Part shown: positions 1-64,000 of the stretch, in pieces | How positions within the stretch are numbered: position 1 is the first letter of the stretch | How the letters are laid out: each line of letters opens with the position of its first letter | Virus record (IMG/VR): IMGVR_UViG_3300021425_002620 | DNA length: 64,000 nucleotides | Direction: 5' to 3' (one strand) | DNA from: a virus | Lineage: Duplodnaviria > Caudoviricetes | Translations under genes and position numbers: made by a program | The notes under the pieces: model-generated | What the model saw: only the letters and a program-made list of their open reading frames with translations | Told to the model about the DNA's origin: nothing | Database searches by the model: none

Positions 1-3000
1 GGAATTAAAGCATTTGATGTTGATAATAACGAAATACCACCTATTAATATAGAAGAAGGTACTATAGAATTTACAGTTCCGTTTAATGCACCAGAAAACT
101 TGTATTACGTTAGTAGTACAAGCATCAATACAAGTGGTTTTATTAAAGTTTTTGATATTGTTGAAAATACAAGTATCGACGTTAATGAAATTATTGGTAA
201 AAGATATTATAAAAGTGCTAATGGTGTAGAACTTTCTAATGGTTTAAAAATTAACTTTTTAGGTAATGTAACACCTGCAGAATATTCTAACAGTGAATAT
301 TATGTTGAAGGTGTCGGCGAGTCAATTCGTTTAGTCGATGAAAGAAATTTAGTTATTCCTGCGTCATATACTGGAGATGTATTAGTACCATTTGACTCTG
401 AACCATTTGACCGTAGACCATTTGGTAATGCTAGTGCATATGCTGGAACTAAAGATTATATTGTAGTTAACAGAGCTAGTTTAGATAGAAATGCATGGTC
501 GCGCTATAATAGATGGTTCCATAAAGATATAATAGAAAAAAGTGCAAAGTATAATAATCAAGAAGTTGTAATAGATTTAAGTGAACGTGCAAGTCGTCCA
601 ATTATTGAATTTGAAGCAGGGCTTAAATTATTTAATTATGGTATAAATTCAAAACACGATGTTGATCTAATTGATACAATTACAACAGATGCTTTTAGTA
701 CTATTGAAAAAACAACCGGGTATAATATTGACGGCGTGTCAATTGCAAACGGAATGCGTATTTTGTTTACAGCTGACACTGACAAACGTGTAAACAATAA
801 AATATATGAAGTTAAAATAATTAGATTTGATAATGAAAATGTTATTAGCTTGTTAGAAGTTGAAGATTCAGAACCAGTATTAAATGAAACTGTTCTAGTT
901 AAGAATGGAACAGATAATGCCGGACTAATTTATTATTTTAACGGAACAGGATGGCATTTAGCACAAGAAAAAACACAACCTAATCAGCCACCGTTGTTTG
1001 ATTTGTTTGACCATTCTGGTACTAGTTTTGCAGATACCATTCAATATCCCGACTCTACATTTAGAGGCACTAAAATCTTTAATTATAAAGTGAGCGAAGT
1101 TGAAGCACCTGATGCAGAATTAGGGTTTGGACTATCTTATAAAAACATTGAAAATTTAGGAGATATACTTTTTGAATTTCCTTTAGTTACTGAACAAATA
1201 CAATATAGCTTAGATAATCAAATTTTAACTTATAATTTAGAAGCAGGATTTTTAAAGAAATATAATTCTGTTACAGAATTTGTTTATCAAAATGGTTGGA
1301 CATCAGCTAATAAATTAAGTGAACAGGCTGCTATAATGCAGTATATTTCGCTTGGCACTGACAATGAAGAATTTGACATTAATGTTTTTACAAGCATTCA
1401 TGATAGAATTATTGTTTTTGTTAATAATGATATCAAATATGAAAACACAGATTATACAATATCTGATGATAGAAAACTACAATTTACAAATAATTTAAAT
1501 GTTGATGATAATATTGTTATTAAATTATACAGCAAAGAAGCAATAGTAAATCCAAATGCATATTATGAAATTGCAAGTAACATAGAACGAAATCCGTTAA
1601 ATGAAAATCCAGATTCATTTACACTAGGTGAAGTTTTAGATCATGTAAACACAATACAAGAAAATTTAAGTATTTTAGAACAAAAACCTTTAAGAGATTA
1701 TGGAGATGTAGATCAGTATGGTAGAAGATTTGTTAAGCATAGTGGTCCTATTAACTTAGCACTATACCATGTTGTAGACAAAGAAGCAAATATTGTTAAA
1801 GCACTTAGATTTTCAAAAAATGAATATGCAAAATTTAAAAGACAGTTTTTACAAACTGCTTCAGATTTAGGATTTGACGGACCGGTTAAATTACATGTAG
1901 ATAAAGTTCTACAAAAAATGATGTCTGAAAAAACTGAAGGAATGCCATTTTATTTCTCAGATATGGCACCATACAGATCGGATAGTAGAATATCTTATGT
2001 AGTTCAGCCTAGTTCTAGTAAATTTTTTGCATTATCTAAACTATTTAATTTAGACTCATTGAGCGAGCAAGCCGTATTAGTTTATCACAACGGAAATCAA
2101 TTAATACACGATAAAGATTATGTTTTTACAGATGAAGGGTTTGTAAAAATTAATATTGATTTAGTCAACGGTGACGAAATTGATATTTACGAATATGAAT
2201 CTACAGACGGGTGTTATATTCCTGCAACACCTACTAAGTTAGGATTGTACCCTGCTTATCATCCAGTAAAATATCTAGATACTACAACAGCCCTTAACAG
2301 AGAAGTAATACAGGGCCACGATGGAAGTATTATAGTTGCATTTGGAGATTTTCGAGACAACTTAATTTTAGACTTAGAAAAACGAATTTTTAACAATATA
2401 AAACAAAAGTACAACAAAGATATTTTTGATATAAACGATTTTGTTGGCGGCGTTTCAAGGAATACTGGATTTACCAGGCAACAAATTAACAGTGCTATGG
2501 CAGCAGACTTTGTTCAGTGGAATGATATAGCAGGCGGCCTTGATTATTCTAATATTGATTTTTGGACGCAAACTAACAGATTTACATTTAATTTTGCTTC
2601 TATGAATGCACCAACTGGAGCAACCTTACCAGGTTTTTGGAGAGGTGTATATAAAGAAGCATACGATACAGATCGTCCTCATACACATCCTTGGGAAATG
2701 CTAGGGTTTACAATAGAACCAACTTGGTGGGTTGAAGTATATGGCCCAGCACCTTATACTAACTCAAATTTAGTAATGTGGGAAGATATAGAAAAAGGTA
2801 TTATTAAAAATCCTAATTCACAACCTGTTGTCGAATCTAAATATAAAAGACCGGGATTGTTAAATAACCTTCCTGTGGATAGCCAGGGTCGACTGGTTGA
2901 TCCTTTAACTAGTAACTATGCTAAAAATTATATACAATCAAACACTAGAAATCAATTTACTTATGGCGATCATAGTCCAGTTGAAACGGCATGGAGACAA

Positions 3001-6000
3001 AGTTCAGAATATCCGTTTGCGTTAATTACATCTTGGATACTTAATCAACCTGCAAAAGTGCTAGGTATTGGTTATGATATTTCAAGAATTAAACGTAACT
3101 TAGTAGGACATTTAGTGTATACTGAAAGTAATACACCAATAAGAACTACAGATTTAGTATTTCCAAATACGTATAATGATAACGAGAGAGTATTAAGTAG
3201 CGGCTTAGTTAACTATGTTTACAACTATCTAGCAACTAATATCGATGTTACATGGAAATCATATATTGAAAACATAAAATTAATTGACAATAAACTTTCT
3301 ATTAAAGTTGGCGGTTATACAGAAAAAGAAAAATTTAAATTAATATTAGATTCAAGAACACCTTTAAATGAAGGTAATGTTTTTGTACCCGAAGAAAATT
3401 ATCAAATAATTTTAAACAAGAGTGCTCCAGTTACAACAGCAGTATTAAGTGGTGTAATTGTTGAAAAACGAGCTAATGGTTGGTCAATTTCTGGATACGA
3501 TAAAGAAAAAGCCTCTTTTGATTATTTCGAGCCTATTATTAGATCAACAGATCCTGTTATTAATGTTGGCGGAATAAGCGAAGAGTTTGTTGACTGGAAT
3601 TCTGGTAAACAATATGTTAAATCTCAAAATGTGCGTTTAGACGGATTTTTCTATAGATGTACAAGCAGTCATATTAGCGGAGCAACAATTGATCTTGATA
3701 AATTTGTTAAAATAGCAGAGTTGCCATTAGTTGGCGGTCGCGATGGTGTGCTAAGAAGAGCGTTTAGTTCTCGTGTATTAAATTACCCTTATGGCACAAC
3801 ATTAACAACAGTCCAAGATGTAGTAGACTTTTTATTGGGTTATGAAGCGTACTTAAAAGATCAAGGATTTATTTTTGATTATTTCAATAAAGAAACTGGT
3901 TCGATTGAAGATTGGACATTTAGTGTCAAAGAGTTTTTATTCTGGACTACACAAAATTGGGCCGTTAATAGTGTACTTACATTATCGCCTGGAGCACAGC
4001 AATTTAAGTTTTATAAAGACTTTACAGTTGTTGATGATATCTTTGATAAGTTCTATAATTATAGTGTAGTAAAAGCAGATGGCAAAAATTTACAAAGAAA
4101 CTTTACATCTATCGCTAGAGATTCAGAAAATCAATTTGGTTTATCGGTAAAAAATTCTGAAGATGGTATCTATGGTGTTAGACTACCTCTTGTACAAATT
4201 GAACATGTTATTTTGTTAGATAATGAAACAGTATTTAATGATGTAATTTATGATAGACCTGCTGGATATCGCCAAGAAAGAATTAAAGTCACGGGATATA
4301 GAAGTGACAATTGGACCGGCGGATTAAACATACCTGGATTTATTTACGATGAAGCAAAAGTAACTGATTGGGAATCTTGGAAAGATTATAGTGTAGGTTC
4401 TTTAGTTAAGTATAAAGAGTTTTATTATGTTTCAAAGACAGACTTAGCAGGCGTTGAAAATTTTGTTCCTGAAGATTGGGAGCGTTTAGACGAAAGACCA
4501 CAATCAAGACTTATTCCTAACTTTGACTATAGATCAATACAGTTTGCTGATTTTTACGATTTAGATAGTGACAATTTTGATGTTGAACAACAGAAACATG
4601 CACAGCATTTGATAGGATATCAAAAACGTCAATATCTTTCTAATATTATCAATGATGATGTAAGTCAATATAAATTCTATCAAGGTTTTATTCAAGATAA
4701 AGGTACAACCAATGCACTAACAAAACTTTTTGATGCACTTGGCAGCGACAACAAAGACAGTTTAGAGTTTTTTGAAGAATGGGCATTAAGAACTGGCCAG
4801 TATGGTGCTGTTGATAGTTACGAAGAAGTTGAATATATTATAGATGAAAATCAATTAAAAGTACAACCTCAAACAGTAGAATTAGTAAATGACTTAACTA
4901 TTGACGATACTAATCTTACACTTAAAATTTTACCTTATCAAGTTAATGCAAGACCGTCAGATTATAATCATAAACCTTTCCCAATAGTAGACAACTACTA
5001 CAAAGAAGTTAAAGACTCTGGTTATATAAACGAAGATGATATTGCATTTACTATAGAAAATCTTGAAGATATTTTAACTGCTGATGTGAATAGAATATCT
5101 TCAAATCAATACATTTGGGTTACTGGTAGAGATCAAGACTGGGACGTATTACAGCACGTAGTATCAGATTATAAAGTTGTTGGCATCGAAGGGTTTGCAG
5201 AAAGTGCAGATGCTATTGATACAAATGCTAATCCGTTAGCAACTATTACATTAACTAAGGCAACTAATTTTAAAGTTGGAGACGTTATTGGTGTTAGAAG
5301 TTTGGGTCGAGGAAATGATGGTTTTTATCAAATTGAAGGATTGCGTAATAACAAATTAGATGTTAGAACAGGGATTACACAAACTATACAGAACATCGAC
5401 GACGAAAGCGGCAACGGTTACTTAACAATATTACGCAGTGTTCGTGCTACGAATATTCAAGATGCAAATCTAATTATTGAAAAAGATTTAAGGCATGATC
5501 AAAAATTGTGGATTGACGGAACTAATAATAAATGGTCTGTGTTACAGAAACAAGAAAGTTTCTTAGATTTCAAAGAATATTATGTTAAAGACGACGATCT
5601 TGCTGTAAAAAATTCTTATGGTAACTCGATAGCAGTTTCTGCAGAAAATGCAAACATTGCAATAGGTAACTCTGTAGCAAATAATGGTGTAGTTGAACTT
5701 TGGCAACGACCTACTTATAAGAGCGAATTTAAGGTATTAAATGTTTTAAAACCTGATCTTACTACAGCACCAATGGACCCAGGACAAGGCTTTGGCGAAA
5801 GCATTGCAATGTCGCCAGATGGTAAAATTTTAGTAGTAGGTTCACCGAATGCAAGTAATGTTTCAGGACATTACAGAGGATTATGGGACCAAGATACAGC
5901 TTATGAAGGCCATGATATTGTTTCGTATCAAGAAAACTTTTGGCGAGCAGTAAGAGATGTTCCAGCAACAGAAACCGCACTGGTATATAGTACTTTTGAT

Positions 6001-9000
6001 AGTTATGGTACAATTGAAGCAGCAGCAACCGCAGCAGGTTTCATTACAAAAGCCACCGAAGAAAATACTGGAACTCCGTTAGAAGACATTGGAGATGTTA
6101 CTTTACTATTACAAGGCCAGCCTTATTTTCCAAATCAAGTAGTTGACCATTTACTAGTAAGGGCTCCGTATGATCAATATCGTGCATCTAAGCCAACCGA
6201 TAACATAGTACTAAAATGGAACCTTTACACAAATTTAAATAGAGCATCTGAAGGCAGTCCAATAGAAGTTTGGCCTAACGGATTAAATGTTACTAACCCA
6301 GAAGAAGGGTATACTATTCCTAACTCTACTTTTATTAATGGCGGATTTACAGGAAACGGCAAACATGAAATTTTAGCAAAAGTTGATTATGTATTGTACC
6401 TAACAGCATTTAATAATCCTCCTTCAATTGGAGATACAATTACAAACGATCAAGGCGCAGCAATTATTGAGTCGGTATTTATTTTACAAGACAAAATGTT
6501 GTTGTATGTAAAAGACACAAATGGTATTTTCCCTAAAACTGCTGAAATTAGAAATAGTGATGAAGATGTAATAGGAGAATATACACAACCTAATTACGAG
6601 TTTATAAACCAACTTGGCGGCTTTTGGAAAATACAAACACAAGAATATATTAATGCAGATGAATTTAGTGATTTAAAATCATTTGGTACACCTGCATATG
6701 GTTTAATTTATCAAGACTTGATAGTTAGTGATGATTTAAGAGATACCAAATACTATTATAATAGTTTAGATTTTGTTTTTCCTAATAATACTAATAGATA
6801 TCTTTCATATATCACAACATTGTCACATAGAGGTTTAGAATATAGCGAAAACCCACAAGACTTTTTTGATAGTCGTTGGCTTGTAAGATTACCGAAAGCC
6901 CTTGACAGTGTTTCAGTCGGTTCAAATATAAGAGTTTATATAGAGCCTCAAAATCCTCAGTATGATTTTGAATTAGCAAGTTTGCACGTAGGTTCTGTTG
7001 TTGCAGATATTAATTCAGACCCTCACGAAATACTTGATTTATGGGATGGCTGGATAGATTTTATACAGATTGACCGTCAACCAGTAGGTGTTGACACTGA
7101 CAGTGACGGACAGTTTCAAGACTTTTTTGAACCATTAGTAGGAAGTGTAATTGAAGATCAGTTTACTGGAGCATCAGCAGAAGTAACCTATTACTTAAAT
7201 AGAAACGTAAACAAGGCTCGTGCTTATATTAAAAATAAAACAGGTAACTTTAGTATAGGAAGTTCGCTAATACTTAATACTATTGAAAACGGAAACCCAA
7301 ATCAGCGTAGAATGGGTGAAATACAAGCAGTATCAACTATCGGTCCTGATACTGGTAGACTAGCAGTACTTGAACATCCGTCGTCAAATAATTTTCCAAT
7401 ACATCCAAATAGTTACGGCGGCCTTGCAGAATTTTCAGATTTAAATGTATTTGCACTTGCAAATAAAGAATATTGGGTTTATGAAGAAGACCAGACCGAA
7501 ACAGGTAGAGATTTACCTGCTAGTGTTCCTTCGGTACTTAATAATGATTGGAATCTAGTGTATAACGCACCAGTTGACAACGAAGGTACATTAAAGAATA
7601 TAACAAACGAAGGTGCATATTCAATCTACACAAGAACTGACTCTTCTTGGAATCTAGTTAGTACCTACACAATTCCAGGCAGTGCTACAGGCCTTGTAGG
7701 TCAGCGTGTAGGACAAAAAGTTGCAATAGCACAAGACGGAGAACTATATAGAATTTATATCGGTTCTAAAGATAAAGTTTATCTGTTAAAACACGGAACT
7801 GATAAAGACGGAAACACATATAATTATGCTCTTGATAAAGATCAAAGATATAGAGGTGCTTGGTCATCTACTGAAAGTTATTTAATAGGCGATATAGTCA
7901 TTTATAATAGCGAGCTTTATCAAGCGCGAACATTTATCTTAAATGTTGTGCCTACTTTTAGAGACAAGTGGCAAAAAATTGATTATAGAATAAATTATTT
8001 AAGTCATATTCCAAATGATCATCCTTTATATAGCGGTGCTATAGATAATCCAGATGCGTTATTTGATCCGTTAGGCGAAAATGTAATAGATTTTACTAGA
8101 GATCTAGCAGTAAGTCAAAATGGAGAAGTAATAGTAATTTCAGTTGAAACTGACACTACTATTGATGCTGATAACAAAGTATTAATTTATAGGTTAGAAG
8201 ATACTAGATATGTATATCATCAGCAAATAGTTGCACCTACTTCGGGAAGTAACTGGGGTATATCAATAGATATATCTAAAGACGGCAATACTCTTATAAT
8301 TGGCGAACCCGGAAATGATGAAGATGGTTTTGATACTGGTAAAGTATACATTTACACACTAGATCCAAATGGAAATCATTTTGTACTAAAACAAACAATA
8401 TCAGGACCAGGTACAGAACTTGCCGATCAGTTTGGTTATGCAGTGTCTTTGTCTGATGAATATTTAGCAGTGTCTAGTTTTAACGGTAATATTAAAGTTG
8501 AAACAAGATTTGACAGATACCAAGATCCAATTGATTTAGGATCTTATGTATTAGACGAAAACAGTGCCGAAACTACGCAAACTACATTTGACGACGGCTT
8601 TACTACATTCTTGTCAGATCATGTAAACAGTGGCAGCGTCACATTGTATCAAGATATAGAAGGACACTGGTTACAAGCAGAACAGTTAGAGTATATTGGT
8701 ACTAGCGATGTTGACGGCGGCTCAAGATTTGCAAGATCGTTGTTAATGAACGAAAATAATGTGTATGTTGGACTTCCAACTAATCCAACAATAGGCGCCG
8801 GATCTACAAATCCGGGATCGTTCTTAGACTATGTAATGGAGAAAGGCACACATTCTTGGTCTGTAGTTAGATCTCCACAGCCTGTTGTTGACGTAAACAA
8901 GATTAAACATGCATTTTTGTATAACATTAAAACTAATCAACTAGTAACTTACTTAGACTTTGTCGATCCTATTCAAGGAAAGATAGTAGGCGAAGCAGAT

Positions 9001-12000
9001 CAAGAAATATCTTGGAAGTCTTATATTGACCTAGCACGATATAATGCTACAAACTTCCCAGAGTTCTTTAGCGAAACTAATAATTGGGAAGAACAAAATG
9101 TAGGAAAAGTTTGGTGGGATATTAGTACAGCAAGATTCAAAGATGCATATCACGGTGATGCAGTATTACAAGCCAATAATTGGAATACACTAGTGCCTGG
9201 GTATAGTGTCGATGTTTATGAATGGGTAGAAAGTGAAGTTATACCTAGCGAATGGGATAGTTTAGCAGATACGCCTGTAGGGTTAAATAGAGGAATTAGT
9301 GGTAAAAGTAAATATGGTGATGATGCATATTCTGTTAAACTAGTATATAATCAAGAAACAGGTGCGTTTAGCGAAAGATATTTCTTCTGGGTTAAAGATA
9401 AATTTACATTACCTGCAAAAGAAAATAGATCTAAAACAGTAAGTGATATTGCTAAACTAATTGCTGATCCAAGGGGACAAGGATATCGATACGTAACACT
9501 TCTAAGTAATGATAGATTTGCACTATATAATTGCGAAAGTCTTATTTCGGATAAAGATGTTGCTCTTAATATTGGTTATTATACGTCTGATGCTGAAGTT
9601 AAAAATATTCACTTTGAGTATCAAATATTGTCAGAAGGACTTGAAACAAGCCTGCCAAAATCAGATCTTGAAAGAAAGTGGATACACAGTTTAGTCGGCT
9701 ATGATGACAGAGGACGAGAAGTTCCAGATCTTACACTGCCTTTAAAACAACGTTATGGAACATTGTTTAAACCACGTCAATCTTGGTTTGTTAATAGGCA
9801 AGAAGCATTAAAAGAAGTAGTTGAACGTGCAAATATTGTTTTAAGAAACAATGTTATTGTAGATGATTTTGACCTTACCTTACTCAACGCAAAAGAAGAA
9901 GTGCCGTTAGTATCTACAAGATTGTATGATAGAATTGTAGATACTGAATTAGATTTACAATTCTTAGGTACTGCTAAAGTTGAAACTGCTGTATTAACTC
10001 CTATTGTTTCAGATAACGGATCTGTTAGAAGAGTTGCAATCCAAAATTCAGGCAGAGGTTATAATGACTTAACATTTGTTCCAACTACAAGTACAAAAAG
10101 AAATGGCCCAAGTTATACAATAATTGGTGATGGAACAGATCTTGATCTAGATATTACTATTAATAATTTAGGTCAAATTACAAAAGTTGATATTATAAAT
10201 GCAGGACAAAATTTTACTAGCAATACACAAATTGTTGTAAGACCATTGAGTGTACTGGTACGTTCTGATTCAACAGCAGATGGCCGCTGGGCAATTTATC
10301 ACTATGATACACAAGATGATGTTACTCCTTGGAAACGTATCCAAGTCCAAAGTTTTGATACTTCGTTATATTGGGATTATGAAGATTGGTATGCCGATGG
10401 TTATAACCAATTTACACAGGTAGATTTCTTAGTTGATCAAAGCTATCAGCTTTACAGTTTAGATGACGAAATTGGTGATATTATTAAAATAAAAGAAATT
10501 GGAACAGCGGGTTGGTTATTGCTTAAAAAAGTAGATAATACTGGTGATAGAGATTACACTTTTGACTATGAAACAATTGGTAGAGAAAATGGTACTATCC
10601 AGTTTAATAATAAAATATATAACAAAAACTCTAGTTTTGTAGGATTTGACAATTACCCTTACGATGGTAATTTTTATGATACAGAGCCTGTTGAAGAAAC
10701 AAGAAATATCTTATCTGCATTAAAAGATAATTTATTTATTGATAATTTAGCTGTACATTATAACGAATTATTCTTTGCAAGTGTACGATATGTACTAAGT
10801 GAACAATTAAATGTTGATTGGGTATTTAAAACTAGTTTTGTAAAAGCAAAACATAATGTTGGAGAATTAGAACAAAAAATAACTTATCAAAATGATAGTC
10901 TACCTAGTTATAATGATTATATTAATGAAGTAAAACCATATTCAACTAGTATTAGAGAATATTTAAGTTCTTATGAAAAAACAGATAATACACGTACACT
11001 AGTTAGTGATTTTGACGTTCCTCCATACTATGACAGAGATACTAAAAAGATTACTCCTGCAAAAGTAACTGTTATAGATGATGAACTAGTAATTTATGAT
11101 GATAGATTTGACGAATATCCTGACAAAAATTGGAAAGATAATGTTGGTTACAAAGTAACATCAGTTAACATTTTTGATCCTGGTGCAGGATATACTGTAG
11201 CCCCAACTATTACGTTTGTTGGCGGAGGTGGCACTGGTGCAAAAGCAAAAGCCTACATTGGTGCTGGCAAAATTAGATCTATTGAAATAACTGATCCCGG
11301 TACTGGATACATAAGTGCTCCTGAAATTATACTATCTGGTTCTGTATCAAATAACGGCCGCTCTGGTTCATTAAATGCAGTAATAGGAGATACAGTAGTA
11401 AGATCAATGAATGTCAATGTTAAATTTGACAGAGTATCTGGTCAATTTTTTGTAATTGACTTACCAGAAACACAGCAGTTTACAGGTACCGGAGCAAAAA
11501 CTAAATTTGATTTAAAATGGCCAATGGATCTTAGAAACAATAAGATTCAAGTGTTTATTAATGATGAAAAAGCACTTAGAAATGATTATGTATACTTAAA
11601 CGTTACTAATAACGACCTTTCTTATACAAGACAGCTAGGGCAAATTGCATTTGTAAGACCTCCAGAATTAGATTCTGTAATAAGAATTGAATATTTTAAA
11701 GATCCTGCTATGCTATCAGCCCAGGATAGGATTAAACATAGGTACTATCCTACAGAAGGAATGCCGGGTGTTGACCTAGGACAACTAATGTCTGGTGTTG
11801 ACTATGGCGGCGTTGAAGTTAGAAGTTTTGACTTTGATGGTCCTGCAGGTTGGGACACAGACGAATGGTATACATCAACTTGGGACACTTATGATAATAC
11901 CTTTGAAGACCAACTTTTTGTTGCAGATGGTTCAACAACAGTTATTGAACTTGAAACACCATTAGAAAAAGATGTAATTTATAATATCTATAGAAACGGT

Positions 12001-14268
12001 GTTAGAATTGATGATCCTAGCTATCCAAGTAATCCGTCAAATCCAAATGCAGAAATGCCTAGCATTACAGGCAATGGAACACAAATTTTAATTAACTTGG
12101 CAGACTTTGGTATTATTGGACTTGATGGAGATAGGTTTGTTGTGAGAAAAATATCTTCAGACGGTTCTTTCTTGCCTGACGCTACAGCATACGATACTCA
12201 ATTAATTGGTGGCGACTTCTTAGGCAATGCACAGGGTGTAAATGCAGAAGATATTATTATTGATGGCGATCTGTTTGTTACTAGTATTAATAGCGGCGGC
12301 CCTGAAGAACTAGTACCGGGACAAGTATTAGATACTGTTGATATTACTGTTTATGAAAGAACAGGATCTGGCAACGGAGACATATATAATCAAACATTTA
12401 TAACTAATACAACTGATGTAGTGTTTAATATGGGAATATTACCAAGTAGCGATGATGCAGTAATTGTAAAACTTGACGGAGAAATTTTAGATAGCAGCAA
12501 ATATACTTTAGACTACAAGGCGCTTACTATAACATTTAAAGAGACATTTGATGCTAACCAAAGTTTAAATATTTTAACAATTGGAGTCACTGGACAAAAT
12601 ATTCTAAATATTTCACAAATTATTACAGATGGTATTAATATTGCATTTGAAACAACAACACCTTGGGAAAGTACATTACAAATTTATACTAGACTTAACG
12701 GTAAAATTACAGAAGAATTAGAAGTTATTGCAAGAAAAAGCGCAAACGGATTTGTTGAGTTCTTATTCAATCCAGATATACCAGAGGCTGGTAATATTTT
12801 AGATTACGAAATATATTCAAATATAGAACAACAAAATTACAGCAGAGTAGTTAGAGATTCTTATCTTGCAGATATAGGACAAAAAGAATATATACTATCT
12901 GAAACTCCAATATACAAAACACCAAGTTCTTTCTTTACAGTAGTAATGTTAGACAATAAAGTTCAAAGACCAGGATATCAAAGAGTGTTTGTTGTTGAAG
13001 ATGCTAATGAATTAAATTATAGATTGGAAACATTCCAAGTACCGTTTTCGTCAATAGATATTGACGAAGTATTTGTATATGTCAATGGTAATCTATTAAC
13101 AAGGAATGTTTCGTTTACTGTTAATATTAGTAATAGCAGTATTAATTTCTTACCTGGATTATTAAATGAAGGTGATAAAATTGAAATATTCTTAGAAAAT
13201 GGTAGTTACACAATTGAAGGAAGTAAACTAATACTAAATCAAGAGCCCGTTGTAGGTACAAAAGTTGAAGTTATTCAATTTAGTAATCATGATGTTGTTG
13301 ATATACATCGTACTAGTTATGATATTGAAAGACCAAACACTTTAGCTTCAGGTGCAGAATTTAATAGATATCATAATTTAACTGCTGGTAAAATTATACT
13401 TAATGTTCCTGCAATTGAAGTACAGTACATATGGATTGCTGTTAACGGCGAACTGTTAACACCAACAGTTGATTATAAATTATCTACACCACAATTAATA
13501 CAATTGAATAATACACTAAATGAAGGCGACGACATTGATATTATTCACTTTGCAGCACCAATTGCAACACCTGTTATTGCATGGAAGCAATTTAAAGATA
13601 TTCTTAATAGAACACATTACAAGCGTTTTGATACAGCAGAAGGAATATATCTAACACAGCCTTTAAATAATAATGATTTGCGTATATATGTCAATGATAC
13701 AACAACATTACAAAAACCAAATAAAAAATTAAATCAACCAGGTATTATTTGGATTGAAAAAGAGCGTATTGAGTATTTTGCAATAGACGGAAATTCACTT
13801 CGCCAACTTCGAAGATCAACCCACGGTACAGGTACAGGTGATATATATGATATAGGTACACCAGTCTATGCAATGGGTATTGCTAAAAATATGCCTTATA
13901 AGGACGAAGTAATAACTAGCAATTATACAGCAACAGATCAGCAATCGTTCTTTATATTAGACTTTACACCTAACAGTGTAAACGAATTTGAAGTATTTGC
14001 AGCAGGCAAAAGGTTGCGTAAAAACGAAATTAAATCTTTTGATCCTACACTAGCACTAGACAGTCCAGATGGTGATGTTATATTACCGCCTGAATTTACA
14101 GTAGTTAACAATACCTTGGCTTTAACAGAGCCGCTAGAAGAAGGTCAAAAACTAACAGTAGTAAGAAAAATTGGCAAACTATGGAATAACACCGGTGAAC
14201 CACTTAAAGATGCAGAAAATGACATTGCAAGATTCTTGCGTAAGAGCATAAGTGAATTACCGAAATAA
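1..14268 (+). CDS. Giant virion structural protein (baseplate wedge-like), 5'-partial, >4,750 aa
   Basis: Frame 1 has no stop from base 1 (GIKAFDVDNNEIPPINIEEGTIEFTVPFNAPENLYY), so the TTG at 100 is not the true start. Contains FG-GAP-like blades (QGFGESIAMSPDGKILVVGSP; NWGISIDISKDGNTLIIGEP; DQFGYAVSLSDEYLAVSS), CBM-like GxW...YxxGDIVxY motifs, 'ITDPGTGYISAPEI'-type repeats and repeated VxVNG...DY modules typical of jumbo-phage baseplate proteins. Confidence 0.8.
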   Translation, partial: GIKAFDVDNNEIPPINIEEGTIEFTVPFNAPENLYYVSSTSINTSGFIKVFDIVENTSIDVNEIIGKRYYKSANGVELSNGLKINFLGNVTPAEYSNSEYYVEGVGESIRLVDERNLVIPASYTGDVLVPFDSEPFDRRPFGNASAYAGTKDYIVVNRASLDRNAWSRYNRWFHKDIIEKSAKYNNQEVVIDLSERASRPIIEFEAGLKLFNYGINSKHDVDLIDTITTDAFSTIEKTTGYNIDGVSIANGMRILFTADTDKRVNNKIYEVKIIRFDNENVISLLEVEDSEPVLNETVLVKNGTDNAGLIYYFNGTGWHLAQEKTQPNQPPLFDLFDHSGTSFADTIQYPDSTFRGTKIFNYKVSEVEAPDAELGFGLSYKNIENLGDILFEFPLVTEQIQYSLDNQILTYNLEAGFLKKYNSVTEFVYQNGWTSANKLSEQAAIMQYISLGTDNEEFDINVFTSIHDRIIVFVNNDIKYENTDYTISDDRKLQFTNNLNVDDNIVIKLYSKEAIVNPNAYYEIASNIERNPLNENPDSFTLGEVLDHVNTIQENLSILEQKPLRDYGDVDQYGRRFVKHSGPINLALYHVVDKEANIVKALRFSKNEYAKFKRQFLQTASDLGFDGPVKLHVDKVLQKMMSEKTEGMPFYFSDMAPYRSDSRISYVVQPSSSKFFALSKLFNLDSLSEQAVLVYHNGNQLIHDKDYVFTDEGFVKINIDLVNGDEIDIYEYESTDGCYIPATPTKLGLYPAYHPVKYLDTTTALNREVIQGHDGSIIVAFGDFRDNLILDLEKRIFNNIKQKYNKDIFDINDFVGGVSRNTGFTRQQINSAMAADFVQWNDIAGGLDYSNIDFWTQTNRFTFNFASMNAPTGATLPGFWRGVYKEAYDTDRPHTHPWEMLGFTIEPTWWVEVYGPAPYTNSNLVMWEDIEKGIIKNPNSQPVVESKYKRPGLLNNLPVDSQGRLVDPLTSNYAKNYIQSNTRNQFTYGDHSPVETAWRQSSEYPFALITSWILNQPAKVLGIGYDISRIKRNLVGHLVYTESNTPIRTTDLVFPNTYNDNERVLSSGLVNYVYNYLATNIDVTWKSYIENIKLIDNKLSIKVGGYTEKEKFKLILDSRTPLNEGNVFVPEENYQIILNKSAPVTTAVLSGVIVEKRANGWSISGYDKEKASFDYFEPIIRSTDPVINVGGISEEFVDWNSGKQYVKSQNVRLDGFFYRCTSSHISGATIDLDKFVKIAELPLVGGRDGVLRRAFSSRVLNYPYGTTLTTVQDVVDFLLGYEAYLKDQGFIFDYFNKETGSIEDWTFSVKEFLFWTTQNWAVNSVLTLSPGAQQFKFYKDFTVVDDIFDKFYNYSVVKADGKNLQRNFTSIARDSENQFGLSVKNSEDGIYGVRLPLVQIEHVILLDNETVFNDVIYDRPAGYRQERIKVTGYRSDNWTGGLNIPGFIYDEAKVTDWESWKDYSVGSLVKYKEFYYVSKTDLAGVENFVPEDWERLDERPQSRLIPNFDYRSIQFADFYDLDSDNFDVEQQKHAQHLIGYQKRQYLSNIINDDVSQYKFYQGFIQDKGTTNALTKLFDALGSDNKDSLEFFEEWALRTGQYGAVDSYEEVEYIIDENQLKVQPQTVELVNDLTIDDTNLTLKILPYQVNARPSDYNHKPFPIVDNYYKEVKDSGYINEDDIAFTIENLEDILTADVNRISSNQYIWVTGRDQDWDVLQHVVSDYKVVGIEGFAESADAIDTNANPLATITLTKATNFKVGDVIGVRSLGRGNDGFYQIEGLRNNKLDVRTGITQTIQNIDDESGNGYLTILRSVRATNIQDANLIIEKDLRHDQKLWIDGTNNKWSVLQKQESFLDFKEYYVKDDDLAVKNSYGNSIAVSAENANIAIGNSVANNGVVELWQRPTYKSEFKVLNVLKPDLTTAPMDPGQGFGESIAMSPDGKILVVGSPNASNVSGHYRGLWDQDTAYEGHDIVSYQENFWRAVRDVPATETALVYSTFDSYGTIEAAATAAGFITKATEENTGTPLEDIGDVTLLLQGQPYFPNQVVDHLLVRAPYDQYRASKPTDNIVLKWNLYTNLNRASEGSPIEVWPNGLNVTNPEEGYTIPNSTFINGGFTGNGKHEILAKVDYVLYLTAFNNPPSIGDTITNDQGAAIIESVFILQDKMLLYVKDTNGIFPKTAEIRNSDEDVIGEYTQPNYEFINQLGGFWKIQTQEYINADEFSDLKSFGTPAYGLIYQDLIVSDDLRDTKYYYNSLDFVFPNNTNRYLSYITTLSHRGLEYSENPQDFFDSRWLVRLPKALDSVSVGSNIRVYIEPQNPQYDFELASLHVGSVVADINSDPHEILDLWDGWIDFIQIDRQPVGVDTDSDGQFQDFFEPLVGSVIEDQFTGASAEVTYYLNRNVNKARAYIKNKTGNFSIGSSLILNTIENGNPNQRRMGEIQAVSTIGPDTGRLAVLEHPSSNNFPIHPNSYGGLAEFSDLNVFALANKEYWVYEEDQTETGRDLPASVPSVLNNDWNLVYNAPVDNEGTLKNITNEGAYSIYTRTDSSWNLVSTYTIPGSATGLVGQRVGQKVAIAQDGELYRIYIGSKDKVYLLKHGTDKDGNTYNYALDKDQRYRGAWSSTESYLIGDIVIYNSELYQARTFILNVVPTFRDKWQKIDYRINYLSHIPNDHPLYSGAIDNPDALFDPLGENVIDFTRDLAVSQNGEVIVISVETDTTIDADNKVLIYRLEDTRYVYHQQIVAPTSGSNWGISIDISKDGNTLIIGEPGNDEDGFDTGKVYIYTLDPNGNHFVLKQTISGPGTELADQFGYAVSLSDEYLAVSSFNGNIKVETRFDRYQDPIDLGSYVLDENSAETTQTTFDDGFTTFLSDHVNSGSVTLYQDIEGHWLQAEQLEYIGTSDVDGGSRFARSLLMNENNVYVGLPTNPTIGAGSTNPGSFLDYVMEKGTHSWSVVRSPQPVVDVNKIKHAFLYNIKTNQLVTYLDFVDPIQGKIVGEADQEISWKSYIDLARYNATNFPEFFSETNNWEEQNVGKVWWDISTARFKDAYHGDAVLQANNWNTLVPGYSVDVYEWVESEVIPSEWDSLADTPVGLNRGISGKSKYGDDAYSVKLVYNQETGAFSERYFFWVKDKFTLPAKENRSKTVSDIAKLIADPRGQGYRYVTLLSNDRFALYNCESLISDKDVALNIGYYTSDAEVKNIHFEYQILSEGLETSLPKSDLERKWIHSLVGYDDRGREVPDLTLPLKQRYGTLFKPRQSWFVNRQEALKEVVERANIVLRNNVIVDDFDLTLLNAKEEVPLVSTRLYDRIVDTELDLQFLGTAKVETAVLTPIVSDNGSVRRVAIQNSGRGYNDLTFVPTTSTKRNGPSYTIIGDGTDLDLDITINNLGQITKVDIINAGQNFTSNTQIVVRPLSVLVRSDSTADGRWAIYHYDTQDDVTPWKRIQVQSFDTSLYWDYEDWYADGYNQFTQVDFLVDQSYQLYSLDDEIGDIIKIKEIGTAGWLLLKKVDNTGDRDYTFDYETIGRENGTIQFNNKIYNKNSSFVGFDNYPYDGNFYDTEPVEETRNILSALKDNLFIDNLAVHYNELFFASVRYVLSEQLNVDWVFKTSFVKAKHNVGELEQKITYQNDSLPSYNDYINEVKPYSTSIREYLSSYEKTDNTRTLVSDFDVPPYYDRDTKKITPAKVTVIDDELVIYDDRFDEYPDKNWKDNVGYKVTSVNIFDPGAGYTVAPTITFVGGGGTGAKAKAYIGAGKIRSIEITDPGTGYISAPEIILSGSVSNNGRSGSLNAVIGDTVVRSMNVNVKFDRVSGQFFVIDLPETQQFTGTGAKTKFDLKWPMDLRNNKIQVFINDEKALRNDYVYLNVTNNDLSYTRQLGQIAFVRPPELDSVIRIEYFKDPAMLSAQDRIKHRYYPTEGMPGVDLGQLMSGVDYGGVEVRSFDFDGPAGWDTDEWYTSTWDTYDNTFEDQLFVADGSTTVIELETPLEKDVIYNIYRNGVRIDDPSYPSNPSNPNAEMPSITGNGTQILINLADFGIIGLDGDRFVVRKISSDGSFLPDATAYDTQLIGGDFLGNAQGVNAEDIIIDGDLFVTSINSGGPEELVPGQVLDTVDITVYERTGSGNGDIYNQTFITNTTDVVFNMGILPSSDDAVIVKLDGEILDSSKYTLDYKALTITFKETFDANQSLNILTIGVTGQNILNISQIITDGINIAFETTTPWESTLQIYTRLNGKITEELEVIARKSANGFVEFLFNPDIPEAGNILDYEIYSNIEQQNYSRVVRDSYLADIGQKEYILSETPIYKTPSSFFTVVMLDNKVQRPGYQRVFVVEDANELNYRLETFQVPFSSIDIDEVFVYVNGNLLTRNVSFTVNISNSSINFLPGLLNEGDKIEIFLENGSYTIEGSKLILNQEPVVGTKVEVIQFSNHDVVDIHRTSYDIERPNTLASGAEFNRYHNLTAGKIILNVPAIEVQYIWIAVNGELLTPTVDYKLSTPQLIQLNNTLNEGDDIDIIHFAAPIATPVIAWKQFKDILNRTHYKRFDTAEGIYLTQPLNNNDLRIYVNDTTTLQKPNKKLNQPGIIWIEKERIEYFAIDGNSLRQLRRSTHGTGTGDIYDIGTPVYAMGIAKNMPYKDEVITSNYTATDQQSFFILDFTPNSVNEFEVFAAGKRLRKNEIKSFDPTLALDSPDGDVILPPEFTVVNNTLALTEPLEEGQKLTVVRKIGKLWNNTGEPLKDAENDIARFLRKSISELPK

Positions 14269-14271
14269 ATA
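14265..14271 (+). promoter_or_regulatory. T4-late-like promoter box ATAAATA
   Basis: cgaaATAAATAcac overlaps the giant ORF stop, 18 nt before ATG 14290; the same box recurs before other structural genes. Confidence 0.6.
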
Positions 14272-14289
14272 CACTTGTAGGAACGGAAA

Positions 14290-14910
14290 ATGACAAACAT
14301 GATAAATGAACATAACGGAGTATTTGTGCAAGGACACATTAAGATACACAACCCCGAAACGGGAGAAGTTCTTGTTGACAAAAAGAACGCAATACACTAT
14401 GAAAATATGAGTATTGCACTTGCAGAAAGTTTAGGCAATGCCGGACAAGGTCCTATTGCTGAAATGAGTTTTGGTAATGGCGGCACTAATGTTGACCCAA
14501 CAGGGATTATTACATACTTAACGCCAAACACTACCGGAACTAATGCAGGTTTATATAACCAAACATTTACTAAAGTAGTAGATGATAGAAACGCTGATAA
14601 TACCGATCCTACAAGAAATAAAATTGAAACTAGACATATTAGCGGAACTAATTACACAGATATCTTAATTACATGTTTGTTAGATTATGGTGAACCAAAC
14701 GGTCAGGATGCTTTTGATACAGCATCTGACGAAAATGCATTATATGTATTTGATGAACTAGGTCTAAGAAGTTCAAGTCAAACTGGACAATTAGGCGAAG
14801 GTCAACTTTTAACACATGTTATTTTCCATCCTGTGCAAAAGAGCTTAAACAGACTAATACAAATTGATTATACTGTAAGAGTACAAAGTTTGAGCGGAGG
14901 TAATTCATAA
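14290..14910 (+). CDS. Conserved virion structural protein (baseplate/tail-associated)
   Basis: 206 aa; FDELGL...LLTHVIFHPVQKSLNRLIQIDYTVRV C-terminus recalled from jumbo-phage structural proteins; lies in the structural operon. Confidence 0.6.
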   Translation: MTNMINEHNGVFVQGHIKIHNPETGEVLVDKKNAIHYENMSIALAESLGNAGQGPIAEMSFGNGGTNVDPTGIITYLTPNTTGTNAGLYNQTFTKVVDDRNADNTDPTRNKIETRHISGTNYTDILITCLLDYGEPNGQDAFDTASDENALYVFDELGLRSSSQTGQLGEGQLLTHVIFHPVQKSLNRLIQIDYTVRVQSLSGGNS

Positions 14911-17009
14911 TGCCATACGAGATTCCATTTACTGACAGAGTTAATAAAGGTACGATAGTTGTAGAAGATCGTGAAATTAATGATAGTGCTACAAGTATTA
15001 GTTTTCTCGGAAGGCAAGCAACAGGATACGGACAAGCAATCGCTGAAAACTTCCTCCATATGCTGGAAAATTTTGCAAGTATTCAACCTCCAGAAAATCC
15101 TGTAGAAGGCCAAACATGGTATGACACAACAGTTGGAACAGAACAATTAAAAGTTTATGACGGAACAAACTGGGTAGCAGCTGGAGGCATTAAAAAAGGA
15201 ACAACAGAGCCCGACTTAGGTTTAAGTTTAACCGGAGATCTTTGGGTAGATACAGCAAATCAACAGTTATATTTGAATAACGGTGCAAGTTGGTTGCTTG
15301 TTGGACCAGAGTTTAGCGGCGGCCTTGGATCAGGGTTACAAGCAGAACAGATTTTAGGAACTGATGACCAGCTTCATATTGTATTAAAAGTTGAAGTTGC
15401 TAACATTCCAGTTGCTATTATTACTAGTGATGCATTTACTCCTAAATCAACTATTAGAGGTTATACAGAACTTAAACCGGGTATAAACTTAACAACAAGA
15501 AATATTTCTGGAGGTGTACTAAAATACCGCGGATTAGCCGAAGCTGCCGAATCGTTGCGTGTAGGTACAACAAATATTGAATCTACAAACTTTATAAGAG
15601 GAGACATCGATTATAACTCTTATGGAGTATTAAGAATAAAAAATGATAACGGTGCAGAATTTGGAACTAATGGTCAATTAACAGCAAAAGCATCAGGTAA
15701 TGTTGCAATACTTCAAAGTAATATTAATGGTGCTAGCCTTGATATAAAAACAAAAGACGCCAGCGGTTATAGCACCATTATTAAAGCAACTAGCACCAAG
15801 TATGTTGGTATTAATAATTCTAACCCTCAAGTTTCGTTAGATGTAACCGGAAGTGCTAAAATTAGTGATGCTATAGAAATTGGAAATACTGACGAAGCAG
15901 ATGCTACATTTGGAGATGATCTTAGTTTAGGATCTATAGTAACTTCAGGCGGTATGAGTATTGCTAAAAATTTAAAAATTGGTACTAATTTATTAGTAAA
16001 AGGAACAACAGCTTTTGGCAATTCAATTACAGTTGATCCTGATGCAGTTACACAACCATCTATTGGTACAGACGATTATAGATTTAAAGATGTATATGCA
16101 GATACCTTCCATGGATTTTTTAAAGGATCAGTTGAAGGTACAATTACAGGTGCAGCATCAAGTGCTGCTAAACTAACAAACAGAACTACATTCAAAGTTA
16201 CAGGTGATGTTACAGCAGACGATGTAATCTTTGACGGTTCTGGAGAACTTACAAAAACATTTGATATTACGGTTAACAGTGATTTTATTACAACAAAAAC
16301 TGATGTAACAGAGTTACAAAACGGTGATGAAGTTTTGATTAACAGAACTACCGGCGACACTGGTATTTTTAAAATTACTAAAACTAATTTCTTAAAAGAT
16401 GTTCCAAAAAATCCAGTGGGGATGATTGTTCCTTTTGCAGGTGATATTGCACCGCCTGGATGGTTTTTATGTGATGGAACAATATTACGTCAAGCTGACG
16501 CAGTAGCATTATTTAATGTTATTGGTTATAAGTTTAAATCTCAATCAGATCTCGATGATGAAGGAATTCAGTCAACTGCATTTTTTGCTCTTCCGGACTT
16601 GAGAGGTAGAATGCCGTTGGGTGCTGATAATATGGGCGACCTTCCAGCAGATCGAGTAACAAATATTGCAGCTGATACAATTGGTCTTTCGGGCGGTAGT
16701 GAAGCTAAAGACATAAAAATAGAAAACTTACCAGAACACGAGCATGATTTAAAATCACCAGGCGGTATTGGACATTACGCAATACGTGATGACGAAGTAG
16801 CACTAGCAGATGCACAAAGTGGTAACGTACAGAGTTTGAATATTTCAACAGGCACAGCAACTACTAGTGGTCTTGCTTCTTCGGGTGGAATTGACGGCGG
16901 CGGCCCAACAGGAAATGGTGTGTTTAGAGGAGCAGAGCAGTTAGGTGCAGCATTAGAAATTATGCCTCCATACTTAACAATAAATTATATAATATTTGCA
17001 GACACCTAA
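14910..17009 (+). CDS. Tail fibre/baseplate protein with phage tail collar domain
   Basis: PVGMIVPFAGDIAPPGWFLCDG...FALPDLRGRMPLG is the tail collar signature; the N-terminal module is shared with the next two genes. Confidence 0.8.
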   Translation: MPYEIPFTDRVNKGTIVVEDREINDSATSISFLGRQATGYGQAIAENFLHMLENFASIQPPENPVEGQTWYDTTVGTEQLKVYDGTNWVAAGGIKKGTTEPDLGLSLTGDLWVDTANQQLYLNNGASWLLVGPEFSGGLGSGLQAEQILGTDDQLHIVLKVEVANIPVAIITSDAFTPKSTIRGYTELKPGINLTTRNISGGVLKYRGLAEAAESLRVGTTNIESTNFIRGDIDYNSYGVLRIKNDNGAEFGTNGQLTAKASGNVAILQSNINGASLDIKTKDASGYSTIIKATSTKYVGINNSNPQVSLDVTGSAKISDAIEIGNTDEADATFGDDLSLGSIVTSGGMSIAKNLKIGTNLLVKGTTAFGNSITVDPDAVTQPSIGTDDYRFKDVYADTFHGFFKGSVEGTITGAASSAAKLTNRTTFKVTGDVTADDVIFDGSGELTKTFDITVNSDFITTKTDVTELQNGDEVLINRTTGDTGIFKITKTNFLKDVPKNPVGMIVPFAGDIAPPGWFLCDGTILRQADAVALFNVIGYKFKSQSDLDDEGIQSTAFFALPDLRGRMPLGADNMGDLPADRVTNIAADTIGLSGGSEAKDIKIENLPEHEHDLKSPGGIGHYAIRDDEVALADAQSGNVQSLNISTGTATTSGLASSGGIDGGGPTGNGVFRGAEQLGAALEIMPPYLTINYIIFADT

Positions 17010-17021
17010 GGATAAGAACTA

Positions 17022-18857
17022 ATGGCATATACAATTAACAGAACTGACGGAACTTTACTAGTAGAGCTGATTGACGGAATACTTGATGTCGATACTACAG
17101 ACATAAGTTTAGTAGGTAGAAACTACACAGGATTTGGAGAAGCAGTAAACGAAAACTTTATTAAGTTGCTTGAAAACTTTGCTAACACTAATCAGCCATC
17201 TGCTCCGCTTACAGGTCAGCTTTGGTACGATAAGTCAGAAAATAAGTTAAAGGTGTTTGATGGAGAAACCTTTCAGTCTGCAGCAGGTTCTTTTATCAGT
17301 GAAACATTTCCATCAGGTCCTATTCCAGGAGACACTTGGTTTAGTACTATTGATAAGCAGTTTTATTTGTTTACCGGAACAGATTGGCAATTAATTGGTC
17401 CTGCATATACTTCGTCGCAAGGAACTAGTGGTATTGTAGTTGACTCTATTGATGATTTAAACCTTACACCAATTACAGTATTAAAATTAGTTATAAACGA
17501 AAGTTTAGTTGCGGTACTTTCAAACATAGAATTTATTCCAAACCAGTTACCAACTAATATTGTTCAAGGATTAGTCACAGAGTCAAATCCAACAGGTACA
17601 ATATATAAAGGTTGGAATCTTGTAGACCAAATAGGATTTGTTTATCGTGGCACTACTAGAAATGCACAAAACTTATTATCAGCAGCAGGAAGAGAACTTC
17701 CTGCAAGTGAATTTTTACAAAGTTCTACAGATAACATAGTTTCAAGATTATTTACTATTGACAATGATGGTGGTTTAGTTATCGGTAGTGGACAAGAAGG
17801 ACGTTTTGTTGTTGATGACGGTGTATCTATAAGAAGTACGGAATTAGGTTTCGACTTTAATATCGATGTTAACAGTAGTGCAGATCCGGTTGCTAGAACA
17901 ACTGCAATTAAAATTAAGCCAAACACAAAACGTGTTGGTATATTCCAATCTAATCCGCAATATAATTTAGATGTTACAGGTAGTGCAAGAATTACAGGCG
18001 ACTTAATTGTTGAAGGTGATCAAGTTACTACTAATGTTACAACACTTGATGTTGAAGATAAAAATATTGAATTAGGATCAGTTGCAGGACCAACTGACAA
18101 TACAGCAGACGGTGGCGGCATTACACTTAAAGGTTCTACAGATAAAACAATTAATTGGTATAATTTAACAAACAGTTGGACATCTTCAGAACATTTTGAT
18201 TTGGTAGCAGGACGTGAATATAGAATTGAGAACACACAAGTTCTATCGGCAACAACACTAGGTAACGGAGTAACTAACAGTAATTTAGAAAACTTAGGAA
18301 CACTTACTAGTTTAACAGTTAATACTACTAGATTGGTTAATAATATTCTAACACGTACTGGAGGCTTAACAGGATTCCAAATTAATGTTGGAGGAGATAT
18401 TAATGTAACTTCTAGTAAAATTGTTAATATGACAGAGCCTACAGATGATTACGATGCTGCTAACAAAATTTATGTTGATAGAACAATACAAACAGAACCA
18501 ATTATTTTCAGCATGGATTTAACTGGTTATGTTTCGGGTGAATACAACGATAGATTGATTGACTATCTAAACGATTTATATCCTCCTAGTGCATTTGCAG
18601 AAGGTAAAAAAGCAAGAGTTGCTTGCTATTACTACGGAAACCAATCAACAGACCCAATTGACGTTGCAACAAACTCGTCAACTACTACAGTAGAGGTTAA
18701 TGCAGCAGCAGGCGGCACGGTAAGTGTGTTACAAGGTATTAATTTACCAAACAGTTTAACGCCGTCATTTACATTAAGCATTACAAGAGAAACAAGATAC
18801 TTTATTATCAATAATTTAGGAAATTGGATAGTGAATAGTGACACTAATAACCTATAA
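17022..18857 (+). CDS. Virion structural/fibre-like protein
   Basis: N-terminal module (VGRNYTGFGEAVNENFIKLLENFA...GQLWYD) paralogous to neighbours; fibre-like beta repeats (RVGIFQSNPQYNLDVTG; VTTLDVEDKNIELG). Confidence 0.7.
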   Translation: MAYTINRTDGTLLVELIDGILDVDTTDISLVGRNYTGFGEAVNENFIKLLENFANTNQPSAPLTGQLWYDKSENKLKVFDGETFQSAAGSFISETFPSGPIPGDTWFSTIDKQFYLFTGTDWQLIGPAYTSSQGTSGIVVDSIDDLNLTPITVLKLVINESLVAVLSNIEFIPNQLPTNIVQGLVTESNPTGTIYKGWNLVDQIGFVYRGTTRNAQNLLSAAGRELPASEFLQSSTDNIVSRLFTIDNDGGLVIGSGQEGRFVVDDGVSIRSTELGFDFNIDVNSSADPVARTTAIKIKPNTKRVGIFQSNPQYNLDVTGSARITGDLIVEGDQVTTNVTTLDVEDKNIELGSVAGPTDNTADGGGITLKGSTDKTINWYNLTNSWTSSEHFDLVAGREYRIENTQVLSATTLGNGVTNSNLENLGTLTSLTVNTTRLVNNILTRTGGLTGFQINVGGDINVTSSKIVNMTEPTDDYDAANKIYVDRTIQTEPIIFSMDLTGYVSGEYNDRLIDYLNDLYPPSAFAEGKKARVACYYYGNQSTDPIDVATNSSTTTVEVNAAAGGTVSVLQGINLPNSLTPSFTLSITRETRYFIINNLGNWIVNSDTNNL

Positions 18858-18860
18858 TGA

Positions 18861-18867
18861 ATAAATA
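18861..18867 (+). promoter_or_regulatory. T4-late-like promoter box ATAAATA
   Basis: In the 41-bp intergenic gap, followed by SD GAGGA and ATG 18899. Confidence 0.6.
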
Positions 18868-18898
18868 CAGTACAAGATACATTATTGAGGACACTTAA

Positions 18899-20368
18899 AT
18901 GGCATATACTATAGACAGATTCAGCAAGACCCCTTTAACAACAGTTGAAGATGGTACGCTAAATGAAACAACAGACATAAAGTTTGTTGGTAAAAATTAT
19001 GCAGGTTATGGAGAAGTACATAATGAAAACTTCCTGCATATGATGGAACATTTTGCAGGAGCAAATCAACCACCTAAACCTGTAAGCGGACAAATTTGGT
19101 ACGACACAGGCTCAGACAGAATGAAGTTCCGTGATGAAAACAGTTCATGGCGTTCAATTGGAGGCGCAGAAGTTTCAGGAACACAACCAGCTGGATTAGC
19201 ACAGGGTGATTTTTGGTGGGATAGTGCAAACGAACAACTATATGTATACAATGGCGCAACGTTTATCTTGATTGGTCCTCAAGACGCAGGCGAAGGTGTT
19301 ACACAAATGGTTAGTCAAACCATACTTAACTCTGCAGATGTATCTAAAAGTATTATTGTTGCATATGTAAATGATGTTGCACAGTTTGTTATTTCAAATG
19401 AAGCGTTTACTATTAAACCAGTTGAAGGAAATAGTATTTCAGGTTTTGATGATATTAAAGCAGGTATTACTTTACGTGATGCAAACAGCACTACTGGTGT
19501 TAGTAGTTCTAAATTTTGGGGAACAGCAGCAAACGCTGAAAGACTAGGAGGAATTGATGCTTCTAGTTTTGTTCAAGCAGGAAATGCAATATTTAATGAT
19601 CAAATAGAATTGGCAAATGGTTTAGTTGTTAACAATGTTTTTGAATTTATTACAAACAATACCGCAGGAGTAATTAAAAACTCTAGTGGACCAGACAATG
19701 AAATACATTTTATTACACTTGACGCAACAAGTCAACCAGTACATTCAATAACTATTAATGCAAATGGTTTGTTACCAGGTACAACTGCTGGTGATTACCA
19801 TCTTGGTACTAGTGATAAATCCTTTGATCAAGTATGGTCAGAAGAATTTAAAGGAACAGCAGATCAAGCAGACAAATTAAAAATAGGTTTAACTGGAAGT
19901 AGTTACACTTATGCCAGTGAAACAGCAACAGCATCAACTATAGCAGTCCGTGATAGTAATAATACTATTTCAGCAGATATATTTGAAGGTGTAGCAACAA
20001 GTGCAAGATTTGCTGACTTGGCTGAAAAATATACAACAGAAAAGATTTGGCCAGTTGGTACAGTTATGTACATATGCGAAGACCCTGCATTTGAAGCAGC
20101 ACCTGCTCAACTAGATTCCTATCCAATTGGCGTAGTTTCAGCTGATCCAGCATACTTAATGAACTCAGCAATTAAAGGACAAGCACTTGCACTTGAAGGT
20201 CGTGTTCCAGTCAGAGTTGTAGGATCTGTAGTAAAAGGTGATAAATTATATGTAGATGCCGAAGGTACTGCAAGCACTCACTTTAATGGTAACCCATTAA
20301 TAGGAATAGCATTAGAATCAAATTCAGCTGAAGAAGAAAAGTTAGTAGAGTGTATATTACGCCTTTAA
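18899..20368 (+). CDS. Virion fibre/spike protein with C-terminal peptidase G2-like autocleaving chaperone domain
   Basis: Shared N-terminal module; C-terminus ADLAEKY...GVVSADPAYLMNS...ALEGRVPVRVVG...KGD matches the IMC autoproteolytic (peptidase G2-like) pattern. Confidence 0.7.
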   Translation: MAYTIDRFSKTPLTTVEDGTLNETTDIKFVGKNYAGYGEVHNENFLHMMEHFAGANQPPKPVSGQIWYDTGSDRMKFRDENSSWRSIGGAEVSGTQPAGLAQGDFWWDSANEQLYVYNGATFILIGPQDAGEGVTQMVSQTILNSADVSKSIIVAYVNDVAQFVISNEAFTIKPVEGNSISGFDDIKAGITLRDANSTTGVSSSKFWGTAANAERLGGIDASSFVQAGNAIFNDQIELANGLVVNNVFEFITNNTAGVIKNSSGPDNEIHFITLDATSQPVHSITINANGLLPGTTAGDYHLGTSDKSFDQVWSEEFKGTADQADKLKIGLTGSSYTYASETATASTIAVRDSNNTISADIFEGVATSARFADLAEKYTTEKIWPVGTVMYICEDPAFEAAPAQLDSYPIGVVSADPAYLMNSAIKGQALALEGRVPVRVVGSVVKGDKLYVDAEGTASTHFNGNPLIGIALESNSAEEEKLVECILRL

Positions 20369-20383
20369 AATATTGGAGGAAAA

Positions 20384-21700
20384 ATGACCAACCGTATTGG
20401 AGAAGTAATTACATCTTCTACATTCAATGCAATTCGAGGACGAGTTAATCGGGTATTAGGAGTAGGTGACGGAACAACTCAAGGTTATGGTTTAGAACTC
20501 CAAAGCCAAGCAAAAGGTGACGGAGAAACTATTACCGCTGCTGACATGATTGCTCTATATAACGATATAGTCAGAGCAAGAATACACCAAAAAGGATCAA
20601 ATGATTTAGAGTGGACTAACCCTGAAGGTCTTGCTCCACCAAGTTCTGACGAAATTATTGGATATTATGCAGCCGATGTTAACGATTTGCCTAATCAAAC
20701 AAATAATACATATAACTTACTATGGGTGGACGGCGACAGAGGCATTGGGTTATACAATCCTTTGTTAGCAGGATCTGATTTAGAATTAAGAATTGTAACT
20801 AATGGTAGACTTTACGAAGTTAATATTACAGACGAAGGACAGGGATTTTCAGTAGGAGACACTATTTTAATTCCTGGAACTTTAGTGGGAGGTAGTTCTC
20901 CAGCAAATGATCTTACTATTACAGTAGTTACTATAGGGTCAAATGGAAATATTACATTTATCGATCCTGCACTACAAACAGGTGAAGCTAAGCCGCAACA
21001 GAGTTCATTAGGTGCTACAGAAGACATTAATGAAGGCTTTCAAGATTATCTTGATGCAGTTACAGACATTGAAAATGATAAAGATTTGATTGGACCCGGA
21101 CAGTCTTCAATAAAAATTGTTGCAACTTCGTCAAGAACATCTACATGGTCGAGTATAATTTATCATGCATTTGAAATAGAATGGGATACTGCTGATAATA
21201 GACGATACTTTTTTAATACAGGCGGAGAAATTAGATTTAATGCTAGTCTTACTGGAGGACTATCTGTACCTGGTACAGGAACAGCAGCGCCACCGAGCGT
21301 AAAAGATGAAATTTGGCAGTCTATGCTAGATAACGTTGGTACTGTATTTTTTGGAAAAAACAGAGTGTACGGAAACGGTACTGAAGGTACTGGAGTTGAA
21401 TATGGAAACTTTAGTGGAACTACAGAAGTTGACTGGGAATCAACATCTTCAGAAAATAGATTAAAAGTTTTTTCACAGACTGGAGTTGGAATTTATAGCG
21501 AAAATGAATATTATATTGATGTGTTTCAAAAGTCTGATACTATATTATCTTTTCAAATAGTTTTTAATGACGCAGATTTAGGCGATCCTAATGAAGATGA
21601 ATTTGTTACTGGTAGAATAGATACTTCGGTTAGTCTTAAATTAATTACTGGAGAACTAGCAGTTCCTGAACCAACTATTTTTGAAAGATCAGAATTATAA
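20384..21700 (+). CDS. Virion structural protein (paralog of the N-terminal part of 21745..25596)
   Basis: Shares LYND.V.AR.HQKGSN.L.W, GPGQ.SI and RRYFFNTGGE blocks with the next gene; carries an extra GFSVGDTILIPGTLVGGSSPANDLTITV module. Confidence 0.65.
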   Translation: MTNRIGEVITSSTFNAIRGRVNRVLGVGDGTTQGYGLELQSQAKGDGETITAADMIALYNDIVRARIHQKGSNDLEWTNPEGLAPPSSDEIIGYYAADVNDLPNQTNNTYNLLWVDGDRGIGLYNPLLAGSDLELRIVTNGRLYEVNITDEGQGFSVGDTILIPGTLVGGSSPANDLTITVVTIGSNGNITFIDPALQTGEAKPQQSSLGATEDINEGFQDYLDAVTDIENDKDLIGPGQSSIKIVATSSRTSTWSSIIYHAFEIEWDTADNRRYFFNTGGEIRFNASLTGGLSVPGTGTAAPPSVKDEIWQSMLDNVGTVFFGKNRVYGNGTEGTGVEYGNFSGTTEVDWESTSSENRLKVFSQTGVGIYSENEYYIDVFQKSDTILSFQIVFNDADLGDPNEDEFVTGRIDTSVSLKLITGELAVPEPTIFERSEL

Positions 21701-21705
21701 TTTAC

Positions 21706-21712
21706 ATAAATA
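21706..21712 (+). promoter_or_regulatory. T4-late-like promoter box ATAAATA
   Basis: Intergenic, upstream of AAGGGA and ATG 21745. Confidence 0.6.
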
Positions 21713-21744
21713 TACATACAATTAGAATTTAAAGGGAAACAAAC

Positions 21745-24700
21745 ATGCCGTTACAAATAGGAAGCGTAATTAGCAGAGCTGAGTATAATGCAATTCAGGC
21801 AAAAATTGCATCAGTTTTGGGCGACAACAATGTAGATCCAGAATTTGGATACGGTCGCGCCCTTGAGAGTTCACAGATTACAACTTCAAAAGTTATTGAG
21901 TCTGAAGATATGCTGGCTCTATACAATGATTTAGTTAAAGCAAGAACTCATCAAAAAGGATCAAACAATTTAGCATGGACTGGAGATGGTTTAGCTTCTC
22001 CGAGTGACGGAGAATTTATCGGAGTAGATGCAGCCGATATTGGAGCAAATCCACTAGATCCAGATGATATAAGTTCTACATATGCTTCTGCTGATACTAC
22101 AGAAGGTTTTGCAGATTTTGATTCAGCAGCTGATGATATTGTTACAGATCATGATCTTCTTGGCCCAGGACAAATGTCAATAATGGCAGGCACAACTTCG
22201 GTTAGAGATACCCAATGGGGCGGTAATGATGTTAGTGCTCCGGGTAGCTCTATCAATCATACAATTACAGTTACATGGGCAAATGCAGACGAGCGTAGAT
22301 ACTTTTTTAATACAGGCGGAGAATTACAATTTTCAGCAGACAATCAGCAGTCCGTTGCACTTCCAGACAATGCAAAAACTTTAAATTGGCGTAGTATGCT
22401 TAGTACACAAGGCGCCATTGTCTTTGGTAAAAACAGCACCGCAGCTAGTGGTACAAACCCGGGCAGCGGATCATCAATAGGTAATTTTTATTCACAATGG
22501 TCTAATACAAGTTCTAGTAACCCTGTAACAATATATACTAAAAGTGGTTCAGGTGTTTATGCTGAAAATAATTATACTATTAAAGCATGGGAAACAGCGT
22601 CAAACAGTTTAAGATTTGATATTATTTTCCAAGACGCAGATTTAGGTGAAGGCGGCCCTGCTCCAGATACTCCAGTTGACGAATTTGTTAAAGGGGAAAC
22701 AACTAGTTATCTTAATTACAAAGTAGCCACTGGCCTAGGTTTAACTAAGCCTGCTAACACTAACAACAGCACACTAAGTGGCTCGGCTAGTGGACAAACA
22801 AATTTAAGTATTAGTGTTGAAGACGGCGCAGGAAATACTATAACAGAAGTTGACGAAGGCGGCACAGTAGTATTCAAAGTTGAAACTGTTAATGTTGCAA
22901 CAGGAACAGAATTTAGTTATACTATTAGTGGCACCAATGTACAGCAAGAAGATATTAGTTTACCAGGTACATCAGGAACTATTACAATTGATAACAGCGG
23001 CCTCGCAGAAGTTTCTATGGTAATTAATGAAGATGAAACAACAGAAGGTATTGAAACACTAGTATTTACAGTTAGTGGTTTTGGCCCAACTGGTATAAGT
23101 TCATCTGTTACTATTAATGATACTAGCCAAAATGTTCAGTTTGCTCTAAGAGCTCAAACAAATAGTGTGAACGAAGGCGAAACAGTAGGTTATTGGTTAG
23201 ATGGAGGACAGACTGAACTTGATGGAGAAACAATATATTGGGATATTGATCCTCCTGCTAATGAATGGGTTGAAGCATCAGGTACTTTTGTATACGATGC
23301 TACTGCAACTTATAATGCAGCAAATCCTGCATTTACAATAACACCTGCACTAGACGAAGTTCTCAACGACTATTACTACGTAGATGTTAACATAAGAAGA
23401 AACGGACCAGACCAGCCTATAATTAGTAGCCAAGGTATTAATGTTTACAGTACTACTGAAGATCCATTTACGTTTAAGATTGACACAGCAGTAATTTATG
23501 ACGGTGATGGTGTTTCGTCTGGATTAAGAGGTAACTTTGATGATAAAAAGTTTACGTTCTATTTCCAATCTGATTCAGGAAATCTATCAGATATTGAATT
23601 TAGAGTAAGACCGATCAGCGGCGGCACACTTGTAAGTCCTAGTTTTGGTCCTACACAATATTTTAATTATACTGCAACTAGTTCTTCTTATACACAAATA
23701 ACATGGGAATTTAGTGCTGCAACAGTTGCTGAAATAGATGTTACGGGCAGAGGTAAGTTTACTTTTGGAACAGATACAAACTATAGTTTTAAAGACGCAC
23801 TTGGTGGTGATCAACAAGAATTTAAAGATAATGGATCTAAAGTTATAGATGTTATAAATTGGGGTAGAGAGTTTGAATTTACCTCGTTTGATTATATGTT
23901 TAATAACTGTCCGTTAACTATATTAACAGATACATCTAATCCATTTGCAAATCATACTGTTACAAATTGTGCAGGTATGTTTTTTAAGTGTAAAGACTTT
24001 ACTGGTCAATTATCAGGACTAAATTCATGGAATGTGAGTAGCGTTACAACAATGAATCAAATGTTCTTAGGTTGTACAGCGTTTACAGGTCCTATTAGTA
24101 ACTGGAGTGTGGGCAACGTTACAGATATGAAGAGCATGTTTGAACGAGCTCACTTGTTTAATACCGATATAGGCGGTTGGATAACAAGTAATGTAACTGA
24201 TATGACATCTATGTTTGAATGTGAGCATGACAATTCAACATACCCTCCAGCTAATCAGGGTACATTTAATCAAGATATTAGTGGCTGGGACGTAACGTCT
24301 GTTACAGGTATGAACAGAATGTTCTTCAATCATCAAGGATTTAACCAAAGTCTTACAGCATGGTGTGTTGATCATTTAGGCGGTACTAACCAACCAGTAG
24401 GATTTAATGGCGGTGAGTCTGCTTTAACTAATGCTAACTTGCCAGTGTGGGGAACCTGTGGCGGCGTAGTACCTCCAGGTTCGCTTCCAATCACTTTTGA
24501 AATTATCGGCGGCGGAGGCGGAGGAGCCGGACAAGGATTCTTCGGACAAGCTGACGGCAGCGCCGGTGGCACCACTAGTATAACATTTAGCCAAGCAGTT
24601 GGATTACCAGCTGCTACGTCTCAAGGCGGAGCCGGCGGCGCTAATGGAGCTAATGCTACTGATGGTGAATCGAGTGCGTATGGTTCAGGCGGTCCACAAG

Positions 24701-25596
24701 GTACATCAGGATCTAATCCTTCAGCAGGTGGCAATGCTCCTCTTAGTTCATATGGCGCCGGTGGCGGCGGTGGCGGCCAAGGCGAACTCACCGCCGGCGA
24801 ACCAGCAGCAGATGGCGGCCGAGGCGGCTCTGCTGCAACTAGAGTTACTAGGGGTCAAGAATATGGTAGTGAAGGAACAGCACAAATAATTGTTGGCGCA
24901 AAAGGCACATTTGGACAAAGTACAGATTTAAGCAAAGTTCCAGGAGGCTTTGGCGCACCTGGCTATTGCAAATTAACTACAGGCACAAATGGAATTGTTA
25001 GAGAATTTACAGAACCTGGAACTTATAACGTAAACATAGTTGCAAACCCAATAGAAGTAACTTATGCGCTAATCGGCGGCGGCGGAAGTGGCGGCGGCGG
25101 TTGGGGGAACGGAATTCCAGGACAGGCAGGCGGCGCCTCGACAATATCTAGTACAGATTTTTCAGTTACTGCTGAAGGCGGAGCAGGCGGAGGAGTCGTA
25201 AACGGAACATCATCAGCTGGCGAAGCAAGTGCTTACGGACCAGGAGGCGCAGGCGGCGCCAACTCTGACAGCAGTAACCAAACAGCAGGTGATAATGCAC
25301 CAAGCTCGTCATATGGCGCCGGTGGCGGCGGTGGCGGCTCTAATCCATTTGGCTCAACTGCTGGACAAGGTGGCAAAGCATCTACTCAACTAACAGGCAC
25401 AGAATATGCCCACGGAGCTCAAACTATTACAATAACAATTGGTGCTGGCGGCCCAAGAGGTCCTTCACAGGGTACTGAAGGTGGCTCTGGCGCTGGCGGC
25501 TTTGCAGCAATTACTATTAACGGCGGTACAGGCTCTACAAATGGTAATACTTATACATACAATAGTCCAGGAACATATACTTTAAATATTAGTTAA
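21745..25596 (+). CDS. Mosaic virion adhesin/fibre: structural N-domain, Calx-beta-like domains, BspA/DUF285 repeats, two Gly-rich modules
   Basis: VDEGGTVVFKVETVNVATGTEFSYTISG...EDETTEGIETLVFTV (Calx-beta-like); WNVSSVTTMNQMF, WSVGNVTDMKSMF, WITSNVTDMTSMF, WDVTSVTGMNRMF (DUF285-type repeats); GGGGGGAG/SSYGAGGGGGG modules. Confidence 0.75.
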   Translation: MPLQIGSVISRAEYNAIQAKIASVLGDNNVDPEFGYGRALESSQITTSKVIESEDMLALYNDLVKARTHQKGSNNLAWTGDGLASPSDGEFIGVDAADIGANPLDPDDISSTYASADTTEGFADFDSAADDIVTDHDLLGPGQMSIMAGTTSVRDTQWGGNDVSAPGSSINHTITVTWANADERRYFFNTGGELQFSADNQQSVALPDNAKTLNWRSMLSTQGAIVFGKNSTAASGTNPGSGSSIGNFYSQWSNTSSSNPVTIYTKSGSGVYAENNYTIKAWETASNSLRFDIIFQDADLGEGGPAPDTPVDEFVKGETTSYLNYKVATGLGLTKPANTNNSTLSGSASGQTNLSISVEDGAGNTITEVDEGGTVVFKVETVNVATGTEFSYTISGTNVQQEDISLPGTSGTITIDNSGLAEVSMVINEDETTEGIETLVFTVSGFGPTGISSSVTINDTSQNVQFALRAQTNSVNEGETVGYWLDGGQTELDGETIYWDIDPPANEWVEASGTFVYDATATYNAANPAFTITPALDEVLNDYYYVDVNIRRNGPDQPIISSQGINVYSTTEDPFTFKIDTAVIYDGDGVSSGLRGNFDDKKFTFYFQSDSGNLSDIEFRVRPISGGTLVSPSFGPTQYFNYTATSSSYTQITWEFSAATVAEIDVTGRGKFTFGTDTNYSFKDALGGDQQEFKDNGSKVIDVINWGREFEFTSFDYMFNNCPLTILTDTSNPFANHTVTNCAGMFFKCKDFTGQLSGLNSWNVSSVTTMNQMFLGCTAFTGPISNWSVGNVTDMKSMFERAHLFNTDIGGWITSNVTDMTSMFECEHDNSTYPPANQGTFNQDISGWDVTSVTGMNRMFFNHQGFNQSLTAWCVDHLGGTNQPVGFNGGESALTNANLPVWGTCGGVVPPGSLPITFEIIGGGGGGAGQGFFGQADGSAGGTTSITFSQAVGLPAATSQGGAGGANGANATDGESSAYGSGGPQGTSGSNPSAGGNAPLSSYGAGGGGGGQGELTAGEPAADGGRGGSAATRVTRGQEYGSEGTAQIIVGAKGTFGQSTDLSKVPGGFGAPGYCKLTTGTNGIVREFTEPGTYNVNIVANPIEVTYALIGGGGSGGGGWGNGIPGQAGGASTISSTDFSVTAEGGAGGGVVNGTSSAGEASAYGPGGAGGANSDSSNQTAGDNAPSSSYGAGGGGGGSNPFGSTAGQGGKASTQLTGTEYAHGAQTITITIGAGGPRGPSQGTEGGSGAGGFAAITINGGTGSTNGNTYTYNSPGTYTLNIS
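24748..25338 (+). repeat. 30-bp exact direct repeat TCATATGGCGCCGGTGGCGGCGGTGGCGGC (24748-24777 and 25309-25338)
   Basis: Read directly; 561-nt (187-codon) spacing marks the tandem Gly-rich module duplication. Confidence 0.9.
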
Positions 25597-25599
25597 CAC

Positions 25600-25628
25600 T
25601 TGACAAAACTCCTATAAGACTATATAAT
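25600..25628 (+). promoter_or_regulatory. Perfect sigma70-type promoter TTGACA-N17-TATAAT
   Basis: TTGACA 25600-25605, TATAAT 25623-25628; SD GGAG 25647-25650; ATG 25658. Confidence 0.85.
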
Positions 25629-25651
25629 ATAATATAGAATCTTATAGGAGT
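25608..25651. repeat. Inverted repeat overlapping the promoter and the downstream SD
   Basis: ACTCCTATAAGA (25608-25619) / TCTTATAGGAGT (25640-25651), extendable by CTATAT/ATATAG with a 2-nt bulge. Confidence 0.85.
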
Positions 25652-25657
25652 AATCGT

Positions 25658-26002
25658 ATGGACGAACGACTTAAAAAAGCACTAGAACAAAGCGATCTAA
25701 TGGTTGTTCTTAATCAGCAAAAGCGAATAATCAAAGAGCAATATCAAGCAGACCTAGTACACTATCAAAATGGCTGTCAATTTACAGCAAATCAAGAATT
25801 AATTAGTTTTTGTCAAAGCATGATTCAACTTGGCCAAACACAATCTGTTGTTATAGATAACAACGGTATTCCATGTTTAATTGAAAATCTAGAAAATTTT
25901 GCAACTGATTTAGTTGAAACATATGCAGGTGCAACTAATGGATATTTCAATAAGTACGAAAAATTAAAAAAGCAAAGAAGTGTTGAAGGAATTGTATCAT
26001 AA
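25658..26002 (+). CDS. Hypothetical protein (possibly fibre assembly chaperone-like)
   Basis: 114 aa with clear promoter and SD, immediately after the fibre gene; the function guess rests mainly on position. Confidence 0.45.
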   Translation: MDERLKKALEQSDLMVVLNQQKRIIKEQYQADLVHYQNGCQFTANQELISFCQSMIQLGQTQSVVIDNNGIPCLIENLENFATDLVETYAGATNGYFNKYEKLKKQRSVEGIVS

Positions 26003-26823
26003 TGAATTCAGGTGTACTTGTATTTGCTTACAATAATGAAAAAATCAACTATATAGAGCAAGCAATTTATCTTGCATCTCGCATAAGCAAGTATTTAAAC
26101 TTGCCCACAAGTATTGTAACTGATACTATCAGCAAATTTGACGAAAGTTATTTTGATAAAGTTATAAGAACAGATCCTGCAAAGTATACACTAAAGACTT
26201 ATAATAACGGAACATCTAAAAATCACTCGTTAAGTTTTAAAAACGATAAACGGGTCTATGCTTACGATCTTTCTCCATACGACAATACTTTGTTAATGGA
26301 TACTGATTACATTATTGCTGATAGTGTTTTATCTAATTGTTTTGATTCTTGCTATGATTTTATGATTTATAAAGATGCAGTTGATTTAGCAGGGCATAGA
26401 GACTATTTTGAGTTTGACAAAATAAGCGAAACAGGTATAGACTTTTATTGGGCAACGTGTGTTTATTTTACAAAAACAAAAAAGAATAAAATATTCTTTT
26501 CTCTACTACAGCATATACAAGAAAATTATCAACACTATAGACAAGTGTATCAAATACAAACACCAGTCTACCGCAATGATCATGCTTTTAGTATAGCAAT
26601 TCATATGATGAACGGTTTTGAAAAAAATAATTTTGCAAAGAAAATGCCAGGTACAATGTTCTATACTACTGATAGAGACATCGTATACAGTATCAAGGAT
26701 GACGAATTTAAATTTTTACTAGAAAAAGAAAAAGTGTTGCATGAATATACACCTGCAACAATTAGCGGAAACAGTGTACATGTAATGAATAAATTTAGTT
26801 TAGCAGAGGTAATCAATGGATAA
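26002..26823 (+). CDS. GT-A fold glycosyltransferase (nucleotide-diphospho-sugar transferase)
   Basis: SGVLVFAYN N-terminus; LSPYDNTLLMDTDY with DxD motif. Confidence 0.7.
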   Translation: MNSGVLVFAYNNEKINYIEQAIYLASRISKYLNLPTSIVTDTISKFDESYFDKVIRTDPAKYTLKTYNNGTSKNHSLSFKNDKRVYAYDLSPYDNTLLMDTDYIIADSVLSNCFDSCYDFMIYKDAVDLAGHRDYFEFDKISETGIDFYWATCVYFTKTKKNKIFFSLLQHIQENYQHYRQVYQIQTPVYRNDHAFSIAIHMMNGFEKNNFAKKMPGTMFYTTDRDIVYSIKDDEFKFLLEKEKVLHEYTPATISGNSVHVMNKFSLAEVING

Positions 26824-27670
26824 AAATTTTATCTTAGTTGCTCAAAATACAAAATTTGATGATTATGTAAGACAAGCATGTGTTTGTGCAATGAGTATTC
26901 ATGCAACAAATAAAAATGCAAGCATAGCAATTATTACAGACGACGAAGTTCCTACACAGTATAAACATCTGTTTGATCATATTATTCCCATACCATGGGG
27001 TGATCTAGCAGAAAAATATGAATGGAAAATACACAATAGATGGAAAATTTATTTTGTTTCTCCTTACGAAAGCGCAGTTGTACTAGATACAGATATGTTA
27101 GTACTAGACGACCTTAGTACATACTTTAGTATATTTGAAAATTACGATATATGGCTTACTTCTAATGTATTAGATTACAGAGGAAATCGTGTATCAAATG
27201 ATTATTACAGAAAACGTTTTACAAAGTATAATTTACCAAATACATATTTTGGTTTGCACTACTTTAAGAAAAGTGATTTTGCTCTTGAATTTTACAAGTG
27301 GTTAGATATTATTACTAACAACTGGAAAGAATTTTACAAGTTTGGCAGCAGCACACTAATACAAAAAAATGCTAGTATGGATGTAACATCAGCAATGGTA
27401 GTTAGTATGCTAGGTTGCGAATCAAAAGTCACCAACAGTCAAATAGATGCACCAACTTTTGTTCATATGAAACCAAACATACAAGGTTGGCACGGAGTTA
27501 CTGAAAAGTGGCAAAATAAAATTGGTTCTTATCTAACAGATAACTTAGAGTTGTATGTTGGAAACTTTAAACAAAACGGAATATTTCACTATACTGAAAA
27601 AGATTTCCTTACTGACGACATTGTAAATGCATACAATAATATAATGGATATAAAACATGTTGAAATATAA
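26816..27670 (+). CDS. GT-A fold glycosyltransferase, paralog of the previous gene
   Basis: VSPYESAVVLDTDMLVL with DxD; YFGLHYFKKSD aligns with WATCVYFTKTK of the neighbour. Confidence 0.7.
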   Translation: MDKNFILVAQNTKFDDYVRQACVCAMSIHATNKNASIAIITDDEVPTQYKHLFDHIIPIPWGDLAEKYEWKIHNRWKIYFVSPYESAVVLDTDMLVLDDLSTYFSIFENYDIWLTSNVLDYRGNRVSNDYYRKRFTKYNLPNTYFGLHYFKKSDFALEFYKWLDIITNNWKEFYKFGSSTLIQKNASMDVTSAMVVSMLGCESKVTNSQIDAPTFVHMKPNIQGWHGVTEKWQNKIGSYLTDNLELYVGNFKQNGIFHYTEKDFLTDDIVNAYNNIMDIKHVEI

Positions 27671-28214
27671 AGTATATTTTGAAGAAGACTCTGGAGCAAT
27701 TTTAGCAATAACTAATATTGATCAAGAATATGATAATTTTTTTGAAATAGATTACGAAGATGTTGCACCATATGTTGAAGGCACAAAGACTGTATCTTTG
27801 TCAAAGGTAGTTTACAACATTAATACTTCAGAATATAATATTATATCAAAAGAAGAAAAACTCGAACTATTAATTGACGATCTGATTTATAAAATTACAC
27901 CAAAAGAAAACTATCAGTTAGGAGTTTGGAAAAACAATCCTAAAAAATGTTGGACAATTAACTTGTCAGACTCTTATAGGCAAGATCTTGAAAAAATTAA
28001 AAGCAGGCCAAACCAAAGTTTAATTTTTAGTATTACACAACACAACAATCCTAATATATTGTATAGACATTTTTCATGTATGTTAAATGATCTAATTGAT
28101 AATCCTAGTATTGATTTTGAATATGCAAGCCAAGACGAAGAAGAACTAACAAGATTTAGCGTATATACTAGTAGAAAGTTCGAAAAGTATACATGCGGGG
28201 TAATTGATGGCTAA
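27657..28214 (+). CDS. Hypothetical protein
   Basis: 185 aa ORF overlapping both neighbours; no recognisable motif. Confidence 0.6.
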   Translation: MLKYKVYFEEDSGAILAITNIDQEYDNFFEIDYEDVAPYVEGTKTVSLSKVVYNINTSEYNIISKEEKLELLIDDLIYKITPKENYQLGVWKNNPKKCWTINLSDSYRQDLEKIKSRPNQSLIFSITQHNNPNILYRHFSCMLNDLIDNPSIDFEYASQDEEELTRFSVYTSRKFEKYTCGVIDG

Positions 28215-29100
28215 AATTAAAGTTATTGATCAGGATATTGTTTTCCTGAGCTATGACGAACCGAACGCTGAAAAGAATTATGCAGACCTATGTAGTAAAT
28301 TACCATGGGCTAAACGTGTTCACGGTGTACATGGCAGTGATGCAGCACACAAGGCATGTGCTGACATAGCAGAAACAGAATATTTTGTTACTGTAGACGC
28401 AGATAATATAGTTGATCAAGAGTTTTTCCAACAAGTAGTTGATATTGACGAATTGGGATTAACTCCGGATCATGTGTTTAGTTGGTGCGGTAAAGTTCAT
28501 GTTAATGGGCTAATGTACGGCAACGGCGGCTTAAAAATGTGGACACGTAAGTTTGTACATAATATGAAAACACATGAGCACAGTATAGAAGGCGACGAAA
28601 GAGGAAAAGTAGAATTTTGTTTTGATGACAAATATTATCAGTTTAACGAAAACTTTAGTACAAGTTACACTAACGCAACCCCGCAACAGGCATGGAGAGC
28701 GGGCTTTCGAGAAGGTGTTAAAATGAGTTTAGATCAAGGTGCTCGAGCAACTGATATAAAAAAGGTATACTGGCAAAATTTTGATAGACTAAGAATATGG
28801 TGTTCAGTAGGCGCAGATGTTGAAAATGGCCTATGGAGCATATTGGGTGCTAGAGAAGGACTGTATAAAACAATGTGTAGAGATTGGGATTATGCAGAAG
28901 TAAGAGATTTCGAATGGCTTAATAACTATTGGAAAGAAGTTGAAGCACGTACTTCTGATGTTCAAAAACATATTAAAAAAATAGGTGAAAAAATAAAAAG
29001 AGATTTGGACATTGAGATAGCAGATCTTGATGCAGAAGGATCTAAGTTTTTTAAAGCAGTCTATAATAATACTCCAAGGATAATTAGAAGAGCCAAATGA
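28207..29100 (+). CDS. GT-A-like glycosyltransferase family protein
   Basis: DIVFLSYDEPNA...AKRVHGVHG...AH...VTVDADN (DxD); paralog of the C-terminal domain of 33726..35687. ATG 28207 is preferred over TTG 28204. Confidence 0.6.
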   Translation: MAKIKVIDQDIVFLSYDEPNAEKNYADLCSKLPWAKRVHGVHGSDAAHKACADIAETEYFVTVDADNIVDQEFFQQVVDIDELGLTPDHVFSWCGKVHVNGLMYGNGGLKMWTRKFVHNMKTHEHSIEGDERGKVEFCFDDKYYQFNENFSTSYTNATPQQAWRAGFREGVKMSLDQGARATDIKKVYWQNFDRLRIWCSVGADVENGLWSILGAREGLYKTMCRDWDYAEVRDFEWLNNYWKEVEARTSDVQKHIKKIGEKIKRDLDIEIADLDAEGSKFFKAVYNNTPRIIRRAK

Positions 29101-30482
29101 ACAACGAGCTAATACGTATAAAAGAAATTATGCCAAAGGTAGAAGCCCAAACTTCTCCTACATTTTGTTTGGCTAAATGGCACCATACTACGATCTATTT
29201 ACAAACAGGTGAAACACATAGTTGTTATCACCCTGCCCCTCATAAGATTCCGCTTGAAGGTTTAGATACCAATCCAAGTCAGTTACACAATACACCTGAG
29301 AAGAAGCAACAACGCAAACAAATGTTACAAGGTGAAAAACCTAGCGGCTGTCAATATTGTTGGAATATAGAATGCATGGGCAACGATTATGTTAGTGACA
29401 GGCATATAAAAACTTCAAGTATTTACACTGAAGAACGTATGAAGGAAATAAAAACAAATCCTTGGAACTTTGATGTAAATCCGGAATACATAGAAATTAA
29501 CTTTTCAAACGAATGTAATTTTAAATGTGGATATTGTCACCCTAAATTTAGTAGTCGATACTATAATGAAATTAAACAATTTGGCCCTTATAAAGATAGC
29601 ACAGAACATCGTAATGATATTGATTGGTTCGAGCTTTATGAAGAAGATGAAAATCCTTATGTACGTGCATGGTGGGAGTGGTGGCCTGAGGTTAGTAAAA
29701 CACTAAACATATTGCGTGTTACCGGCGGCGAGCCCTTAATGCATAAAAGCACTTGGAGATTGTTACAAGAACTAGAACAAAATCCTAAGCCACATCTTAA
29801 CATTGAAATGAATAGCAACATGGGTGTCAAAAATAGTTTAGTTGTTAAACTAGTAGATAAAATTAAACATTTAAAAGAAACTGGGTGCATTCGAAGTTTT
29901 AAATTGTATACAAGCATTGACACATGGGGACCTCGTGCAGAATACACACGTACTGGTTTAGATATAGAGCTTTGGGAAAAGAACTTAGACTATTATCTAA
30001 GTAATACAGGGTGGCCTGTTACATTTATGATTACATTTAATTTGTTTGCAGTGACAAGTTTTAATTTGTTACTAGAAAAGATATTAGAGTGGCGAACAAA
30101 ATATAATACAGATGATAATGAAACTCAATGGCAGCGTGTACGTTTTGACACACCATATCTAAAAGAACCATTACAGTTTGATATGAATATTCTTCCTAAA
30201 GACGAATTTATGCCGTATATGCACAAGCACTTAGAGTACATTAAAAACAATATGGATGACGCAGACCGTACTAAGTTTAGTTCGTTAGAGTATGAGCGTT
30301 TTAGACGTGTTGTAGACTATATGCAAAACACAATTTATGATGACGAAAAACTTTTAAAAGGCCGCAAAAATTTCTATACATGGTTTACAGAATATGACAA
30401 TCGTAGAAATACAGATATAGTTGAAGTATTTCCAGAATTAGAAGAATTTTATGAGGAATGTTTTTTATGCCTAAGTCATTAA
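29097..30482 (+). CDS. Radical SAM protein with N-terminal twitch-like Cys domain
   Basis: CNFKCGYC (CxxxCxxC) and VTGGEP; N-terminal FCLAKW...HSCYH...GCQYCW. Confidence 0.85.
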   Translation: MNNELIRIKEIMPKVEAQTSPTFCLAKWHHTTIYLQTGETHSCYHPAPHKIPLEGLDTNPSQLHNTPEKKQQRKQMLQGEKPSGCQYCWNIECMGNDYVSDRHIKTSSIYTEERMKEIKTNPWNFDVNPEYIEINFSNECNFKCGYCHPKFSSRYYNEIKQFGPYKDSTEHRNDIDWFELYEEDENPYVRAWWEWWPEVSKTLNILRVTGGEPLMHKSTWRLLQELEQNPKPHLNIEMNSNMGVKNSLVVKLVDKIKHLKETGCIRSFKLYTSIDTWGPRAEYTRTGLDIELWEKNLDYYLSNTGWPVTFMITFNLFAVTSFNLLLEKILEWRTKYNTDDNETQWQRVRFDTPYLKEPLQFDMNILPKDEFMPYMHKHLEYIKNNMDDADRTKFSSLEYERFRRVVDYMQNTIYDDEKLLKGRKNFYTWFTEYDNRRNTDIVEVFPELEEFYEECFLCLSH

Positions 30483-31735
30483 ACTTTATGTATGAATGGA
30501 TAGGACCAAAAGGACCTCTTACTAATAATAGACTGCCTACTATTGCAGACTTTTCCTATGCACAATTTAGATATAAAGAAAAAGATTATTCACAAGATCC
30601 GTTTTTTTATGAAATGTTTAACAACTACAATATTGTTCCTATATTTAGTACTAATAAAGATTTGATAAATTTGTATGAAATAAATTTTAGTGGTTATCAT
30701 TATCGAGACTGGACTAGAATTATAGAAGATGCATTTTCACAAGGCAACAAAATTATAGAAAAAGCAATAAATTTTAAAAAAAATTATATAGTAGTCACAA
30801 TTCCTTTTGAAGGATGGGTACATGATAAAATGTTTGATATGTTGTATACACAATTTAGTAAACATAAAATTCCTTTAGACCGAGTAATATACGTATCTAA
30901 TTGTCAAAATGTTCAAGAAATGCATATTGCTTACTGTAAAGAAAGGGGAAAAGATGCGTTATTAAATGTAGAGTATATTCCAACTTGTAGAATACAACAA
31001 ACAGGAGTTGAAGAACCGTTGCGAGAAAGAAAAAACACTCCTTATGTTCCTGGACCTAGAAAAAAAGATTTTCTGTGTTTCCAGCGTCGATGGAGTGATC
31101 ACAGACTAGTGTTCTTTTTAAGTATGTGGCGTAAAGGACTATTGGATAACTTTTATATGAGTATGTCTGATAAACAACCTGAATCAGGTGCAAGTTTTGA
31201 AAGCAATATGAAGCATGTTGCAAATCGTCGCCCTATTTTTCAAATTACAGACGATGAAATTGAAAAATCTAAACAAGCTCTTCCTCTTATTTTAGACACT
31301 ACTAATTTTGACAGGTATCCAATGGAGTCAAGTGCTAACGATGTTCAACAATACTATAAAGACTCTATGATTAATATTATTAGTGAAACAAATTTCTTTA
31401 CTCCAGAAATACATTTAAACGAAAAAACCTACAAGCCAATAGCATTTAAACAACCTTTTATAATGATGTCTGCGCCATATAGTTTGCAGCATCTCAAAGA
31501 TGTTGGATTTAAGACTTTCGATCGTTGGTGGAGTGAAGATTACGATTTAATAACAAACAATGATGATCGCATGTTAGAAATAAATAGCATAGTAGAAGAA
31601 ATTACCAACTGGAGCGACGAAAAGAAAGTACAGTTTACGCACGAAGTAAAAGATATTGTTGAATTTAACTGCGAACATCTAGCAACAATGTCGCATCCAG
31701 AAGTTAAACATTTTGAGGAAAAATATGGAAACTAG
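30467..31735 (+). CDS. GT10/fucosyltransferase-like glycosyltransferase
   Basis: FLCFQRRWSDHR...YKDSMINIISET...LNEKTYKPIAFKQPF...GFKTFDRWWSEDYD resembles the GT10 Y..YL.FEN..Y.TEK donor-binding motif. ATG 30467 fits SD GAGGA spacing better than 30458. Confidence 0.5.
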   Translation: MPKSLNFMYEWIGPKGPLTNNRLPTIADFSYAQFRYKEKDYSQDPFFYEMFNNYNIVPIFSTNKDLINLYEINFSGYHYRDWTRIIEDAFSQGNKIIEKAINFKKNYIVVTIPFEGWVHDKMFDMLYTQFSKHKIPLDRVIYVSNCQNVQEMHIAYCKERGKDALLNVEYIPTCRIQQTGVEEPLRERKNTPYVPGPRKKDFLCFQRRWSDHRLVFFLSMWRKGLLDNFYMSMSDKQPESGASFESNMKHVANRRPIFQITDDEIEKSKQALPLILDTTNFDRYPMESSANDVQQYYKDSMINIISETNFFTPEIHLNEKTYKPIAFKQPFIMMSAPYSLQHLKDVGFKTFDRWWSEDYDLITNNDDRMLEINSIVEEITNWSDEKKVQFTHEVKDIVEFNCEHLATMSHPEVKHFEEKYGN

Positions 31736-32699
31736 AAAAGTATTAGTTTGTGGCGCAGGCGGATTTATTGGCGCACATTTGGTAAAAGACCTTAAAGATA
31801 GAGGTTTTTATGTTATCGGTGCCGATCTAGAGCATCCTAAGTATGCAGAAACAGCCGCTGACGAGTTTCATATTGCGGATCTAAGAGATCAGTATGAAGT
31901 TGCTCAACTAGTAACTAATGACTTATATGAAATATATCAGCTTGCTGCGGATATGGGCGGAGCAGGTTATATCTTTACAGGCGAAAATGATGCTGACATT
32001 ATGCATAATTCGGCAACTATCAATCTAAACATTGTAAATGAAATGGTTAAGAAGGGAGTTAAGCGAGTATTTTATAGTTCAAGTGCTTGCATGTATCCGC
32101 AACAATTACAAACAGGTGATGTTGCAGATCCTTCTCTCATCGAAAGTCAAGCATATCCTGCAGATCCAGACAGCGATTACGGTTGGGAAAAATTGTTTAG
32201 TGAAAGATTGTATCTAGCATATGCACGTAACTACGGGCTACACGTAAGAATCGCTAGGCTTCATAATATATACGGTCCTGAAGGATCATGGAATAATGGT
32301 AAAGAAAAATCTCCAGCAGCACTTTGTCGTAAAGTAGCAGAAAGCGAAAACGGAGAAATTGAAGTATGGGGACCAGGAACACAAAAAAGAACATTTTTGT
32401 ATATTGACGAGTGCATAAAAGGCATTGATCGTATTATGAATGGTTCGTATGAGTACCCGTTAAATCTTGGTAGTCAAAGAATGATATCAATCAATGACCT
32501 TGCATATATGATTAGCAGTATTGCCAGAAAAAATATTAAAATTAAAAATACAGACGGACCTCTTGGCGTAATGGGCAGAAGAAGCCATAACGGTTTAATT
32601 AAAAAGAATATAGGTTGGGCACCTGACGAAGATCTAGAGTATGGATTGAAGAAAACATACGACTGGATATTGGAGCAAGTGCGGAATGCGGCTACCTAA
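31725..32699 (+). CDS. GDP-mannose 3,5-epimerase-like NAD-dependent epimerase
   Basis: GAGGFIG; LAADMGG; YSSSACMYP; YGWEK; HNIYGP; GKEKSPAALCRK, matching plant GME catalytic Cys/Tyr/Lys motifs. ATG 31725 follows SD GAGG. Confidence 0.85.
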   Translation: METRKVLVCGAGGFIGAHLVKDLKDRGFYVIGADLEHPKYAETAADEFHIADLRDQYEVAQLVTNDLYEIYQLAADMGGAGYIFTGENDADIMHNSATINLNIVNEMVKKGVKRVFYSSSACMYPQQLQTGDVADPSLIESQAYPADPDSDYGWEKLFSERLYLAYARNYGLHVRIARLHNIYGPEGSWNNGKEKSPAALCRKVAESENGEIEVWGPGTQKRTFLYIDECIKGIDRIMNGSYEYPLNLGSQRMISINDLAYMISSIARKNIKIKNTDGPLGVMGRRSHNGLIKKNIGWAPDEDLEYGLKKTYDWILEQVRNAAT

Positions 32700-33708
32700 T
32701 ACAGTATCTTTTACACCTTGGTATAATTCAGCAAGTGAAATAGAAGAAAAAGTTTTAAATGATAGAGTAGATATAATTAACTTTTTCTATTTCTACGAAG
32801 GCGAACTTCCTAAAATTACACAAAAAGTAGTTGATACAATTAATAGAAAAAATATTACTTGTAATATAGTTCTTGCGTCTCCTATAGACTATCAAAAAAA
32901 AGTTGTAAAACAACTTGGTATAAACAAAGAACTATGTAATTTTGAAGAGTGGTTAGACTTTTTTATTTTGTTTGCATATCATAATATGCATCATCATCCT
33001 AATTTTTATACCAATGCTAAAAAGTACCTAAACGATTATGACTATAAGTTTACCATACCATATTCTTGTTTTAATCATAGAGCAAAAGAACACAGAGTTA
33101 AATTAATAGATCAACTAGCAAAAGAAAAAATATTAGATAAAGGTCTTGTGTCGTTTTTAGGTGCAGGAAATCATAACGTAAAATTTGAACATTACAATGG
33201 CAGGGTGTTAAAACTAGGTGATAATTTTGATCAAGATCATCCTTATATTTTTAATAAAAAATACTTTGAAAGTTTTTTACATGTTGCTACAGAATCGTGG
33301 ACTGAAAACTTTTTTCTAACAGAAAAAACTACAATGAGATTATTATTTGGATTACCATTCTTAACTTTAGGCTGTAGACATTTTCATAAAAAATTAGAAG
33401 ACATGGGATTTGTTTTATATGACGAAATTTTTGATTACTCATTTGATAATGAACAATCTTTAGACAAACGTATAAACGGAATAGTTAAAAATATTCGTCA
33501 TGTTCTTAATAACGATGTTAATGATATGTATCAAAAAATTAAACCTGCTCTCGAATGGAATAGAACATTAGCATTAGAATATGTAAAGGGAAAAACAATT
33601 CCAAAATCAGTAAAAAGACAGATGATCTTGTCTTCTGCCAAAACCAATCGAACAGGATTAGATTTTGATCTTTATTCTATGTCATCTTACTTGACAGAAA
33701 CAACATAA
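32686..33708 (+). CDS. GT10/fucosyltransferase-like glycosyltransferase, paralog of 30467..31735
   Basis: SCFNHRAKEHR...YFESFLHVATES...FLTEKT...GFVLYDEIFDYSFD. Confidence 0.5.
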   Translation: MRLPNTVSFTPWYNSASEIEEKVLNDRVDIINFFYFYEGELPKITQKVVDTINRKNITCNIVLASPIDYQKKVVKQLGINKELCNFEEWLDFFILFAYHNMHHHPNFYTNAKKYLNDYDYKFTIPYSCFNHRAKEHRVKLIDQLAKEKILDKGLVSFLGAGNHNVKFEHYNGRVLKLGDNFDQDHPYIFNKKYFESFLHVATESWTENFFLTEKTTMRLLFGLPFLTLGCRHFHKKLEDMGFVLYDEIFDYSFDNEQSLDKRINGIVKNIRHVLNNDVNDMYQKIKPALEWNRTLALEYVKGKTIPKSVKRQMILSSAKTNRTGLDFDLYSMSSYLTETT

Positions 33709-33719
33709 GGCTGTATAGT
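33691..33719 (+). promoter_or_regulatory. Sigma70-type promoter TTGACA-N17-TATAGT
   Basis: TTGACA 33691-33696, TATAGT 33714-33719; ATG 33726 lies 6 nt after the -10 box (predicted +1). Confidence 0.75.
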
Positions 33720-33725
33720 AATAAG

Positions 33726-35687
33726 ATGTATGATATCTTTTTTATAGGATCAAAAACAGATAACGGCTGGCATGAACTAAGGCAGAGATTTCCTTTTGCT
33801 AAAATTTCTACTGACTTTGAATCAGCACAAAAAACTTCTTTAACAAAGTTTTTATGGATAGTTTGGAATGACGTTAAAATCCTTGATACATTTTCTTTTG
33901 ACTATCAAATAGATGAATGGAGTGAAGAATACACACACTTATTTAAAAATGGTGATGTTTATGATGGAATTTGTTTGCTACACAAGGATTTACACGTTAG
34001 TAAGAAAGAAGTAAAGCATAGATTTTTTGTAAACAAAAAAGAAGTTGATATTGTAGCAAGTATTCCTAGGCCTTATGATAAATTTAGTCCTTCGACCTAT
34101 GATGAATATTTAGAATGTGCAGCAAACAGTACAACAGATATGTTTTGGGCAATCTGGGACGATGTTGATCTTGACTATAATTTAGATTATTATGTTCCTG
34201 CATATGATACGTATCATAAAAAAATTACACATATATTTTTAAATGGCGAAACACAAGACGGTATTTGTCTTTTTAGCAAAACAGAAACAGTTACAAAAAA
34301 AGAATTTGATCATCGTTTTTTTGTAAACAAAAAAGAAGTTGATATTGTAGCAAGTACACCAAAACCCTACCCTGTATATCATATAGATACGTATGAAGAT
34401 TATCAAACAGCATTAGAAAGTTCGCCAACGCAAATGTTTTGGTGCATTTGGAAAAATGTAGAAGTAATCGATCCTACAATATACTCTTTATATTTTAGTT
34501 ACCATAATAGTTATGATAGAAATGAAAATCATGTATGGTCTAATCTGTGTAATGATACAGTAAGTTATCATGGTGGTATAATACTAGCATCAAAAAATAA
34601 ACCTATTTCTAAAAAAGAAATAGAACATAGATTTATTATCAACAGAAAGGAACATGAACAACCTATTAGTCGATATCGCTATCCTAGATATATTATTAGA
34701 AGCTATGACGATTATTTAGAAATAGCAGAAAAAGAAACTAGTCCTTTATTTTGGTGTGTTTGGAATAATGTAGAAATATTAGACGATAGTATATTTGATT
34801 TTTACTATAATCCTACAGATGGCAGATATGATGCTGATAGAGAAATGCATCATGTATACAAACACATATTTAGAAATGAAGAAACTTATCATAACGGAGT
34901 ATTTTTAGCAACAACTAAACATACCATTGGCAAACGAGAGTTTGACCATAAGTATGTTATTACACGTAAAGAGCATGACGAAGTCATTTCAAAATTACGT
35001 CCTTATGATATTGTGTTTATTAGTTATAATGAACCCGATGCTGATGATAATTTTAAAAAATTAAAAGAAAGATTTCCAAGGGCAAAACGTGTACACGGTG
35101 TAACAGGAATACATCAAGCTCACATCGAAGCAGCAAAACTTTGCGATACTGAAATGGTTTGGATTGTTGATGGCGATGCACATATTGTAGAAGATTTTGA
35201 TTTTAGCCATGAAGCAAACACTTATGAAATTGATACTGTACATGTTTGGCAGAGTCAAAACCCAATAAATAATCTTGTTTACGGTTATGGTGGAGTAAAA
35301 CTTTTGCCAAGAGATTTAACTTTAAACATGAACGTAGACACTGCTGATATGACTACTAGTATTAGCGATAAATTTAAGTCAATGCCTGACGTGTCAAACA
35401 TTACAGCATTTAATACTGATGAATTTAGCACTTGGAAAAGTGCATTTAGAGAATGTGTAAAACTAGCATCAAAAACTATTAAAGGACAAATAGATGATGA
35501 AACTGAAAAAAGATTGGAAATCTGGTGTACACAAGGAGACGAAGCTCGCTTTGGAAGGTATGCTATTAGCGGTGCTTGCGCTGGTCGTGACTTTGGGTAT
35601 AACAATAGTGATAAGCCAGATAATTTAAAACTTATAAATAATTTTGAGTGGTTATATGAAAAATTTCGAACAAATTCCGTGGACTGA
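33726..35687 (+). CDS. Glycosyltransferase-like protein: four degenerate GT-like repeats plus one intact GT-A-like domain
   Basis: C-terminal PYDIVFISYNEP...AKRVHGVTGIHQAH...WIVDGDA; four upstream ~100-aa units with FW.(I/V)W.(D/N) and H.F.N...Y.G motifs. Confidence 0.65.
   Translation: MYDIFFIGSKTDNGWHELRQRFPFAKISTDFESAQKTSLTKFLWIVWNDVKILDTFSFDYQIDEWSEEYTHLFKNGDVYDGICLLHKDLHVSKKEVKHRFFVNKKEVDIVASIPRPYDKFSPSTYDEYLECAANSTTDMFWAIWDDVDLDYNLDYYVPAYDTYHKKITHIFLNGETQDGICLFSKTETVTKKEFDHRFFVNKKEVDIVASTPKPYPVYHIDTYEDYQTALESSPTQMFWCIWKNVEVIDPTIYSLYFSYHNSYDRNENHVWSNLCNDTVSYHGGIILASKNKPISKKEIEHRFIINRKEHEQPISRYRYPRYIIRSYDDYLEIAEKETSPLFWCVWNNVEILDDSIFDFYYNPTDGRYDADREMHHVYKHIFRNEETYHNGVFLATTKHTIGKREFDHKYVITRKEHDEVISKLRPYDIVFISYNEPDADDNFKKLKERFPRAKRVHGVTGIHQAHIEAAKLCDTEMVWIVDGDAHIVEDFDFSHEANTYEIDTVHVWQSQNPINNLVYGYGGVKLLPRDLTLNMNVDTADMTTSISDKFKSMPDVSNITAFNTDEFSTWKSAFRECVKLASKTIKGQIDDETEKRLEIWCTQGDEARFGRYAISGACAGRDFGYNNSDKPDNLKLINNFEWLYEKFRTNSVD
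34023..34356 (+). repeat. 40-bp exact direct repeat (34023-34062 and 34317-34356)
   Basis: TTTTTTGTAAACAAAAAAGAAGTTGATATTGTAGCAAGTA twice, 294 nt (98 codons) apart, encoding FFVNKKEVDIVAS. Confidence 0.9.
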
Positions 35688-36642
35688 TATAACCCATTTC
35701 GGCCAAAAAACTCTCCTAAAGAGCCATCTTTTCACAGTTTCGTGGATCACCACAAGATATTGTAATTATTCGTGCAGTTATTGCTGGCCTCACGCAAGAT
35801 CTAGTGTCCCTGACACTAAACCCACAGAATTATACTTAAAGACCATGGATAGTATCAAAGCGCAAGCCCGTGCAAATAACTTTACAGATTTTCATTTTAG
35901 TTTCAGTGGCGGAGAACCTACTGCTAATAAACAGTTTATACCGTTAGTTGAACACTATTGTAGTGACATAGAACCAGCGTATCAAAGCATACACATGACC
36001 ACAAATCTATCACCTGGCCATAAATGGTGGGATAAGTACTTACATATAACGGAAAACTTGCAACGCCGCAGTGTAACAGCAAGTTACCATGCAGAATTTG
36101 CAGACGAACAAAAGTTCGGAGACAAATGTTTACAACTCATGGAAGGAGGTGTTTTTGTTACAATTAATCAAGTTATGGTTCCAGAAATGTTTGAAGATCT
36201 TTATCAAAGGCTTGAACGATTTGCCGCCAGAGGCATTAATGTCACTCTCAAACCACAATCCGACCCTACCGCCTCCTACGTGGTACATGGATATACAGAA
36301 GAACAAATTGCAACAATGCGACGAGGATTCCCACAACACTGGCAAGGAGAAGGAGTTGCACAAGTTGCACTCTACGACAGTAAAGGAAACGAGTACGAAA
36401 TAGACCAAGCAGAACGATTTAATGCGTTCGGGTTTAATAAATTTAAAGGATGGTCTTGTAATGCAGGCTATCAAGGAATAATTATCAGAGATACTGAAGT
36501 TAGGCGAAGTCATAGTTGTCATGATGACATACTAGGAACAATCACAGACGGTTTTGAAATTTTTAAAAAACCAACCGAGTGTGTTACTCCTAGTTGTATG
36601 AGTAGTGCCGATAGTAAATTACCAAAGTGGAAAAACCTTTGA
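35656..36642 (+). CDS. Radical SAM protein with C-terminal Cys-rich (SPASM/twitch-like) tail
   Basis: CNYSCSYC; FSGGEP; WSCNAG...HSC...CVTPSC. ATG 35656 is preferred over TTG 35644. Confidence 0.85.
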   Translation: MKNFEQIPWTDITHFGQKTLLKSHLFTVSWITTRYCNYSCSYCWPHARSSVPDTKPTELYLKTMDSIKAQARANNFTDFHFSFSGGEPTANKQFIPLVEHYCSDIEPAYQSIHMTTNLSPGHKWWDKYLHITENLQRRSVTASYHAEFADEQKFGDKCLQLMEGGVFVTINQVMVPEMFEDLYQRLERFAARGINVTLKPQSDPTASYVVHGYTEEQIATMRRGFPQHWQGEGVAQVALYDSKGNEYEIDQAERFNAFGFNKFKGWSCNAGYQGIIIRDTEVRRSHSCHDDILGTITDGFEIFKKPTECVTPSCMSSADSKLPKWKNL

Positions 36643-37235
36643 AAGTTGATATAGAAGATGTATTATTTTGGATGGACGCTATTCGTAATAGTGACGATCG
36701 TTATCGTACACTTGAAAGTTTTTGGAAAGGACAAGTACATAGTAAAGTTTGGCTAATTGAACAGATGCAAGAATATAAAGTTCAAGGTAGTGTTGCTATC
36801 TATGGAGGTTGGAACGGTGTACTTGCAAGTTTGTTGTTTAATAGCGACCTATGTATACCAGAAATTGAAAGTATAGATATAGATCCTGTATGTAAAAAGA
36901 TTGCAGAAACTGTTAATATGCAACAACATATGCAAGGAAGATTTACTGCTACAACAGCAGATATGTGCGAGTACACTGCAGATACAGATATTGCTATAAA
37001 CACTAGTTGCGAACATTTAACACAAGAGCAATATGAAAAATGGTTGAGTAATATTCAACCTGGTACTAAGGTAGTATTACAAAGCAACAATTATTTTGAG
37101 CTAGACGAACATGTAAGATGTGCAAAAAATATGGAAGAATTTGTAAAACAATCAAAAGTATATGTTGCATATGTTGGAGAATTTAAAACACCAAACTATA
37201 CTAGATATATGATTATAGGTCATAAGTTTCGTTAG
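36627..37235 (+). CDS. Class I SAM-dependent methyltransferase-like protein
   Basis: VAIYGGWNGVLA (motif I-like), SIDIDP (acidic beta2 end), INTSCEH. The start may be TTG 36639. Confidence 0.65.
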   Translation: MEKPLKVDIEDVLFWMDAIRNSDDRYRTLESFWKGQVHSKVWLIEQMQEYKVQGSVAIYGGWNGVLASLLFNSDLCIPEIESIDIDPVCKKIAETVNMQQHMQGRFTATTADMCEYTADTDIAINTSCEHLTQEQYEKWLSNIQPGTKVVLQSNNYFELDEHVRCAKNMEEFVKQSKVYVAYVGEFKTPNYTRYMIIGHKFR

Positions 37236-38271
37236 TAATTACAGTATGTATTTTATAATCTAATTCTTGATTAAATTCTAATAGATGATATGTTTTAGTA
37301 TTTGCATGATACCCTATTACTTTTAGTAAATGATTGTGTATAATAGGTCTTCCTAATATATATTCTTTTAAGTATAATTCTTTAACTACAGTTCCGTGTA
37401 CATTAATTTTTAAAATAGGACAATTAGTTGTTCCAACAGGTATGAATACAGCATGTGTATTATATCGTATACCTGATTTAAATTGGTACTTGTTATCAAA
37501 TTCAAGTCCTATATCAAAGTTAGTAGACTGTTTGGTTGTAGTATCAAATATTAATCCCCAATTACCATTGTATGGAGCTGCTATAATTTTGTCATGTATC
37601 AAAACACCGCAATTATATTTTTTAGCAAAATCTTTGCACTGAGTTTTGTACACTTTCATTTCTTTTGTTTCGGTATTAAACTCTATAACTTCATTTAGAC
37701 CTGCGGTTTCTCCAAATGGTAATGCGTACAATGTATTACCTACAACAATAATGTCACTATACTTTTGCGTTATAGAATTATTGATTCCTGCTATTGGGTA
37801 ACTGTTAATTTTTTTGCCGTCAAATTCTAATAATAAATTATAATTAGAATCGTTACTGTATGGCATACTCCAGTAACTACCGTTACAATAAACAGTACCT
37901 ATATGTAAGTTTGTCCCTTGTATAGGCATTTTAATAAATTCAACATCATTGTTAAGACATAATGCAAATTTGCTACCAAAGCTAAATGCTGTTTCATTAT
38001 TAGATGCTAGACTATAATATTGACTACTGTCTGTGTCTATGCTGTAATATTTAGGTTTGTAGTTTTTAATTTGTATAACAGAATTATGTGTAACTAACCA
38101 TATATCGTTTTTAACAACTTTGCATACATTTATTTTGCTTATTTTATCTAATGCTATATTTCTATTTTTATTTAAAATTTTAAATTTAGGCTTGTCTGCA
38201 AGTATTGAAACCAAGTCGTTCTTGTATTGACAGGCAATCGAATCTAAGTAATTTGGCTCTATATGCGGCAT
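37213..38271 (-). CDS. Beta-propeller (kelch-like) repeat protein
   Basis: Recurring units YWSMPYS, LYALPFG, IIAAPYNG, AVFIPVG with xxFD/FN turns. ATG 38271 is preferred over TTG 38286 (late box 5 nt upstream). Confidence 0.5.
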   Translation of the reverse strand: MPHIEPNYLDSIACQYKNDLVSILADKPKFKILNKNRNIALDKISKINVCKVVKNDIWLVTHNSVIQIKNYKPKYYSIDTDSSQYYSLASNNETAFSFGSKFALCLNNDVEFIKMPIQGTNLHIGTVYCNGSYWSMPYSNDSNYNLLLEFDGKKINSYPIAGINNSITQKYSDIIVVGNTLYALPFGETAGLNEVIEFNTETKEMKVYKTQCKDFAKKYNCGVLIHDKIIAAPYNGNWGLIFDTTTKQSTNFDIGLEFDNKYQFKSGIRYNTHAVFIPVGTTNCPILKINVHGTVVKELYLKEYILGRPIIHNHLLKVIGYHANTKTYHLLEFNQELDYKIHTVITNETYDL

Positions 38272-38276
38272 AAGTA

Positions 38277-38282
38277 TATTTA
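38277..38282 (-). promoter_or_regulatory. Late-type box TAAATA, 5 nt before ATG 38271
   Basis: Minus strand reads TTAAATA-TACTT-ATG. Confidence 0.5.
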
Positions 38283-38323
38283 ACAACTGTTATTATACAA
38301 AATAGAAGATATGAAAACTTAAC

Positions 38324-39391
38324 ATGTTTACGTTTAATCAACTAGAAAACATACATTTAGAAATTACAAATCGGTGTCAAGCAAGCTGTCCTATGTGCAG
38401 CAGAAATGTTCACGGCGGTTTAGAAAACCCCTTAATTAAAAATCAAGACTGGACAGTAGCAGACTTTAAAAATATTTTAAATAATGAAGTATTACATCAA
38501 CTAAAAGGATTTTATTTTTGTGGAAACTTTGGTGATCCAATTATTAACAACGATCTAATAGAAATGTGTCAATACAGCACAGATATTAATCCTAATTTAT
38601 ATATTAGAATACATACTAACGGCGGCGCAAGAAATACCGACTGGTGGAAAAGATTAGCAAAAGCGTTACCGCCAGCGCATAATGTTATTTTTGCAATTGA
38701 CGGATTAGCAGACACACATAGTTTATATCGAGTTGGGACTAATTTTCATAAAGTTTTAGAAAATGCAAAGGCATTTATTAGTGCAGGCGGAACAGCTGAA
38801 TGGGCGTTTATTAAATTTAAGCACAATGAACATCAACTAGAAGAAGCAGAAGCATTGGCAAAAACACACGGCTTTGCTAGATTTACATATAAAGATAGTG
38901 CAAGATTTGTTGCTACTAAAGAGTTTCCGGTATATGATGCAAAAGGCAACATAACACGTTATTTAGAACCCCCTACTGGAAGTAAAATTAATCTGATTAC
39001 TCAAGATGTAATTGATAATTATAAAGATATAGTGGACGCTAGTGAAATAGATTGTTACGTAAAACAAACAAAAGAAATTTACATAGATGCATATAAAAAA
39101 ATTATGCCTTGTTGTTTTTTAGCAAGTATTCCTTACAACTATGCTGCTGATAATGACACTACTAAATCTATTAGAATTGAAATTGAACAACAATATTTTA
39201 AACTAATAAAAGATTTAGGAAATACAAGTGCATTAGAAAATAGTATAAAATCAGTAATAAATTCTGTTGCTTGGCAAACAGTATGGCAAAAATATTGGGG
39301 CACAGAAAAATTAATTACATGTGCAAGGACATGTGGAGTTAATAAACTTAGTAAGCCTAAAGATCAGTTTATTGAGCATACCGAACTATAA
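38324..39391 (+). CDS. Radical SAM protein with C-terminal twitch-like domain
   Basis: CQASCPMC; FCGNFGDP; C-terminal IDC...IMPCC...CARTC. Confidence 0.85.
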   Translation: MFTFNQLENIHLEITNRCQASCPMCSRNVHGGLENPLIKNQDWTVADFKNILNNEVLHQLKGFYFCGNFGDPIINNDLIEMCQYSTDINPNLYIRIHTNGGARNTDWWKRLAKALPPAHNVIFAIDGLADTHSLYRVGTNFHKVLENAKAFISAGGTAEWAFIKFKHNEHQLEEAEALAKTHGFARFTYKDSARFVATKEFPVYDAKGNITRYLEPPTGSKINLITQDVIDNYKDIVDASEIDCYVKQTKEIYIDAYKKIMPCCFLASIPYNYAADNDTTKSIRIEIEQQYFKLIKDLGNTSALENSIKSVINSVAWQTVWQKYWGTEKLITCARTCGVNKLSKPKDQFIEHTEL

Positions 39392-39402
39392 AAAGGAAAA
39401 TA

Positions 39403-40794
39403 ATGTCTGACTTAAAAAAATATCAGTCTGAAATTGCAAAAGTAAGCGGTACCGATACGTTTTGTGTACTACCGTGGATACATTTTGCTACTAGACCTAA
39501 TGGTGATATGCGTTTATGTTGTAGTTCAAATGCAAGCGGCGCCGGAGGAGATCATACAATTGGTCTTGTTAAAATGGAAGACGGAAAACCAGCAAACTTT
39601 GGTAGAGAAACTCCGATGGAGGCATGGAATAACGAATATATGAAAAGTGTGCGTAGAACTATGCTGAATGGTGAAATTCCGGCTAGTTGTACAAAATGCT
39701 TTGAGGAAGAAAGTCAAGGTATTGTAAGCAAACGTATTTGGGAAACAGGTACATGGCATCGAGACGAAGATGCAGGAGTTGATATTCCCGAACTTATTCG
39801 TCAAACTAAAGAAGACGGTACTGTACCAGAAAATTTAAAATATTTAGATTTAAGATTAGGACATACATGCAATATTAAGTGTGTAATGTGCAGTCCTCAT
39901 GATAGTAGTAAGTGGGTTGCAGATCATAAAAAACTTATTCCTGTTTTACAAGACCCAGAAGTTAAAAGACAAATGCAATGGGAACGTAAAGACTTTAATA
40001 ATAAATGGCACGAAAAAGATTCATTTTGGGAAGAAATAAATGCACAAATTCCTAATCTAAGACAAGTATATTTTGCAGGCGGTGAGCCTTTAATGATTCG
40101 TGAACACAAACAGTTTATTGAAGAAATAGTACGTCAAGGATATCAAGACAAAATACTGTTACGATATAACTCGAACGGATTGTTAGTAGATGAAGATTTA
40201 ATTGAACTATGGAGTAAATTTAAGAAAGTTAAATTTGCTGTAAGCATGGATGCTAGTCATGAACGTGATGAATACATTCGTTATCCTACCGACTGGACAA
40301 CAGTTGAACGCACACTACATATGTTAGACAATACACCTGACAATATACAAACTAGCCTAGCAACTGCTATACAAATCTTTAACGTAAAACACTTGCCAGA
40401 CTTTATGAAGTGGAAATTAGAAAGCGGGTTTAAGAAATTAAACACAGGCACAGTACCAGGCGGCGTACAAATGGGCGGCGGTCTAGTCAATATGCATTTA
40501 TTATACATTCCTACGTTTTTAAGCATTCAAATTCTACCTAAAGAAGATAAGCAGGAAGTTAAAGAACGCTTTATGGACTTTAAAGACTGGCTGTGGAAAA
40601 ACTATAGACAGGATGATGATTATTGGAAACATAATCCTTACGGATGGAAGCGTTGGGAAGCAGTTATTAATCATATGAACGCACAAGACAATAGTCATTT
40701 ACTTTCTGGCTTTAAGGAGTATACAAATAAATTAGATGCAATCCGCGGACTTAGTGCAGCAAAAATATTCCCCGAGTTAGCACATTTATTATGA
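39403..40794 (+). CDS. Radical SAM protein with N-terminal twitch-like Cys domain
   Basis: FCVLPW...GDMRLCC...SCTKC; CNIKCVMC; FAGGEP. Confidence 0.85.
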   Translation: MSDLKKYQSEIAKVSGTDTFCVLPWIHFATRPNGDMRLCCSSNASGAGGDHTIGLVKMEDGKPANFGRETPMEAWNNEYMKSVRRTMLNGEIPASCTKCFEEESQGIVSKRIWETGTWHRDEDAGVDIPELIRQTKEDGTVPENLKYLDLRLGHTCNIKCVMCSPHDSSKWVADHKKLIPVLQDPEVKRQMQWERKDFNNKWHEKDSFWEEINAQIPNLRQVYFAGGEPLMIREHKQFIEEIVRQGYQDKILLRYNSNGLLVDEDLIELWSKFKKVKFAVSMDASHERDEYIRYPTDWTTVERTLHMLDNTPDNIQTSLATAIQIFNVKHLPDFMKWKLESGFKKLNTGTVPGGVQMGGGLVNMHLLYIPTFLSIQILPKEDKQEVKERFMDFKDWLWKNYRQDDDYWKHNPYGWKRWEAVINHMNAQDNSHLLSGFKEYTNKLDAIRGLSAAKIFPELAHLL

Positions 40795-41771
40795 TTAAAG
40801 AAATTAGAAATAATCAAGACCCTAAAATGATACGTATTGAATACATGCCGGGAAACTTGTGCAATCATAAATGTCATTATTGTTTTCCAGGAAGTAACGA
40901 AGGTGATGCTCCTTGGCCAGATGTAGAATTAGTAAAAACAAATTTAAGTCACTTATTAAGGCATTATGAAAGTCAAGGTAAAACTAAAAGTAATCTTTAT
41001 ATTGTCGGAGGCGAACCTACTCTATGGAAGGGATTAGAAGATCTTTGCAAACATTTAAAAGATAATCATGATATTATTATAGAAATAAGCACAAACGGAA
41101 CACGCAAAATAAATTGGTGGAAAGAAAATGCTAGTAACTTTGATCATGTAACAGTAAGTGTACATAGAGAGTATGCTAACGTTGAACATTTAATAAATGT
41201 GTGTGATACTTTGTATGAAGCAGGAACATTCTTAAACGCTGATGTGTTAATGGATCCTGATGCATTTAATGTATGTACACAGATAGTAAAAGATTTACAT
41301 AATAGCAAGCATAATTGGCCCATAGTAGCAAAGGTTGTGCATTTTAACGGTGCTCATAGATATACAGATTTACAGTTAAGTTATTTTGATGAAACAATTA
41401 AGCGATATCCTAGCATAGAATGGTACACATCAACAACCAAAAAACCACTTACTAAAATAGATATAGTCAAAGATAATGACGAAATAATAACAGTTGACAA
41501 CGACAGCTGGATTACAAGGAATAAATTAAATTATTTTTCTGGATGGGAATGTAGTTTAGGATTAGATATTTTAAAAATTTTTCCTAATGGCAGAATAACT
41601 GGAAATTGTCAGCAAAAACTATACGAAGACTATAATTTATATCAAAGTGATTTTGTTAAAAAATTTAATCCTAAAATTTCTCCTGTAATTTGTACAAAAT
41701 ATATATGCGGGTGTAACGGAGAAATATCTGCAAATAAAAGAAAGTTAGAAGATATTAATAAAATCAATTAA
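40791..41771 (+). CDS. Radical SAM protein with C-terminal Cys-rich tail
   Basis: CNHKCHYC; IVGGEP; WECSLG...GNC...CTKYICGC. Confidence 0.85.
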   Translation: MIKEIRNNQDPKMIRIEYMPGNLCNHKCHYCFPGSNEGDAPWPDVELVKTNLSHLLRHYESQGKTKSNLYIVGGEPTLWKGLEDLCKHLKDNHDIIIEISTNGTRKINWWKENASNFDHVTVSVHREYANVEHLINVCDTLYEAGTFLNADVLMDPDAFNVCTQIVKDLHNSKHNWPIVAKVVHFNGAHRYTDLQLSYFDETIKRYPSIEWYTSTTKKPLTKIDIVKDNDEIITVDNDSWITRNKLNYFSGWECSLGLDILKIFPNGRITGNCQQKLYEDYNLYQSDFVKKFNPKISPVICTKYICGCNGEISANKRKLEDINKIN

Positions 41772-42806
41772 GTCTTTTGCTTTTGGCACACACATTCCAC
41801 AACCGCATCTATCATTTGGACAAATAATAGGACCGCTTGCTACAGCAGTTTTAGCATACTCTAATATTTTATCAGGCTGTGTTAAACTGCCCAATGGTCC
41901 ACGCTTGCCTCCGTGCAATGCTTGACAAGTTTGATGATGATAAACTAATTTTAGATGTTGATCAATATGCATAAAATAATGATTTACTGAACAATGCCAA
42001 CCTTTAAAATGATTATCGACATGTGTTATTGGAATCCATTTGTTGTCAACTTTCCCCTCCATGCATCTTCCTCCACAACACCCTCGACCAACTGCTGACC
42101 CTTCGTTAGTAGATTTTACAGGTTTAGGTTGGCCAATATAATCAAAAAACCATTCTTGTTGTTCTTCGCTATAACTGTGACTAGTTCTACGCATTGAACC
42201 GTCAGTATCTATAAACCATCCGCTGCGTTCTATTGCGCCATCACCTATTGGTATTGGTTTATGTTTTACACCTAAGTCTTTTAACATGTAACATATACCC
42301 TGTACTTCTTCAAAGTAATCAACATGCATCATTACATTAACTTGTAGCCAAATTCCTGACTCGTGTAATCGTTTGATATTTTCTATCACGTGTGCTTTAG
42401 ATTTGGCGTTACCTTCTGCATGATAACTAACAGTCAATCCTTGGAAAAGATCTAAAATTTCTTTAGTACGTTTTGGATTCCACACGCCGTTAGTTGTTAA
42501 ACCTAAACTAAATGTAGGCTCGTTATCTTTAATGTGTCTTGCTAATTTCCAAAGTGCAGGATTAGCAGTAGGCTCACCACCTGTAAAATCAATATTTACA
42601 TTTTGATTAGCAGTGTTGTATATTTTAGTATATTCTTTGATAAATTCAAAAGTTTCAAATAGTTCTTCGTAAGAATGATAAGGACTATATGTATCGTGCC
42701 TAGAGATCTCACAGTATGTACAATCATAATTACATCGTCTGCCGGTGTCCCAGGTTACCATCATTTTTTCAGGATTAGGTAAATTAATTGCAGTTGTTTT
42801 TATCAT
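41745..42806 (-). CDS. Radical SAM protein with extended C-terminal Cys-rich tail
   Basis: CNYDCTYC; FTGGEP; GCCGGRC...WHCSVN...QTC...CPNDRCGCGMC. Confidence 0.85.
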   Translation of the reverse strand: MIKTTAINLPNPEKMMVTWDTGRRCNYDCTYCEISRHDTYSPYHSYEELFETFEFIKEYTKIYNTANQNVNIDFTGGEPTANPALWKLARHIKDNEPTFSLGLTTNGVWNPKRTKEILDLFQGLTVSYHAEGNAKSKAHVIENIKRLHESGIWLQVNVMMHVDYFEEVQGICYMLKDLGVKHKPIPIGDGAIERSGWFIDTDGSMRRTSHSYSEEQQEWFFDYIGQPKPVKSTNEGSAVGRGCCGGRCMEGKVDNKWIPITHVDNHFKGWHCSVNHYFMHIDQHLKLVYHHQTCQALHGGKRGPLGSLTQPDKILEYAKTAVASGPIICPNDRCGCGMCVPKAKDLIDFINIF

Positions 42807-43708
42807 TCTTTTACCTTAGTTAAAGGAATGTCGGCAGCACATGTACACCATTTGCGTGTACAAATAATAGGATCTTTTGGAACTTCAAAACTACCATTGT
42901 AAATATTACCTAAACTGCCGCCTACGCGACATGTAGCACGATGTACTTCTCCGTCCCAATTTATCATTAAACTTTCAAGACCTGCATTACAGCGCCATCC
43001 TTCGAACTGATTTTTATGTTCTTTGATAATATCATTAGCATGTATTAAGTGTTTGTTGTCAATTACACAGTTTTCTTTAGCAGTTGACTTTTGTTCTAGT
43101 ATCCATTTTAAATCATCTGCACTATATTTCAAATCGTCAAACCAATCACGATTATCTGCATCTGTCCAACGAATACGTCTTACTACATAAGGAATACTAT
43201 GGCTGTCAAATAACGTAGCTGCGTCCTTTACTTTTTTCATGTATTTGTGATGAGCCATTAGATTAATTTGAAAAGGTATGTTATAACCATCGTGTGTTTC
43301 GTTAAGATGTGCAAAATCTAAAATATTGTATAGTACGCGATCCCAATGATTGTCAAAATGTAAACTAAACACATAGTGATTGACTGGTAATCTTAAATAC
43401 AATTTATTAGGAAGTGTTCCGTTAGTTGTAATGTTAATCCAGTCCAAACGCTGACTAGCATGATTAACAATTTCTTCAATTTGAGGATGTACACAAGGTT
43501 CACCGCCTGTAAAACTCAACCGTATAGGTTTGCCTATTTCAGCTAATGCATCTATAGTGTTTAGCATTACTTTAACGTTAGTATGTGGACTAAAATTATC
43601 GTGTATTTCAGCAGGACAGTAACTACAATCTAAATTGCATCTTTTACCAATATTCCATTCTACTTTAATAGAGTCTTGATGCGGCCATCTTGAAGTTACA
43701 TTATACAT
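42803..43708 (-). CDS. Radical SAM protein with C-terminal Cys-rich tail
   Basis: CNLDCSYC; FTGGEP; WRCNAG...RATC...CTRKWCTC. ATG 43708 overlaps the upstream stop and is preferred over the longer ORF call. Confidence 0.85.
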   Translation of the reverse strand: MYNVTSRWPHQDSIKVEWNIGKRCNLDCSYCPAEIHDNFSPHTNVKVMLNTIDALAEIGKPIRLSFTGGEPCVHPQIEEIVNHASQRLDWINITTNGTLPNKLYLRLPVNHYVFSLHFDNHWDRVLYNILDFAHLNETHDGYNIPFQINLMAHHKYMKKVKDAATLFDSHSIPYVVRRIRWTDADNRDWFDDLKYSADDLKWILEQKSTAKENCVIDNKHLIHANDIIKEHKNQFEGWRCNAGLESLMINWDGEVHRATCRVGGSLGNIYNGSFEVPKDPIICTRKWCTCAADIPLTKVKE

Positions 43709-44972
43709 AAGGAGTAAACTCTGGATTTGTAGAAAGAAAGTCTTGGTCTCTAGTAACATCGAGTCTACGATTAAATTCTATACAATCTTTCCAATGTGTA
43801 TTATACATACACTTTGCTTGTAAAAAATTAATATTATCTTGTATTTGTTGTAGTGTTACAGTTTTTAATAAATCATGTTGTTGTACTAGAGGATAGTTTA
43901 ACACCTCGGTTTTCATTTGCTCTAAACGTTTTACTATTTGCTTCTTTAATGCAGGCGGCAATACTTGCGCCGATAATGACATAGGATAGTTAACACGATG
44001 CGAATAAAACACAATACCCATAGTGTTAATAAAGTAGTCAATTACCCGATCAATCTGCATAATGTTGTTTGCTTGTACAGTAAATGCACCAACTACGCGA
44101 CTTACATTAGGAAAACTTTGAAATACTTTTACATTTTTTTCTACTTCTTCAAACTTGCCATTGCCTCTAATGTACTCATATACATCGTGTATGCCGTCTA
44201 TGCTTACGTTTACAGCAATGCTTTTAAACTTAGGCCAATAGTCGTGTATAGTGCGTCCGCCTTTTATACCTAGTGTAGTGCCGTTTGTAGCATACTTTAG
44301 TTCTATGTTTTTACCATACTCTGCAAGTCTATCTAGTATCTTGTAATGATATGGATCCATCAGAGGCTCACCGCCTGCAAACTCTACACGTCTAAAATAC
44401 GGTAAAAGTTTTTCAAAACTTGACCACCAATTATCACTATTGTCAAATGGTCCAATATATTGTCCTGGTTTGTTTACTAGTGCATCTACTGTAGGAATAA
44501 GGTAGTTGTTTTCTTTTTTATAAAACTCTGTAACTTGGTCCCAGTCTTTCCAGCTAGTACTATCTAGTGGGTTACACATACGACATTTTAAATTACACAA
44601 GTTGTTTAGTTTAATTTCCATTGTAGGAAGCTCAAAAGGCATGCTGTAATCGTCGTCTAAAGCGTCTAATGCATCAGGGTATAAGTTGACCCTAGCTTCT
44701 GGTATTACCCCTGCTGTATGACGCTGTCGTAAGCTCTGTACACCCTGATCTTCGAGGTCAAAGCACGGTTTACATACATCTGGACGCTCGTCATTTAGTA
44801 CTTGACGGCGTACTTCGCGCATAGCATCGCCATTCCAAACTTCTTCTAAACTCTCGTTTTGAATCCAGCCAATAGGTTGGCTACGGCAACAAACTTTAAT
44901 TGCACCATCTTCTCGTGTTGCTAATCCAGTAAATGGATGCATACAAAATGTACAACTATTTGACTTTGCCAA
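43701..44972 (-). CDS. Radical SAM protein with N-terminal twitch-like Cys domain
   Basis: FCMHPF...GAIKVCC...VCKPC; CNLKCRMC; FAGGEP. Confidence 0.85.
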   Translation of the reverse strand: MAKSNSCTFCMHPFTGLATREDGAIKVCCRSQPIGWIQNESLEEVWNGDAMREVRRQVLNDERPDVCKPCFDLEDQGVQSLRQRHTAGVIPEARVNLYPDALDALDDDYSMPFELPTMEIKLNNLCNLKCRMCNPLDSTSWKDWDQVTEFYKKENNYLIPTVDALVNKPGQYIGPFDNSDNWWSSFEKLLPYFRRVEFAGGEPLMDPYHYKILDRLAEYGKNIELKYATNGTTLGIKGGRTIHDYWPKFKSIAVNVSIDGIHDVYEYIRGNGKFEEVEKNVKVFQSFPNVSRVVGAFTVQANNIMQIDRVIDYFINTMGIVFYSHRVNYPMSLSAQVLPPALKKQIVKRLEQMKTEVLNYPLVQQHDLLKTVTLQQIQDNINFLQAKCMYNTHWKDCIEFNRRLDVTRDQDFLSTNPEFTPYV

Positions 44973-45633
44973 AAGCCCACTCCCTTTCTAGACACCAAAA
45001 GCATTTCCCGCATATTGGAACAGAATCACCCGGTGTATATGTTTTATAATTCAAACCTTCAAATTCTCCTTCGCAACTACGAGTAATATCTAATAAGTCT
45101 AGAATATCGTGTTTGTAATATTGTTTGATAATCCAGTCTTTCTTAGTATACACGAAAGGGTGACAAATGTCAATACCGTCGTGAATAAAATGTGGCTCAA
45201 TATGTCCTTCATCTCGTTCTTTTACTCTACCTTCAAACTTAACATCTGGATTTAAATTTACTCCACCGTACAATGCATTTAACTTATACTTGTGTGCAAT
45301 GTATTCGTTATGTGATCGCAATATAATTCTGTTACCTGGCTTCATTTTGCCATACTCATCTTGTATAAGATATTCAGTTGGCTCTTCTAGTTCTGGCGGC
45401 ACTAAATTTTTATGATGATAAAAGCAGTTGTCAAAGTTTTCTTTAAACCAAGCAACAACATTTTCAGAAATATGCTCTGCCCAAGGGCGAGTTTTCCACA
45501 TTCTTATCTGTGTATTAAAATGTATGTCAGCATTAGTTTGTGAACAAATTAAAAATGCAAGAAGGGCACTATCTGCGCCACCGCTAAGACTAATACCTAT
45601 ACGGTTCCACTCCTGGTTCAGATACAAGTTCAT
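44956..45633 (-). CDS. QueC-like PP-loop ATPase
   Basis: SLSGGADS PP-loop; PFVYTKK; TRSC...CGKCFWC four-Cys Zn-site pattern as in QueC. Confidence 0.7.
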   Translation of the reverse strand: MNLYLNQEWNRIGISLSGGADSALLAFLICSQTNADIHFNTQIRMWKTRPWAEHISENVVAWFKENFDNCFYHHKNLVPPELEEPTEYLIQDEYGKMKPGNRIILRSHNEYIAHKYKLNALYGGVNLNPDVKFEGRVKERDEGHIEPHFIHDGIDICHPFVYTKKDWIIKQYYKHDILDLLDITRSCEGEFEGLNYKTYTPGDSVPICGKCFWCLEREWAFGKVK

Positions 45634-45638
45634 GCAAA

Positions 45639-45645
45639 TATTTAT
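45639..45645 (-). promoter_or_regulatory. Late-type box ATAAATA, 5 nt before ATG 45633
   Basis: Minus strand reads ATAAATA-TTTGC-ATG, with no SD. Confidence 0.65.
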
Positions 45646-45688
45646 GTACTAAATATTACATTATACACATTATTGGCAAAGGGCTAGT

Positions 45689-46351
45689 ATGCTACAAACA
45701 TTACCATATACAGTTGATTTAAAACTTCTTAAAGAGGCACAGTGTTCCATTCCTTCTGTAGATTCTAAACTAACAATTAATCAGCCAACAGGTAATTTTT
45801 TCTATGACCCTTGGGAGATTAAAGAAGAATTTAAAGGCACAGTTTGGGAGAAAATATTAAGTACATTACCTTTAGATCTTGGCGAAGCAAGAATTATTGT
45901 ACTTGGTAACGGAACAACTTATATGTCGCATACTGATATAGATGATAGATATCATCTAAGTCTTAAAGGACAATATTCTTTTTTAATTAGTATAGACGAT
46001 GAAAAAATGTATCCTACAGTTGCAGACGGACAATGGTACGAAATGAATACTGGTCTACGTCATGTAGCAGCAAATTTTGGATCGTATGAAAGAATTCAAC
46101 TTGTTATAAGAAAACTTTTAAATAATCCAACCTTAGAAAATTACACATCTGTAACAATTAAACCAATATGCAAAAATCCTAGATTTGAGTTTGACGATAT
46201 CGTTAGTCCGTGGCTAAACAAAATAAACAAACAACATGTAATGTCAAATTTTAAAATACTAAACGACGGCGTCAGTTTTAATTTAGATTCTAGTTTAGTT
46301 AATAAATTAGATTTTATTCCTACAGATAAATTTAAGGTAATAGTAGAATGA
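45689..46351 (+). CDS. 2OG-Fe(II)/Asp-Asn beta-hydroxylase-like oxygenase
   Basis: MSHTDID (HxD)...NTGLRHVAAN...RIQLV. Confidence 0.65.
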   Translation: MLQTLPYTVDLKLLKEAQCSIPSVDSKLTINQPTGNFFYDPWEIKEEFKGTVWEKILSTLPLDLGEARIIVLGNGTTYMSHTDIDDRYHLSLKGQYSFLISIDDEKMYPTVADGQWYEMNTGLRHVAANFGSYERIQLVIRKLLNNPTLENYTSVTIKPICKNPRFEFDDIVSPWLNKINKQHVMSNFKILNDGVSFNLDSSLVNKLDFIPTDKFKVIVE

Positions 46352-47892
46352 ACCATGTATTATTCTTTTCGTTAACGGGTAAACGCTGGGAAAGAGCACT
46401 ATGGCCTCATCGCACTGCTACATTTTTACGTATGAATGACTGGGATGCAGAAGTAGTAGACTTTGCATCATTTTGGAAGTTAGAAGAACTACAAGAGCTT
46501 GTACGTAGTCGAGTATCAAATAAAACAGTTATGTTTTGTTTTGGTACTGCTTTTTTAAATCCGTGGAGTCCTTATCTAAATGAATTTATTGCATGGTTAA
46601 AAAACGAGTATCCGTCAATACCTGTTGTTGTAGGAGGTCAAAATGCACTAGTTACACCTGCAGAAAACGTAGATTATTGGGTAGACAGCTACGGCGAAAA
46701 TGCTATACTTGCATTATGCCGACATCTTATTGGAACATTAGGCAGTCCATTAAGAACAGACGGTATGATATTAGATAAAAAAGTAATCAGAGGGTTACGT
46801 CATTATCCGTCTGCGCCATTAGATACATATATTGTAGATTACGAAACTCGTGATTTTATGATGCCATATGAATGTCCGCAAATAGAAACTGCAAGAGGTT
46901 GTATGTTTGATTGCAGTTATTGTAACTTTCCTATAATTGGACAGAAAAAAGATGTAAGTGTAAGTAAAGAAGCATTTAAGGATCAGCTACGCACAGGGTA
47001 CGAAAAATGGGGTATTAAAAACTGGAGAGTAATGGACGAAACATTTAACGATCGTCCTTCAAAATTACAAAAATATGCTGAAGCCGTAGACGAGCTAGGT
47101 TATAATCCTTGGATATGTGGTTTTGCTCGAGGCGACTTAGTTGTTAAACACAAAGATCATTGGGATACGTATATTAGATTAGGATTTCTTGGTCACAGTA
47201 TGGGTATTGAAACATTTAATAGGGATGCAGGTAAACTTGTACGCAAAGGCATGGATCCTGATCAAGTAAAAGAAGGTTTACTAGAATTCCAAGCGTATAC
47301 AGATATACATGCTCCAAAAAGATATCGTGCAAACATACAATTTATTTGCGGCATTCCTGGAGAAACAAAAGAATCGTGGTATGATTCAGTTAACTGGTTA
47401 AACACACATTGGACAAGACAAAGCGCCAGTGCCCATATTTTAGAAATTGGCGACTACGATCTTAGCCTAACAAATCAAAGTAGATTTACTAAACAGTTAA
47501 CAGACAATGGTCTTGTGAAAATAGACGCAAGACAAAACCCCGGATATAATGTATATAAAGACGCAAAAAATAATGTTGTATTCCAGTCTACTACTCCGCG
47601 TGGAGGCGGCGTAGGAAGTACTAGAAACGATATAGTAATTTGGAAACACAACACTATGGACTGGTACGAAGCTGAAGATTTAGTAAAAGAATTCTATTCA
47701 GATAATGGATTTATGGGACTTCGTGGGTGTAATCCGTTTTTATCAGATAGATTATTTGTTCTAACAGAATCAGAACGGTATGAAGACATTTACGATATAA
47801 ACATGTCACAAACAGATACTAACGATCCTAAGTTTAAAACTTTTGTGCAGAACTATATTGATAAAAAACTAAGTTGGGTACCTAACAAATGA
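46348..47892 (+). CDS. Cobalamin-binding (class B) radical SAM protein
   Basis: N-terminal B12-domain-like segment (PVVVGGQNA...GENAI); IETARGCMFDCSYC; DETFN; MGIETFN; FICGIPGET. Confidence 0.8.
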   Translation: MNHVLFFSLTGKRWERALWPHRTATFLRMNDWDAEVVDFASFWKLEELQELVRSRVSNKTVMFCFGTAFLNPWSPYLNEFIAWLKNEYPSIPVVVGGQNALVTPAENVDYWVDSYGENAILALCRHLIGTLGSPLRTDGMILDKKVIRGLRHYPSAPLDTYIVDYETRDFMMPYECPQIETARGCMFDCSYCNFPIIGQKKDVSVSKEAFKDQLRTGYEKWGIKNWRVMDETFNDRPSKLQKYAEAVDELGYNPWICGFARGDLVVKHKDHWDTYIRLGFLGHSMGIETFNRDAGKLVRKGMDPDQVKEGLLEFQAYTDIHAPKRYRANIQFICGIPGETKESWYDSVNWLNTHWTRQSASAHILEIGDYDLSLTNQSRFTKQLTDNGLVKIDARQNPGYNVYKDAKNNVVFQSTTPRGGGVGSTRNDIVIWKHNTMDWYEAEDLVKEFYSDNGFMGLRGCNPFLSDRLFVLTESERYEDIYDINMSQTDTNDPKFKTFVQNYIDKKLSWVPNK

Positions 47893-48488
47893 TACATAAG
47901 TTAAATTTGAAATATAATGCAGACGAAGCTTTTGAATATTTTAATACACTAAAAACAAACTTTAGTCATTTACATTGGAATTATTTGGAGCATCATAACG
48001 AGCCAACATTTATTGATCCTAAAAATACAATTGATGATATCAATGGCTGGGGACTGCAAACAATATACGATGATCCTACATTCCCCTATCATCCTGACTT
48101 AGATCCACACGACGAAGGTCCTGAGTATTTTAAAGATACTCCAATGGTGTTTGGATTCTTTAAAAGATTAAAAAATTTACTAAAACAACCTTTTCGATCG
48201 TTTTTGATTAGCTATCCTCCTAATCAAAAAATAGGTAAATGGCAGTCTCATTTACCAAAACATGTTACTATTATAATTCCTATTATAACTAATGACAAGG
48301 TTTGTCTGATTAGTAATCAAGAAAATACTCAAACTTTTATTTTAGAAAAAAATAATATCTACTTATTAGATACAACAAAATACCCTGCCGAATTTCAAAA
48401 TAATAGTCAAGAAACAGTAACTATAATGATTGCTAGTGTTCTATTAGAATATAAACAAGAAATATTAGATATGAAGGAATTTATATAA
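47889..48488 (+). CDS. Degenerate cupin/oxygenase-fold protein
   Basis: Same layout as neighbours (YPPNQKI...IIIPIITN...YLLDTT...NNSQE) but without HxD...H ligands. Confidence 0.45.
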   Translation: MIHKLNLKYNADEAFEYFNTLKTNFSHLHWNYLEHHNEPTFIDPKNTIDDINGWGLQTIYDDPTFPYHPDLDPHDEGPEYFKDTPMVFGFFKRLKNLLKQPFRSFLISYPPNQKIGKWQSHLPKHVTIIIPIITNDKVCLISNQENTQTFILEKNNIYLLDTTKYPAEFQNNSQETVTIMIASVLLEYKQEILDMKEFI

Positions 48489-49075
48489 TGGACAATCCTG
48501 GCTCACTTTACGATAAAAGATTGTTAAATTTAAAAAGTTGTGCGTTTCTAAATGCATACAGACGTATAAATTTAAAAGAAATAATAGAATCATTAAAAGA
48601 TAAACAAGGATCAGATGTTACTACAGATCCAAGTCGTTGGAATTTAGATAATAGCGAATACGGAAAAATTCATACTATTTGGAAGGAAGCTAACTTTAAT
48701 CCTGCTGCTATGAAGTGGACAAATTATTACCCCAAAAAAGATTTCTCTCAAGAATTTGTTGACGATGTTGCATTTTATCTTCGTCTATCTGGTGTTCATC
48801 GTGCATGGATTAGTAGAGTTGATCCCGGATATTACGCTCCGTGGCACTGGGATATTGATGATAACGAAGAAGAATATTTAAAGCACGGTGAAATCAAACG
48901 TTACAGTATTATGTTGGGGGATAAGACACCTGGACACATTTTTATGCTAGGACAGGATTACTTATACGATTGTGCCCAAGGTTCAATATTTCGCTGGCAT
49001 AATCATAACGAATGGCACAGTGGAATCAATGCAGGTATGATTCCAAAATTTATGTTTCACATACTTGGATATTAA
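48488..49075 (+). CDS. 2OG-Fe(II)/Asp-Asn beta-hydroxylase-like oxygenase
   Basis: PGYYAPWHWD...WHSGINAG. Confidence 0.7.
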   Translation: MDNPGSLYDKRLLNLKSCAFLNAYRRINLKEIIESLKDKQGSDVTTDPSRWNLDNSEYGKIHTIWKEANFNPAAMKWTNYYPKKDFSQEFVDDVAFYLRLSGVHRAWISRVDPGYYAPWHWDIDDNEEEYLKHGEIKRYSIMLGDKTPGHIFMLGQDYLYDCAQGSIFRWHNHNEWHSGINAGMIPKFMFHILGY

Positions 49076-49760
49076 CTTAATGAACACATCTAATTGGAAA
49101 TATTACTACAAAAGAACTGCTATACATGATATAGCATCGTCTAATATGTTATATTCGCCCCTAATGAATTCGGATAAAAACATTTTATGTAAGCACTATT
49201 GTATTGATGAAGATTATCAAGGTGTACAGCCTGGAATGACACAAGAAATAGTTGATTTTTTTTATGAAAGGGAAGTACAATTTTTAGAAAAGCTACAGCA
49301 TTTAAATTGTACGCCTAAACTTTTAGAAATAGATCGAGCTAATAATAAAGTTTTTATAGAATGGAATACAGAGACATTGGCTCAAATAATATTTGATCCA
49401 AGTAGATCAATAGACAACGAACTTCCTAATTGGAAAGATCAATTGTATAGCATTGTAAAAGAACTTAAAGATAGCGGTCATTATAAATTAGCACTCTATC
49501 CGCATTGTTTTTTTATAAACAAAGACGGTGTTTTAAAAACTATTGATTATTACTCAGTTGTACCACATGACGACTATTTTATTGAAAGAAATTTAATTGA
49601 AGGTATGATCGGAGACGAAGGCTCTTATAGATTTGATCGAGTAGAGTTAATTGACGGCATACTCGATCTTAAAGAATTTTTTAATCTTACAATGAAAGTA
49701 CATTTGCCAAAGTATTGGCCTGATTGTCCATTCCCAGATTTTTTTAATAAACTTTATTAA
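49065..49760 (+). CDS. Protein kinase-like fold protein (catalytic loop degenerate)
   Basis: FYEREVQFL (alphaC Glu), PKLL...VFIEW, YKLALYPHCF (HxDxxPxN position), KTIDY. Confidence 0.5.
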   Translation: MDINLMNTSNWKYYYKRTAIHDIASSNMLYSPLMNSDKNILCKHYCIDEDYQGVQPGMTQEIVDFFYEREVQFLEKLQHLNCTPKLLEIDRANNKVFIEWNTETLAQIIFDPSRSIDNELPNWKDQLYSIVKELKDSGHYKLALYPHCFFINKDGVLKTIDYYSVVPHDDYFIERNLIEGMIGDEGSYRFDRVELIDGILDLKEFFNLTMKVHLPKYWPDCPFPDFFNKLY

Positions 49761-50281
49761 TCGTGTAGTGTAATTTGTAGAGTGAGTCTAGGAGTATATC
49801 CAATGTTAGCAGGACCGTGTATACACTCAGGATCGCTCCACTCATATAAATCTCCTGCTCTATAATTTGTTAATATTTTATCATCATAACAAAATATGTG
49901 TCCTGGTTCCCAGTCTTGTAAAAACATAGTATACCTAACAAAGTTTTTTATTTCTGTCAAATGAGGATCTACGTGCATTGCTTGGAATTCACCAGGATAC
50001 AGTTTTACAAACCACCAAAATTTATTTTTTCTTGTTTCAGGCAAATCAGGATATACAAAATTATAATCTTCCATCTCAGGAGAACTTGCATTAAGTTGAT
50101 GAAAGAAAAATTTGTTAGTAGAATAACCTGGTCGTGCAAGTTCTCTAAATTTTTCTAATGTTTCGTTACCAGTCCATCTATCAGGCTGCCACACAGGTGT
50201 ACATTCGCCTTGTTTAGACTCTAATAAACTTATTATATTATTTTCTATAATCCAATTATTATAATTGCCTATGTAATTCAT
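49757..50281 (-). CDS. 2OG-Fe(II)-type oxygenase
   Basis: PGEFQAMHVD...IHGPANIG..PRLTLQIT. Confidence 0.7.
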   Translation of the reverse strand: MNYIGNYNNWIIENNIISLLESKQGECTPVWQPDRWTGNETLEKFRELARPGYSTNKFFFHQLNASSPEMEDYNFVYPDLPETRKNKFWWFVKLYPGEFQAMHVDPHLTEIKNFVRYTMFLQDWEPGHIFCYDDKILTNYRAGDLYEWSDPECIHGPANIGYTPRLTLQITLHD

Positions 50282-50283
50282 TT

Positions 50284-50778
50284 TTACCTTTCATATGTAC
50301 TAAAATGGAATGTTAATCTAGTAGTATAACTTATATTACATGCTCCATGAATTTCGTTTGCATTAGGATATTGAAAAATATCTCCTTTTTTATAATTAGT
50401 TAAGACTTCGTCTTTGTATTGAAAAATGTGTCCCGGAACGTAGTCTTGCATAGCAATCCAATATCTTTTGCACTCTTTAAATTCATGAGTGTGCGGATCT
50501 GTGTGCATAGGCATAAAGTTGCCAGGATTCATTTTTATACCCCACCAAATATTATCTAAGTGACTGTCAAATGGTATTGTAATTTCAAAAGGGAACGTGT
50601 GCGGCTCGTAAATGTACCAATATGTGCTAGTTAAATCGTAACCTGCGGAAGTAGCAATTTTAAATTCTTCACTATCTGGATTTGGCCCGCCTCCTGGTCT
50701 GCTAGTCCCATCATTATTGGTCATAAACTCTATGTACTCGTCTTTAATCCAGTCTTTATAGTTGCCGACATAGATCAT
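50284..50778 (-). CDS. 2OG-Fe(II)-type oxygenase, tandem paralog
   Basis: PGNFMPMHTD...IHGACNIS..TRLTFH; shares Y(I/V)GNY..WI N-terminus with the neighbour. Confidence 0.7.
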   Translation of the reverse strand: MIYVGNYKDWIKDEYIEFMTNNDGTSRPGGGPNPDSEEFKIATSAGYDLTSTYWYIYEPHTFPFEITIPFDSHLDNIWWGIKMNPGNFMPMHTDPHTHEFKECKRYWIAMQDYVPGHIFQYKDEVLTNYKKGDIFQYPNANEIHGACNISYTTRLTFHFSTYER

Positions 50779-51404
50779 ATTAAGTCCTCAAAATCTAATA
50801 AATCTTCAAATTCAAAATTAGTTATTCCTTCATCAAGACCTGCTCTAATAATTAACACTGTTCGTATCTCTTTTGAATTATTAGTTACTCCGTGATATGT
50901 ATCTCCTCGCATCAAAGTAACGTTATCAGCGGTTACACTTGCAATAGGATTTAACAAAGAATCATCTTTTACCATCGAAATTGTATAGCCGTATAATGGA
51001 GGTTTATTATTTTTTTGGATTATTTTAAAAACGTTGTCGTCTTTAATATCTGCACGATCGAACCAATGAGTAGTTGCATGTTCATAATTTTTAATTGGAA
51101 CATTGATAACAATCTTTTGCGAAATATCGTCATCGCCGTCTAAATGAATTTGAAATTTTGTTTCTGGAGGAATAAACAAAATATTGATATACTGCAACGG
51201 CATTTTTAATCTAGGCATTAACCAATTTTTAAGGACAGGAAAGTCTTCTATGTTTAGTATAGGTCTGCAAAACGAGCCATGACTAGTAGTTAGAGCTTGT
51301 TGTATTTCTGAACTAGTAATTTCTATATTTTTATCGATATAATCTAGTACTTCTTTTTGAATTTCGGGTAGTTCTTCTACTTGTAGTTTTTGATAGTATC
51401 TCAT
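50775..51404 (-). CDS. 2OG-Fe(II)-type oxygenase
   Basis: FQIHLDG...TYHGVTN...RTVL. Confidence 0.65.
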   Translation of the reverse strand: MRYYQKLQVEELPEIQKEVLDYIDKNIEITSSEIQQALTTSHGSFCRPILNIEDFPVLKNWLMPRLKMPLQYINILFIPPETKFQIHLDGDDDISQKIVINVPIKNYEHATTHWFDRADIKDDNVFKIIQKNNKPPLYGYTISMVKDDSLLNPIASVTADNVTLMRGDTYHGVTNNSKEIRTVLIIRAGLDEGITNFEFEDLLDFEDLI

Positions 51405-52213
51405 TAATAATGTTCCAATTCGCTTACACCTAAAATTTTACGGAACTCATCTGTAAACTCGCCATCTATTCTTAGAGCATAACTTTGTTCCATAATGCGA
51501 TCACCTCCGTGCCAATCTTGATCATTCCACCAAGCAGCTCGAGTATTTAAGTATGTTTTATTCTTAGTTTCAGGATCCCATATATAAAAAGGTTTTTTAG
51601 TATTAGGTCGAATATGTATAAATTCGTTCTTGTGTGGAAAACTTTGATTCATGCCATTTTTAGCATCTAAGTCTCTATGCTCAAATGGAATACCGTCTGC
51701 ATCGCAATGGAAGAAAATAACTCTACCAATATGTTTAAATATTTTTTGGTCAATTAAATTTTCAACCCACTTTACTGTTTTAGGAAAATATTTTGCTTCT
51801 TCAGTTAACGTTCTTTCAGCTGTTCTATCATCCCAACTACCTTCTTCCCATAAAAAATAATAAATGTAAGGATCGTATGCTCCCATAGCCATTTTTAAAA
51901 AACGAGTAAAAATATTACGCTGTTTATAATCACTAAAGTCTTGTGGCATAATTTTTGCCCCAGCTTGTTTGATAGGATCGTCGTCGGATAATTGCTGCCA
52001 TTCTTGTAATGCTTGGTATATAGGCTTCCAGTTGTGAATATAGCTCATGTTTTCAAATGTAAATCCTGGAGTCATCCAAGTTGCTTCTTTTGCATATTCT
52101 CTTGCTAGTGCAAATCCTGTTATAATTTCTGGCTGCAATTTTTCAAATCCGTCCATGTCAATATATTCTTCCATATCAAAATATGGTATTCCGTTAATTC
52201 CTCTATTTGCCAT
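51404..52213 (-). CDS. 2OG-Fe(II)-type oxygenase
   Basis: PFEHRD...WWNDQDWHGG...ALRIDG. Confidence 0.6.
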   Translation of the reverse strand: MANRGINGIPYFDMEEYIDMDGFEKLQPEIITGFALAREYAKEATWMTPGFTFENMSYIHNWKPIYQALQEWQQLSDDDPIKQAGAKIMPQDFSDYKQRNIFTRFLKMAMGAYDPYIYYFLWEEGSWDDRTAERTLTEEAKYFPKTVKWVENLIDQKIFKHIGRVIFFHCDADGIPFEHRDLDAKNGMNQSFPHKNEFIHIRPNTKKPFYIWDPETKNKTYLNTRAAWWNDQDWHGGDRIMEQSYALRIDGEFTDEFRKILGVSELEHY

Positions 52214-53255
52214 AATTATCTATCCATTCTTTTGGTATTGTATCTAGTAGTGGTAGTTTTTTATTAATAGCACCGTCTCTTAATATCACTTGGTGTACTA
52301 ATGGACTCGGCGGCTGTCCTGGTAATATATCTGCAATAGCTTCGGTTTGTATTTCACTTAGATCAAGAGTTGTGGCATCGGGCCATTGTATTATTTTGAG
52401 AGGTAATCCATTTACTTTTACAGAATAATGTGCTCTATTACCATATATATCTTCTTCGTATGACCAGTTATATTTTTTACATATATTTTTTGTTTCTCTT
52501 ACTAAATCTGAAAGATAAATTTGTGGACCGCCCGGTGTTCTACCTATATCAGCACCACATCTAACTCTGTACTGTTGACATATTGAATTACCAAACTCTT
52601 GTATTTCTTTTAAACAATATTCTAATTGAGACATGTCTTCTAGTGTATAACTTACATTTTTTATAATTAGTCCTAATTCTATACAGTTTTTAATGCCTTC
52701 AATTTGTTTTTCTCTAACCTTATGTCCTTGATAGTCTGGATGGTTTAATCCGAATGTCCATGATAAGTTAGGTATTCCTACAAAACTTTCTACATACGAT
52801 CTATTAGACATATTAACACCATTTGTTAATACCATTACTCCTCTAGGTTTTCCAGGCAGAGATTGTATTGATCTTATAATATCAGGTAAGTCCTTTCTAG
52901 TAGTAGGTTCTGCTCCTACGAGTGCAACCGGATAACCGTCATCGGGCCATGATTTAATTTTTTCAAGCAAAGATATTATTGTTGGATCTATTGACAAATT
53001 GTCTGGCATTTGATAGCAATGGGGACATGCTAAATTACATTTGTTAGTAACTTCAACAAAATAACTCTGTAAGGCATGTCTATGATATTTGTAATCCAAA
53101 TAAAACTGTCCATCAGGTTCTATTAGATGTGTTACAGTGCCATGAGTAGGGCATGTTTTTTCTAACCAAATACTACCATTCTTTTCAAATTTAGTAGCAT
53201 GTACATGTCTGTAACAATGTTCACACACTGATAACGTTGATATCTGGTAATCCAT
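52203..53255 (-). CDS. Radical SAM protein with N-terminal rubredoxin-like CX2CX20CX2H site (Tes/MJ0619-like)
   Basis: TLSVCEHC...KTCPTHG; VEVTNKCNLACPHC; VGAEPT. Confidence 0.8.
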   Translation of the reverse strand: MDYQISTLSVCEHCYRHVHATKFEKNGSIWLEKTCPTHGTVTHLIEPDGQFYLDYKYHRHALQSYFVEVTNKCNLACPHCYQMPDNLSIDPTIISLLEKIKSWPDDGYPVALVGAEPTTRKDLPDIIRSIQSLPGKPRGVMVLTNGVNMSNRSYVESFVGIPNLSWTFGLNHPDYQGHKVREKQIEGIKNCIELGLIIKNVSYTLEDMSQLEYCLKEIQEFGNSICQQYRVRCGADIGRTPGGPQIYLSDLVRETKNICKKYNWSYEEDIYGNRAHYSVKVNGLPLKIIQWPDATTLDLSEIQTEAIADILPGQPPSPLVHQVILRDGAINKKLPLLDTIPKEWIDNYGK

Positions 53256-54306
53256 CTTTAGTATATTTCCTCGGTATTGTATCTAATAAAGGTTTTCTTT
53301 CGTTTATAAATCTATCTCTCAATATAACCTGATGTAATAGCGGACTCATAGGTTTATGTGGTATTAAATTAGCCCAACTCTCACTTTGTGTTTCTTCTAA
53401 GTCTATAGTTTTTACGTCACACCATTTTATAAATCTGTGGGTAACTCCATTGATGTATACTGCAAAATGAGTTCTATTAGATATTTCAGGTGCTTCTATC
53501 CAAGTATAACCTTTTTTAATACATAAATCTTTTGCACACTTGACTAAGTCTGACAGATAATATTCTCTATGATCGCCGTCTGGCGTTCTACCAATATCTA
53601 CACCTACTTGTATTCTTGCTTCTTGTGCAATGCCCTTTGAATACCAATCTTGCATTTCGTCTAAAACATAACTTAATTGATCTAAATCGCCTAAGGTGTA
53701 AGTAAGATTTTTAATTCTTAGTCCTAAATCAATACAATTTTTTATACCTGTTTCTTGTTTTTCTCTAATTACACCGCCGTTATAGTCTGGATGGTTAAGT
53801 CCTATAGTCCATGTTAAATTTTTAAATGTAGTAAATTTTTTAGCATAAGCTATTTTTCCAAGATTTATACCATTAGTGACAATCATTAACCATCTTTCTT
53901 TTCTTGGTAATAAATTTATTTTTTCTATAATTGTAGGCAAATCTCGTCTTGTAGTTGGTTCTGCACCTACAAGTGCTACAGCCTTTCCGTCGTCGTCCCA
54001 AGACATTATTTGATTGAGTATCCAACTTACTGTAGGATCTTTAGACAAATTGTCCGGCATTTGGTAGCAGTGAGGACAGTCTAGATTACAACGATTAGTT
54101 ATATCTAACCAATATGAACTAGGATGTCTTTTTTCGTACACTTGTGATTTATAAAATTCTGCATCTATCTCTACAAGAGATTCATGATAACCATGCTCAG
54201 GACATGTTTTGCCTAACCATATTTTGTTTCCTCTTTCAAATTTAGTAGCAAGTACATGTCTATAGCAATGTTCGCACATTGATAAGGTATCTGTTAACTT
54301 TGTCAT
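53221..54306 (-). CDS. Radical SAM protein with N-terminal rubredoxin-like CX2CX20CX2H site, tandem paralog
   Basis: TLSMCEHC...KTCPEHG; LDITNRCNLDCPHC; VGAEPT. Confidence 0.8.
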   Translation of the reverse strand: MTKLTDTLSMCEHCYRHVLATKFERGNKIWLGKTCPEHGYHESLVEIDAEFYKSQVYEKRHPSSYWLDITNRCNLDCPHCYQMPDNLSKDPTVSWILNQIMSWDDDGKAVALVGAEPTTRRDLPTIIEKINLLPRKERWLMIVTNGINLGKIAYAKKFTTFKNLTWTIGLNHPDYNGGVIREKQETGIKNCIDLGLRIKNLTYTLGDLDQLSYVLDEMQDWYSKGIAQEARIQVGVDIGRTPDGDHREYYLSDLVKCAKDLCIKKGYTWIEAPEISNRTHFAVYINGVTHRFIKWCDVKTIDLEETQSESWANLIPHKPMSPLLHQVILRDRFINERKPLLDTIPRKYTKDGLPDINVISV

Positions 54307-54334
54307 TAATCTCTCATATTTCAGTTATATAGTA

Positions 54335-54351
54335 TATTTATTGGATAAATT
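54335..54351. promoter_or_regulatory. Divergent late-type boxes (ATAAATA on - at 54335-54341; ATAAATT on + at 54345-54351)
   Basis: 67-bp divergent intergenic gap; both flanking genes have SD-like GAGAG/GGAG. Confidence 0.5.
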
Positions 54352-54373
54352 ATAATATAACGGAGAGATTGAT

Positions 54374-55051
54374 TTGTACAATTACTATTACAATGATGTT
54401 CCTGGCATTGGACTTTGTAGAAATAATTTAATATACACAAGTCTTGCAAATAAAGAGTTGACAAAATTTATCCAGTGGTATTTTAACGACGGTGAATATC
54501 ATAAAGGACAAAATCAAGTTGTAGACCCTAAACTAATGCAAGAAAAGTTTGATAGAGAAGTTAAGTACCTATCATTAATGCATACTAATTATCCTGAATT
54601 AGTTCCTAACTTTTACGCAGATGTATCTGAAAGAAAAATTTATTTAGATATTGACGGTAAAGACTTTTGGAATCGTGCAGGATGTTTAACAGAAAATTAT
54701 GATAATGTGTTACCTGATTGGCAAGATCAAATGTTAGAAATAATAAAGGCACACAAAAGTTTAGGACTGCACAAGTATAGTATGCATCCGTCAAGTTATT
54801 TTGTTGTAGACGGAAAGTTAAAGAGTATGAATTACTTTTTTACATATCATGAATCAGAACCATGTGTAAGTATTGCAGATGTAGAAAGTCACATATACAG
54901 TACACGTCAAGATGAAATGCGTAAACATTTAGAAAGTTTAGGCATTGAATGGAATAAACCACAGCCTTGGGAAGTAATGGACAAATTGTGTTGGAATAGT
55001 TTTAGAACAAATTATCCATCAGACTTTATAGAGAAAGCACTTAATGTATAA
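54374..55051 (+). CDS. Protein kinase-like fold protein (degenerate), paralog of 49065..49760
   Basis: KFDREVKYL; LPDWQDQM vs LPNWKDQL; HKYSMHPSSYF vs YKLALYPHCFF; TTG start after SD GGAG. Confidence 0.5.
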   Translation: MYNYYYNDVPGIGLCRNNLIYTSLANKELTKFIQWYFNDGEYHKGQNQVVDPKLMQEKFDREVKYLSLMHTNYPELVPNFYADVSERKIYLDIDGKDFWNRAGCLTENYDNVLPDWQDQMLEIIKAHKSLGLHKYSMHPSSYFVVDGKLKSMNYFFTYHESEPCVSIADVESHIYSTRQDEMRKHLESLGIEWNKPQPWEVMDKLCWNSFRTNYPSDFIEKALNV

Positions 55052-55601
55052 AATAATACCTTGGAATAAAGATTTAGATTTAACAAATTTTTACAAAGAA
55101 GCCGAAAAGCGAGGCTTTGAAAATAATGCCTCTCAGCATATGCTAGTAGATTGCTTTCGAAAAGAAACTAAATGGAATACATGGATATTGTACTACAACA
55201 ATGAAGCAGTTGGAAGTGTGGCAGCACATAGTTTTGATGATGTAATGGGTCCTAACACATATCGTGTTGCTGCTAGGACCTGTGTGTTTACAGATAAACT
55301 ACCTTTAGTTAGTTTAAGGACACGCAATCAAATTATTACACATCAACATGCTACATCACAGTTTTTAATACCTGCTTGCTTAGAATGGTTACCACAGGAT
55401 GCTAGAGCATTTATTACGTCTAATGAAAATGAAGCAGGAACACAAAGAATTGTACATCGTATATATGGACCTGCAATGGAAAAAAGCGGACAAATGAAAC
55501 GAGTTAAAGATGTATACTATAGAGGCACTAATCAAACAGTATGGGAAATCTTTCCTGATAAGTTTTTTGAAGAATTAAATAAACATCCTAGATGGAGGTA
55601 A
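55044..55601 (+). CDS. GNAT-like acyltransferase
   Basis: WILYYNNEAVGSVAAH...YRVAARTCV...LIPACLEW...AFITSN fits GNAT strand order; no strong motif A. Confidence 0.4.
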   Translation: MYKIIPWNKDLDLTNFYKEAEKRGFENNASQHMLVDCFRKETKWNTWILYYNNEAVGSVAAHSFDDVMGPNTYRVAARTCVFTDKLPLVSLRTRNQIITHQHATSQFLIPACLEWLPQDARAFITSNENEAGTQRIVHRIYGPAMEKSGQMKRVKDVYYRGTNQTVWEIFPDKFFEELNKHPRWR

Positions 55602-55604
55602 GTT

Positions 55605-56345
55605 GTGCAAGAGAGTGCAGAAGAATTTTTAAAACAGTTAAAGAACGATTTGCATAGATATATTGATGCATTCAAAGAGAAAACTAGAGATTTTAAAGTA
55701 GGTCATATAGAAGATATTGATAAGTTTTTTGACGAATATTTAGGAAAACTATTTGATAATAAAACCGACCAAAGAATTTTTGATTCTATCAAAACTTTAA
55801 GGTTTCTCGAGCCACATCATGTAGATAACTGTAAAGCAATACTTGATCGTATGAGTTTACTAGAACAACTACCAAAAAATGCTGTAGTAGCAGAAATAGG
55901 TGTTGATAGAGGTCGGTTTGCAGAACGCATATACGAAGTAACACAACCACGAAAGCTACATCTTATTGATATTTTTCAATTTGATTATCAATTAGAATCA
56001 ATAAACAATATACTAGGCAAAAAAGAAAACATAGAGATACATCAAGTAGACTCTGCAGAAGCAGGAAATTTGTTTGATGACGATTATTTTGACTGGATCT
56101 ATATAGATACTGATCATACATATGAAAGAACTAAAGCAGAACTAAATGCATTTGCAAATAAAATTAAACCAGGAGGTTATATATCAGGTCACGACTACTT
56201 TCAAGTTGGTATATCAAACGGGTTTTCATACGGTGTAATGAGTGCAGTACACGAGTTTGTAGTTATTAATGACTGGAAACTATATGCAGTTACACTAGAA
56301 CCTTTAGAAAATCAAAGTTTTGTTATACAAAAGCCAAATAACTAA
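55605..56345 (+). CDS. Class I SAM-dependent methyltransferase (Methyltransf_24-like)
   Basis: AEIGVDRG; LHLIDIF; FDWIYIDTDHTYE; KPGGYISGHDY. Confidence 0.85.
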   Translation: MQESAEEFLKQLKNDLHRYIDAFKEKTRDFKVGHIEDIDKFFDEYLGKLFDNKTDQRIFDSIKTLRFLEPHHVDNCKAILDRMSLLEQLPKNAVVAEIGVDRGRFAERIYEVTQPRKLHLIDIFQFDYQLESINNILGKKENIEIHQVDSAEAGNLFDDDYFDWIYIDTDHTYERTKAELNAFANKIKPGGYISGHDYFQVGISNGFSYGVMSAVHEFVVINDWKLYAVTLEPLENQSFVIQKPNN

Positions 56346-57106
56346 ATCTTATAATACTCTAAAGTTTCAATATTATCCCATATCTGCTCGCCCATTGTAT
56401 CGCATGTTCTATTGAACTCGTCGACAAACTTAAACACATTATCAACAGGAAGTGTTTTTAATATGTCTAATCGTGCGTTCCACCATTTTGTTTCTAAAAG
56501 CATTTCTTTTACTTTATCGGGAAATCTATCTCTAATAATTTTATTTACTCCACCTACAATAGTATAAGGTGAAACATCTTTAGTAATTACAGCGTTAGCA
56601 GCAATAACAGCACCGTTGCCAATCGTAACACCTGGCATTACAATAATGTTGTCGCCTAGGTATACATCATTACCTATTATAACAGGGCGACCGTTCATTT
56701 CTTTTACATCTGTTTGACTTCTACTAATGTTTAGCATAGCAAGTTCTTTGTCTGTATAATTACTCTGGTTAGCCATTATAGTATCTGGATTAATACTGAC
56801 GCCTGAAAAGTTATGCATACCAGCAGCAATAGTACAGCGATATCCTATACCACTATGTCTGCCCATAAAAAAGTTATCTCGCATATAACCACCATCTCTA
56901 ATACTAGAATATGCTCCGATAAAGATTGTATTTGGTTCGGAAGTAAAATTAGGACAATCAACCTTACAGCCTTTTTCAAATAAAATATTATTTAAAAATG
57001 AAATATTCTCTGTACGTATTTTATGTTCTTCTGTTGTAGTTATGGTTTGATCTGCAGATAATTTCTTTTGTTTAAAGGATTCTAATTTATCTTCTATACC
57101 TTTCAT
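56342..57106 (-). CDS. CatB/Vat-like hexapeptide-repeat O-acetyltransferase
   Basis: PVIIGNDVYLGDNIIVMPGVTIGNGAVIAANAVITKDVSPYTIVGG. Confidence 0.85.
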   Translation of the reverse strand: MKGIEDKLESFKQKKLSADQTITTTEEHKIRTENISFLNNILFEKGCKVDCPNFTSEPNTIFIGAYSSIRDGGYMRDNFFMGRHSGIGYRCTIAAGMHNFSGVSINPDTIMANQSNYTDKELAMLNISRSQTDVKEMNGRPVIIGNDVYLGDNIIVMPGVTIGNGAVIAANAVITKDVSPYTIVGGVNKIIRDRFPDKVKEMLLETKWWNARLDILKTLPVDNVFKFVDEFNRTCDTMGEQIWDNIETLEYYKI

Positions 57107-57111
57107 AAATC

Positions 57112-57119
57112 TATTTATA
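57112..57119 (-). promoter_or_regulatory. Exact T4 late consensus TATAAATA, 5 nt before ATG 57106
   Basis: Minus strand reads TATAAATA-GATTT-ATG. Confidence 0.7.
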
Positions 57120-57132
57120 AAAAAACAGGCAG

Positions 57133-57139
57133 ATAAATA
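57133..57139 (+). promoter_or_regulatory. Late-type box ATAAATA, 5 nt before ATG 57145
   Basis: ATAAATA-TAATT-ATG; back-to-back with the minus-strand box in a 38-bp gap. Confidence 0.7.
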
Positions 57140-57144
57140 TAATT

Positions 57145-57705
57145 ATGGACTGGACAAAAATTAAAGCAGCTACTATTGATTTAGATGTTGATACAAACCG
57201 ATTAGAAAATGAATTAAAGAATATCCCTAACGATCGATGGGGTTCTTATATTCACCAATCGGGTCATGAATGGAAGAGTATGTTCATTAACAAAAATTCT
57301 ACAGAAGTTTTTAAAGATTTTAAAACTGCTAAAATGATACCCCATAGCGATTGGTATTGGGATGAAACTTTAGACACTCCGTATTTAAAAGAATTAGTAG
57401 AGTCGTTACCTATGAAAAATATTGGCATGATTAGGGCATTTATTTTAAATGGTCCTCTTGTAATGCATACAGATAGTAACGAAACTACTCCAGTTGAATT
57501 AAATTATAATTTAGGTTTAACCATTGCAACTAAAATGGAAGGTCCTATGCAAATGGCCGGCTGTGGACCTATTGAAGGTTATAATGTATTGTTTAATGAT
57601 TCTATAGAGCACGGATTTCCAAACGGTGTTGGCGAGCAAATTAGTTTAAGAATATTTGGAGATTTTGACTACGATAAATTTAAGGTAACACGCATATATG
57701 AATAG
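57145..57705 (+). CDS. 2OG-Fe(II)/Asp-Asn beta-hydroxylase-like oxygenase
   Basis: LVMHTD...FNDSIEHG...SLRIFG. Confidence 0.65.
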   Translation: MDWTKIKAATIDLDVDTNRLENELKNIPNDRWGSYIHQSGHEWKSMFINKNSTEVFKDFKTAKMIPHSDWYWDETLDTPYLKELVESLPMKNIGMIRAFILNGPLVMHTDSNETTPVELNYNLGLTIATKMEGPMQMAGCGPIEGYNVLFNDSIEHGFPNGVGEQISLRIFGDFDYDKFKVTRIYE

Positions 57706-58153
57706 TATAATTAAAAAATCATCTATTTTAGACTTTACAAAAGAAAGTCTGTTTGTTGTAGAACAAGAGTTTACAAACGAATTTATGGGAATGACCCTTC
57801 AACGTGCAGTAACTAAAAATTTAAAACTTCTAGATATAGAAGAATTATCTCCAATTAGAGAGTACATTTTAAGTTGTATTCCTGGATACGAGTTTATGGG
57901 CAGCTGGGCATCTAAGATTGATCCGGGAGTTGGTGCAGGAGAACACATTCATCCTGATGCTGATGTTTCGGGTACAATATGTCTAAGCATTAATGAAGGA
58001 ATCATATATCACCATGTAGAAAACATTGTAAGGAAGGAAATTTTATATCCTAACGATTTAATATTCTGGCCGTCAAATATTGTACATTCTGTACCAATTA
58101 ACGAAAATGAAAATCCTTGGTATAGTATTAATTTTGATTTAAGGAAAGTTTAA
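57698..58153 (+). CDS. Putative 2OG-Fe(II) oxygenase (TIGR02466-like)
   Basis: EHIHPDADVSGTICL...LIFWPSNIVHSV. Confidence 0.75.
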   Translation: MNSIIKKSSILDFTKESLFVVEQEFTNEFMGMTLQRAVTKNLKLLDIEELSPIREYILSCIPGYEFMGSWASKIDPGVGAGEHIHPDADVSGTICLSINEGIIYHHVENIVRKEILYPNDLIFWPSNIVHSVPINENENPWYSINFDLRKV

Positions 58154-58599
58154 TGTATCTAGAATATCTTGACTTACCTAAATTATCAGCAAATTTAATA
58201 GAAAACGTATATGAGACAGTCAAAACTAGTAAAAAATATACTAGTCAAGGAAACACAGATGCCGAAAATTATGAACACTTTACAAGTATAGATGCTAGTA
58301 ATGAATTAAAAAAATTTACTCAAAGCATTTTTGATTTTGAACATCTCACCCATATATTTTTTTTAACAGACGATTTACCTATGCATATTGATAATCTTGA
58401 TGTAAGAAGTAAAGCCTATAATTATGTTATCGAGTCCGGCGGCGGAAACACTAACATTTATAATCAAAAAGCAGAACTAATAGAATCTTATGATATTGAT
58501 TTACATCGTTGGCATATATTAGATGTTTCTCAAAACCATAGTGTTTCAATACCTAACCCTCCAAGGATATTAGTTACAGTAACGCCAATAAAAGGTTAA
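58153..58599 (+). CDS. 2OG-Fe(II)-type oxygenase
   Basis: LPMHID...WHILDVSQNHSV...RILVTV. Confidence 0.65.
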   Translation: MYLEYLDLPKLSANLIENVYETVKTSKKYTSQGNTDAENYEHFTSIDASNELKKFTQSIFDFEHLTHIFFLTDDLPMHIDNLDVRSKAYNYVIESGGGNTNIYNQKAELIESYDIDLHRWHILDVSQNHSVSIPNPPRILVTVTPIKG

Positions 58600-58602
58600 A
58601 TT

Positions 58603-60129
58603 ATGCATAATAACATAAAAAATATAACAATCGTTGGAGGTGGTACAGCAGGTTGGTTAGCAGCAGCCTGGTTTTCTAAATTTAATAAAAACTTAAAAAT
58701 AACACTGATTGAATCTCCTACTATTCCGCCTATTGGAGTAGGTGAAGCAGTTACTCCGCATGTTGCTATATTTTTTGAAAAACTTGGAATAAATGAAAAA
58801 GACTGGATGAAACATACAGGCGCAGTCTATAAGTATGCTAATAAATTTGTAAACTGGAATACTAACAAAAAAAGCGAATATTCTAGTTTTAATTATCCAT
58901 TAAATAGCTCTGTTTTGTTACGTGATATAGATCACGGATTAAATACTGATGATTTTATTACAAATGATATTAATACTGCTGATACATTTATGCACTTGTT
59001 AGCAACTGGAGAAATAGATAAATTTGACAAGTATTTTCACAGCCAATTCCCTTACATGGAAAATAATGTTGCTCCGTTTGATAACAATGATTATTTACTC
59101 AATAAAAATTATAGCTGGAGTCAGCATATAAACGCAGAACTAGCAGCTGAATATATAAGAGATAATGTTGCTATTCCTAATGGTGTAGAGCATATAAAAG
59201 CTAATGTTGCTAAAATTGTAAAAACTAATCAAGGCATTGACAAACTAATTTTAGATAATGGATCTATTAACCATGCAGATTTTTATATTGATGCTTCTGG
59301 CTTTAAAAGAATTTTAGCATCAGAATTAGAATGGAATTTTAAAGAATACAAAAACCAACCAATTAGATCTGCTTGGGTTTCGCAAACAGATTACAATGAT
59401 ATTGAATCTGAATTAGTTAACTATACACAAAGCATTGCTGAACCATTTGGATGGAGATTTAAAATAGGATTATATCACCGAATGGGTAATGGTTATTCTT
59501 ACAGTCCAGACCATTGTAGTGATGACATAGCTAAAGAATATTTTTTAAATCAATTATCAAATGTAAAAACTACTCCAAGAAAACTATCTTGGACTCCAGG
59601 AAGATTTGAAAATCCACTACAAGGTAATGTTGCAACTATAGGATTAAGTATTGGATTTATAGAAGCATTAGAAGCTACATCGCTTTTAATTATTACAGAA
59701 AGTATTAGAGAATTAAGTGAAGTCTTAAACAACAAAATGACTGTTGAAGAATTTAATAATCATACCAATAGAAAATTTGATATTATTGCTGATTTTATTT
59801 TGGTGCATTATACTTTAAGTGACAGAACCGATACTGAGTTTTGGAAAGATATGCATGAGCTTGGTAAAAAAGAAAATCATGCCGACTTAGTGTATGAATA
59901 TTTTAAAAAGTTAAAGTTTGGCCAAGGTAATGTGTTTCCTGATTTTATGTGGGGGCAAGTTGCACATAGTTGGGGACAAAATTTAGACAAATGGATTTTA
60001 GATTCTAAATATAAAGATTTAATCGATTTAACTAAACTACACTATACTAATAGTAAATGCAAACATGAGATTGTTAGTAGGTCGCGTTTAACAAATTACA
60101 AATGGCTTACTCGATATATCTATAACTAG
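58603..60129 (+). CDS. Tryptophan halogenase-like flavoprotein
   Basis: IVGGGTAGW; IGVGEA; YKYANKFVNW (catalytic-Lys region); FYIDASGF; GFIEALEAT. Confidence 0.85.
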   Translation: MHNNIKNITIVGGGTAGWLAAAWFSKFNKNLKITLIESPTIPPIGVGEAVTPHVAIFFEKLGINEKDWMKHTGAVYKYANKFVNWNTNKKSEYSSFNYPLNSSVLLRDIDHGLNTDDFITNDINTADTFMHLLATGEIDKFDKYFHSQFPYMENNVAPFDNNDYLLNKNYSWSQHINAELAAEYIRDNVAIPNGVEHIKANVAKIVKTNQGIDKLILDNGSINHADFYIDASGFKRILASELEWNFKEYKNQPIRSAWVSQTDYNDIESELVNYTQSIAEPFGWRFKIGLYHRMGNGYSYSPDHCSDDIAKEYFLNQLSNVKTTPRKLSWTPGRFENPLQGNVATIGLSIGFIEALEATSLLIITESIRELSEVLNNKMTVEEFNNHTNRKFDIIADFILVHYTLSDRTDTEFWKDMHELGKKENHADLVYEYFKKLKFGQGNVFPDFMWGQVAHSWGQNLDKWILDSKYKDLIDLTKLHYTNSKCKHEIVSRSRLTNYKWLTRYIYN

Positions 60130-60791
60130 ATTGTCTTCCAAGTATTGCCAGTTGCTTGTTCTCGTCTTGCATGGAAAGTCATTGTCTGCATATTAAAGAT
60201 ATCACCTGTTGAAAAACCATTTATAATGCATTCTGCTAAATGAGATGATGCATTTACTGGGTTAAACATTACGTGATGTTTATCTGCATTAACTGTAGTT
60301 ATATCAAACTTGCTTGAGTTATAACCTATAAATACAGGCGGCGGAAACTCTGTCATACCGTACCAGTTAGCAACAGTGCCAACACCTTTGCTTTTAAAGT
60401 CATCTATCATTTCTTGTGGAACTGGACCGCTTCCTGTAACCATGTATCTTACACAACTCATATCTAAGTCGCGCCATTCGTTATGTTCGGATAATATCTC
60501 CCAATGCCTAGGAATAAGTGCTATATAAGTTGGTTGAAACTCTTTGAACTTTGCTATATAATCTATAGCTTCGAACTTAGCACTTATAAGATTTGCTTTT
60601 GCTAGATAAGCAGGAAACGCAGTTACAGTATAATGTGCTATTGTATTTCCTGGAAATACATCTAGAACTCTGTCGTTGCTTGTAAGCCCTATTTCTTTAA
60701 TAGACAATCTTGCTAGTTCTTCTATCTCGTCCCAGCTGTGTGCAACCTTCTTAGGTGCCTTAGTGGTACCTGATGTAAGTAATGTTAGCAT
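60126..60791 (-). CDS. Minimal AMP-binding (ANL-family) adenylating enzyme
   Basis: TSGTTKAPK (A3), YGMTE (A5), STGD (A7); only 221 aa. Confidence 0.7.
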   Translation of the reverse strand: MLTLLTSGTTKAPKKVAHSWDEIEELARLSIKEIGLTSNDRVLDVFPGNTIAHYTVTAFPAYLAKANLISAKFEAIDYIAKFKEFQPTYIALIPRHWEILSEHNEWRDLDMSCVRYMVTGSGPVPQEMIDDFKSKGVGTVANWYGMTEFPPPVFIGYNSSKFDITTVNADKHHVMFNPVNASSHLAECIINGFSTGDIFNMQTMTFHARREQATGNTWKTI

Positions 60792-60796
60792 ATTAT

Positions 60797-60803
60797 TGTT
60801 TAT
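60797..60803 (-). promoter_or_regulatory. Late-type box variant ATAAACA, 5 nt before ATG 60791
   Basis: Minus strand reads ATAAACA-ATAAT-ATG, just downstream of the terminator. Confidence 0.5.
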
Positions 60804-60810
60804 CCGTCAC

Positions 60811-60837
60811 AAAAAAAGCCAATAGTTAAATTGGCTT
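60811..60837 (-). terminator. Rho-independent terminator for the minus-strand fibre gene
   Basis: Stem AAGCCAAT/ATTGGCTT (60816-60823, 60830-60837), 6-nt loop; the A-run at 60811-60817 gives the U-tract on the minus strand. Confidence 0.75.
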
Positions 60838-60852
60838 AATTTTAAGATTGTA

Positions 60853-62016
60853 TTAGTATAAATTGTTCCAAGAAGTGCCATCATACCCTTGGTGCTTTGC
60901 AACATCAGTTACAAACACTATCATGCCTGCAACCGGTGATGTGATAGCTGCGTCTCTTGCAGTAGCATCAGCATATGTACCCGGAGTAACAGGTCCTGGT
61001 GCTACAAACTGGCCAATGTGATCCATTGAAAAAATATTAATACCTGTGCCGCCAGCATTTGTAATAACGTTGAAACTAGATGAAGGATTAGTATCTGCCA
61101 TGTTTGCACTAGAGTCAAAACGTGCAGATGCTACAACTGCATTTAGAGTGCCGTTTAAACCTGTTTTATAACTTGATATTTTCCAGCCACCTATATAATC
61201 ACCTGCTACTAAATCTGTAGGTGTTTCTAAAGAACCTTTTACAGAATTAAAGTCTACATACGAAAATCCACCTAAACTGCCTGTAGATACTGACGTAATT
61301 TGTAATGGTATTCTGTTACTATTGTTTATAAAAATAGGCTCATCGGCTAGACCTGGAGTAATTACATTCGTAACAAGATTGTCTATATCTATTGTATCGC
61401 TAGTAGAGTCAAATATTAATTTAGTTCTATCAGCAGTATACAGTGATCCTGCTAATGAACCATCTGACGAATCAATTATTTTAGCATCTTCTATGGCATT
61501 ATATACATCAGCAATAACTCTACCTGTAGTTCCATTGATAATTTGTGTGCCACCGTCTGCGGTATAGACATCACCAAATGTAGTACCGTCGATACTTATT
61601 GGATAAGTTGCACCTTCTACTAATCCAGTGCCTGCTACAGAGTTATCATCACCAGGAACAAACTTTGTACCGTCCCATTTTAAAACTTGACCAACAGTTG
61701 CAGGAGTTGAAAGGTCTACGTCTGATAGTGCGTCGATGCTTTTGTCGTCTAGTTTTGTAGGATCGCCTGGTACAAATGCAGTATTACCAGCATCGTATAC
61801 TAGTCCTTGTCCGCCTACAGGTGGTGCAAGCACTGTTACGTCTGTTAAATCATTTAGTGCTAGTTCGTTATTTGCAATGTCAACTGCAACACCGCCTGGT
61901 GTTGTTCCATCGCCAACATATAATTTGCTTGTGTCAGTATCCCATACTGGCTCACCAACTTCTGGAGTGTATCCAGTGCGTTGAGCTGTGGTACCTCTTA
62001 ATACTTTTAATGCCAT
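60853..62016 (-). CDS. Tail fibre-like protein with Mtd_N-type N-terminal domain
   Basis: LRGTTAQRTGYTPEVGEPVWDTDTSKLYVGDGTTPGG; two L.DL.DV...GQ.L.(Y/W)D...FVPG repeats; C-terminal ARDAAITSPVAGMIVFVTD...YDGTSW. Confidence 0.7.
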   Translation of the reverse strand: MALKVLRGTTAQRTGYTPEVGEPVWDTDTSKLYVGDGTTPGGVAVDIANNELALNDLTDVTVLAPPVGGQGLVYDAGNTAFVPGDPTKLDDKSIDALSDVDLSTPATVGQVLKWDGTKFVPGDDNSVAGTGLVEGATYPISIDGTTFGDVYTADGGTQIINGTTGRVIADVYNAIEDAKIIDSSDGSLAGSLYTADRTKLIFDSTSDTIDIDNLVTNVITPGLADEPIFINNSNRIPLQITSVSTGSLGGFSYVDFNSVKGSLETPTDLVAGDYIGGWKISSYKTGLNGTLNAVVASARFDSSANMADTNPSSSFNVITNAGGTGINIFSMDHIGQFVAPGPVTPGTYADATARDAAITSPVAGMIVFVTDVAKHQGYDGTSWNNLY

Positions 62017-62059
62017 TTTTAATTAACTCCTGATAACCTTTGACAGTTCTTCTATACTG

Positions 62060-62066
62060 TATTTAT
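62060..62066 (-). promoter_or_regulatory. Late-type box ATAAATA
   Basis: Intergenic, upstream of SD GGAG and ATG 62016. Confidence 0.6.
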
Positions 62067-62079
62067 GCCAAACAGGAAA

Positions 62080-62400
62080 TTATTTTCTCTTCTTCATAAA
62101 TTGTCTAGTGCGTTTTTGAACATCGCGTTTTACTTTATCAATATTAACTATAAAGTTAACACCTTTTATAGCGTCTTCGTATTCTTCAAAAAGCTCTTCT
62201 AGTGTTGCTTCTAGTTCGTCAGCACCGCGTTGATCTGAAGTGGCACGTGGGTCTACATCAACAACCCACGTATTACCATCATCAAAATGCACTTCTACTG
62301 CTTTAATATATTGAACAGGTACTACTTCCACGTCAATAGATTCGAGTACTTCTGGCCATTTTTTGATAATATCTTTCGCAAATTTACCTTTATTAGCCAC
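62080..62400 (-). CDS. Hypothetical protein
   Basis: 106 aa ORF overlapping the upstream stop. Confidence 0.6.
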   Translation of the reverse strand: MANKGKFAKDIIKKWPEVLESIDVEVVPVQYIKAVEVHFDDGNTWVVDVDPRATSDQRGADELEATLEELFEEYEDAIKGVNFIVNIDKVKRDVQKRTRQFMKKRK

Positions 62401-62995
62401 CGCTCGCAGTCTTCGCTTTGGCTTTCTTAGTTGGGACCAGCTCTTCGGCCTGCTCTCTTAGGCGCTTTGCTTCTTTAAACATTGCGTCAGCCTGCGAACG
62501 AAATTGAGCAGCAAGATCTTCGTCTGATAGGACACCAGTTGGTGCATCAGTTTCTCCTGTTGATACACTTTGAACACTTGCTTCTGTTGAAGCTGTTTCA
62601 GTAGAGCCACTAGACATAGCTAAATCTGCAACAGTTACACCTTGTTGTTCTGCTACAAGTTGGTTAAGTTCTGCTAGAACAATACTTGATTGCATGTTTG
62701 GTGTTACTTCAATATCAGTAGTAGGAACTTTAGTTAGTTTACCCATTTTATCAAATTGTACTAACATGTTTCTACCATCAGGCAAACGTGTTCTAAACAT
62801 TGCATCAGCAAGTTCTTTTGCATTTTGACCTGTATTGCTTTCAATCAACTGCATTAGTGATTGATGATCGGGTGAGTCTAAAGTATCAGTATAGACTACT
62901 AAGCAATGATCAGGATCATTAGGCACAACTCTATATGCTATTGCACATTTACGTTGACCTTTAACTGATCTTCCTACGTGTTTTAAATCTGCCAT
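62393..62995 (-). CDS. Hypothetical protein
   Basis: 200 aa; low-complexity linker and short C-terminal helix (DEDLAAQFRSQADAMFKEAKRLREQA). Confidence 0.6.
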   Translation of the reverse strand: MADLKHVGRSVKGQRKCAIAYRVVPNDPDHCLVVYTDTLDSPDHQSLMQLIESNTGQNAKELADAMFRTRLPDGRNMLVQFDKMGKLTKVPTTDIEVTPNMQSSIVLAELNQLVAEQQGVTVADLAMSSGSTETASTEASVQSVSTGETDAPTGVLSDEDLAAQFRSQADAMFKEAKRLREQAEELVPTKKAKAKTASGG

Positions 62996-62997
62996 AA

Positions 62998-63246
62998 TTA
63001 TTCCCCTTGTGGAGCACCTTCACCTTGTGCTTCAGCGGCTGCTGCCTGCTGTTCTGCTACTGCATTTAAAAATGCTTCTAGCTTAGTGTATAGTGTACCA
63101 ACAGTTGTCATTTCGTTTGGTTTAAATGCACCACGCTGACTTGCTACATCAATCACTGATTTCATTGCAGTTAGATCTTGAATAGTAAGATCTGGAGATT
63201 GTTGTGCTTCTGCTTCTGGTGCGGTTTGAGTTTGCTGTTCGCTCAT
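62998..63246 (-). CDS. Small hypothetical protein
   Basis: 82 aa; strong SD AAGGAG; helical core (IDVASQRGAFKPNE) with Q/E/A-rich tails. Confidence 0.65.
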   Translation of the reverse strand: MSEQQTQTAPEAEAQQSPDLTIQDLTAMKSVIDVASQRGAFKPNEMTTVGTLYTKLEAFLNAVAEQQAAAAEAQGEGAPQGE

Positions 63247-63285
63247 ATTAAATTTCTCCTTTGTTAATAATATATATGCGCAGTT

Positions 63286-63292
63286 TATTTAT
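63286..63292 (-). promoter_or_regulatory. Late-type box ATAAATA
   Basis: Overlaps the stop of 63289..63567, about 40 nt upstream of ATG 63246. Confidence 0.5.
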
Positions 63293-63567
63293 TTGTACTT
63301 CAAATGTGGACATGCCAACATGAAATAACTTGCTTCTTTTGGTTCTTCAAAACCAATTTTTATTACGTTAGTAATGCTACCGCTTTTTAAGTCGACATCT
63401 TTACTAACATAAAATCTTCCTTTTAAGTTTTCTTTAATCCATCTTGCTAAACTGTGTTCTATGTTGTAGACTGGCTCAACTGTAGTGACTTCGAAATGAG
63501 GCGGACAAAGATCTAATTGCCTCATTTCTAAAAAGTCTAATGGGTTTGGTTCTCGTTTTTTATTCAT
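63289..63567 (-). CDS. Hypothetical protein
   Basis: 92 aa ORF overlapping the upstream stop. Confidence 0.6.
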   Translation of the reverse strand: MNKKREPNPLDFLEMRQLDLCPPHFEVTTVEPVYNIEHSLARWIKENLKGRFYVSKDVDLKSGSITNVIKIGFEEPKEASYFMLACPHLKYK

Positions 63568-64000
63568 GCGTTAAATCATAGTGTGCAGTTTGTCCAAATG
63601 GTGCCTGTACGTTTTTATCATGATGACTGTGAATAACAAAAATAGTATCGCAGTAGTCTGGGTCTCCCCAACTATCCCATGCATAGCCGTCTGTGAACAT
63701 AATGAACTTCTTGGGCTGGATATCATTTTCTTTCATGTATTCCCAATTGGCCATAAAGTCAGTGCCGCCACCGCCTTTAATTTCGTACTCCATTAAGTCT
63801 CGACCATCGTCTGAGCTAAAATCATCTTCGTTGTAAACTGCGGTATCAAAACACCAAATTTTAATTTTGTAGTCTTGATATTCTTCCATAATACCTTTAA
63901 CTTCGCCTAAGAAATCTTCAGCTTGTTTGTTGCCAATAGATCCGCTCATATCGATACCAATTGCAATATCAATAGTATCTTGAAAATTTTGTCCTGGAAG
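63560..64000 (-). CDS. VWA-domain protein (DUF2201-like), 5'-partial
   Basis: IDIAIGIDMSGSI (DxSxS MIDAS), CFDT, GGGGTDF, MFTDG; the frame runs to the window edge. Confidence 0.75.
   Translation of the reverse strand, partial: LPGQNFQDTIDIAIGIDMSGSIGNKQAEDFLGEVKGIMEEYQDYKIKIWCFDTAVYNEDDFSSDDGRDLMEYEIKGGGGTDFMANWEYMKENDIQPKKFIMFTDGYAWDSWGDPDYCDTIFVIHSHHDKNVQAPFGQTAHYDLTHE

Follow-up and report, generated by a model that had tools for sequence, protein, structure and literature searches.

A composite, radical SAM-rich enzyme island beside a tail-fibre gene of an uncultivated jumbo phage, with a possible role in glycan tailoring

The window analysed here is a 64,000-nt stretch of DNA (IMG/VR record IMGVR_UViG_3300021425_002620, Caudoviricetes) from an uncultivated, aquatic jumbo phage, whose clade has an estimated genome size of about 350 kb (extrapolated from an 85.7-kb contig that CheckV rates as 24% complete). 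Between positions 25658 and 60791 it encodes an island of 40 ORFs (program-made ORF list). When the flanking fibre gene is counted, adjacent ORFs overlap at 30 of 40 junctions, and only 294 nt are non-coding. This agrees with the preliminary description of about 40 contiguous, mostly overlapping genes, and the overlaps suggest translational coupling. As that description also held, an intergenic RiPP precursor gene does not fit into so little non-coding DNA, and neither precursor, carrier nor transporter genes are found among the 40 ORFs. The flanks are likewise as described, with a DUF285 protein on one side (21745-25596) and a Mtd_N tail-fibre gene, identified by Pfam, at the other edge (60853-62016, minus strand). 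The RNA evidence consists of a few metatranscriptome contigs of 150-270 nt each. The 35-kb island is a composite rather than a single unit: a core of about 20 kb (35644-55601), comprising 13 families including 10 radical SAM (rSAM) genes, is bordered by variable arms (25658-35644 and 56342-60791) that are found in close relatives only.

Eleven genes (starts at 29097, 35644, 38324, 39403, 40791, 41745, 42803, 43701, 46348, 52203 and 53221) exceed the cut-off of Pfam PF04055, and the CX3CX2C motif is present in each of the 11 products; this is exactly the number of rSAM enzymes initially counted. The core opens at 35644-37235 (plus strand) with r356, recovered by the Pfam Radical_SAM profile, and a 202-aa class-I-methyltransferase-like protein (36627), families that clustering places in 48 and 63 loci respectively; the start of r356 is likely the ATG at 35656. 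The following 357-aa ORF on the opposite strand (37213-38286) is conserved in no relative and is thus probably an insertion in the core. Pfam and NCBIfam profiles identify six rSAM genes on mixed strands at 38324-44972, namely r383 (38324), a pair with an N-terminal twitch domain (39403 and, on the minus strand, 43701; NF033640, 403 and 332 bits) and three GWxC-tail paralogues (40791, and 41745 and 42803 on the minus strand) typified by an invariant C-terminal W-x-C...C...C...C pattern, which occur at about two copies per locus across 57 loci. A third N-twitch paralogue with CX3CX2C (29097-30482, plus strand; 324 bits, cut-off 170) lies in the variable left arm. Conservation within the island is highest (78-88% identity) for the gene of a 514-aa class-B-type (B12-like) rSAM (start 46348, within 45689-47892, plus strand), versions of which in relatives such as P0121 show a weak match to the B12-binding domain PF02310. 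Finally, a tandem pair (52203 and 53221; 52203-54306, minus strand) shows an N-terminal zinc ribbon, matching PF23545 at 50.6 and 51.3 bits (cut-off 27), followed by the rSAM core, in the manner of the archaeal tetraether synthase Tes and other MJ0619-type (HMPTM/Tes-type) enzymes. However, the phage proteins form a tandem pair, are shorter (350-361 aa, against model lengths of 441-486 for Tes/TrsS) and, at 70-74 bits, stay far short of the 450-490 that these models require. Neither the B12-like nor the Tes-like rSAMs have a match among 50,697 isolate phage records.

The core also encodes several cupins. An Asp/Arg-hydroxylase-like version at 45689 (plus strand) scores just below the Asp_Arg_Hydrox cut-off. 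Family clustering, the ESM atlas and alignments delineate a mixed-strand block at 47889-52213 with small cupins (48488, and 49757 and 50284 on the minus strand), cupin-like proteins (47889, and 50775 on the minus strand), a kinase-fold protein (49065) and the highly conserved 269-aa cupin-like protein X514 (51404, minus strand). X514 and 49757 group in viral Asp/Arg-hydroxylase-like clusters, and 48488 and 50284 are their paralogues. Of the ten cupin or 2OG oxygenase-fold proteins initially proposed, the assignment holds for 45689, 57698, 51404, 49757, 48488 and 50284, whereas 50775, 57145 and 58153 display by eye only an HxD...H motif and 47889 no clear cupin motif. The core ends at 54374-55601 (plus strand) with a second kinase-fold protein (54374) and a conserved 185-aa protein (55044), for which no match was recovered, leaving its earlier GNAT-like label without a basis. 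The kinase-like fold itself is borne out by an AF2 model (pLDDT 94) with Foldseek matches to Ark1, Bud32/PRPK and protein kinases (E ~1e-6 to 1e-5), but the canonical catalytic Asp/Asn (HxD/N) is absent, which argues against active kinases. A PP-loop ATP pyrophosphatase (44956-45633, minus strand) bears SGGxDS and C-terminal CxxCxxC motifs; its earlier QueC-like label survives only as a PP-loop ATPase with a Cys cluster, as it scores below the QueC cut-off and matches generic PP-loop proteins only. In about half of the relatives its slot is filled by an unrelated 283-aa protein.

The left arm begins at 25658-28214 (plus strand) with a 114-aa protein, two GT8-like paralogues (26002-26823 and 26816-27670) sharing an invariant DTD, and a 185-aa protein. 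None of these has a Pfam or PHROG match; a profile of the two paralogues recovered glycogenin (GT8) only (E 2e-4), and homologues of these first genes are present in the close relative G002 at 31-55% identity. The next gene (28204-29100, plus strand) encodes a GT-A fold glycosyltransferase-like protein with an invariant DxD. Its AF2 model (pLDDT 91) recovers, among the best 50 Foldseek matches, mostly GT-A glycosyltransferases and a few nucleotidyltransferases (E ~1e-4), with SunS/ThuS, BcsA, WrtF, TarP, SpsA and PBCV-1 A64R among the fold matches. The second part of the arm (30458-35687, plus strand) comprises 30458, 31713, 32686 and 33726. The product of 31713, the GME-like epimerase of the preliminary description, is an NAD-dependent NDP-sugar epimerase/dehydratase (Pfam Epimerase, E 1.5e-41). 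In the 653-aa product of 33726, internal repeats are suggested by eye for the N-terminal part, while the C-terminal domain shows kinship with 28204 (it matches the 28204 homologue of contig L154, E 3e-28). A glycosyltransferase (GT)-like nature is retained for 28204, the 33726 C-terminus, 26002 and 26816, but not for the remaining two of the six initial candidates, 30458 and 32686, which fall in virus-only clusters of the ESM atlas with only a GT10 lead of 0.79.

From 55605 onward the right arm (55605-60791, mixed strands) encodes a Methyltransf_24 protein (55605), a hexapeptide acyltransferase (56342, minus strand), both identified by Pfam, three small 2OG/cupin-like proteins (57145-58599, of which 57698 is a 2OG-FeII_Oxy_5 member), a flavin-dependent Trp-halogenase (58603, E 2e-90) and a 221-aa fragment of the AMP-binding core (60126, minus strand). 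The O-acetyltransferase, halogenase-like flavoprotein and minimal adenylating enzyme of the preliminary description thereby gain family assignments; of its two methyltransferases Methyltransf_24 stands, but 36627 shows motifs only. Genes from 56342 onward are 50-72% conserved in G002, whereas in L003 Methyltransf_24 alone of the right arm is present, directly abutting the fibre gene. In the window, a hairpin followed by a T-run, resembling a terminator when read from the sequence, separates the fibre gene from 60126. The side on which a Mtd_N fibre gene is found is always that of the phage-specific right part of the core, as seen in L002-L004, G002, G003 and L157/L158, in 30 of 80 further X514 loci and even in a lineage whose B12-rSAM is just 44% identical, which strengthens the link between island and fibre first proposed from the window.

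The motif ATAAATA is depleted (15 occurrences on both strands against about 60 estimated from composition). Ten of these sit no more than 60 nt upstream of a gene start on their own strand, five of them preceding structural genes and five preceding units of the island. Such boxes are seen at 35634 (upstream of r356), 6 nt upstream of the PP-loop gene (minus strand), 29 nt upstream of 54306 before the Tes-like pair (minus strand), before 57106 (minus strand) and 57145 (plus strand) in the right arm, and 44 nt upstream of the Mtd_N fibre gene (minus strand). The left GT arm does not share this late-type box: directly readable sigma70-type promoters open it (TTGACA-N17-TATAAT, 25600-25657, plus strand) and precede 33726 (TTGACA-N17-TATAGT, 33691-33725, plus strand).

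Synteny of the core is kept in more than 50 IMG/VR contigs, where the 13 families occur in nearly fixed order at 45-80% protein identity, with shuffling of gene order between lineages; a further 390 viral stretches encode X514, and one close relative (G002) retains both arms. Hence the co-occurrence whose absence would, in the preliminary description, have spoken against a common pathway is found. Further genes on the related contig L149 encode a carbamoyltransferase, a Nucleotid_trans protein, an epimerase and a GFO_IDH_MocA-rSAM fusion.

Part of this core is, by sequence comparison, a cellular module of Bdellovibrionota. Chromosomal multi-rSAM islands of these bacteria (NF033640 N_Twi_rSAM clusters) carry homologues of the left core part and the GT-A protein at about 31-54% identity, and six families, those of 28204 (31-44%), 36627 (33-41%), r383, N-twitch (43-47%), r356 (49-54%) and GWxC, are linked there as well, alongside many paralogues, with the 28204 family adjoining the rSAM module in both phages and bacteria. 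In the r356 tree one 100/100 branch parts the phage from the bacterial sequences, giving two clean clades. GT2, Asp_Arg_Hydrox, B12-rSAM, GNAT and methyltransferase genes lie near the bacterial islands too. Among 148 non-module neighbours Glycos_transf_2 is the most frequent Pfam family, yet with just five occurrences; carbamoyltransferase, NeuB, Asp_Arg_Hydrox, GNAT and methyltransferase genes also occur, and most neighbours lack annotation. The bacterial islands differ in being chromosomal, in having more N-twitch paralogues and in lacking, within 10 kb on either side, X514, the small-cupin set, the kinase-fold proteins, the Tes-like pair and the Mtd_N fibre; no recognised fibre gene was found at them. 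The right core part (B12-rSAM, Tes-like pair, Asp/Arg-hydroxylase-like cupins and kinase-fold proteins) is seen on viral-type contigs only.

Fibre-linked rSAM cassettes of marine myophages are already known. The host recognition cluster of pelagimyophages and cyanomyophages, in which GTs and rSAMs beside fibres were read as surface remodelling (Zaragoza-Solas et al. 2020, PMC7029224), is similarly hypervariable and situated by tail fibres, with GTs, 2OG oxygenases, halogenase-type genes and rSAM cassettes, and a T4-like marine viral genome has 12 rSAM genes (PMC5332604). These reports note gene presence only, whereas the present analysis maps a defined core of 13 families in another phage clade. 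Our searches agree with the earlier statement that no characterised pathway has this composition. Virus-encoded GTs glycosylate the capsid and tail tube of mycobacteriophages (Freeman et al. 2023, as cited in PMC12619734), and together with the PBCV-1 capsid GT A64R (PDB 2p6w) they are comparable to the present case in that soluble GT-A enzymes encoded by the virus could add decorations to its structural proteins. These systems comprise between one and a few GTs and lack tailoring by rSAMs, cupins or a halogenase, whereas for the island virion glycosylation is a prediction.

We tentatively favour, as the leading but by no means secure reading, that the island encodes a cytoplasmic, largely late pathway that builds a sugar or glycan and tailors it heavily, the probable acceptor being a protein of the virion. 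The sugar-directed aspect is suggested by the GT-A fold and DxD of 28204, the GT8-like paralogues, the epimerase, the acyltransferase and Methyltransf_24, as well as by the frequency of Glycos_transf_2 in the bacterial islands and the additional genes of L149. Twitch-domain rSAM enzymes acting on carbohydrates are established in BtrN and HygY, which likewise combine the rSAM core with one auxiliary-cluster domain amid sugar enzymes, although that domain is N-terminal in the phage N_Twi family and no specific sequence relationship is detectable. Against this reading, the island lacks genes for nucleotidyltransferases and sugar-phosphate enzymes, its cupins are similar to Asp/Asn beta-hydroxylases, whose targets are proteins or lipid A, GT2 makes up so few of the largely unannotated bacterial neighbours, the GT arm has sigma70-type promoters, and three ATAAATA boxes lie just 6 nt from a start codon. 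The fibre adjacency might also stem from inherited synteny and from a common location in a hypervariable 'host recognition' region (PMC7029224).

A set of SPASM/twitch and B12 rSAMs plus a Trp halogenase is just as characteristic of peptide tailoring. In proteusin/polytheonamide RiPP maturation an rSAM epimerase, B12-rSAM C-methyltransferases and an Fe/2OG hydroxylase, the same combination of soluble enzyme classes, introduce many modifications. A comparable direct hypermodification of residues of a full-length virion protein, the Mtd_N fibre or another, with no glycan intermediate and with the rSAMs, the B12-rSAM, the cupins, the halogenase and the kinase-fold proteins as the acting enzymes, is an unlikely but substantive alternative: the Asp/Asn-hydroxylase-like cupins fit it, the best structural matches of 28204 are the peptide S-glycosyltransferases SunS and ThuS, late-type boxes are present, and the lack of a small precursor gene makes a large protein encoded nearby the natural candidate, namely the same-side fibre, after which X514 and B12 paralogues come immediately in G003. 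Yet the phage island differs from proteusin clusters in lacking a precursor gene, leader-recognition domain, protease and transporter (Pfam finds no RRE/PqqD-like domain in its proteins), the left module occurs in Bdellovibrionota amid GT2, carbamoyltransferase and NeuB genes without a recognised fibre gene, and the GT, epimerase and acyltransferase genes are left unexplained.

Somewhat less probable still is remodelling of the host surface (LPS, O-antigen or capsule sugar pool) against superinfection or the sticking of progeny to lysed cells, as proposed for the pelagimyophage clusters (PMC7029224). The GT8-like enzymes and epimerase, the presumably early sigma70-type promoters of the GT arm, and Bdellovibrionota homologues that could serve their own envelope are consistent with it, but all 40 island products look soluble, with no TM-like segment in any, and include no polyprenyl-phosphate transferase, flippase, polymerase or ligase; moreover, five units share their box with structural genes, and a lytic jumbo phage would gain little from a 20-kb late surface change. 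Production of a modified nucleoside or other small molecule, whether for hypermodifying DNA or tRNA or as a nucleoside-like metabolite, via the PP-loop ATPase, AMP-binding fragment and rSAMs seems more doubtful again. It could draw on the QueC-like Cys tail, a PNP_UDP_1 gene in the L149 cluster and distant relatives of the island rSAMs in Campylobacter T4-like phages, whose DNA is modified; but 44956 falls short of QueC and is swapped in about half of the relatives, the island encodes no transglycosylase or nucleic-acid-binding domain, and it lies amid fibre genes, away from replication genes. That a hypervariable region simply gathered unrelated auxiliary genes lacking a common product, as the differing arms, the non-conserved ORF 37213 within the core and the shuffled order might suggest, is already disfavoured and very improbable given the nearly fixed order of the 13 families, the overlaps suggestive of coupling and the linkage of six families in bacteria.

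The initial idea of virion decoration finds partial support: the conserved core, the late-type box, the glycan-type enzymes and the fibre link stand, but the 35 kb is not a single unit, and a virion protein is only the presumed target. In the tailored-glycan pathway favoured here, the oldest part might be a sugar-directed module of the GT-A protein, the methyltransferase-like protein and four SPASM/twitch-type rSAM families, common to this phage clade and Bdellovibrionota, to which phages would have joined a block of their own with the B12-type rSAM, two Tes-like rSAMs, several Fe/2OG cupins of Asp/Arg-hydroxylase-like type and a pair of kinase-fold proteins with atypical catalytic residues, the swappable arms contributing GT8-like transferases, NDP-sugar epimerase, acyltransferase, methyltransferase and halogenase. 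Nucleotide-sugars or a nascent glycan would be made and then transferred by the GTs; the rSAM paralogues could remodel the sugar or glycan by C-H activation in many radical steps, such as epimerisation, dehydration, C-methylation and C-C coupling, the cupins hydroxylating the product ahead of O-methylation, acylation and possibly halogenation. At a late stage of infection, the finished product would be joined to a virion protein, for which the Mtd_N fibre gene bordering the island supplies the most plausible candidate.

In the window, whose GC content is about 33%, genes are tightly packed, and the island at 25658-60791 comprises 40 ORFs, named here by their start positions, with 30 of 40 junctions overlapping (the following fibre gene counted) and a non-coding total of only 294 nt. 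No transmembrane-like segment was detected among the 40 products, and PHROGs returned nothing for the nine left-arm or otherwise unknown proteins searched. The island is flanked by a DUF285 protein on the left (21745-25596) and an Mtd_N fibre protein on the right (60853-62016, minus strand), as the preliminary description had stated. The same packing upholds its claim that there is no room for a RiPP precursor: no precursor peptide gene was found in the island, and neither a leader-recognition RRE/PqqD domain nor a protease or exporter was matched there by Pfam or NCBIfam. The only small gene, 25658 (114 aa), has no homologue in the core-bearing loci searched, a set that excludes the equivalent position in G002, a longer related viral contig. 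At the far left, the window opens with an ORF of more than 4,755 aa that runs off its start (1-14268, plus strand). This ORF, after which come a tail-collar-domain protein (14910-17009) and further structural genes, may encode a VrlC-like giant structural protein, and no match to it was recovered in the related loci fetched.

Pfam and NCBIfam profiles recovered exactly the eleven radical SAM (rSAM) genes initially counted in the island, each with a CX3CX2C motif, and these belong to five distinct architectures. The first is typified by an N-terminal twitch: 39403, 43701 and 29097 score 403, 332 and 324 bits against NF033640 (N_Twi_rSAM; curated full-length cut-off 170 bits), with a Pfam SPASM domain at residues 21-99 and 10-70 preceding the Radical_SAM domain at 153-335 and 123-286, respectively. 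In the alignment of this SPASM/twitch-like domain C21, C39, C96 and C99 are invariant and C40 is nearly so. The second comprises four paralogues (35644, 40791, 41745 and 42803) with an invariant C-terminal W-x-C...C...C...C signature, the GWxC tail, and the third is represented by 38324. The fourth is the B12-type protein 46348 (514 aa), of which residues 24-353 align to the PhpK model with 58 bits against a cut-off of 600; Pfam reports no B12-binding domain in it, and a weak or faint one in its relatives P0121 and P0126. The fifth is a tandem pair, 52203 and 53221, combining an rSAM core with an N-terminal Zn-ribbon (PF23545, 50.6 and 51.3 bits, cut-off 27), as in the Tes/GDGT-MAS/TrsS/MJ0619 group. 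However, against the Tes and TrsS models themselves these Tes-like proteins of 350-361 aa reach 70-74 bits, with cut-offs of 450-490 and about 100 residues aligned. Searches of an isolate phage collection with 10 kb of the DNA (megablast) and with the B12-type and Tes-like rSAMs (tblastn) found no match, and for the N-twitch and GWxC proteins no more than distant matches were obtained, in isolate phages of Ralstonia, Vibrio and Campylobacter. Ralstonia phage RsoM2USA, Vibrio phages K566/K567 and Campylobacter phages CP21/CPt10 carry such distant rSAMs of one or the other type at up to three places per genome; as cultured phages of jumbo or T4-like type, they might be used as laboratory models of the two families.

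Among the glycosyltransferase (GT)-like proteins, the predicted structure of 28204 (pLDDT 91) recovered mostly GT-A enzymes as its top Foldseek matches, albeit with low TM-scores of 0.3-0.4, the best being SunS/ThuS, BcsA, WrtF, TarP, SpsA and the PBCV-1 capsid glycosyltransferase A64R. Its family has a DxD motif, with D67 invariant and D65 nearly so, and a Rossmann-like GT-A fold is predicted for 28204, of which the C-terminus of 33726 is a homologue. The paralogues 26002 and 26816 matched solely glycogenin (GT8, E 2e-4), a single-sequence PDB search with 26816 gave nothing useful, and hhalign detected no relation between this GT8-like family and that of 28204. The initial label of six GT-like proteins thus stands for these genes but not for 30458 and 32686, which define virus-only families without a reliable label. 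Pfam supports the early assignments of an NDP-sugar epimerase/dehydratase (31713, E 1e-41), a hexapeptide acyltransferase first read as an O-acetyltransferase (56342), a flavin-dependent Trp-halogenase (58603, E 2e-90) and an adenylating enzyme, the latter being an AMP-binding core fragment of 221 aa (60126). The halogenase matches PF04820 with 304.6 bits over residues 7-456, above the cut-off, and has homologues with 27-33% identity in cyanophage and pelagiphage records. One of the two proposed methyltransferases, 55605, is a Methyltransf_24 protein, but 36627, the other, gave nothing useful in PDB profile searches; the same outcome for 55044 leaves its GNAT-like label without backing. Viral Asp/Arg-hydroxylase-like cupins are represented by 51404 (269 aa, hereafter X514), 49757 and the paralogues 48488 and 50284, and PDB profile searches with X514 and the small cupins were likewise unproductive.

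The protein 44956 was initially described as a QueC-like ATPase, an identity rejected here because PF06508 yields 17.7 bits against a cut-off of 22. Its SGGxDS motif, with S17, G19, A20, D21 and S22 invariant and G18 nearly so across 20 homologues, marks it as a PP-loop ATP pyrophosphatase with a Cys tail, and its family profile recovers generic PP-loop regions only (NAD synthetase, TtuA, ThiI; E at least 0.07). The two proteins previously noted as kinase-fold, 49065 (49065-49760) and 54374 (54374-55051), indeed adopt a minimal bilobal protein-kinase fold (pLDDT 94; nearest Ark1, Bud32/PRPK and eukaryotic-type kinases, E 3e-6 to 3e-5), but their catalytic loop, read from the alignment as (H/Y)K(Y/L)..., lacks the canonical Asp and Asn. 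An invariant Asp occurs at none of the positions across 28 sequences of the family, and the Asp of the DFG position is retained in the 49065 subfamily alone. Given the missing HxD...N, the label of active kinase was replaced by that of kinase-fold protein of doubtful catalytic competence; both might therefore be scaffolds, pseudokinases or enzymes of an atypical kind, and their conservation extends to 52 loci.

With the B12-type rSAM as query, IMG/VR yielded 69 loci at 78-88% identity, and the same protein has 418 clusters in a big protein collection. Searches with tblastn and all-against-all clustering of the IMG/VR loci define a core at 35644-55601 of 13 families in near-fixed order. It runs from the family of rSAM 35644 through a 36627-like protein, the family of rSAM 38324, an N-twitch rSAM, two GWxC rSAMs and another N-twitch rSAM to the PP-loop protein, or in its place a 283-aa protein not related to it, and continues from a cupin through the B12-type rSAM, a kinase-fold protein, further cupins, X514, one or two Tes-like rSAMs and the second kinase-fold protein to a 55044-like protein. 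Most core families occur in 48-63 of the 69 loci; X514, the Tes-like, PP-loop and 55044-like families occur in 28-39, and many loci end early at contig ends or at the 10-kb flank. Relatives show swaps or additions of TauD, Asp_Arg_Hydrox, GDSL-like and methyltransferase genes. The slot between the N-twitch rSAM and the cupin 45689 is in most cases taken either by the PP-loop ATPase (33 loci) or by the 283-aa protein, which has no Pfam match (35 loci). Both are adjacent there in a small number of loci, L024 among them, and the PP-loop gene, when displaced, reappears after the 55044-like gene. Within the core of the window, the 357-aa ORF at 37213-38286 (minus strand) lies opposite to its surroundings and has neither a homologue in the 69 relatives nor a family match; a recent insertion is probable, although the ORF might not be a gene at all. 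The arms lay outside the sampling of the loci with their ±10-kb flanks; in G002 (85.7 kb) the left arm is 23-58% and the right arm 50-72% identical, and in locus L003 the core is followed by Methyltransf_24 and directly by the fibre gene. The island initially described shows conserved co-occurrence and synteny, but its 35 kb form not one unit but a composite of a 20-kb core and variable arms; an origin as a random gene dump is disfavoured.

CheckV completeness values of 16-24% for these 60-86-kb contigs imply, by our own arithmetic, genomes of about 350 kb in this clade, for which contigs of 270-286 kb (P0089, P0091) are on record; the nearest record to the window, G001, is a fragment of 20 kb that does not include the island. 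Near-identical DNA was met in 14 studies, in runs whose labels are seawater, marine and wetland, and a freshwater origin, assumed at first, was accordingly given up; four samples may be the source of the window DNA itself, and ten runs contain at least half of the sampled words. No run contained the stretch as RNA, and metatranscriptome matches amount to a few contigs of 150-270 nt from two metatranscriptomes, one of them perfect inside the B12-type gene, with DNA carry-over being possible.

More distant relatives of the B12-type rSAM (30-44% identity, E <1e-30) form about 200 representative clusters, and all contexts opened looked phage-like, without cellular marker genes. In the lineage at 44% identity, two 2OG oxygenases are followed by an Mtd_N fibre, Asp_Arg_Hydrox, further genes, a Tes-like rSAM, the B12-type rSAM, a 268-aa protein, small proteins and finally more rSAMs. 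The Mtd_N fibre occupies the same island edge in the window, in L002-L004, and in G002 and G003, another longer viral contig, where paralogues of X514 and of the B12-type rSAM come immediately after the fibre. These paralogues, to the right of the core of G003 (locus L155, 4190-8649), form a second, diverged pair (39% and 35% identical to the B12-type rSAM and X514) on the same strand as, and directly downstream of, an Mtd_N-type fibre, and may constitute a fibre-enzyme operon. With X514 as query, a second IMG/VR scan gave 390 stretches, of which 80 loci were kept; an Mtd_N N-terminus is present in 30 of these, always on the same side and 1.7-9.3 kb from X514, and in 27 of the 59 with at least 9 kb on the fibre side, and at least two of the apparent negatives (G002 and G003) do carry it, at a distance of 11-13 kb. 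This adjacency is inherited synteny, the loci not being independent observations, and the link to the fibre survives considerable divergence.

A different distribution was seen for the N-twitch family, whose alignment, scanned against one genome per prokaryotic species, recovered 79 loci, nearly all from MAGs of Bdellovibrionota, with contigs as long as 5.4 Mb, often several loci per genome and with up to 47% identity. These loci encode homologues of 28204 (31-44%), 36627 (33-41%), 38324 (about 35%), 35644 (49-54%) and the GWxC proteins (up to 36%), together with many additional N-twitch paralogues, and lack X514, the small cupins, the kinase-fold proteins and the Tes-like pair. Among 148 neighbours outside this module Glycos_transf_2 is the commonest Pfam family, accompanied by B12-rSAM, Asp_Arg_Hydrox, GNAT, methyltransferase, carbamoyltransferase and NeuB proteins; most neighbours are unannotated, and the context of one Bdellovibrionota locus (L152) has no informative Pfam labels. 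In a tree of the 35644 family 26 phage and 20 bacterial sequences form two groups parted by a single 100/100 branch, and the sharing of the module is thus old rather than the result of recent transfer. The 108-kb contig NHFT02000004.1, binned with Gammaproteobacteria MED685, carries 12 island homologues in one co-directional row adjoining a carbamoyltransferase, a 776-aa GFO_IDH_MocA-radical SAM fusion, Nucleotid_trans, an epimerase, a zf-CHCC mini-protein and PNP_UDP_1; it could be viral and mis-binned.

With respect to expression, the heptamer ATAAATA occurs 15 times on both strands of the window, about four times more rarely than the approximately 60 expected from a composition estimate, and 10 of the 15 lie at most 60 nt upstream of a same-strand start. 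They precede the structural genes 14290, 18899, 21745, the fibre gene (60853-62016) and 62998-63246, and the island units 35644/35656, 45633 (minus), 54306 (minus), 57106 (minus) and 57145 (plus). Its scarcity and near-confinement to positions just upstream of starts suggest selection against spurious late promoters. Like the T4 late box TATAAATA, it is an A-T box found just upstream of structural genes and rarely elsewhere, and solely by this analogy the units that it precedes would be expressed late. At three of the island units just 6 nt separate the box from the start codon, an odd spacing for a promoter, since a ribosome-binding site has to fit in between. The late-type box reported as common to island and structural genes is present at five island units, but the left arm has sigma70-type promoters instead, opening with TTGACA-N17-TATAAT before 25658 and having TTGACA-N17-TATAGT before 33726. 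The interval 60792-60852, which parts 60126 from the fibre gene, contains a hairpin (GCCAAT...ATTGGC) and then a T-run, resembling an intrinsic terminator by which the transcript of the fibre would be kept apart from that of the AMP-binding fragment.

The conserved, translationally coupled and soluble nature of the enzyme set argues for one cytoplasmic pathway, with a substrate not encoded as a small gene. For this substrate a sugar or glycan is favoured, at somewhat less than even chances: in the one module that phages and cells have in common a GT-A enzyme adjoins rSAMs, GT, epimerase, carbamoyl- or acyl-transferase and NeuB-type functions abound in the arms and among the bacterial neighbours, and twitch rSAMs acting on carbohydrates are established. 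Adjacency to the fibre, together with the late-type boxes, suggests a virion protein as the final destination of the product. The main alternative, direct modification of residues of the fibre, draws on the Asp/Asn-hydroxylase-like cupins, the SPASM/twitch and B12-type rSAMs and the halogenase, which are classic peptide-tailoring enzymes; we consider it rather improbable. Remodelling of the host surface, as proposed for pelagimyophages (PMC7029224), appears less probable again, and a role in nucleoside or DNA modification slightly more remote still. Returning to a fibre-directed pathway, its full form is put forward with considerable doubt: that in a widespread marine/brackish jumbo-phage clade at least ten rSAMs with oxygenases build a hypermodified glycan or residue modification on the Mtd_N fibre, a new virion maturation tuning host recognition, in which the sugar-directed rSAM module shared with Bdellovibrionota would perform carbohydrate chemistry without characterised precedent.

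That hypervariable regions linked to fibre genes in marine T4-like phages can contain rSAM cassettes has already been mentioned (PMC7029224, PMC5332604), and the 'moraphage' paper (PMC12619734) neither mentions radical SAM nor describes the island. No characterised pathway matching the island was found, in agreement with the preliminary description, which knew of none with such an rSAM-rich composition. What is new is the definition of a phage core, the distinction between its cell-shared and phage-specific halves, the constancy of the boundary with the fibre, the tests at fold level and the dichotomy of promoters. If the above proposal is true, abundant uncultivated aquatic phages devote about 6% of an estimated 350-kb genome to an uncharacterised radical-chemistry pathway, which could reveal new radical chemistry on carbohydrate or protein as well as a new way for phages to diversify or protect their receptor-binding proteins, and would explain why rSAM cassettes have long been noted in hypervariable regions near the fibre genes of marine myophages.

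Follow-up and report, generated by a model that had tools for sequence, protein, structure and literature searches.

Five genes in a 64,000-nt stretch of viral DNA (the window, that is, the whole stretch that was analyzed) carry a box of the late-promoter type exactly 5 nt before their start codons. These boxes are probably gp55-type late promoters, and the first transcribed base would be the A of the ATG or its immediate neighbor; the exact start site, the late timing, and the mode of translation are inferred. At other genes, the same box lies farther upstream and is followed by a Shine-Dalgarno (SD) motif. The proposal of the initial annotation that one promoter class has two modes of use is supported: the boxes behave as a single class with a fused geometry (N4/N5 spacing, without SD) and a leadered one (about 12 to 45 nt, with SD).

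Fused boxes in the window

All five TAAATA/TAAACA-N5-ATG sites first reported match to the base, and an SD-like 4-mer is present at none of them (0/5); such a 4-mer is found at 25 of the 47 other genes of the window. The box is an exact TAAATA at four of the five sites, one of which (57106) is a perfect TATAAATA, and TAAACA at the fifth (60791).

38269..38282, minus strand: fused site, GTTAAATA-N5-ATG; TAAATA box at 38277-38282, ATG at 38269-38271
45631..45645, minus strand: fused site, CATAAATA-N5-ATG; ATAAATA, with TAAATA at 45639-45644
57104..57119, minus strand: fused site, TATAAATA-N5-ATG, perfect box; TAAATA at 57112-57117
57133..57147, plus strand: fused site, GATAAATA-N5-ATG; ATAAATA, with TAAATA at 57134-57139
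60789..60803, minus strand: fused site, GATAAACA-N5-ATG; variant ATAAACA, box at 60797-60802, one base changed
60816..60837, minus strand: intrinsic-terminator hairpin, 8-pair stem then TTTTT; ends the Mtd_N-domain gene

The gene at 38271 (352 aa; spacer TACTT, T at -1, no SD) is divergent from 38324(+), and a homologue search with it turned up a C-terminal fragment alone. The gene at 45633 is QueC-like and is the first of four genes in the minus-strand block 45633-41745, the other three being radical SAM genes. Of 13 IMG/VR homologues, 11 have the box at N4/N5, as does the related contig G009, the spacer varying among them, and the N-terminus of the protein is conserved from residue 1. The gene at 57106 (56342-57106) encodes a hexapeptide-repeat transferase whose homologues in L001, L003, and L004 keep TATAAATA- or TAAATA-N5-ATG and align from residue 1. 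The gene at 57145 (186 aa) heads the block 57145-60129, which includes a 2OG oxygenase and a halogenase; its box is at N5 in three of four homologues, and the boxes of 57106(-) and 57145(+) together fill the 38-nt divergent gap. The gene at 60791 encodes a truncated AMP-binding protein (221 aa). This site is the most doubtful of the five because the changed base (C) corresponds to T(-7), and its box may be weak or dead. Orthologues carry in the same place either a terminator and TATAAATA-N5-ATG or TAAATA-N4-ATG; in the window, the terminator at 60816..60837 lies directly upstream of the 60791 box, and the order terminator-box-ATG recurs in relatives.

The boxes could also be real late promoters whose adjacent ATG is not translated, the transcript serving downstream SD-led genes or the true start lying further downstream. 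Two of the five sites do head multi-gene blocks whose internal genes have SDs, and the often inefficient translation of leaderless messages in E. coli counts for this possibility as well. We nevertheless consider it quite unlikely: three of the five sites (38271, 57106, and 60791) belong to single-gene units, the protein N-termini align with those of homologues from residue 1 or 2 in four of the five genes, and relatives keep the arrangement at essential genes, terminase and tail tube among them.

Leadered boxes and gene classes

Boxes set back from the start codon had been claimed for 14290, 18899, 21745, 62016, and 63246. They are real, with spacers of 18, 31, 32, 43, and 39 nt, respectively, and an SD lies between box and ATG in all five; leadered boxes also precede 45689 and 54306.

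14266..14271, plus strand: leadered late box, 18 nt before 14290, baseplate-type gene
18862..18867, plus strand: leadered late box, 31 nt before 18899, fibre-type gene
21707..21712, plus strand: leadered late box, 32 nt before 21745, 1283-aa gene
62060..62065, minus strand: leadered late box, 43 nt before ATG 62016, Mtd_N-domain protein; SD AGGAG
63286..63291, minus strand: leadered late box, 39 nt before ATG 63246; SD AAGGAG
45650..45655, plus strand: leadered late box, 33 nt before ATG 45689; SD AAGGG; divergent from the 45633 box
54335..54340, minus strand: leadered late box, 28 nt before ATG 54306, radical SAM block; SD GAGAG

The division into leaderless enzyme genes and leadered structural genes that was originally put forward does not hold. 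In the window, the box before T4-type late genes is leadered (14290, 18899, and 21745; baseplate/fibre), and in relatives the N4/N5 class covers T4-type late genes too, including terminase large subunit, tail tube, baseplate wedge, and virion proteins. The rule that fused boxes mark enzymes and leadered boxes structural genes was rejected; the enzyme units 45689(+) and 54306(-) of the window have leadered boxes. At orthologous sites the box persists at N4/N5 with variable spacer and flanks, and switches from N4 to N5 or from fused to leadered, in either direction, are seen; in the G009 orthologue of the 45689 gene, for example, the box is at N5 and not leadered. Judged from the sequences compared, the two geometries are interchangeable in evolution, without a tie to gene function.

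Spacing and sequence context of the boxes

Distances were measured between TAAATA and the first ATG in each ORF of 60 aa or more, gene starts thus being set by a crude first-ATG rule. In agreement with the spacing first noticed, both the window and independent relatives show a sharp histogram peak at 4 to 5 nt. N4 and N5 together account for 4 of 52 genes in the window, for 12/302, 7/148, and 6/128 in the large related contigs G007, G008, and G009, for 12/181 and 6/182 in the Pelagibacter phages HTVC008M and Mosig, for 3/198 in Melnitz, and for 4/299 in P-SSM2. The same pipeline gave no peak in Syn9 (0/184), PA5oct (1/391), and T4 (0/246). Past the peak, the range of 6 to 11 nt is almost empty in the window, G007, G008, G009, HTVC008M, and Mosig; in G007, G008, and G009, a broad SD-leadered class at 12 to 45 nt comes next. 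The window lineage has no box at 0 to 3 nt and 0 to 2 per contig at 6 to 11 nt, and in 103 related loci (1.47 Mb), 28 sites are at N4/N5, 7 over N6-N15, and 183 at N16-N29. Leaders of a length insufficient for an SD are avoided.

The window stems from an uncultured marine jumbo phage. Its lineage and the SAR11 phages have a high predicted share of leaderless late genes; Melnitz, an OM43 phage, and P-SSM2 have a smaller one, and Syn9, T4, and PA5oct have none.

An AT-rich hexamer might fall 5 nt before five ATGs of an AT-rich genome by chance. Indeed, the window contains 71 copies of TAAATA, the pattern TAAATA-N4/5-ATG, counted at any position, turns up no more often in it than the reversed pattern (5 versus 6), and the raw genome-wide comparison of these two patterns revealed no enrichment in T4 or PA5oct. 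At gene starts, however, the N5 spacing exceeds chance, as had been argued: TAAATA stands at N5 before 4 of 52 window starts, compared to 0 for each of 10 permuted hexamers. Such control hexamers number 0 at the starts in the window and on average 0.3 to 0.9 in G007 and HTVC008M, against 4 to 12 observed (Poisson p of about 4e-6 in the window, 3e-10 in G007, and 8e-16 in HTVC008M), and of the window boxes at most 60 nt from a start, 4/12 are at N4/N5 (binomial p 5e-4). The signal is specific to gene starts. Furthermore, independent relatives show the peak as well, T4, Syn9, and PA5oct do not, and orthologous sites are conserved. Chance is thus highly improbable and effectively refuted by the control hexamers, the 103 related loci, and the cross-phage histograms.

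It is also imaginable that TAAATA acts in translation and not as a promoter, for example as an unstructured stretch that binds S1 or serves as an enhancer, in place of an SD, on longer transcripts begun upstream. A-rich non-SD initiation regions are known from Bacteroidetes (group B; PMC6028130), and the hosts are AT-rich marine bacteria. Several observations make a translation signal unlikely. The hexamer is identical to the box 12 to 45 nt before SD-led late genes, and lineage-specific flanking bases are common to fused and leadered boxes. The spacing is fixed at 4 to 5 nt, with next to nothing on either side in the window lineage. A pyrimidine directly before the ATG, present at 27/28 fused sites versus 229/504 other genes, fits the choice of a transcription start site, whereas SD-led genes favor A at -1. 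Finally, several fused sites lie directly after terminators or as back-to-back pairs in divergent gaps of 26 to 45 nt, with no space for another promoter.

Proposed late initiation and comparison with known systems

In our promoter model, the host RNA polymerase with a phage gp55-like sigma would recognize (A)TAAATA at -12 to -6, the AT-rich spacer would melt, and initiation would take place at a purine after a pyrimidine, the A of the start codon. The resulting mRNA would have neither leader nor SD and would undergo leaderless translation, with the ribosome binding the 5'-terminal AUG; the same promoter class 12 to 45 nt upstream with an SD would yield conventional mRNAs. The T4 late box spans -13 to -6 (PMC2988020), and therefore, N5 puts the A of the ATG at +1. 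The sixth base after the box in leadered promoters is a purine in 77% of cases in T4 and 92% in Syn9. At N4 sites, a start one base nearer to the box than in T4 would be needed. The computational signature accepted for leaderless transcription is a -10 box 6 to 8 nt from the start (PMC6028130). In the fused class, SD 4-mers are found in 0/4, 1/12, and 2/12 genes (3/28 in total) versus 53 to 58% of other genes, and the first 45 nt are slightly less structured. The start codons comprise 28 ATG sites versus two possible TTG, with about two non-ATG expected without any constraint.

A gp55-family sigma (match to phrog_234) was found in 5/5 large related contigs, with E values of 1e-23 to 1e-26. The baseplate protein of these contigs is 76 to 78% identical to that of the window, and among cultured phages, the nearest homologues of their gp55 come from jumbo phages of the PA5oct and Atu_ph07 types, where they carry the annotation of late sigma factor. 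The gp55 search gave no match in the five island-bearing contigs, which are 5 to 23% fragments, or in the nearest record, a 20-kb fragment. A megablast of 45000-58000 versus phage records gave no match, and a sigma-70 consensus scan of 44100-64000 returned 88 sites versus 95 in shuffles.

Late transcription of T4 is a textbook system in which, to our knowledge, every late message has a leader with a ribosome-binding site; late messages starting at the AUG would, if true, depart from it. Gene finders and promoter scans built around T4 or cyanophages would then miss or mis-start fused-class genes; a published search for the late promoters of pelagimyophages did report failure (PMC7029224). Late protein synthesis, including that of terminase and tail tube, would be partly independent of SD pairing in abundant ocean phages, and much of the radical-SAM/oxygenase/halogenase island of the window would be predicted to be late, together with the adjoining virion genes. 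Far more tentatively, and with considerable doubt on our part, the fusion of promoter and ATG could be a translation strategy that marine T4-like phages follow in line with their hosts, with a leaderless share that tracks the host; such a share may reflect a late-infection state favoring SD-independent initiation. If so, the fused fraction could help to predict which hosts uncultured phages infect, and shifts of a single base from one form to the other would be an evolutionary dial for late protein output.

T4 late promoters consist of TATAAATA, read by gp55 with gp33 and the gp45 clamp. The boxes described here resemble them in the exact TAAATA core, the preference for A before it, the lack of an evident -35 element, and the T4-type late genes downstream; the lineage has a gp55-family sigma, and its leadered class (about 12 to 45 nt plus SD) looks T4-like. 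Unlike in T4, where 0/246 genes have a box at N4/N5, 4 to 8% of genes do so here. The gp55 homologues of the lineage are also longer (about 280 to 306 aa versus 185 aa), and no gp33-family match (phrog_254) was obtained in G007-G011, contigs that are 33 to 73% complete, gp33 being small and divergent.

A well-known leaderless mRNA is that of lambda cI from PRM. Bacterial leaderless mRNAs with a -10 box 6 to 8 nt before the start are found in Mycobacterium, Deinococcus, and other GeneMarkS-2 "group C" genomes (PMC6028130). The fused class shares with them a -10-type box a short, constant distance before the ATG, the lack of an SD, and the coexistence with SD-led genes as a dual regime (PMC6028130; PMC4007540). 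Bacterial leaderless mRNAs, however, depend on the primary sigma of the host and on a box of the TATAAT type; the box described here belongs to a phage-encoded late sigma, and therefore, leaderless messages would be limited to a single phase of infection. In the literature on leaderless mRNAs with gp55, T4-like phages, cyanophages, pelagiphages, and SAR11, we found no leaderless gp55-type late class described. The cultured T4-like SAR11 phages HTVC008M and Mosig, which are not jumbo phages and belong to another family (Kyanoviridae), have box-N5-ATG, back-to-back divergent boxes, and terminator-box-ATG as found here; in HTVC008M, fused boxes are as frequent as leadered ones (12 versus 12), and a G follows the box.

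Late boxes adjoining start codons

The initial annotation described five genes of the enzyme island in which a late-promoter box lies exactly 5 nt (N5) before the ATG, and all five sites were found at exactly these positions in the sequence.

Late boxes fused to a start codon in the window (ATG position, strand, arrangement)
38271, minus strand: TAAATA-N5-ATG
45633, minus strand: TAAATA-N5-ATG
57106, minus strand: perfect TATAAATA box, N5 to ATG
57145, plus strand: TAAATA-N5-ATG
60791, minus strand: TAAACA-N5-ATG (variant)

Each of these genes heads a predicted transcription unit, as had been proposed (three single-gene units and two four-gene blocks), and none has a Shine-Dalgarno (SD)-like 4-mer. 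About half of the other window genes carry GGAG, GAGG, AGGA or AAGG 4-18 nt ahead of the start, compared to 4% in a control stretch farther upstream. The leadered boxes of the structural genes 14290, 18899, 21745, 62016, and 63246 are also real, with spacers of 18, 31, 32, 43, and 39 nt, respectively, and an SD in each. From their geometry and context, the fused boxes are likely to be leaderless late promoters.

The window (G+C content, 34%) opens inside an open frame of >4,700 codons; baseplate and fibre genes come next, and then the long enzyme island. The first frame (1-14268, +) extends beyond the window start and has at least 4,755 codons, and its stop codon (14266-14268) is overlapped by a leadered late box (14266-14271) that serves the next gene. 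In the island, 10 genes match the radical SAM Pfam family and 2 more match PHROG radical SAM families; other genes encode 2OG-Fe(II) oxygenases, a tryptophan-halogenase homologue, a methyltransferase, a hexapeptide transferase, and a truncated AMP-binding protein. Two neighbouring radical SAM genes (52203-54306, −), probably paralogues, each have an N-terminal HMPTM-type zinc ribbon (PF23545) and stand under one leadered late box. The AMP-binding homologue (60126-60791, −) has only 221 aa, begins right at the phosphate-loop motif LTSGTTK, and aligns to the Pfam model (384 positions) only over positions 169-330; this truncated form is kept in relatives (214-215 aa). At 60853-62016 (−), a gene with a leadered late box and a terminator of its own encodes a 387-aa protein that carries an Mtd_N (major tropism determinant N-terminal) domain, of the kind present in diversity-generating retroelement targets.

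Two unit-leading island genes, 54374 and 38324 (+), have no late box; the former starts with TTG, and upstream of it (54341-54373) are a TATAAT-like hexamer and a GGAGAG SD. Gene 25658, the head of the plus-strand block 25658-37235, is preceded (25598-25657) by a promoter that fits the sigma-70 consensus perfectly (TTGACA, 17 nt, TATAAT) and by an AGGAG SD. Expression of this block would be early, and that of the units beyond 38 kb late.

Box-to-start spacing and its conservation

Each long open frame was taken to start at its first ATG, a simple rule that is blind to the box, and the TAAATA-to-ATG distance was tallied. The resulting histogram, proposed in the initial annotation as a check, peaks at 4 or 5 nt (N4/N5) in the window and in relatives. 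Of the 12 window boxes no more than 60 nt from a start, 4 sit at N5, and N4/N5 sites are lacking for all 10 permuted control hexamers; since the window alone is small, the test was repeated on relatives. In the 262-kb contig G007, 12 genes have the box at N4/N5, two at 6-11 nt, and 46 at 12-45 nt, and no gene has it at 0-3 nt; the related large contigs G008 and G009 have 7 and 6 N4/N5 genes. Over 103 related loci (1.47 Mb), 28 boxes lie at N4/N5, 7 over N6-N15, and 183 over N16-N29, but the 28 sites come from only six protein families, and the pooled counts are therefore not independent. With the same pipeline, N4/N5 sites are nearly absent from T4 (0/246 genes), Syn9 (0/184), and PA5oct (1/391), and hence the peak is no by-product of the method or of AT-richness. 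Nor can the TAA of the box create it by ending an upstream frame, because TAAATA is out of frame with the ATG at N4 or N5. That the fused sites are due to chance is highly improbable.

In 11 of 13 contigs, and also in G009, the box of the 45633 homologue stays at N4 or N5, with TATC, TAATC, TTAAG, TTAAC or TTTGC as spacers, and the divergent box pair is retained in homologues of the 57145 and 57106 genes. The 60791 gene has homologues in which a hairpin terminator with a T-run is followed by TATAAATA-N5-ATG or TAAATA-N4-ATG, which makes TAAACA a one-base derivative at the homologous promoter position, possibly a weakened promoter. For the 38271 gene, a search gave no usable homologue.

Promoter or translation signal

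The fused box could instead be a non-SD translation signal, which we consider unlikely for several reasons. Fused and leadered boxes have common lineage-specific flanks (A before and C or T after in G007; G after in the cultured SAR11 phage HTVC008M). Some fused sites directly follow intrinsic terminators (e.g., 60816-60837 in the window and those at the terminase genes of G007 and G008), and others are found in 26-45-nt divergent gaps whose only content is two back-to-back boxes. Furthermore, a pyrimidine precedes the ATG in 27 of 28 fused sites, compared to 45% of other genes, in which A is the most frequent base; pyrimidine(−1)/purine(+1) is the usual pattern at bacterial transcription start sites, and the fused sites conform to it. 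Leaders of 6-15 nt, too short for an SD, are nearly absent from the 103 related loci, and the fused class of relatives includes genes that are late in T4, i.e., those for the terminase large subunit, tail tube, baseplate wedge, and homologues of the head-closure and DNA-end-protector proteins. Finally, a late sigma factor, the presence of which the initial annotation had made a point to check, was searched for in large relatives, and a gp55-family gene was found in 5/5.

The most compact predicted divergent leaderless pair that we saw is at 18916-18943 of HTVC008M, where two back-to-back late boxes, each 5 nt from its ATG, occupy a 26-nt gap between the DNA-end-protector and head-closure homologues.

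In T4 late promoters, the first T of TATAAATA is numbered −13 (PMC2988020), which puts the box end at −6 and, five bases on, +1 at the A of the ATG in N5 sites. At N4 sites, the start would lie one base nearer the box; orthologous sites alternate between N4 and N5 (e.g., the terminase gene in G007 versus G008), which suggests that both spacings work. Among leadered promoters, a purine occupies the sixth position past the box in 77% of those of T4 and 92% of those of Syn9. A −10 box 6-8 nt ahead of the start codon is the accepted computational mark of bacterial leaderless transcription (PMC6028130). The first 45 nt are slightly less structured in fused-class than in other genes (−2.8 versus −3.8 kcal/mol, p 0.012) at similar G+C.

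The boxes might also be genuine promoters, with translation of their transcripts not beginning at the adjacent ATG, an unlikely reading in our judgment. For four of the five fused-site genes, protein alignments begin at the first or second residue, and their ATGs are therefore real starts.

Interchangeable geometries and comparison with known phages

The proposed division into leaderless enzyme genes and leadered structural genes holds inside the window, albeit incompletely (the enzyme units 45689+ and 54306− carry leadered late boxes), and fails in relatives, in which structural and packaging genes are fused. Given these fused genes and the fused type of the G009 orthologue of the leadered 45689 gene, the two geometries appear to be interchangeable forms of a single promoter class.

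By the baseplate-type protein of the window, which has >600 relatives in IMG/VR, and the late sigma factor, the closest cultured phages are Phosso, Atu_ph07, PA5oct, and Rak2/CBB-type jumbo phages. The sigma factor frames of G007 (L106:1495-2334) and G008-G011 encode 279-306 aa, compared to 185 aa for T4 gp55, and only about 105-125 profile positions match. No protein of the family of the co-activator gp33, which is small and divergent, was detected in G007-G011 (33-73% complete); the extension of the gp55 homologues might replace this missing partner.

In HTVC008M, the fused class comprises 12 of 181 genes, equal to the leadered class, and Mosig, another cultured SAR11 phage, has 6 fused genes; the OM43 phage Melnitz (3 genes) and P-SSM2 (4) show the geometry less strongly. 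In a survey, cyanophage late-promoter methods did not work on pelagimyophages (PMC7029224), and for Melnitz, late promoters were sought simply as TATAAAT (PMC9004378). In the literature searched, we came upon no account of gp55-type promoters that yield leaderless mRNAs. Leaderless mRNAs and gp55-type promoters are each well known; it is the systematic fusion of the late box to the ATG, restricted to certain marine lineages, that appears to be undescribed.
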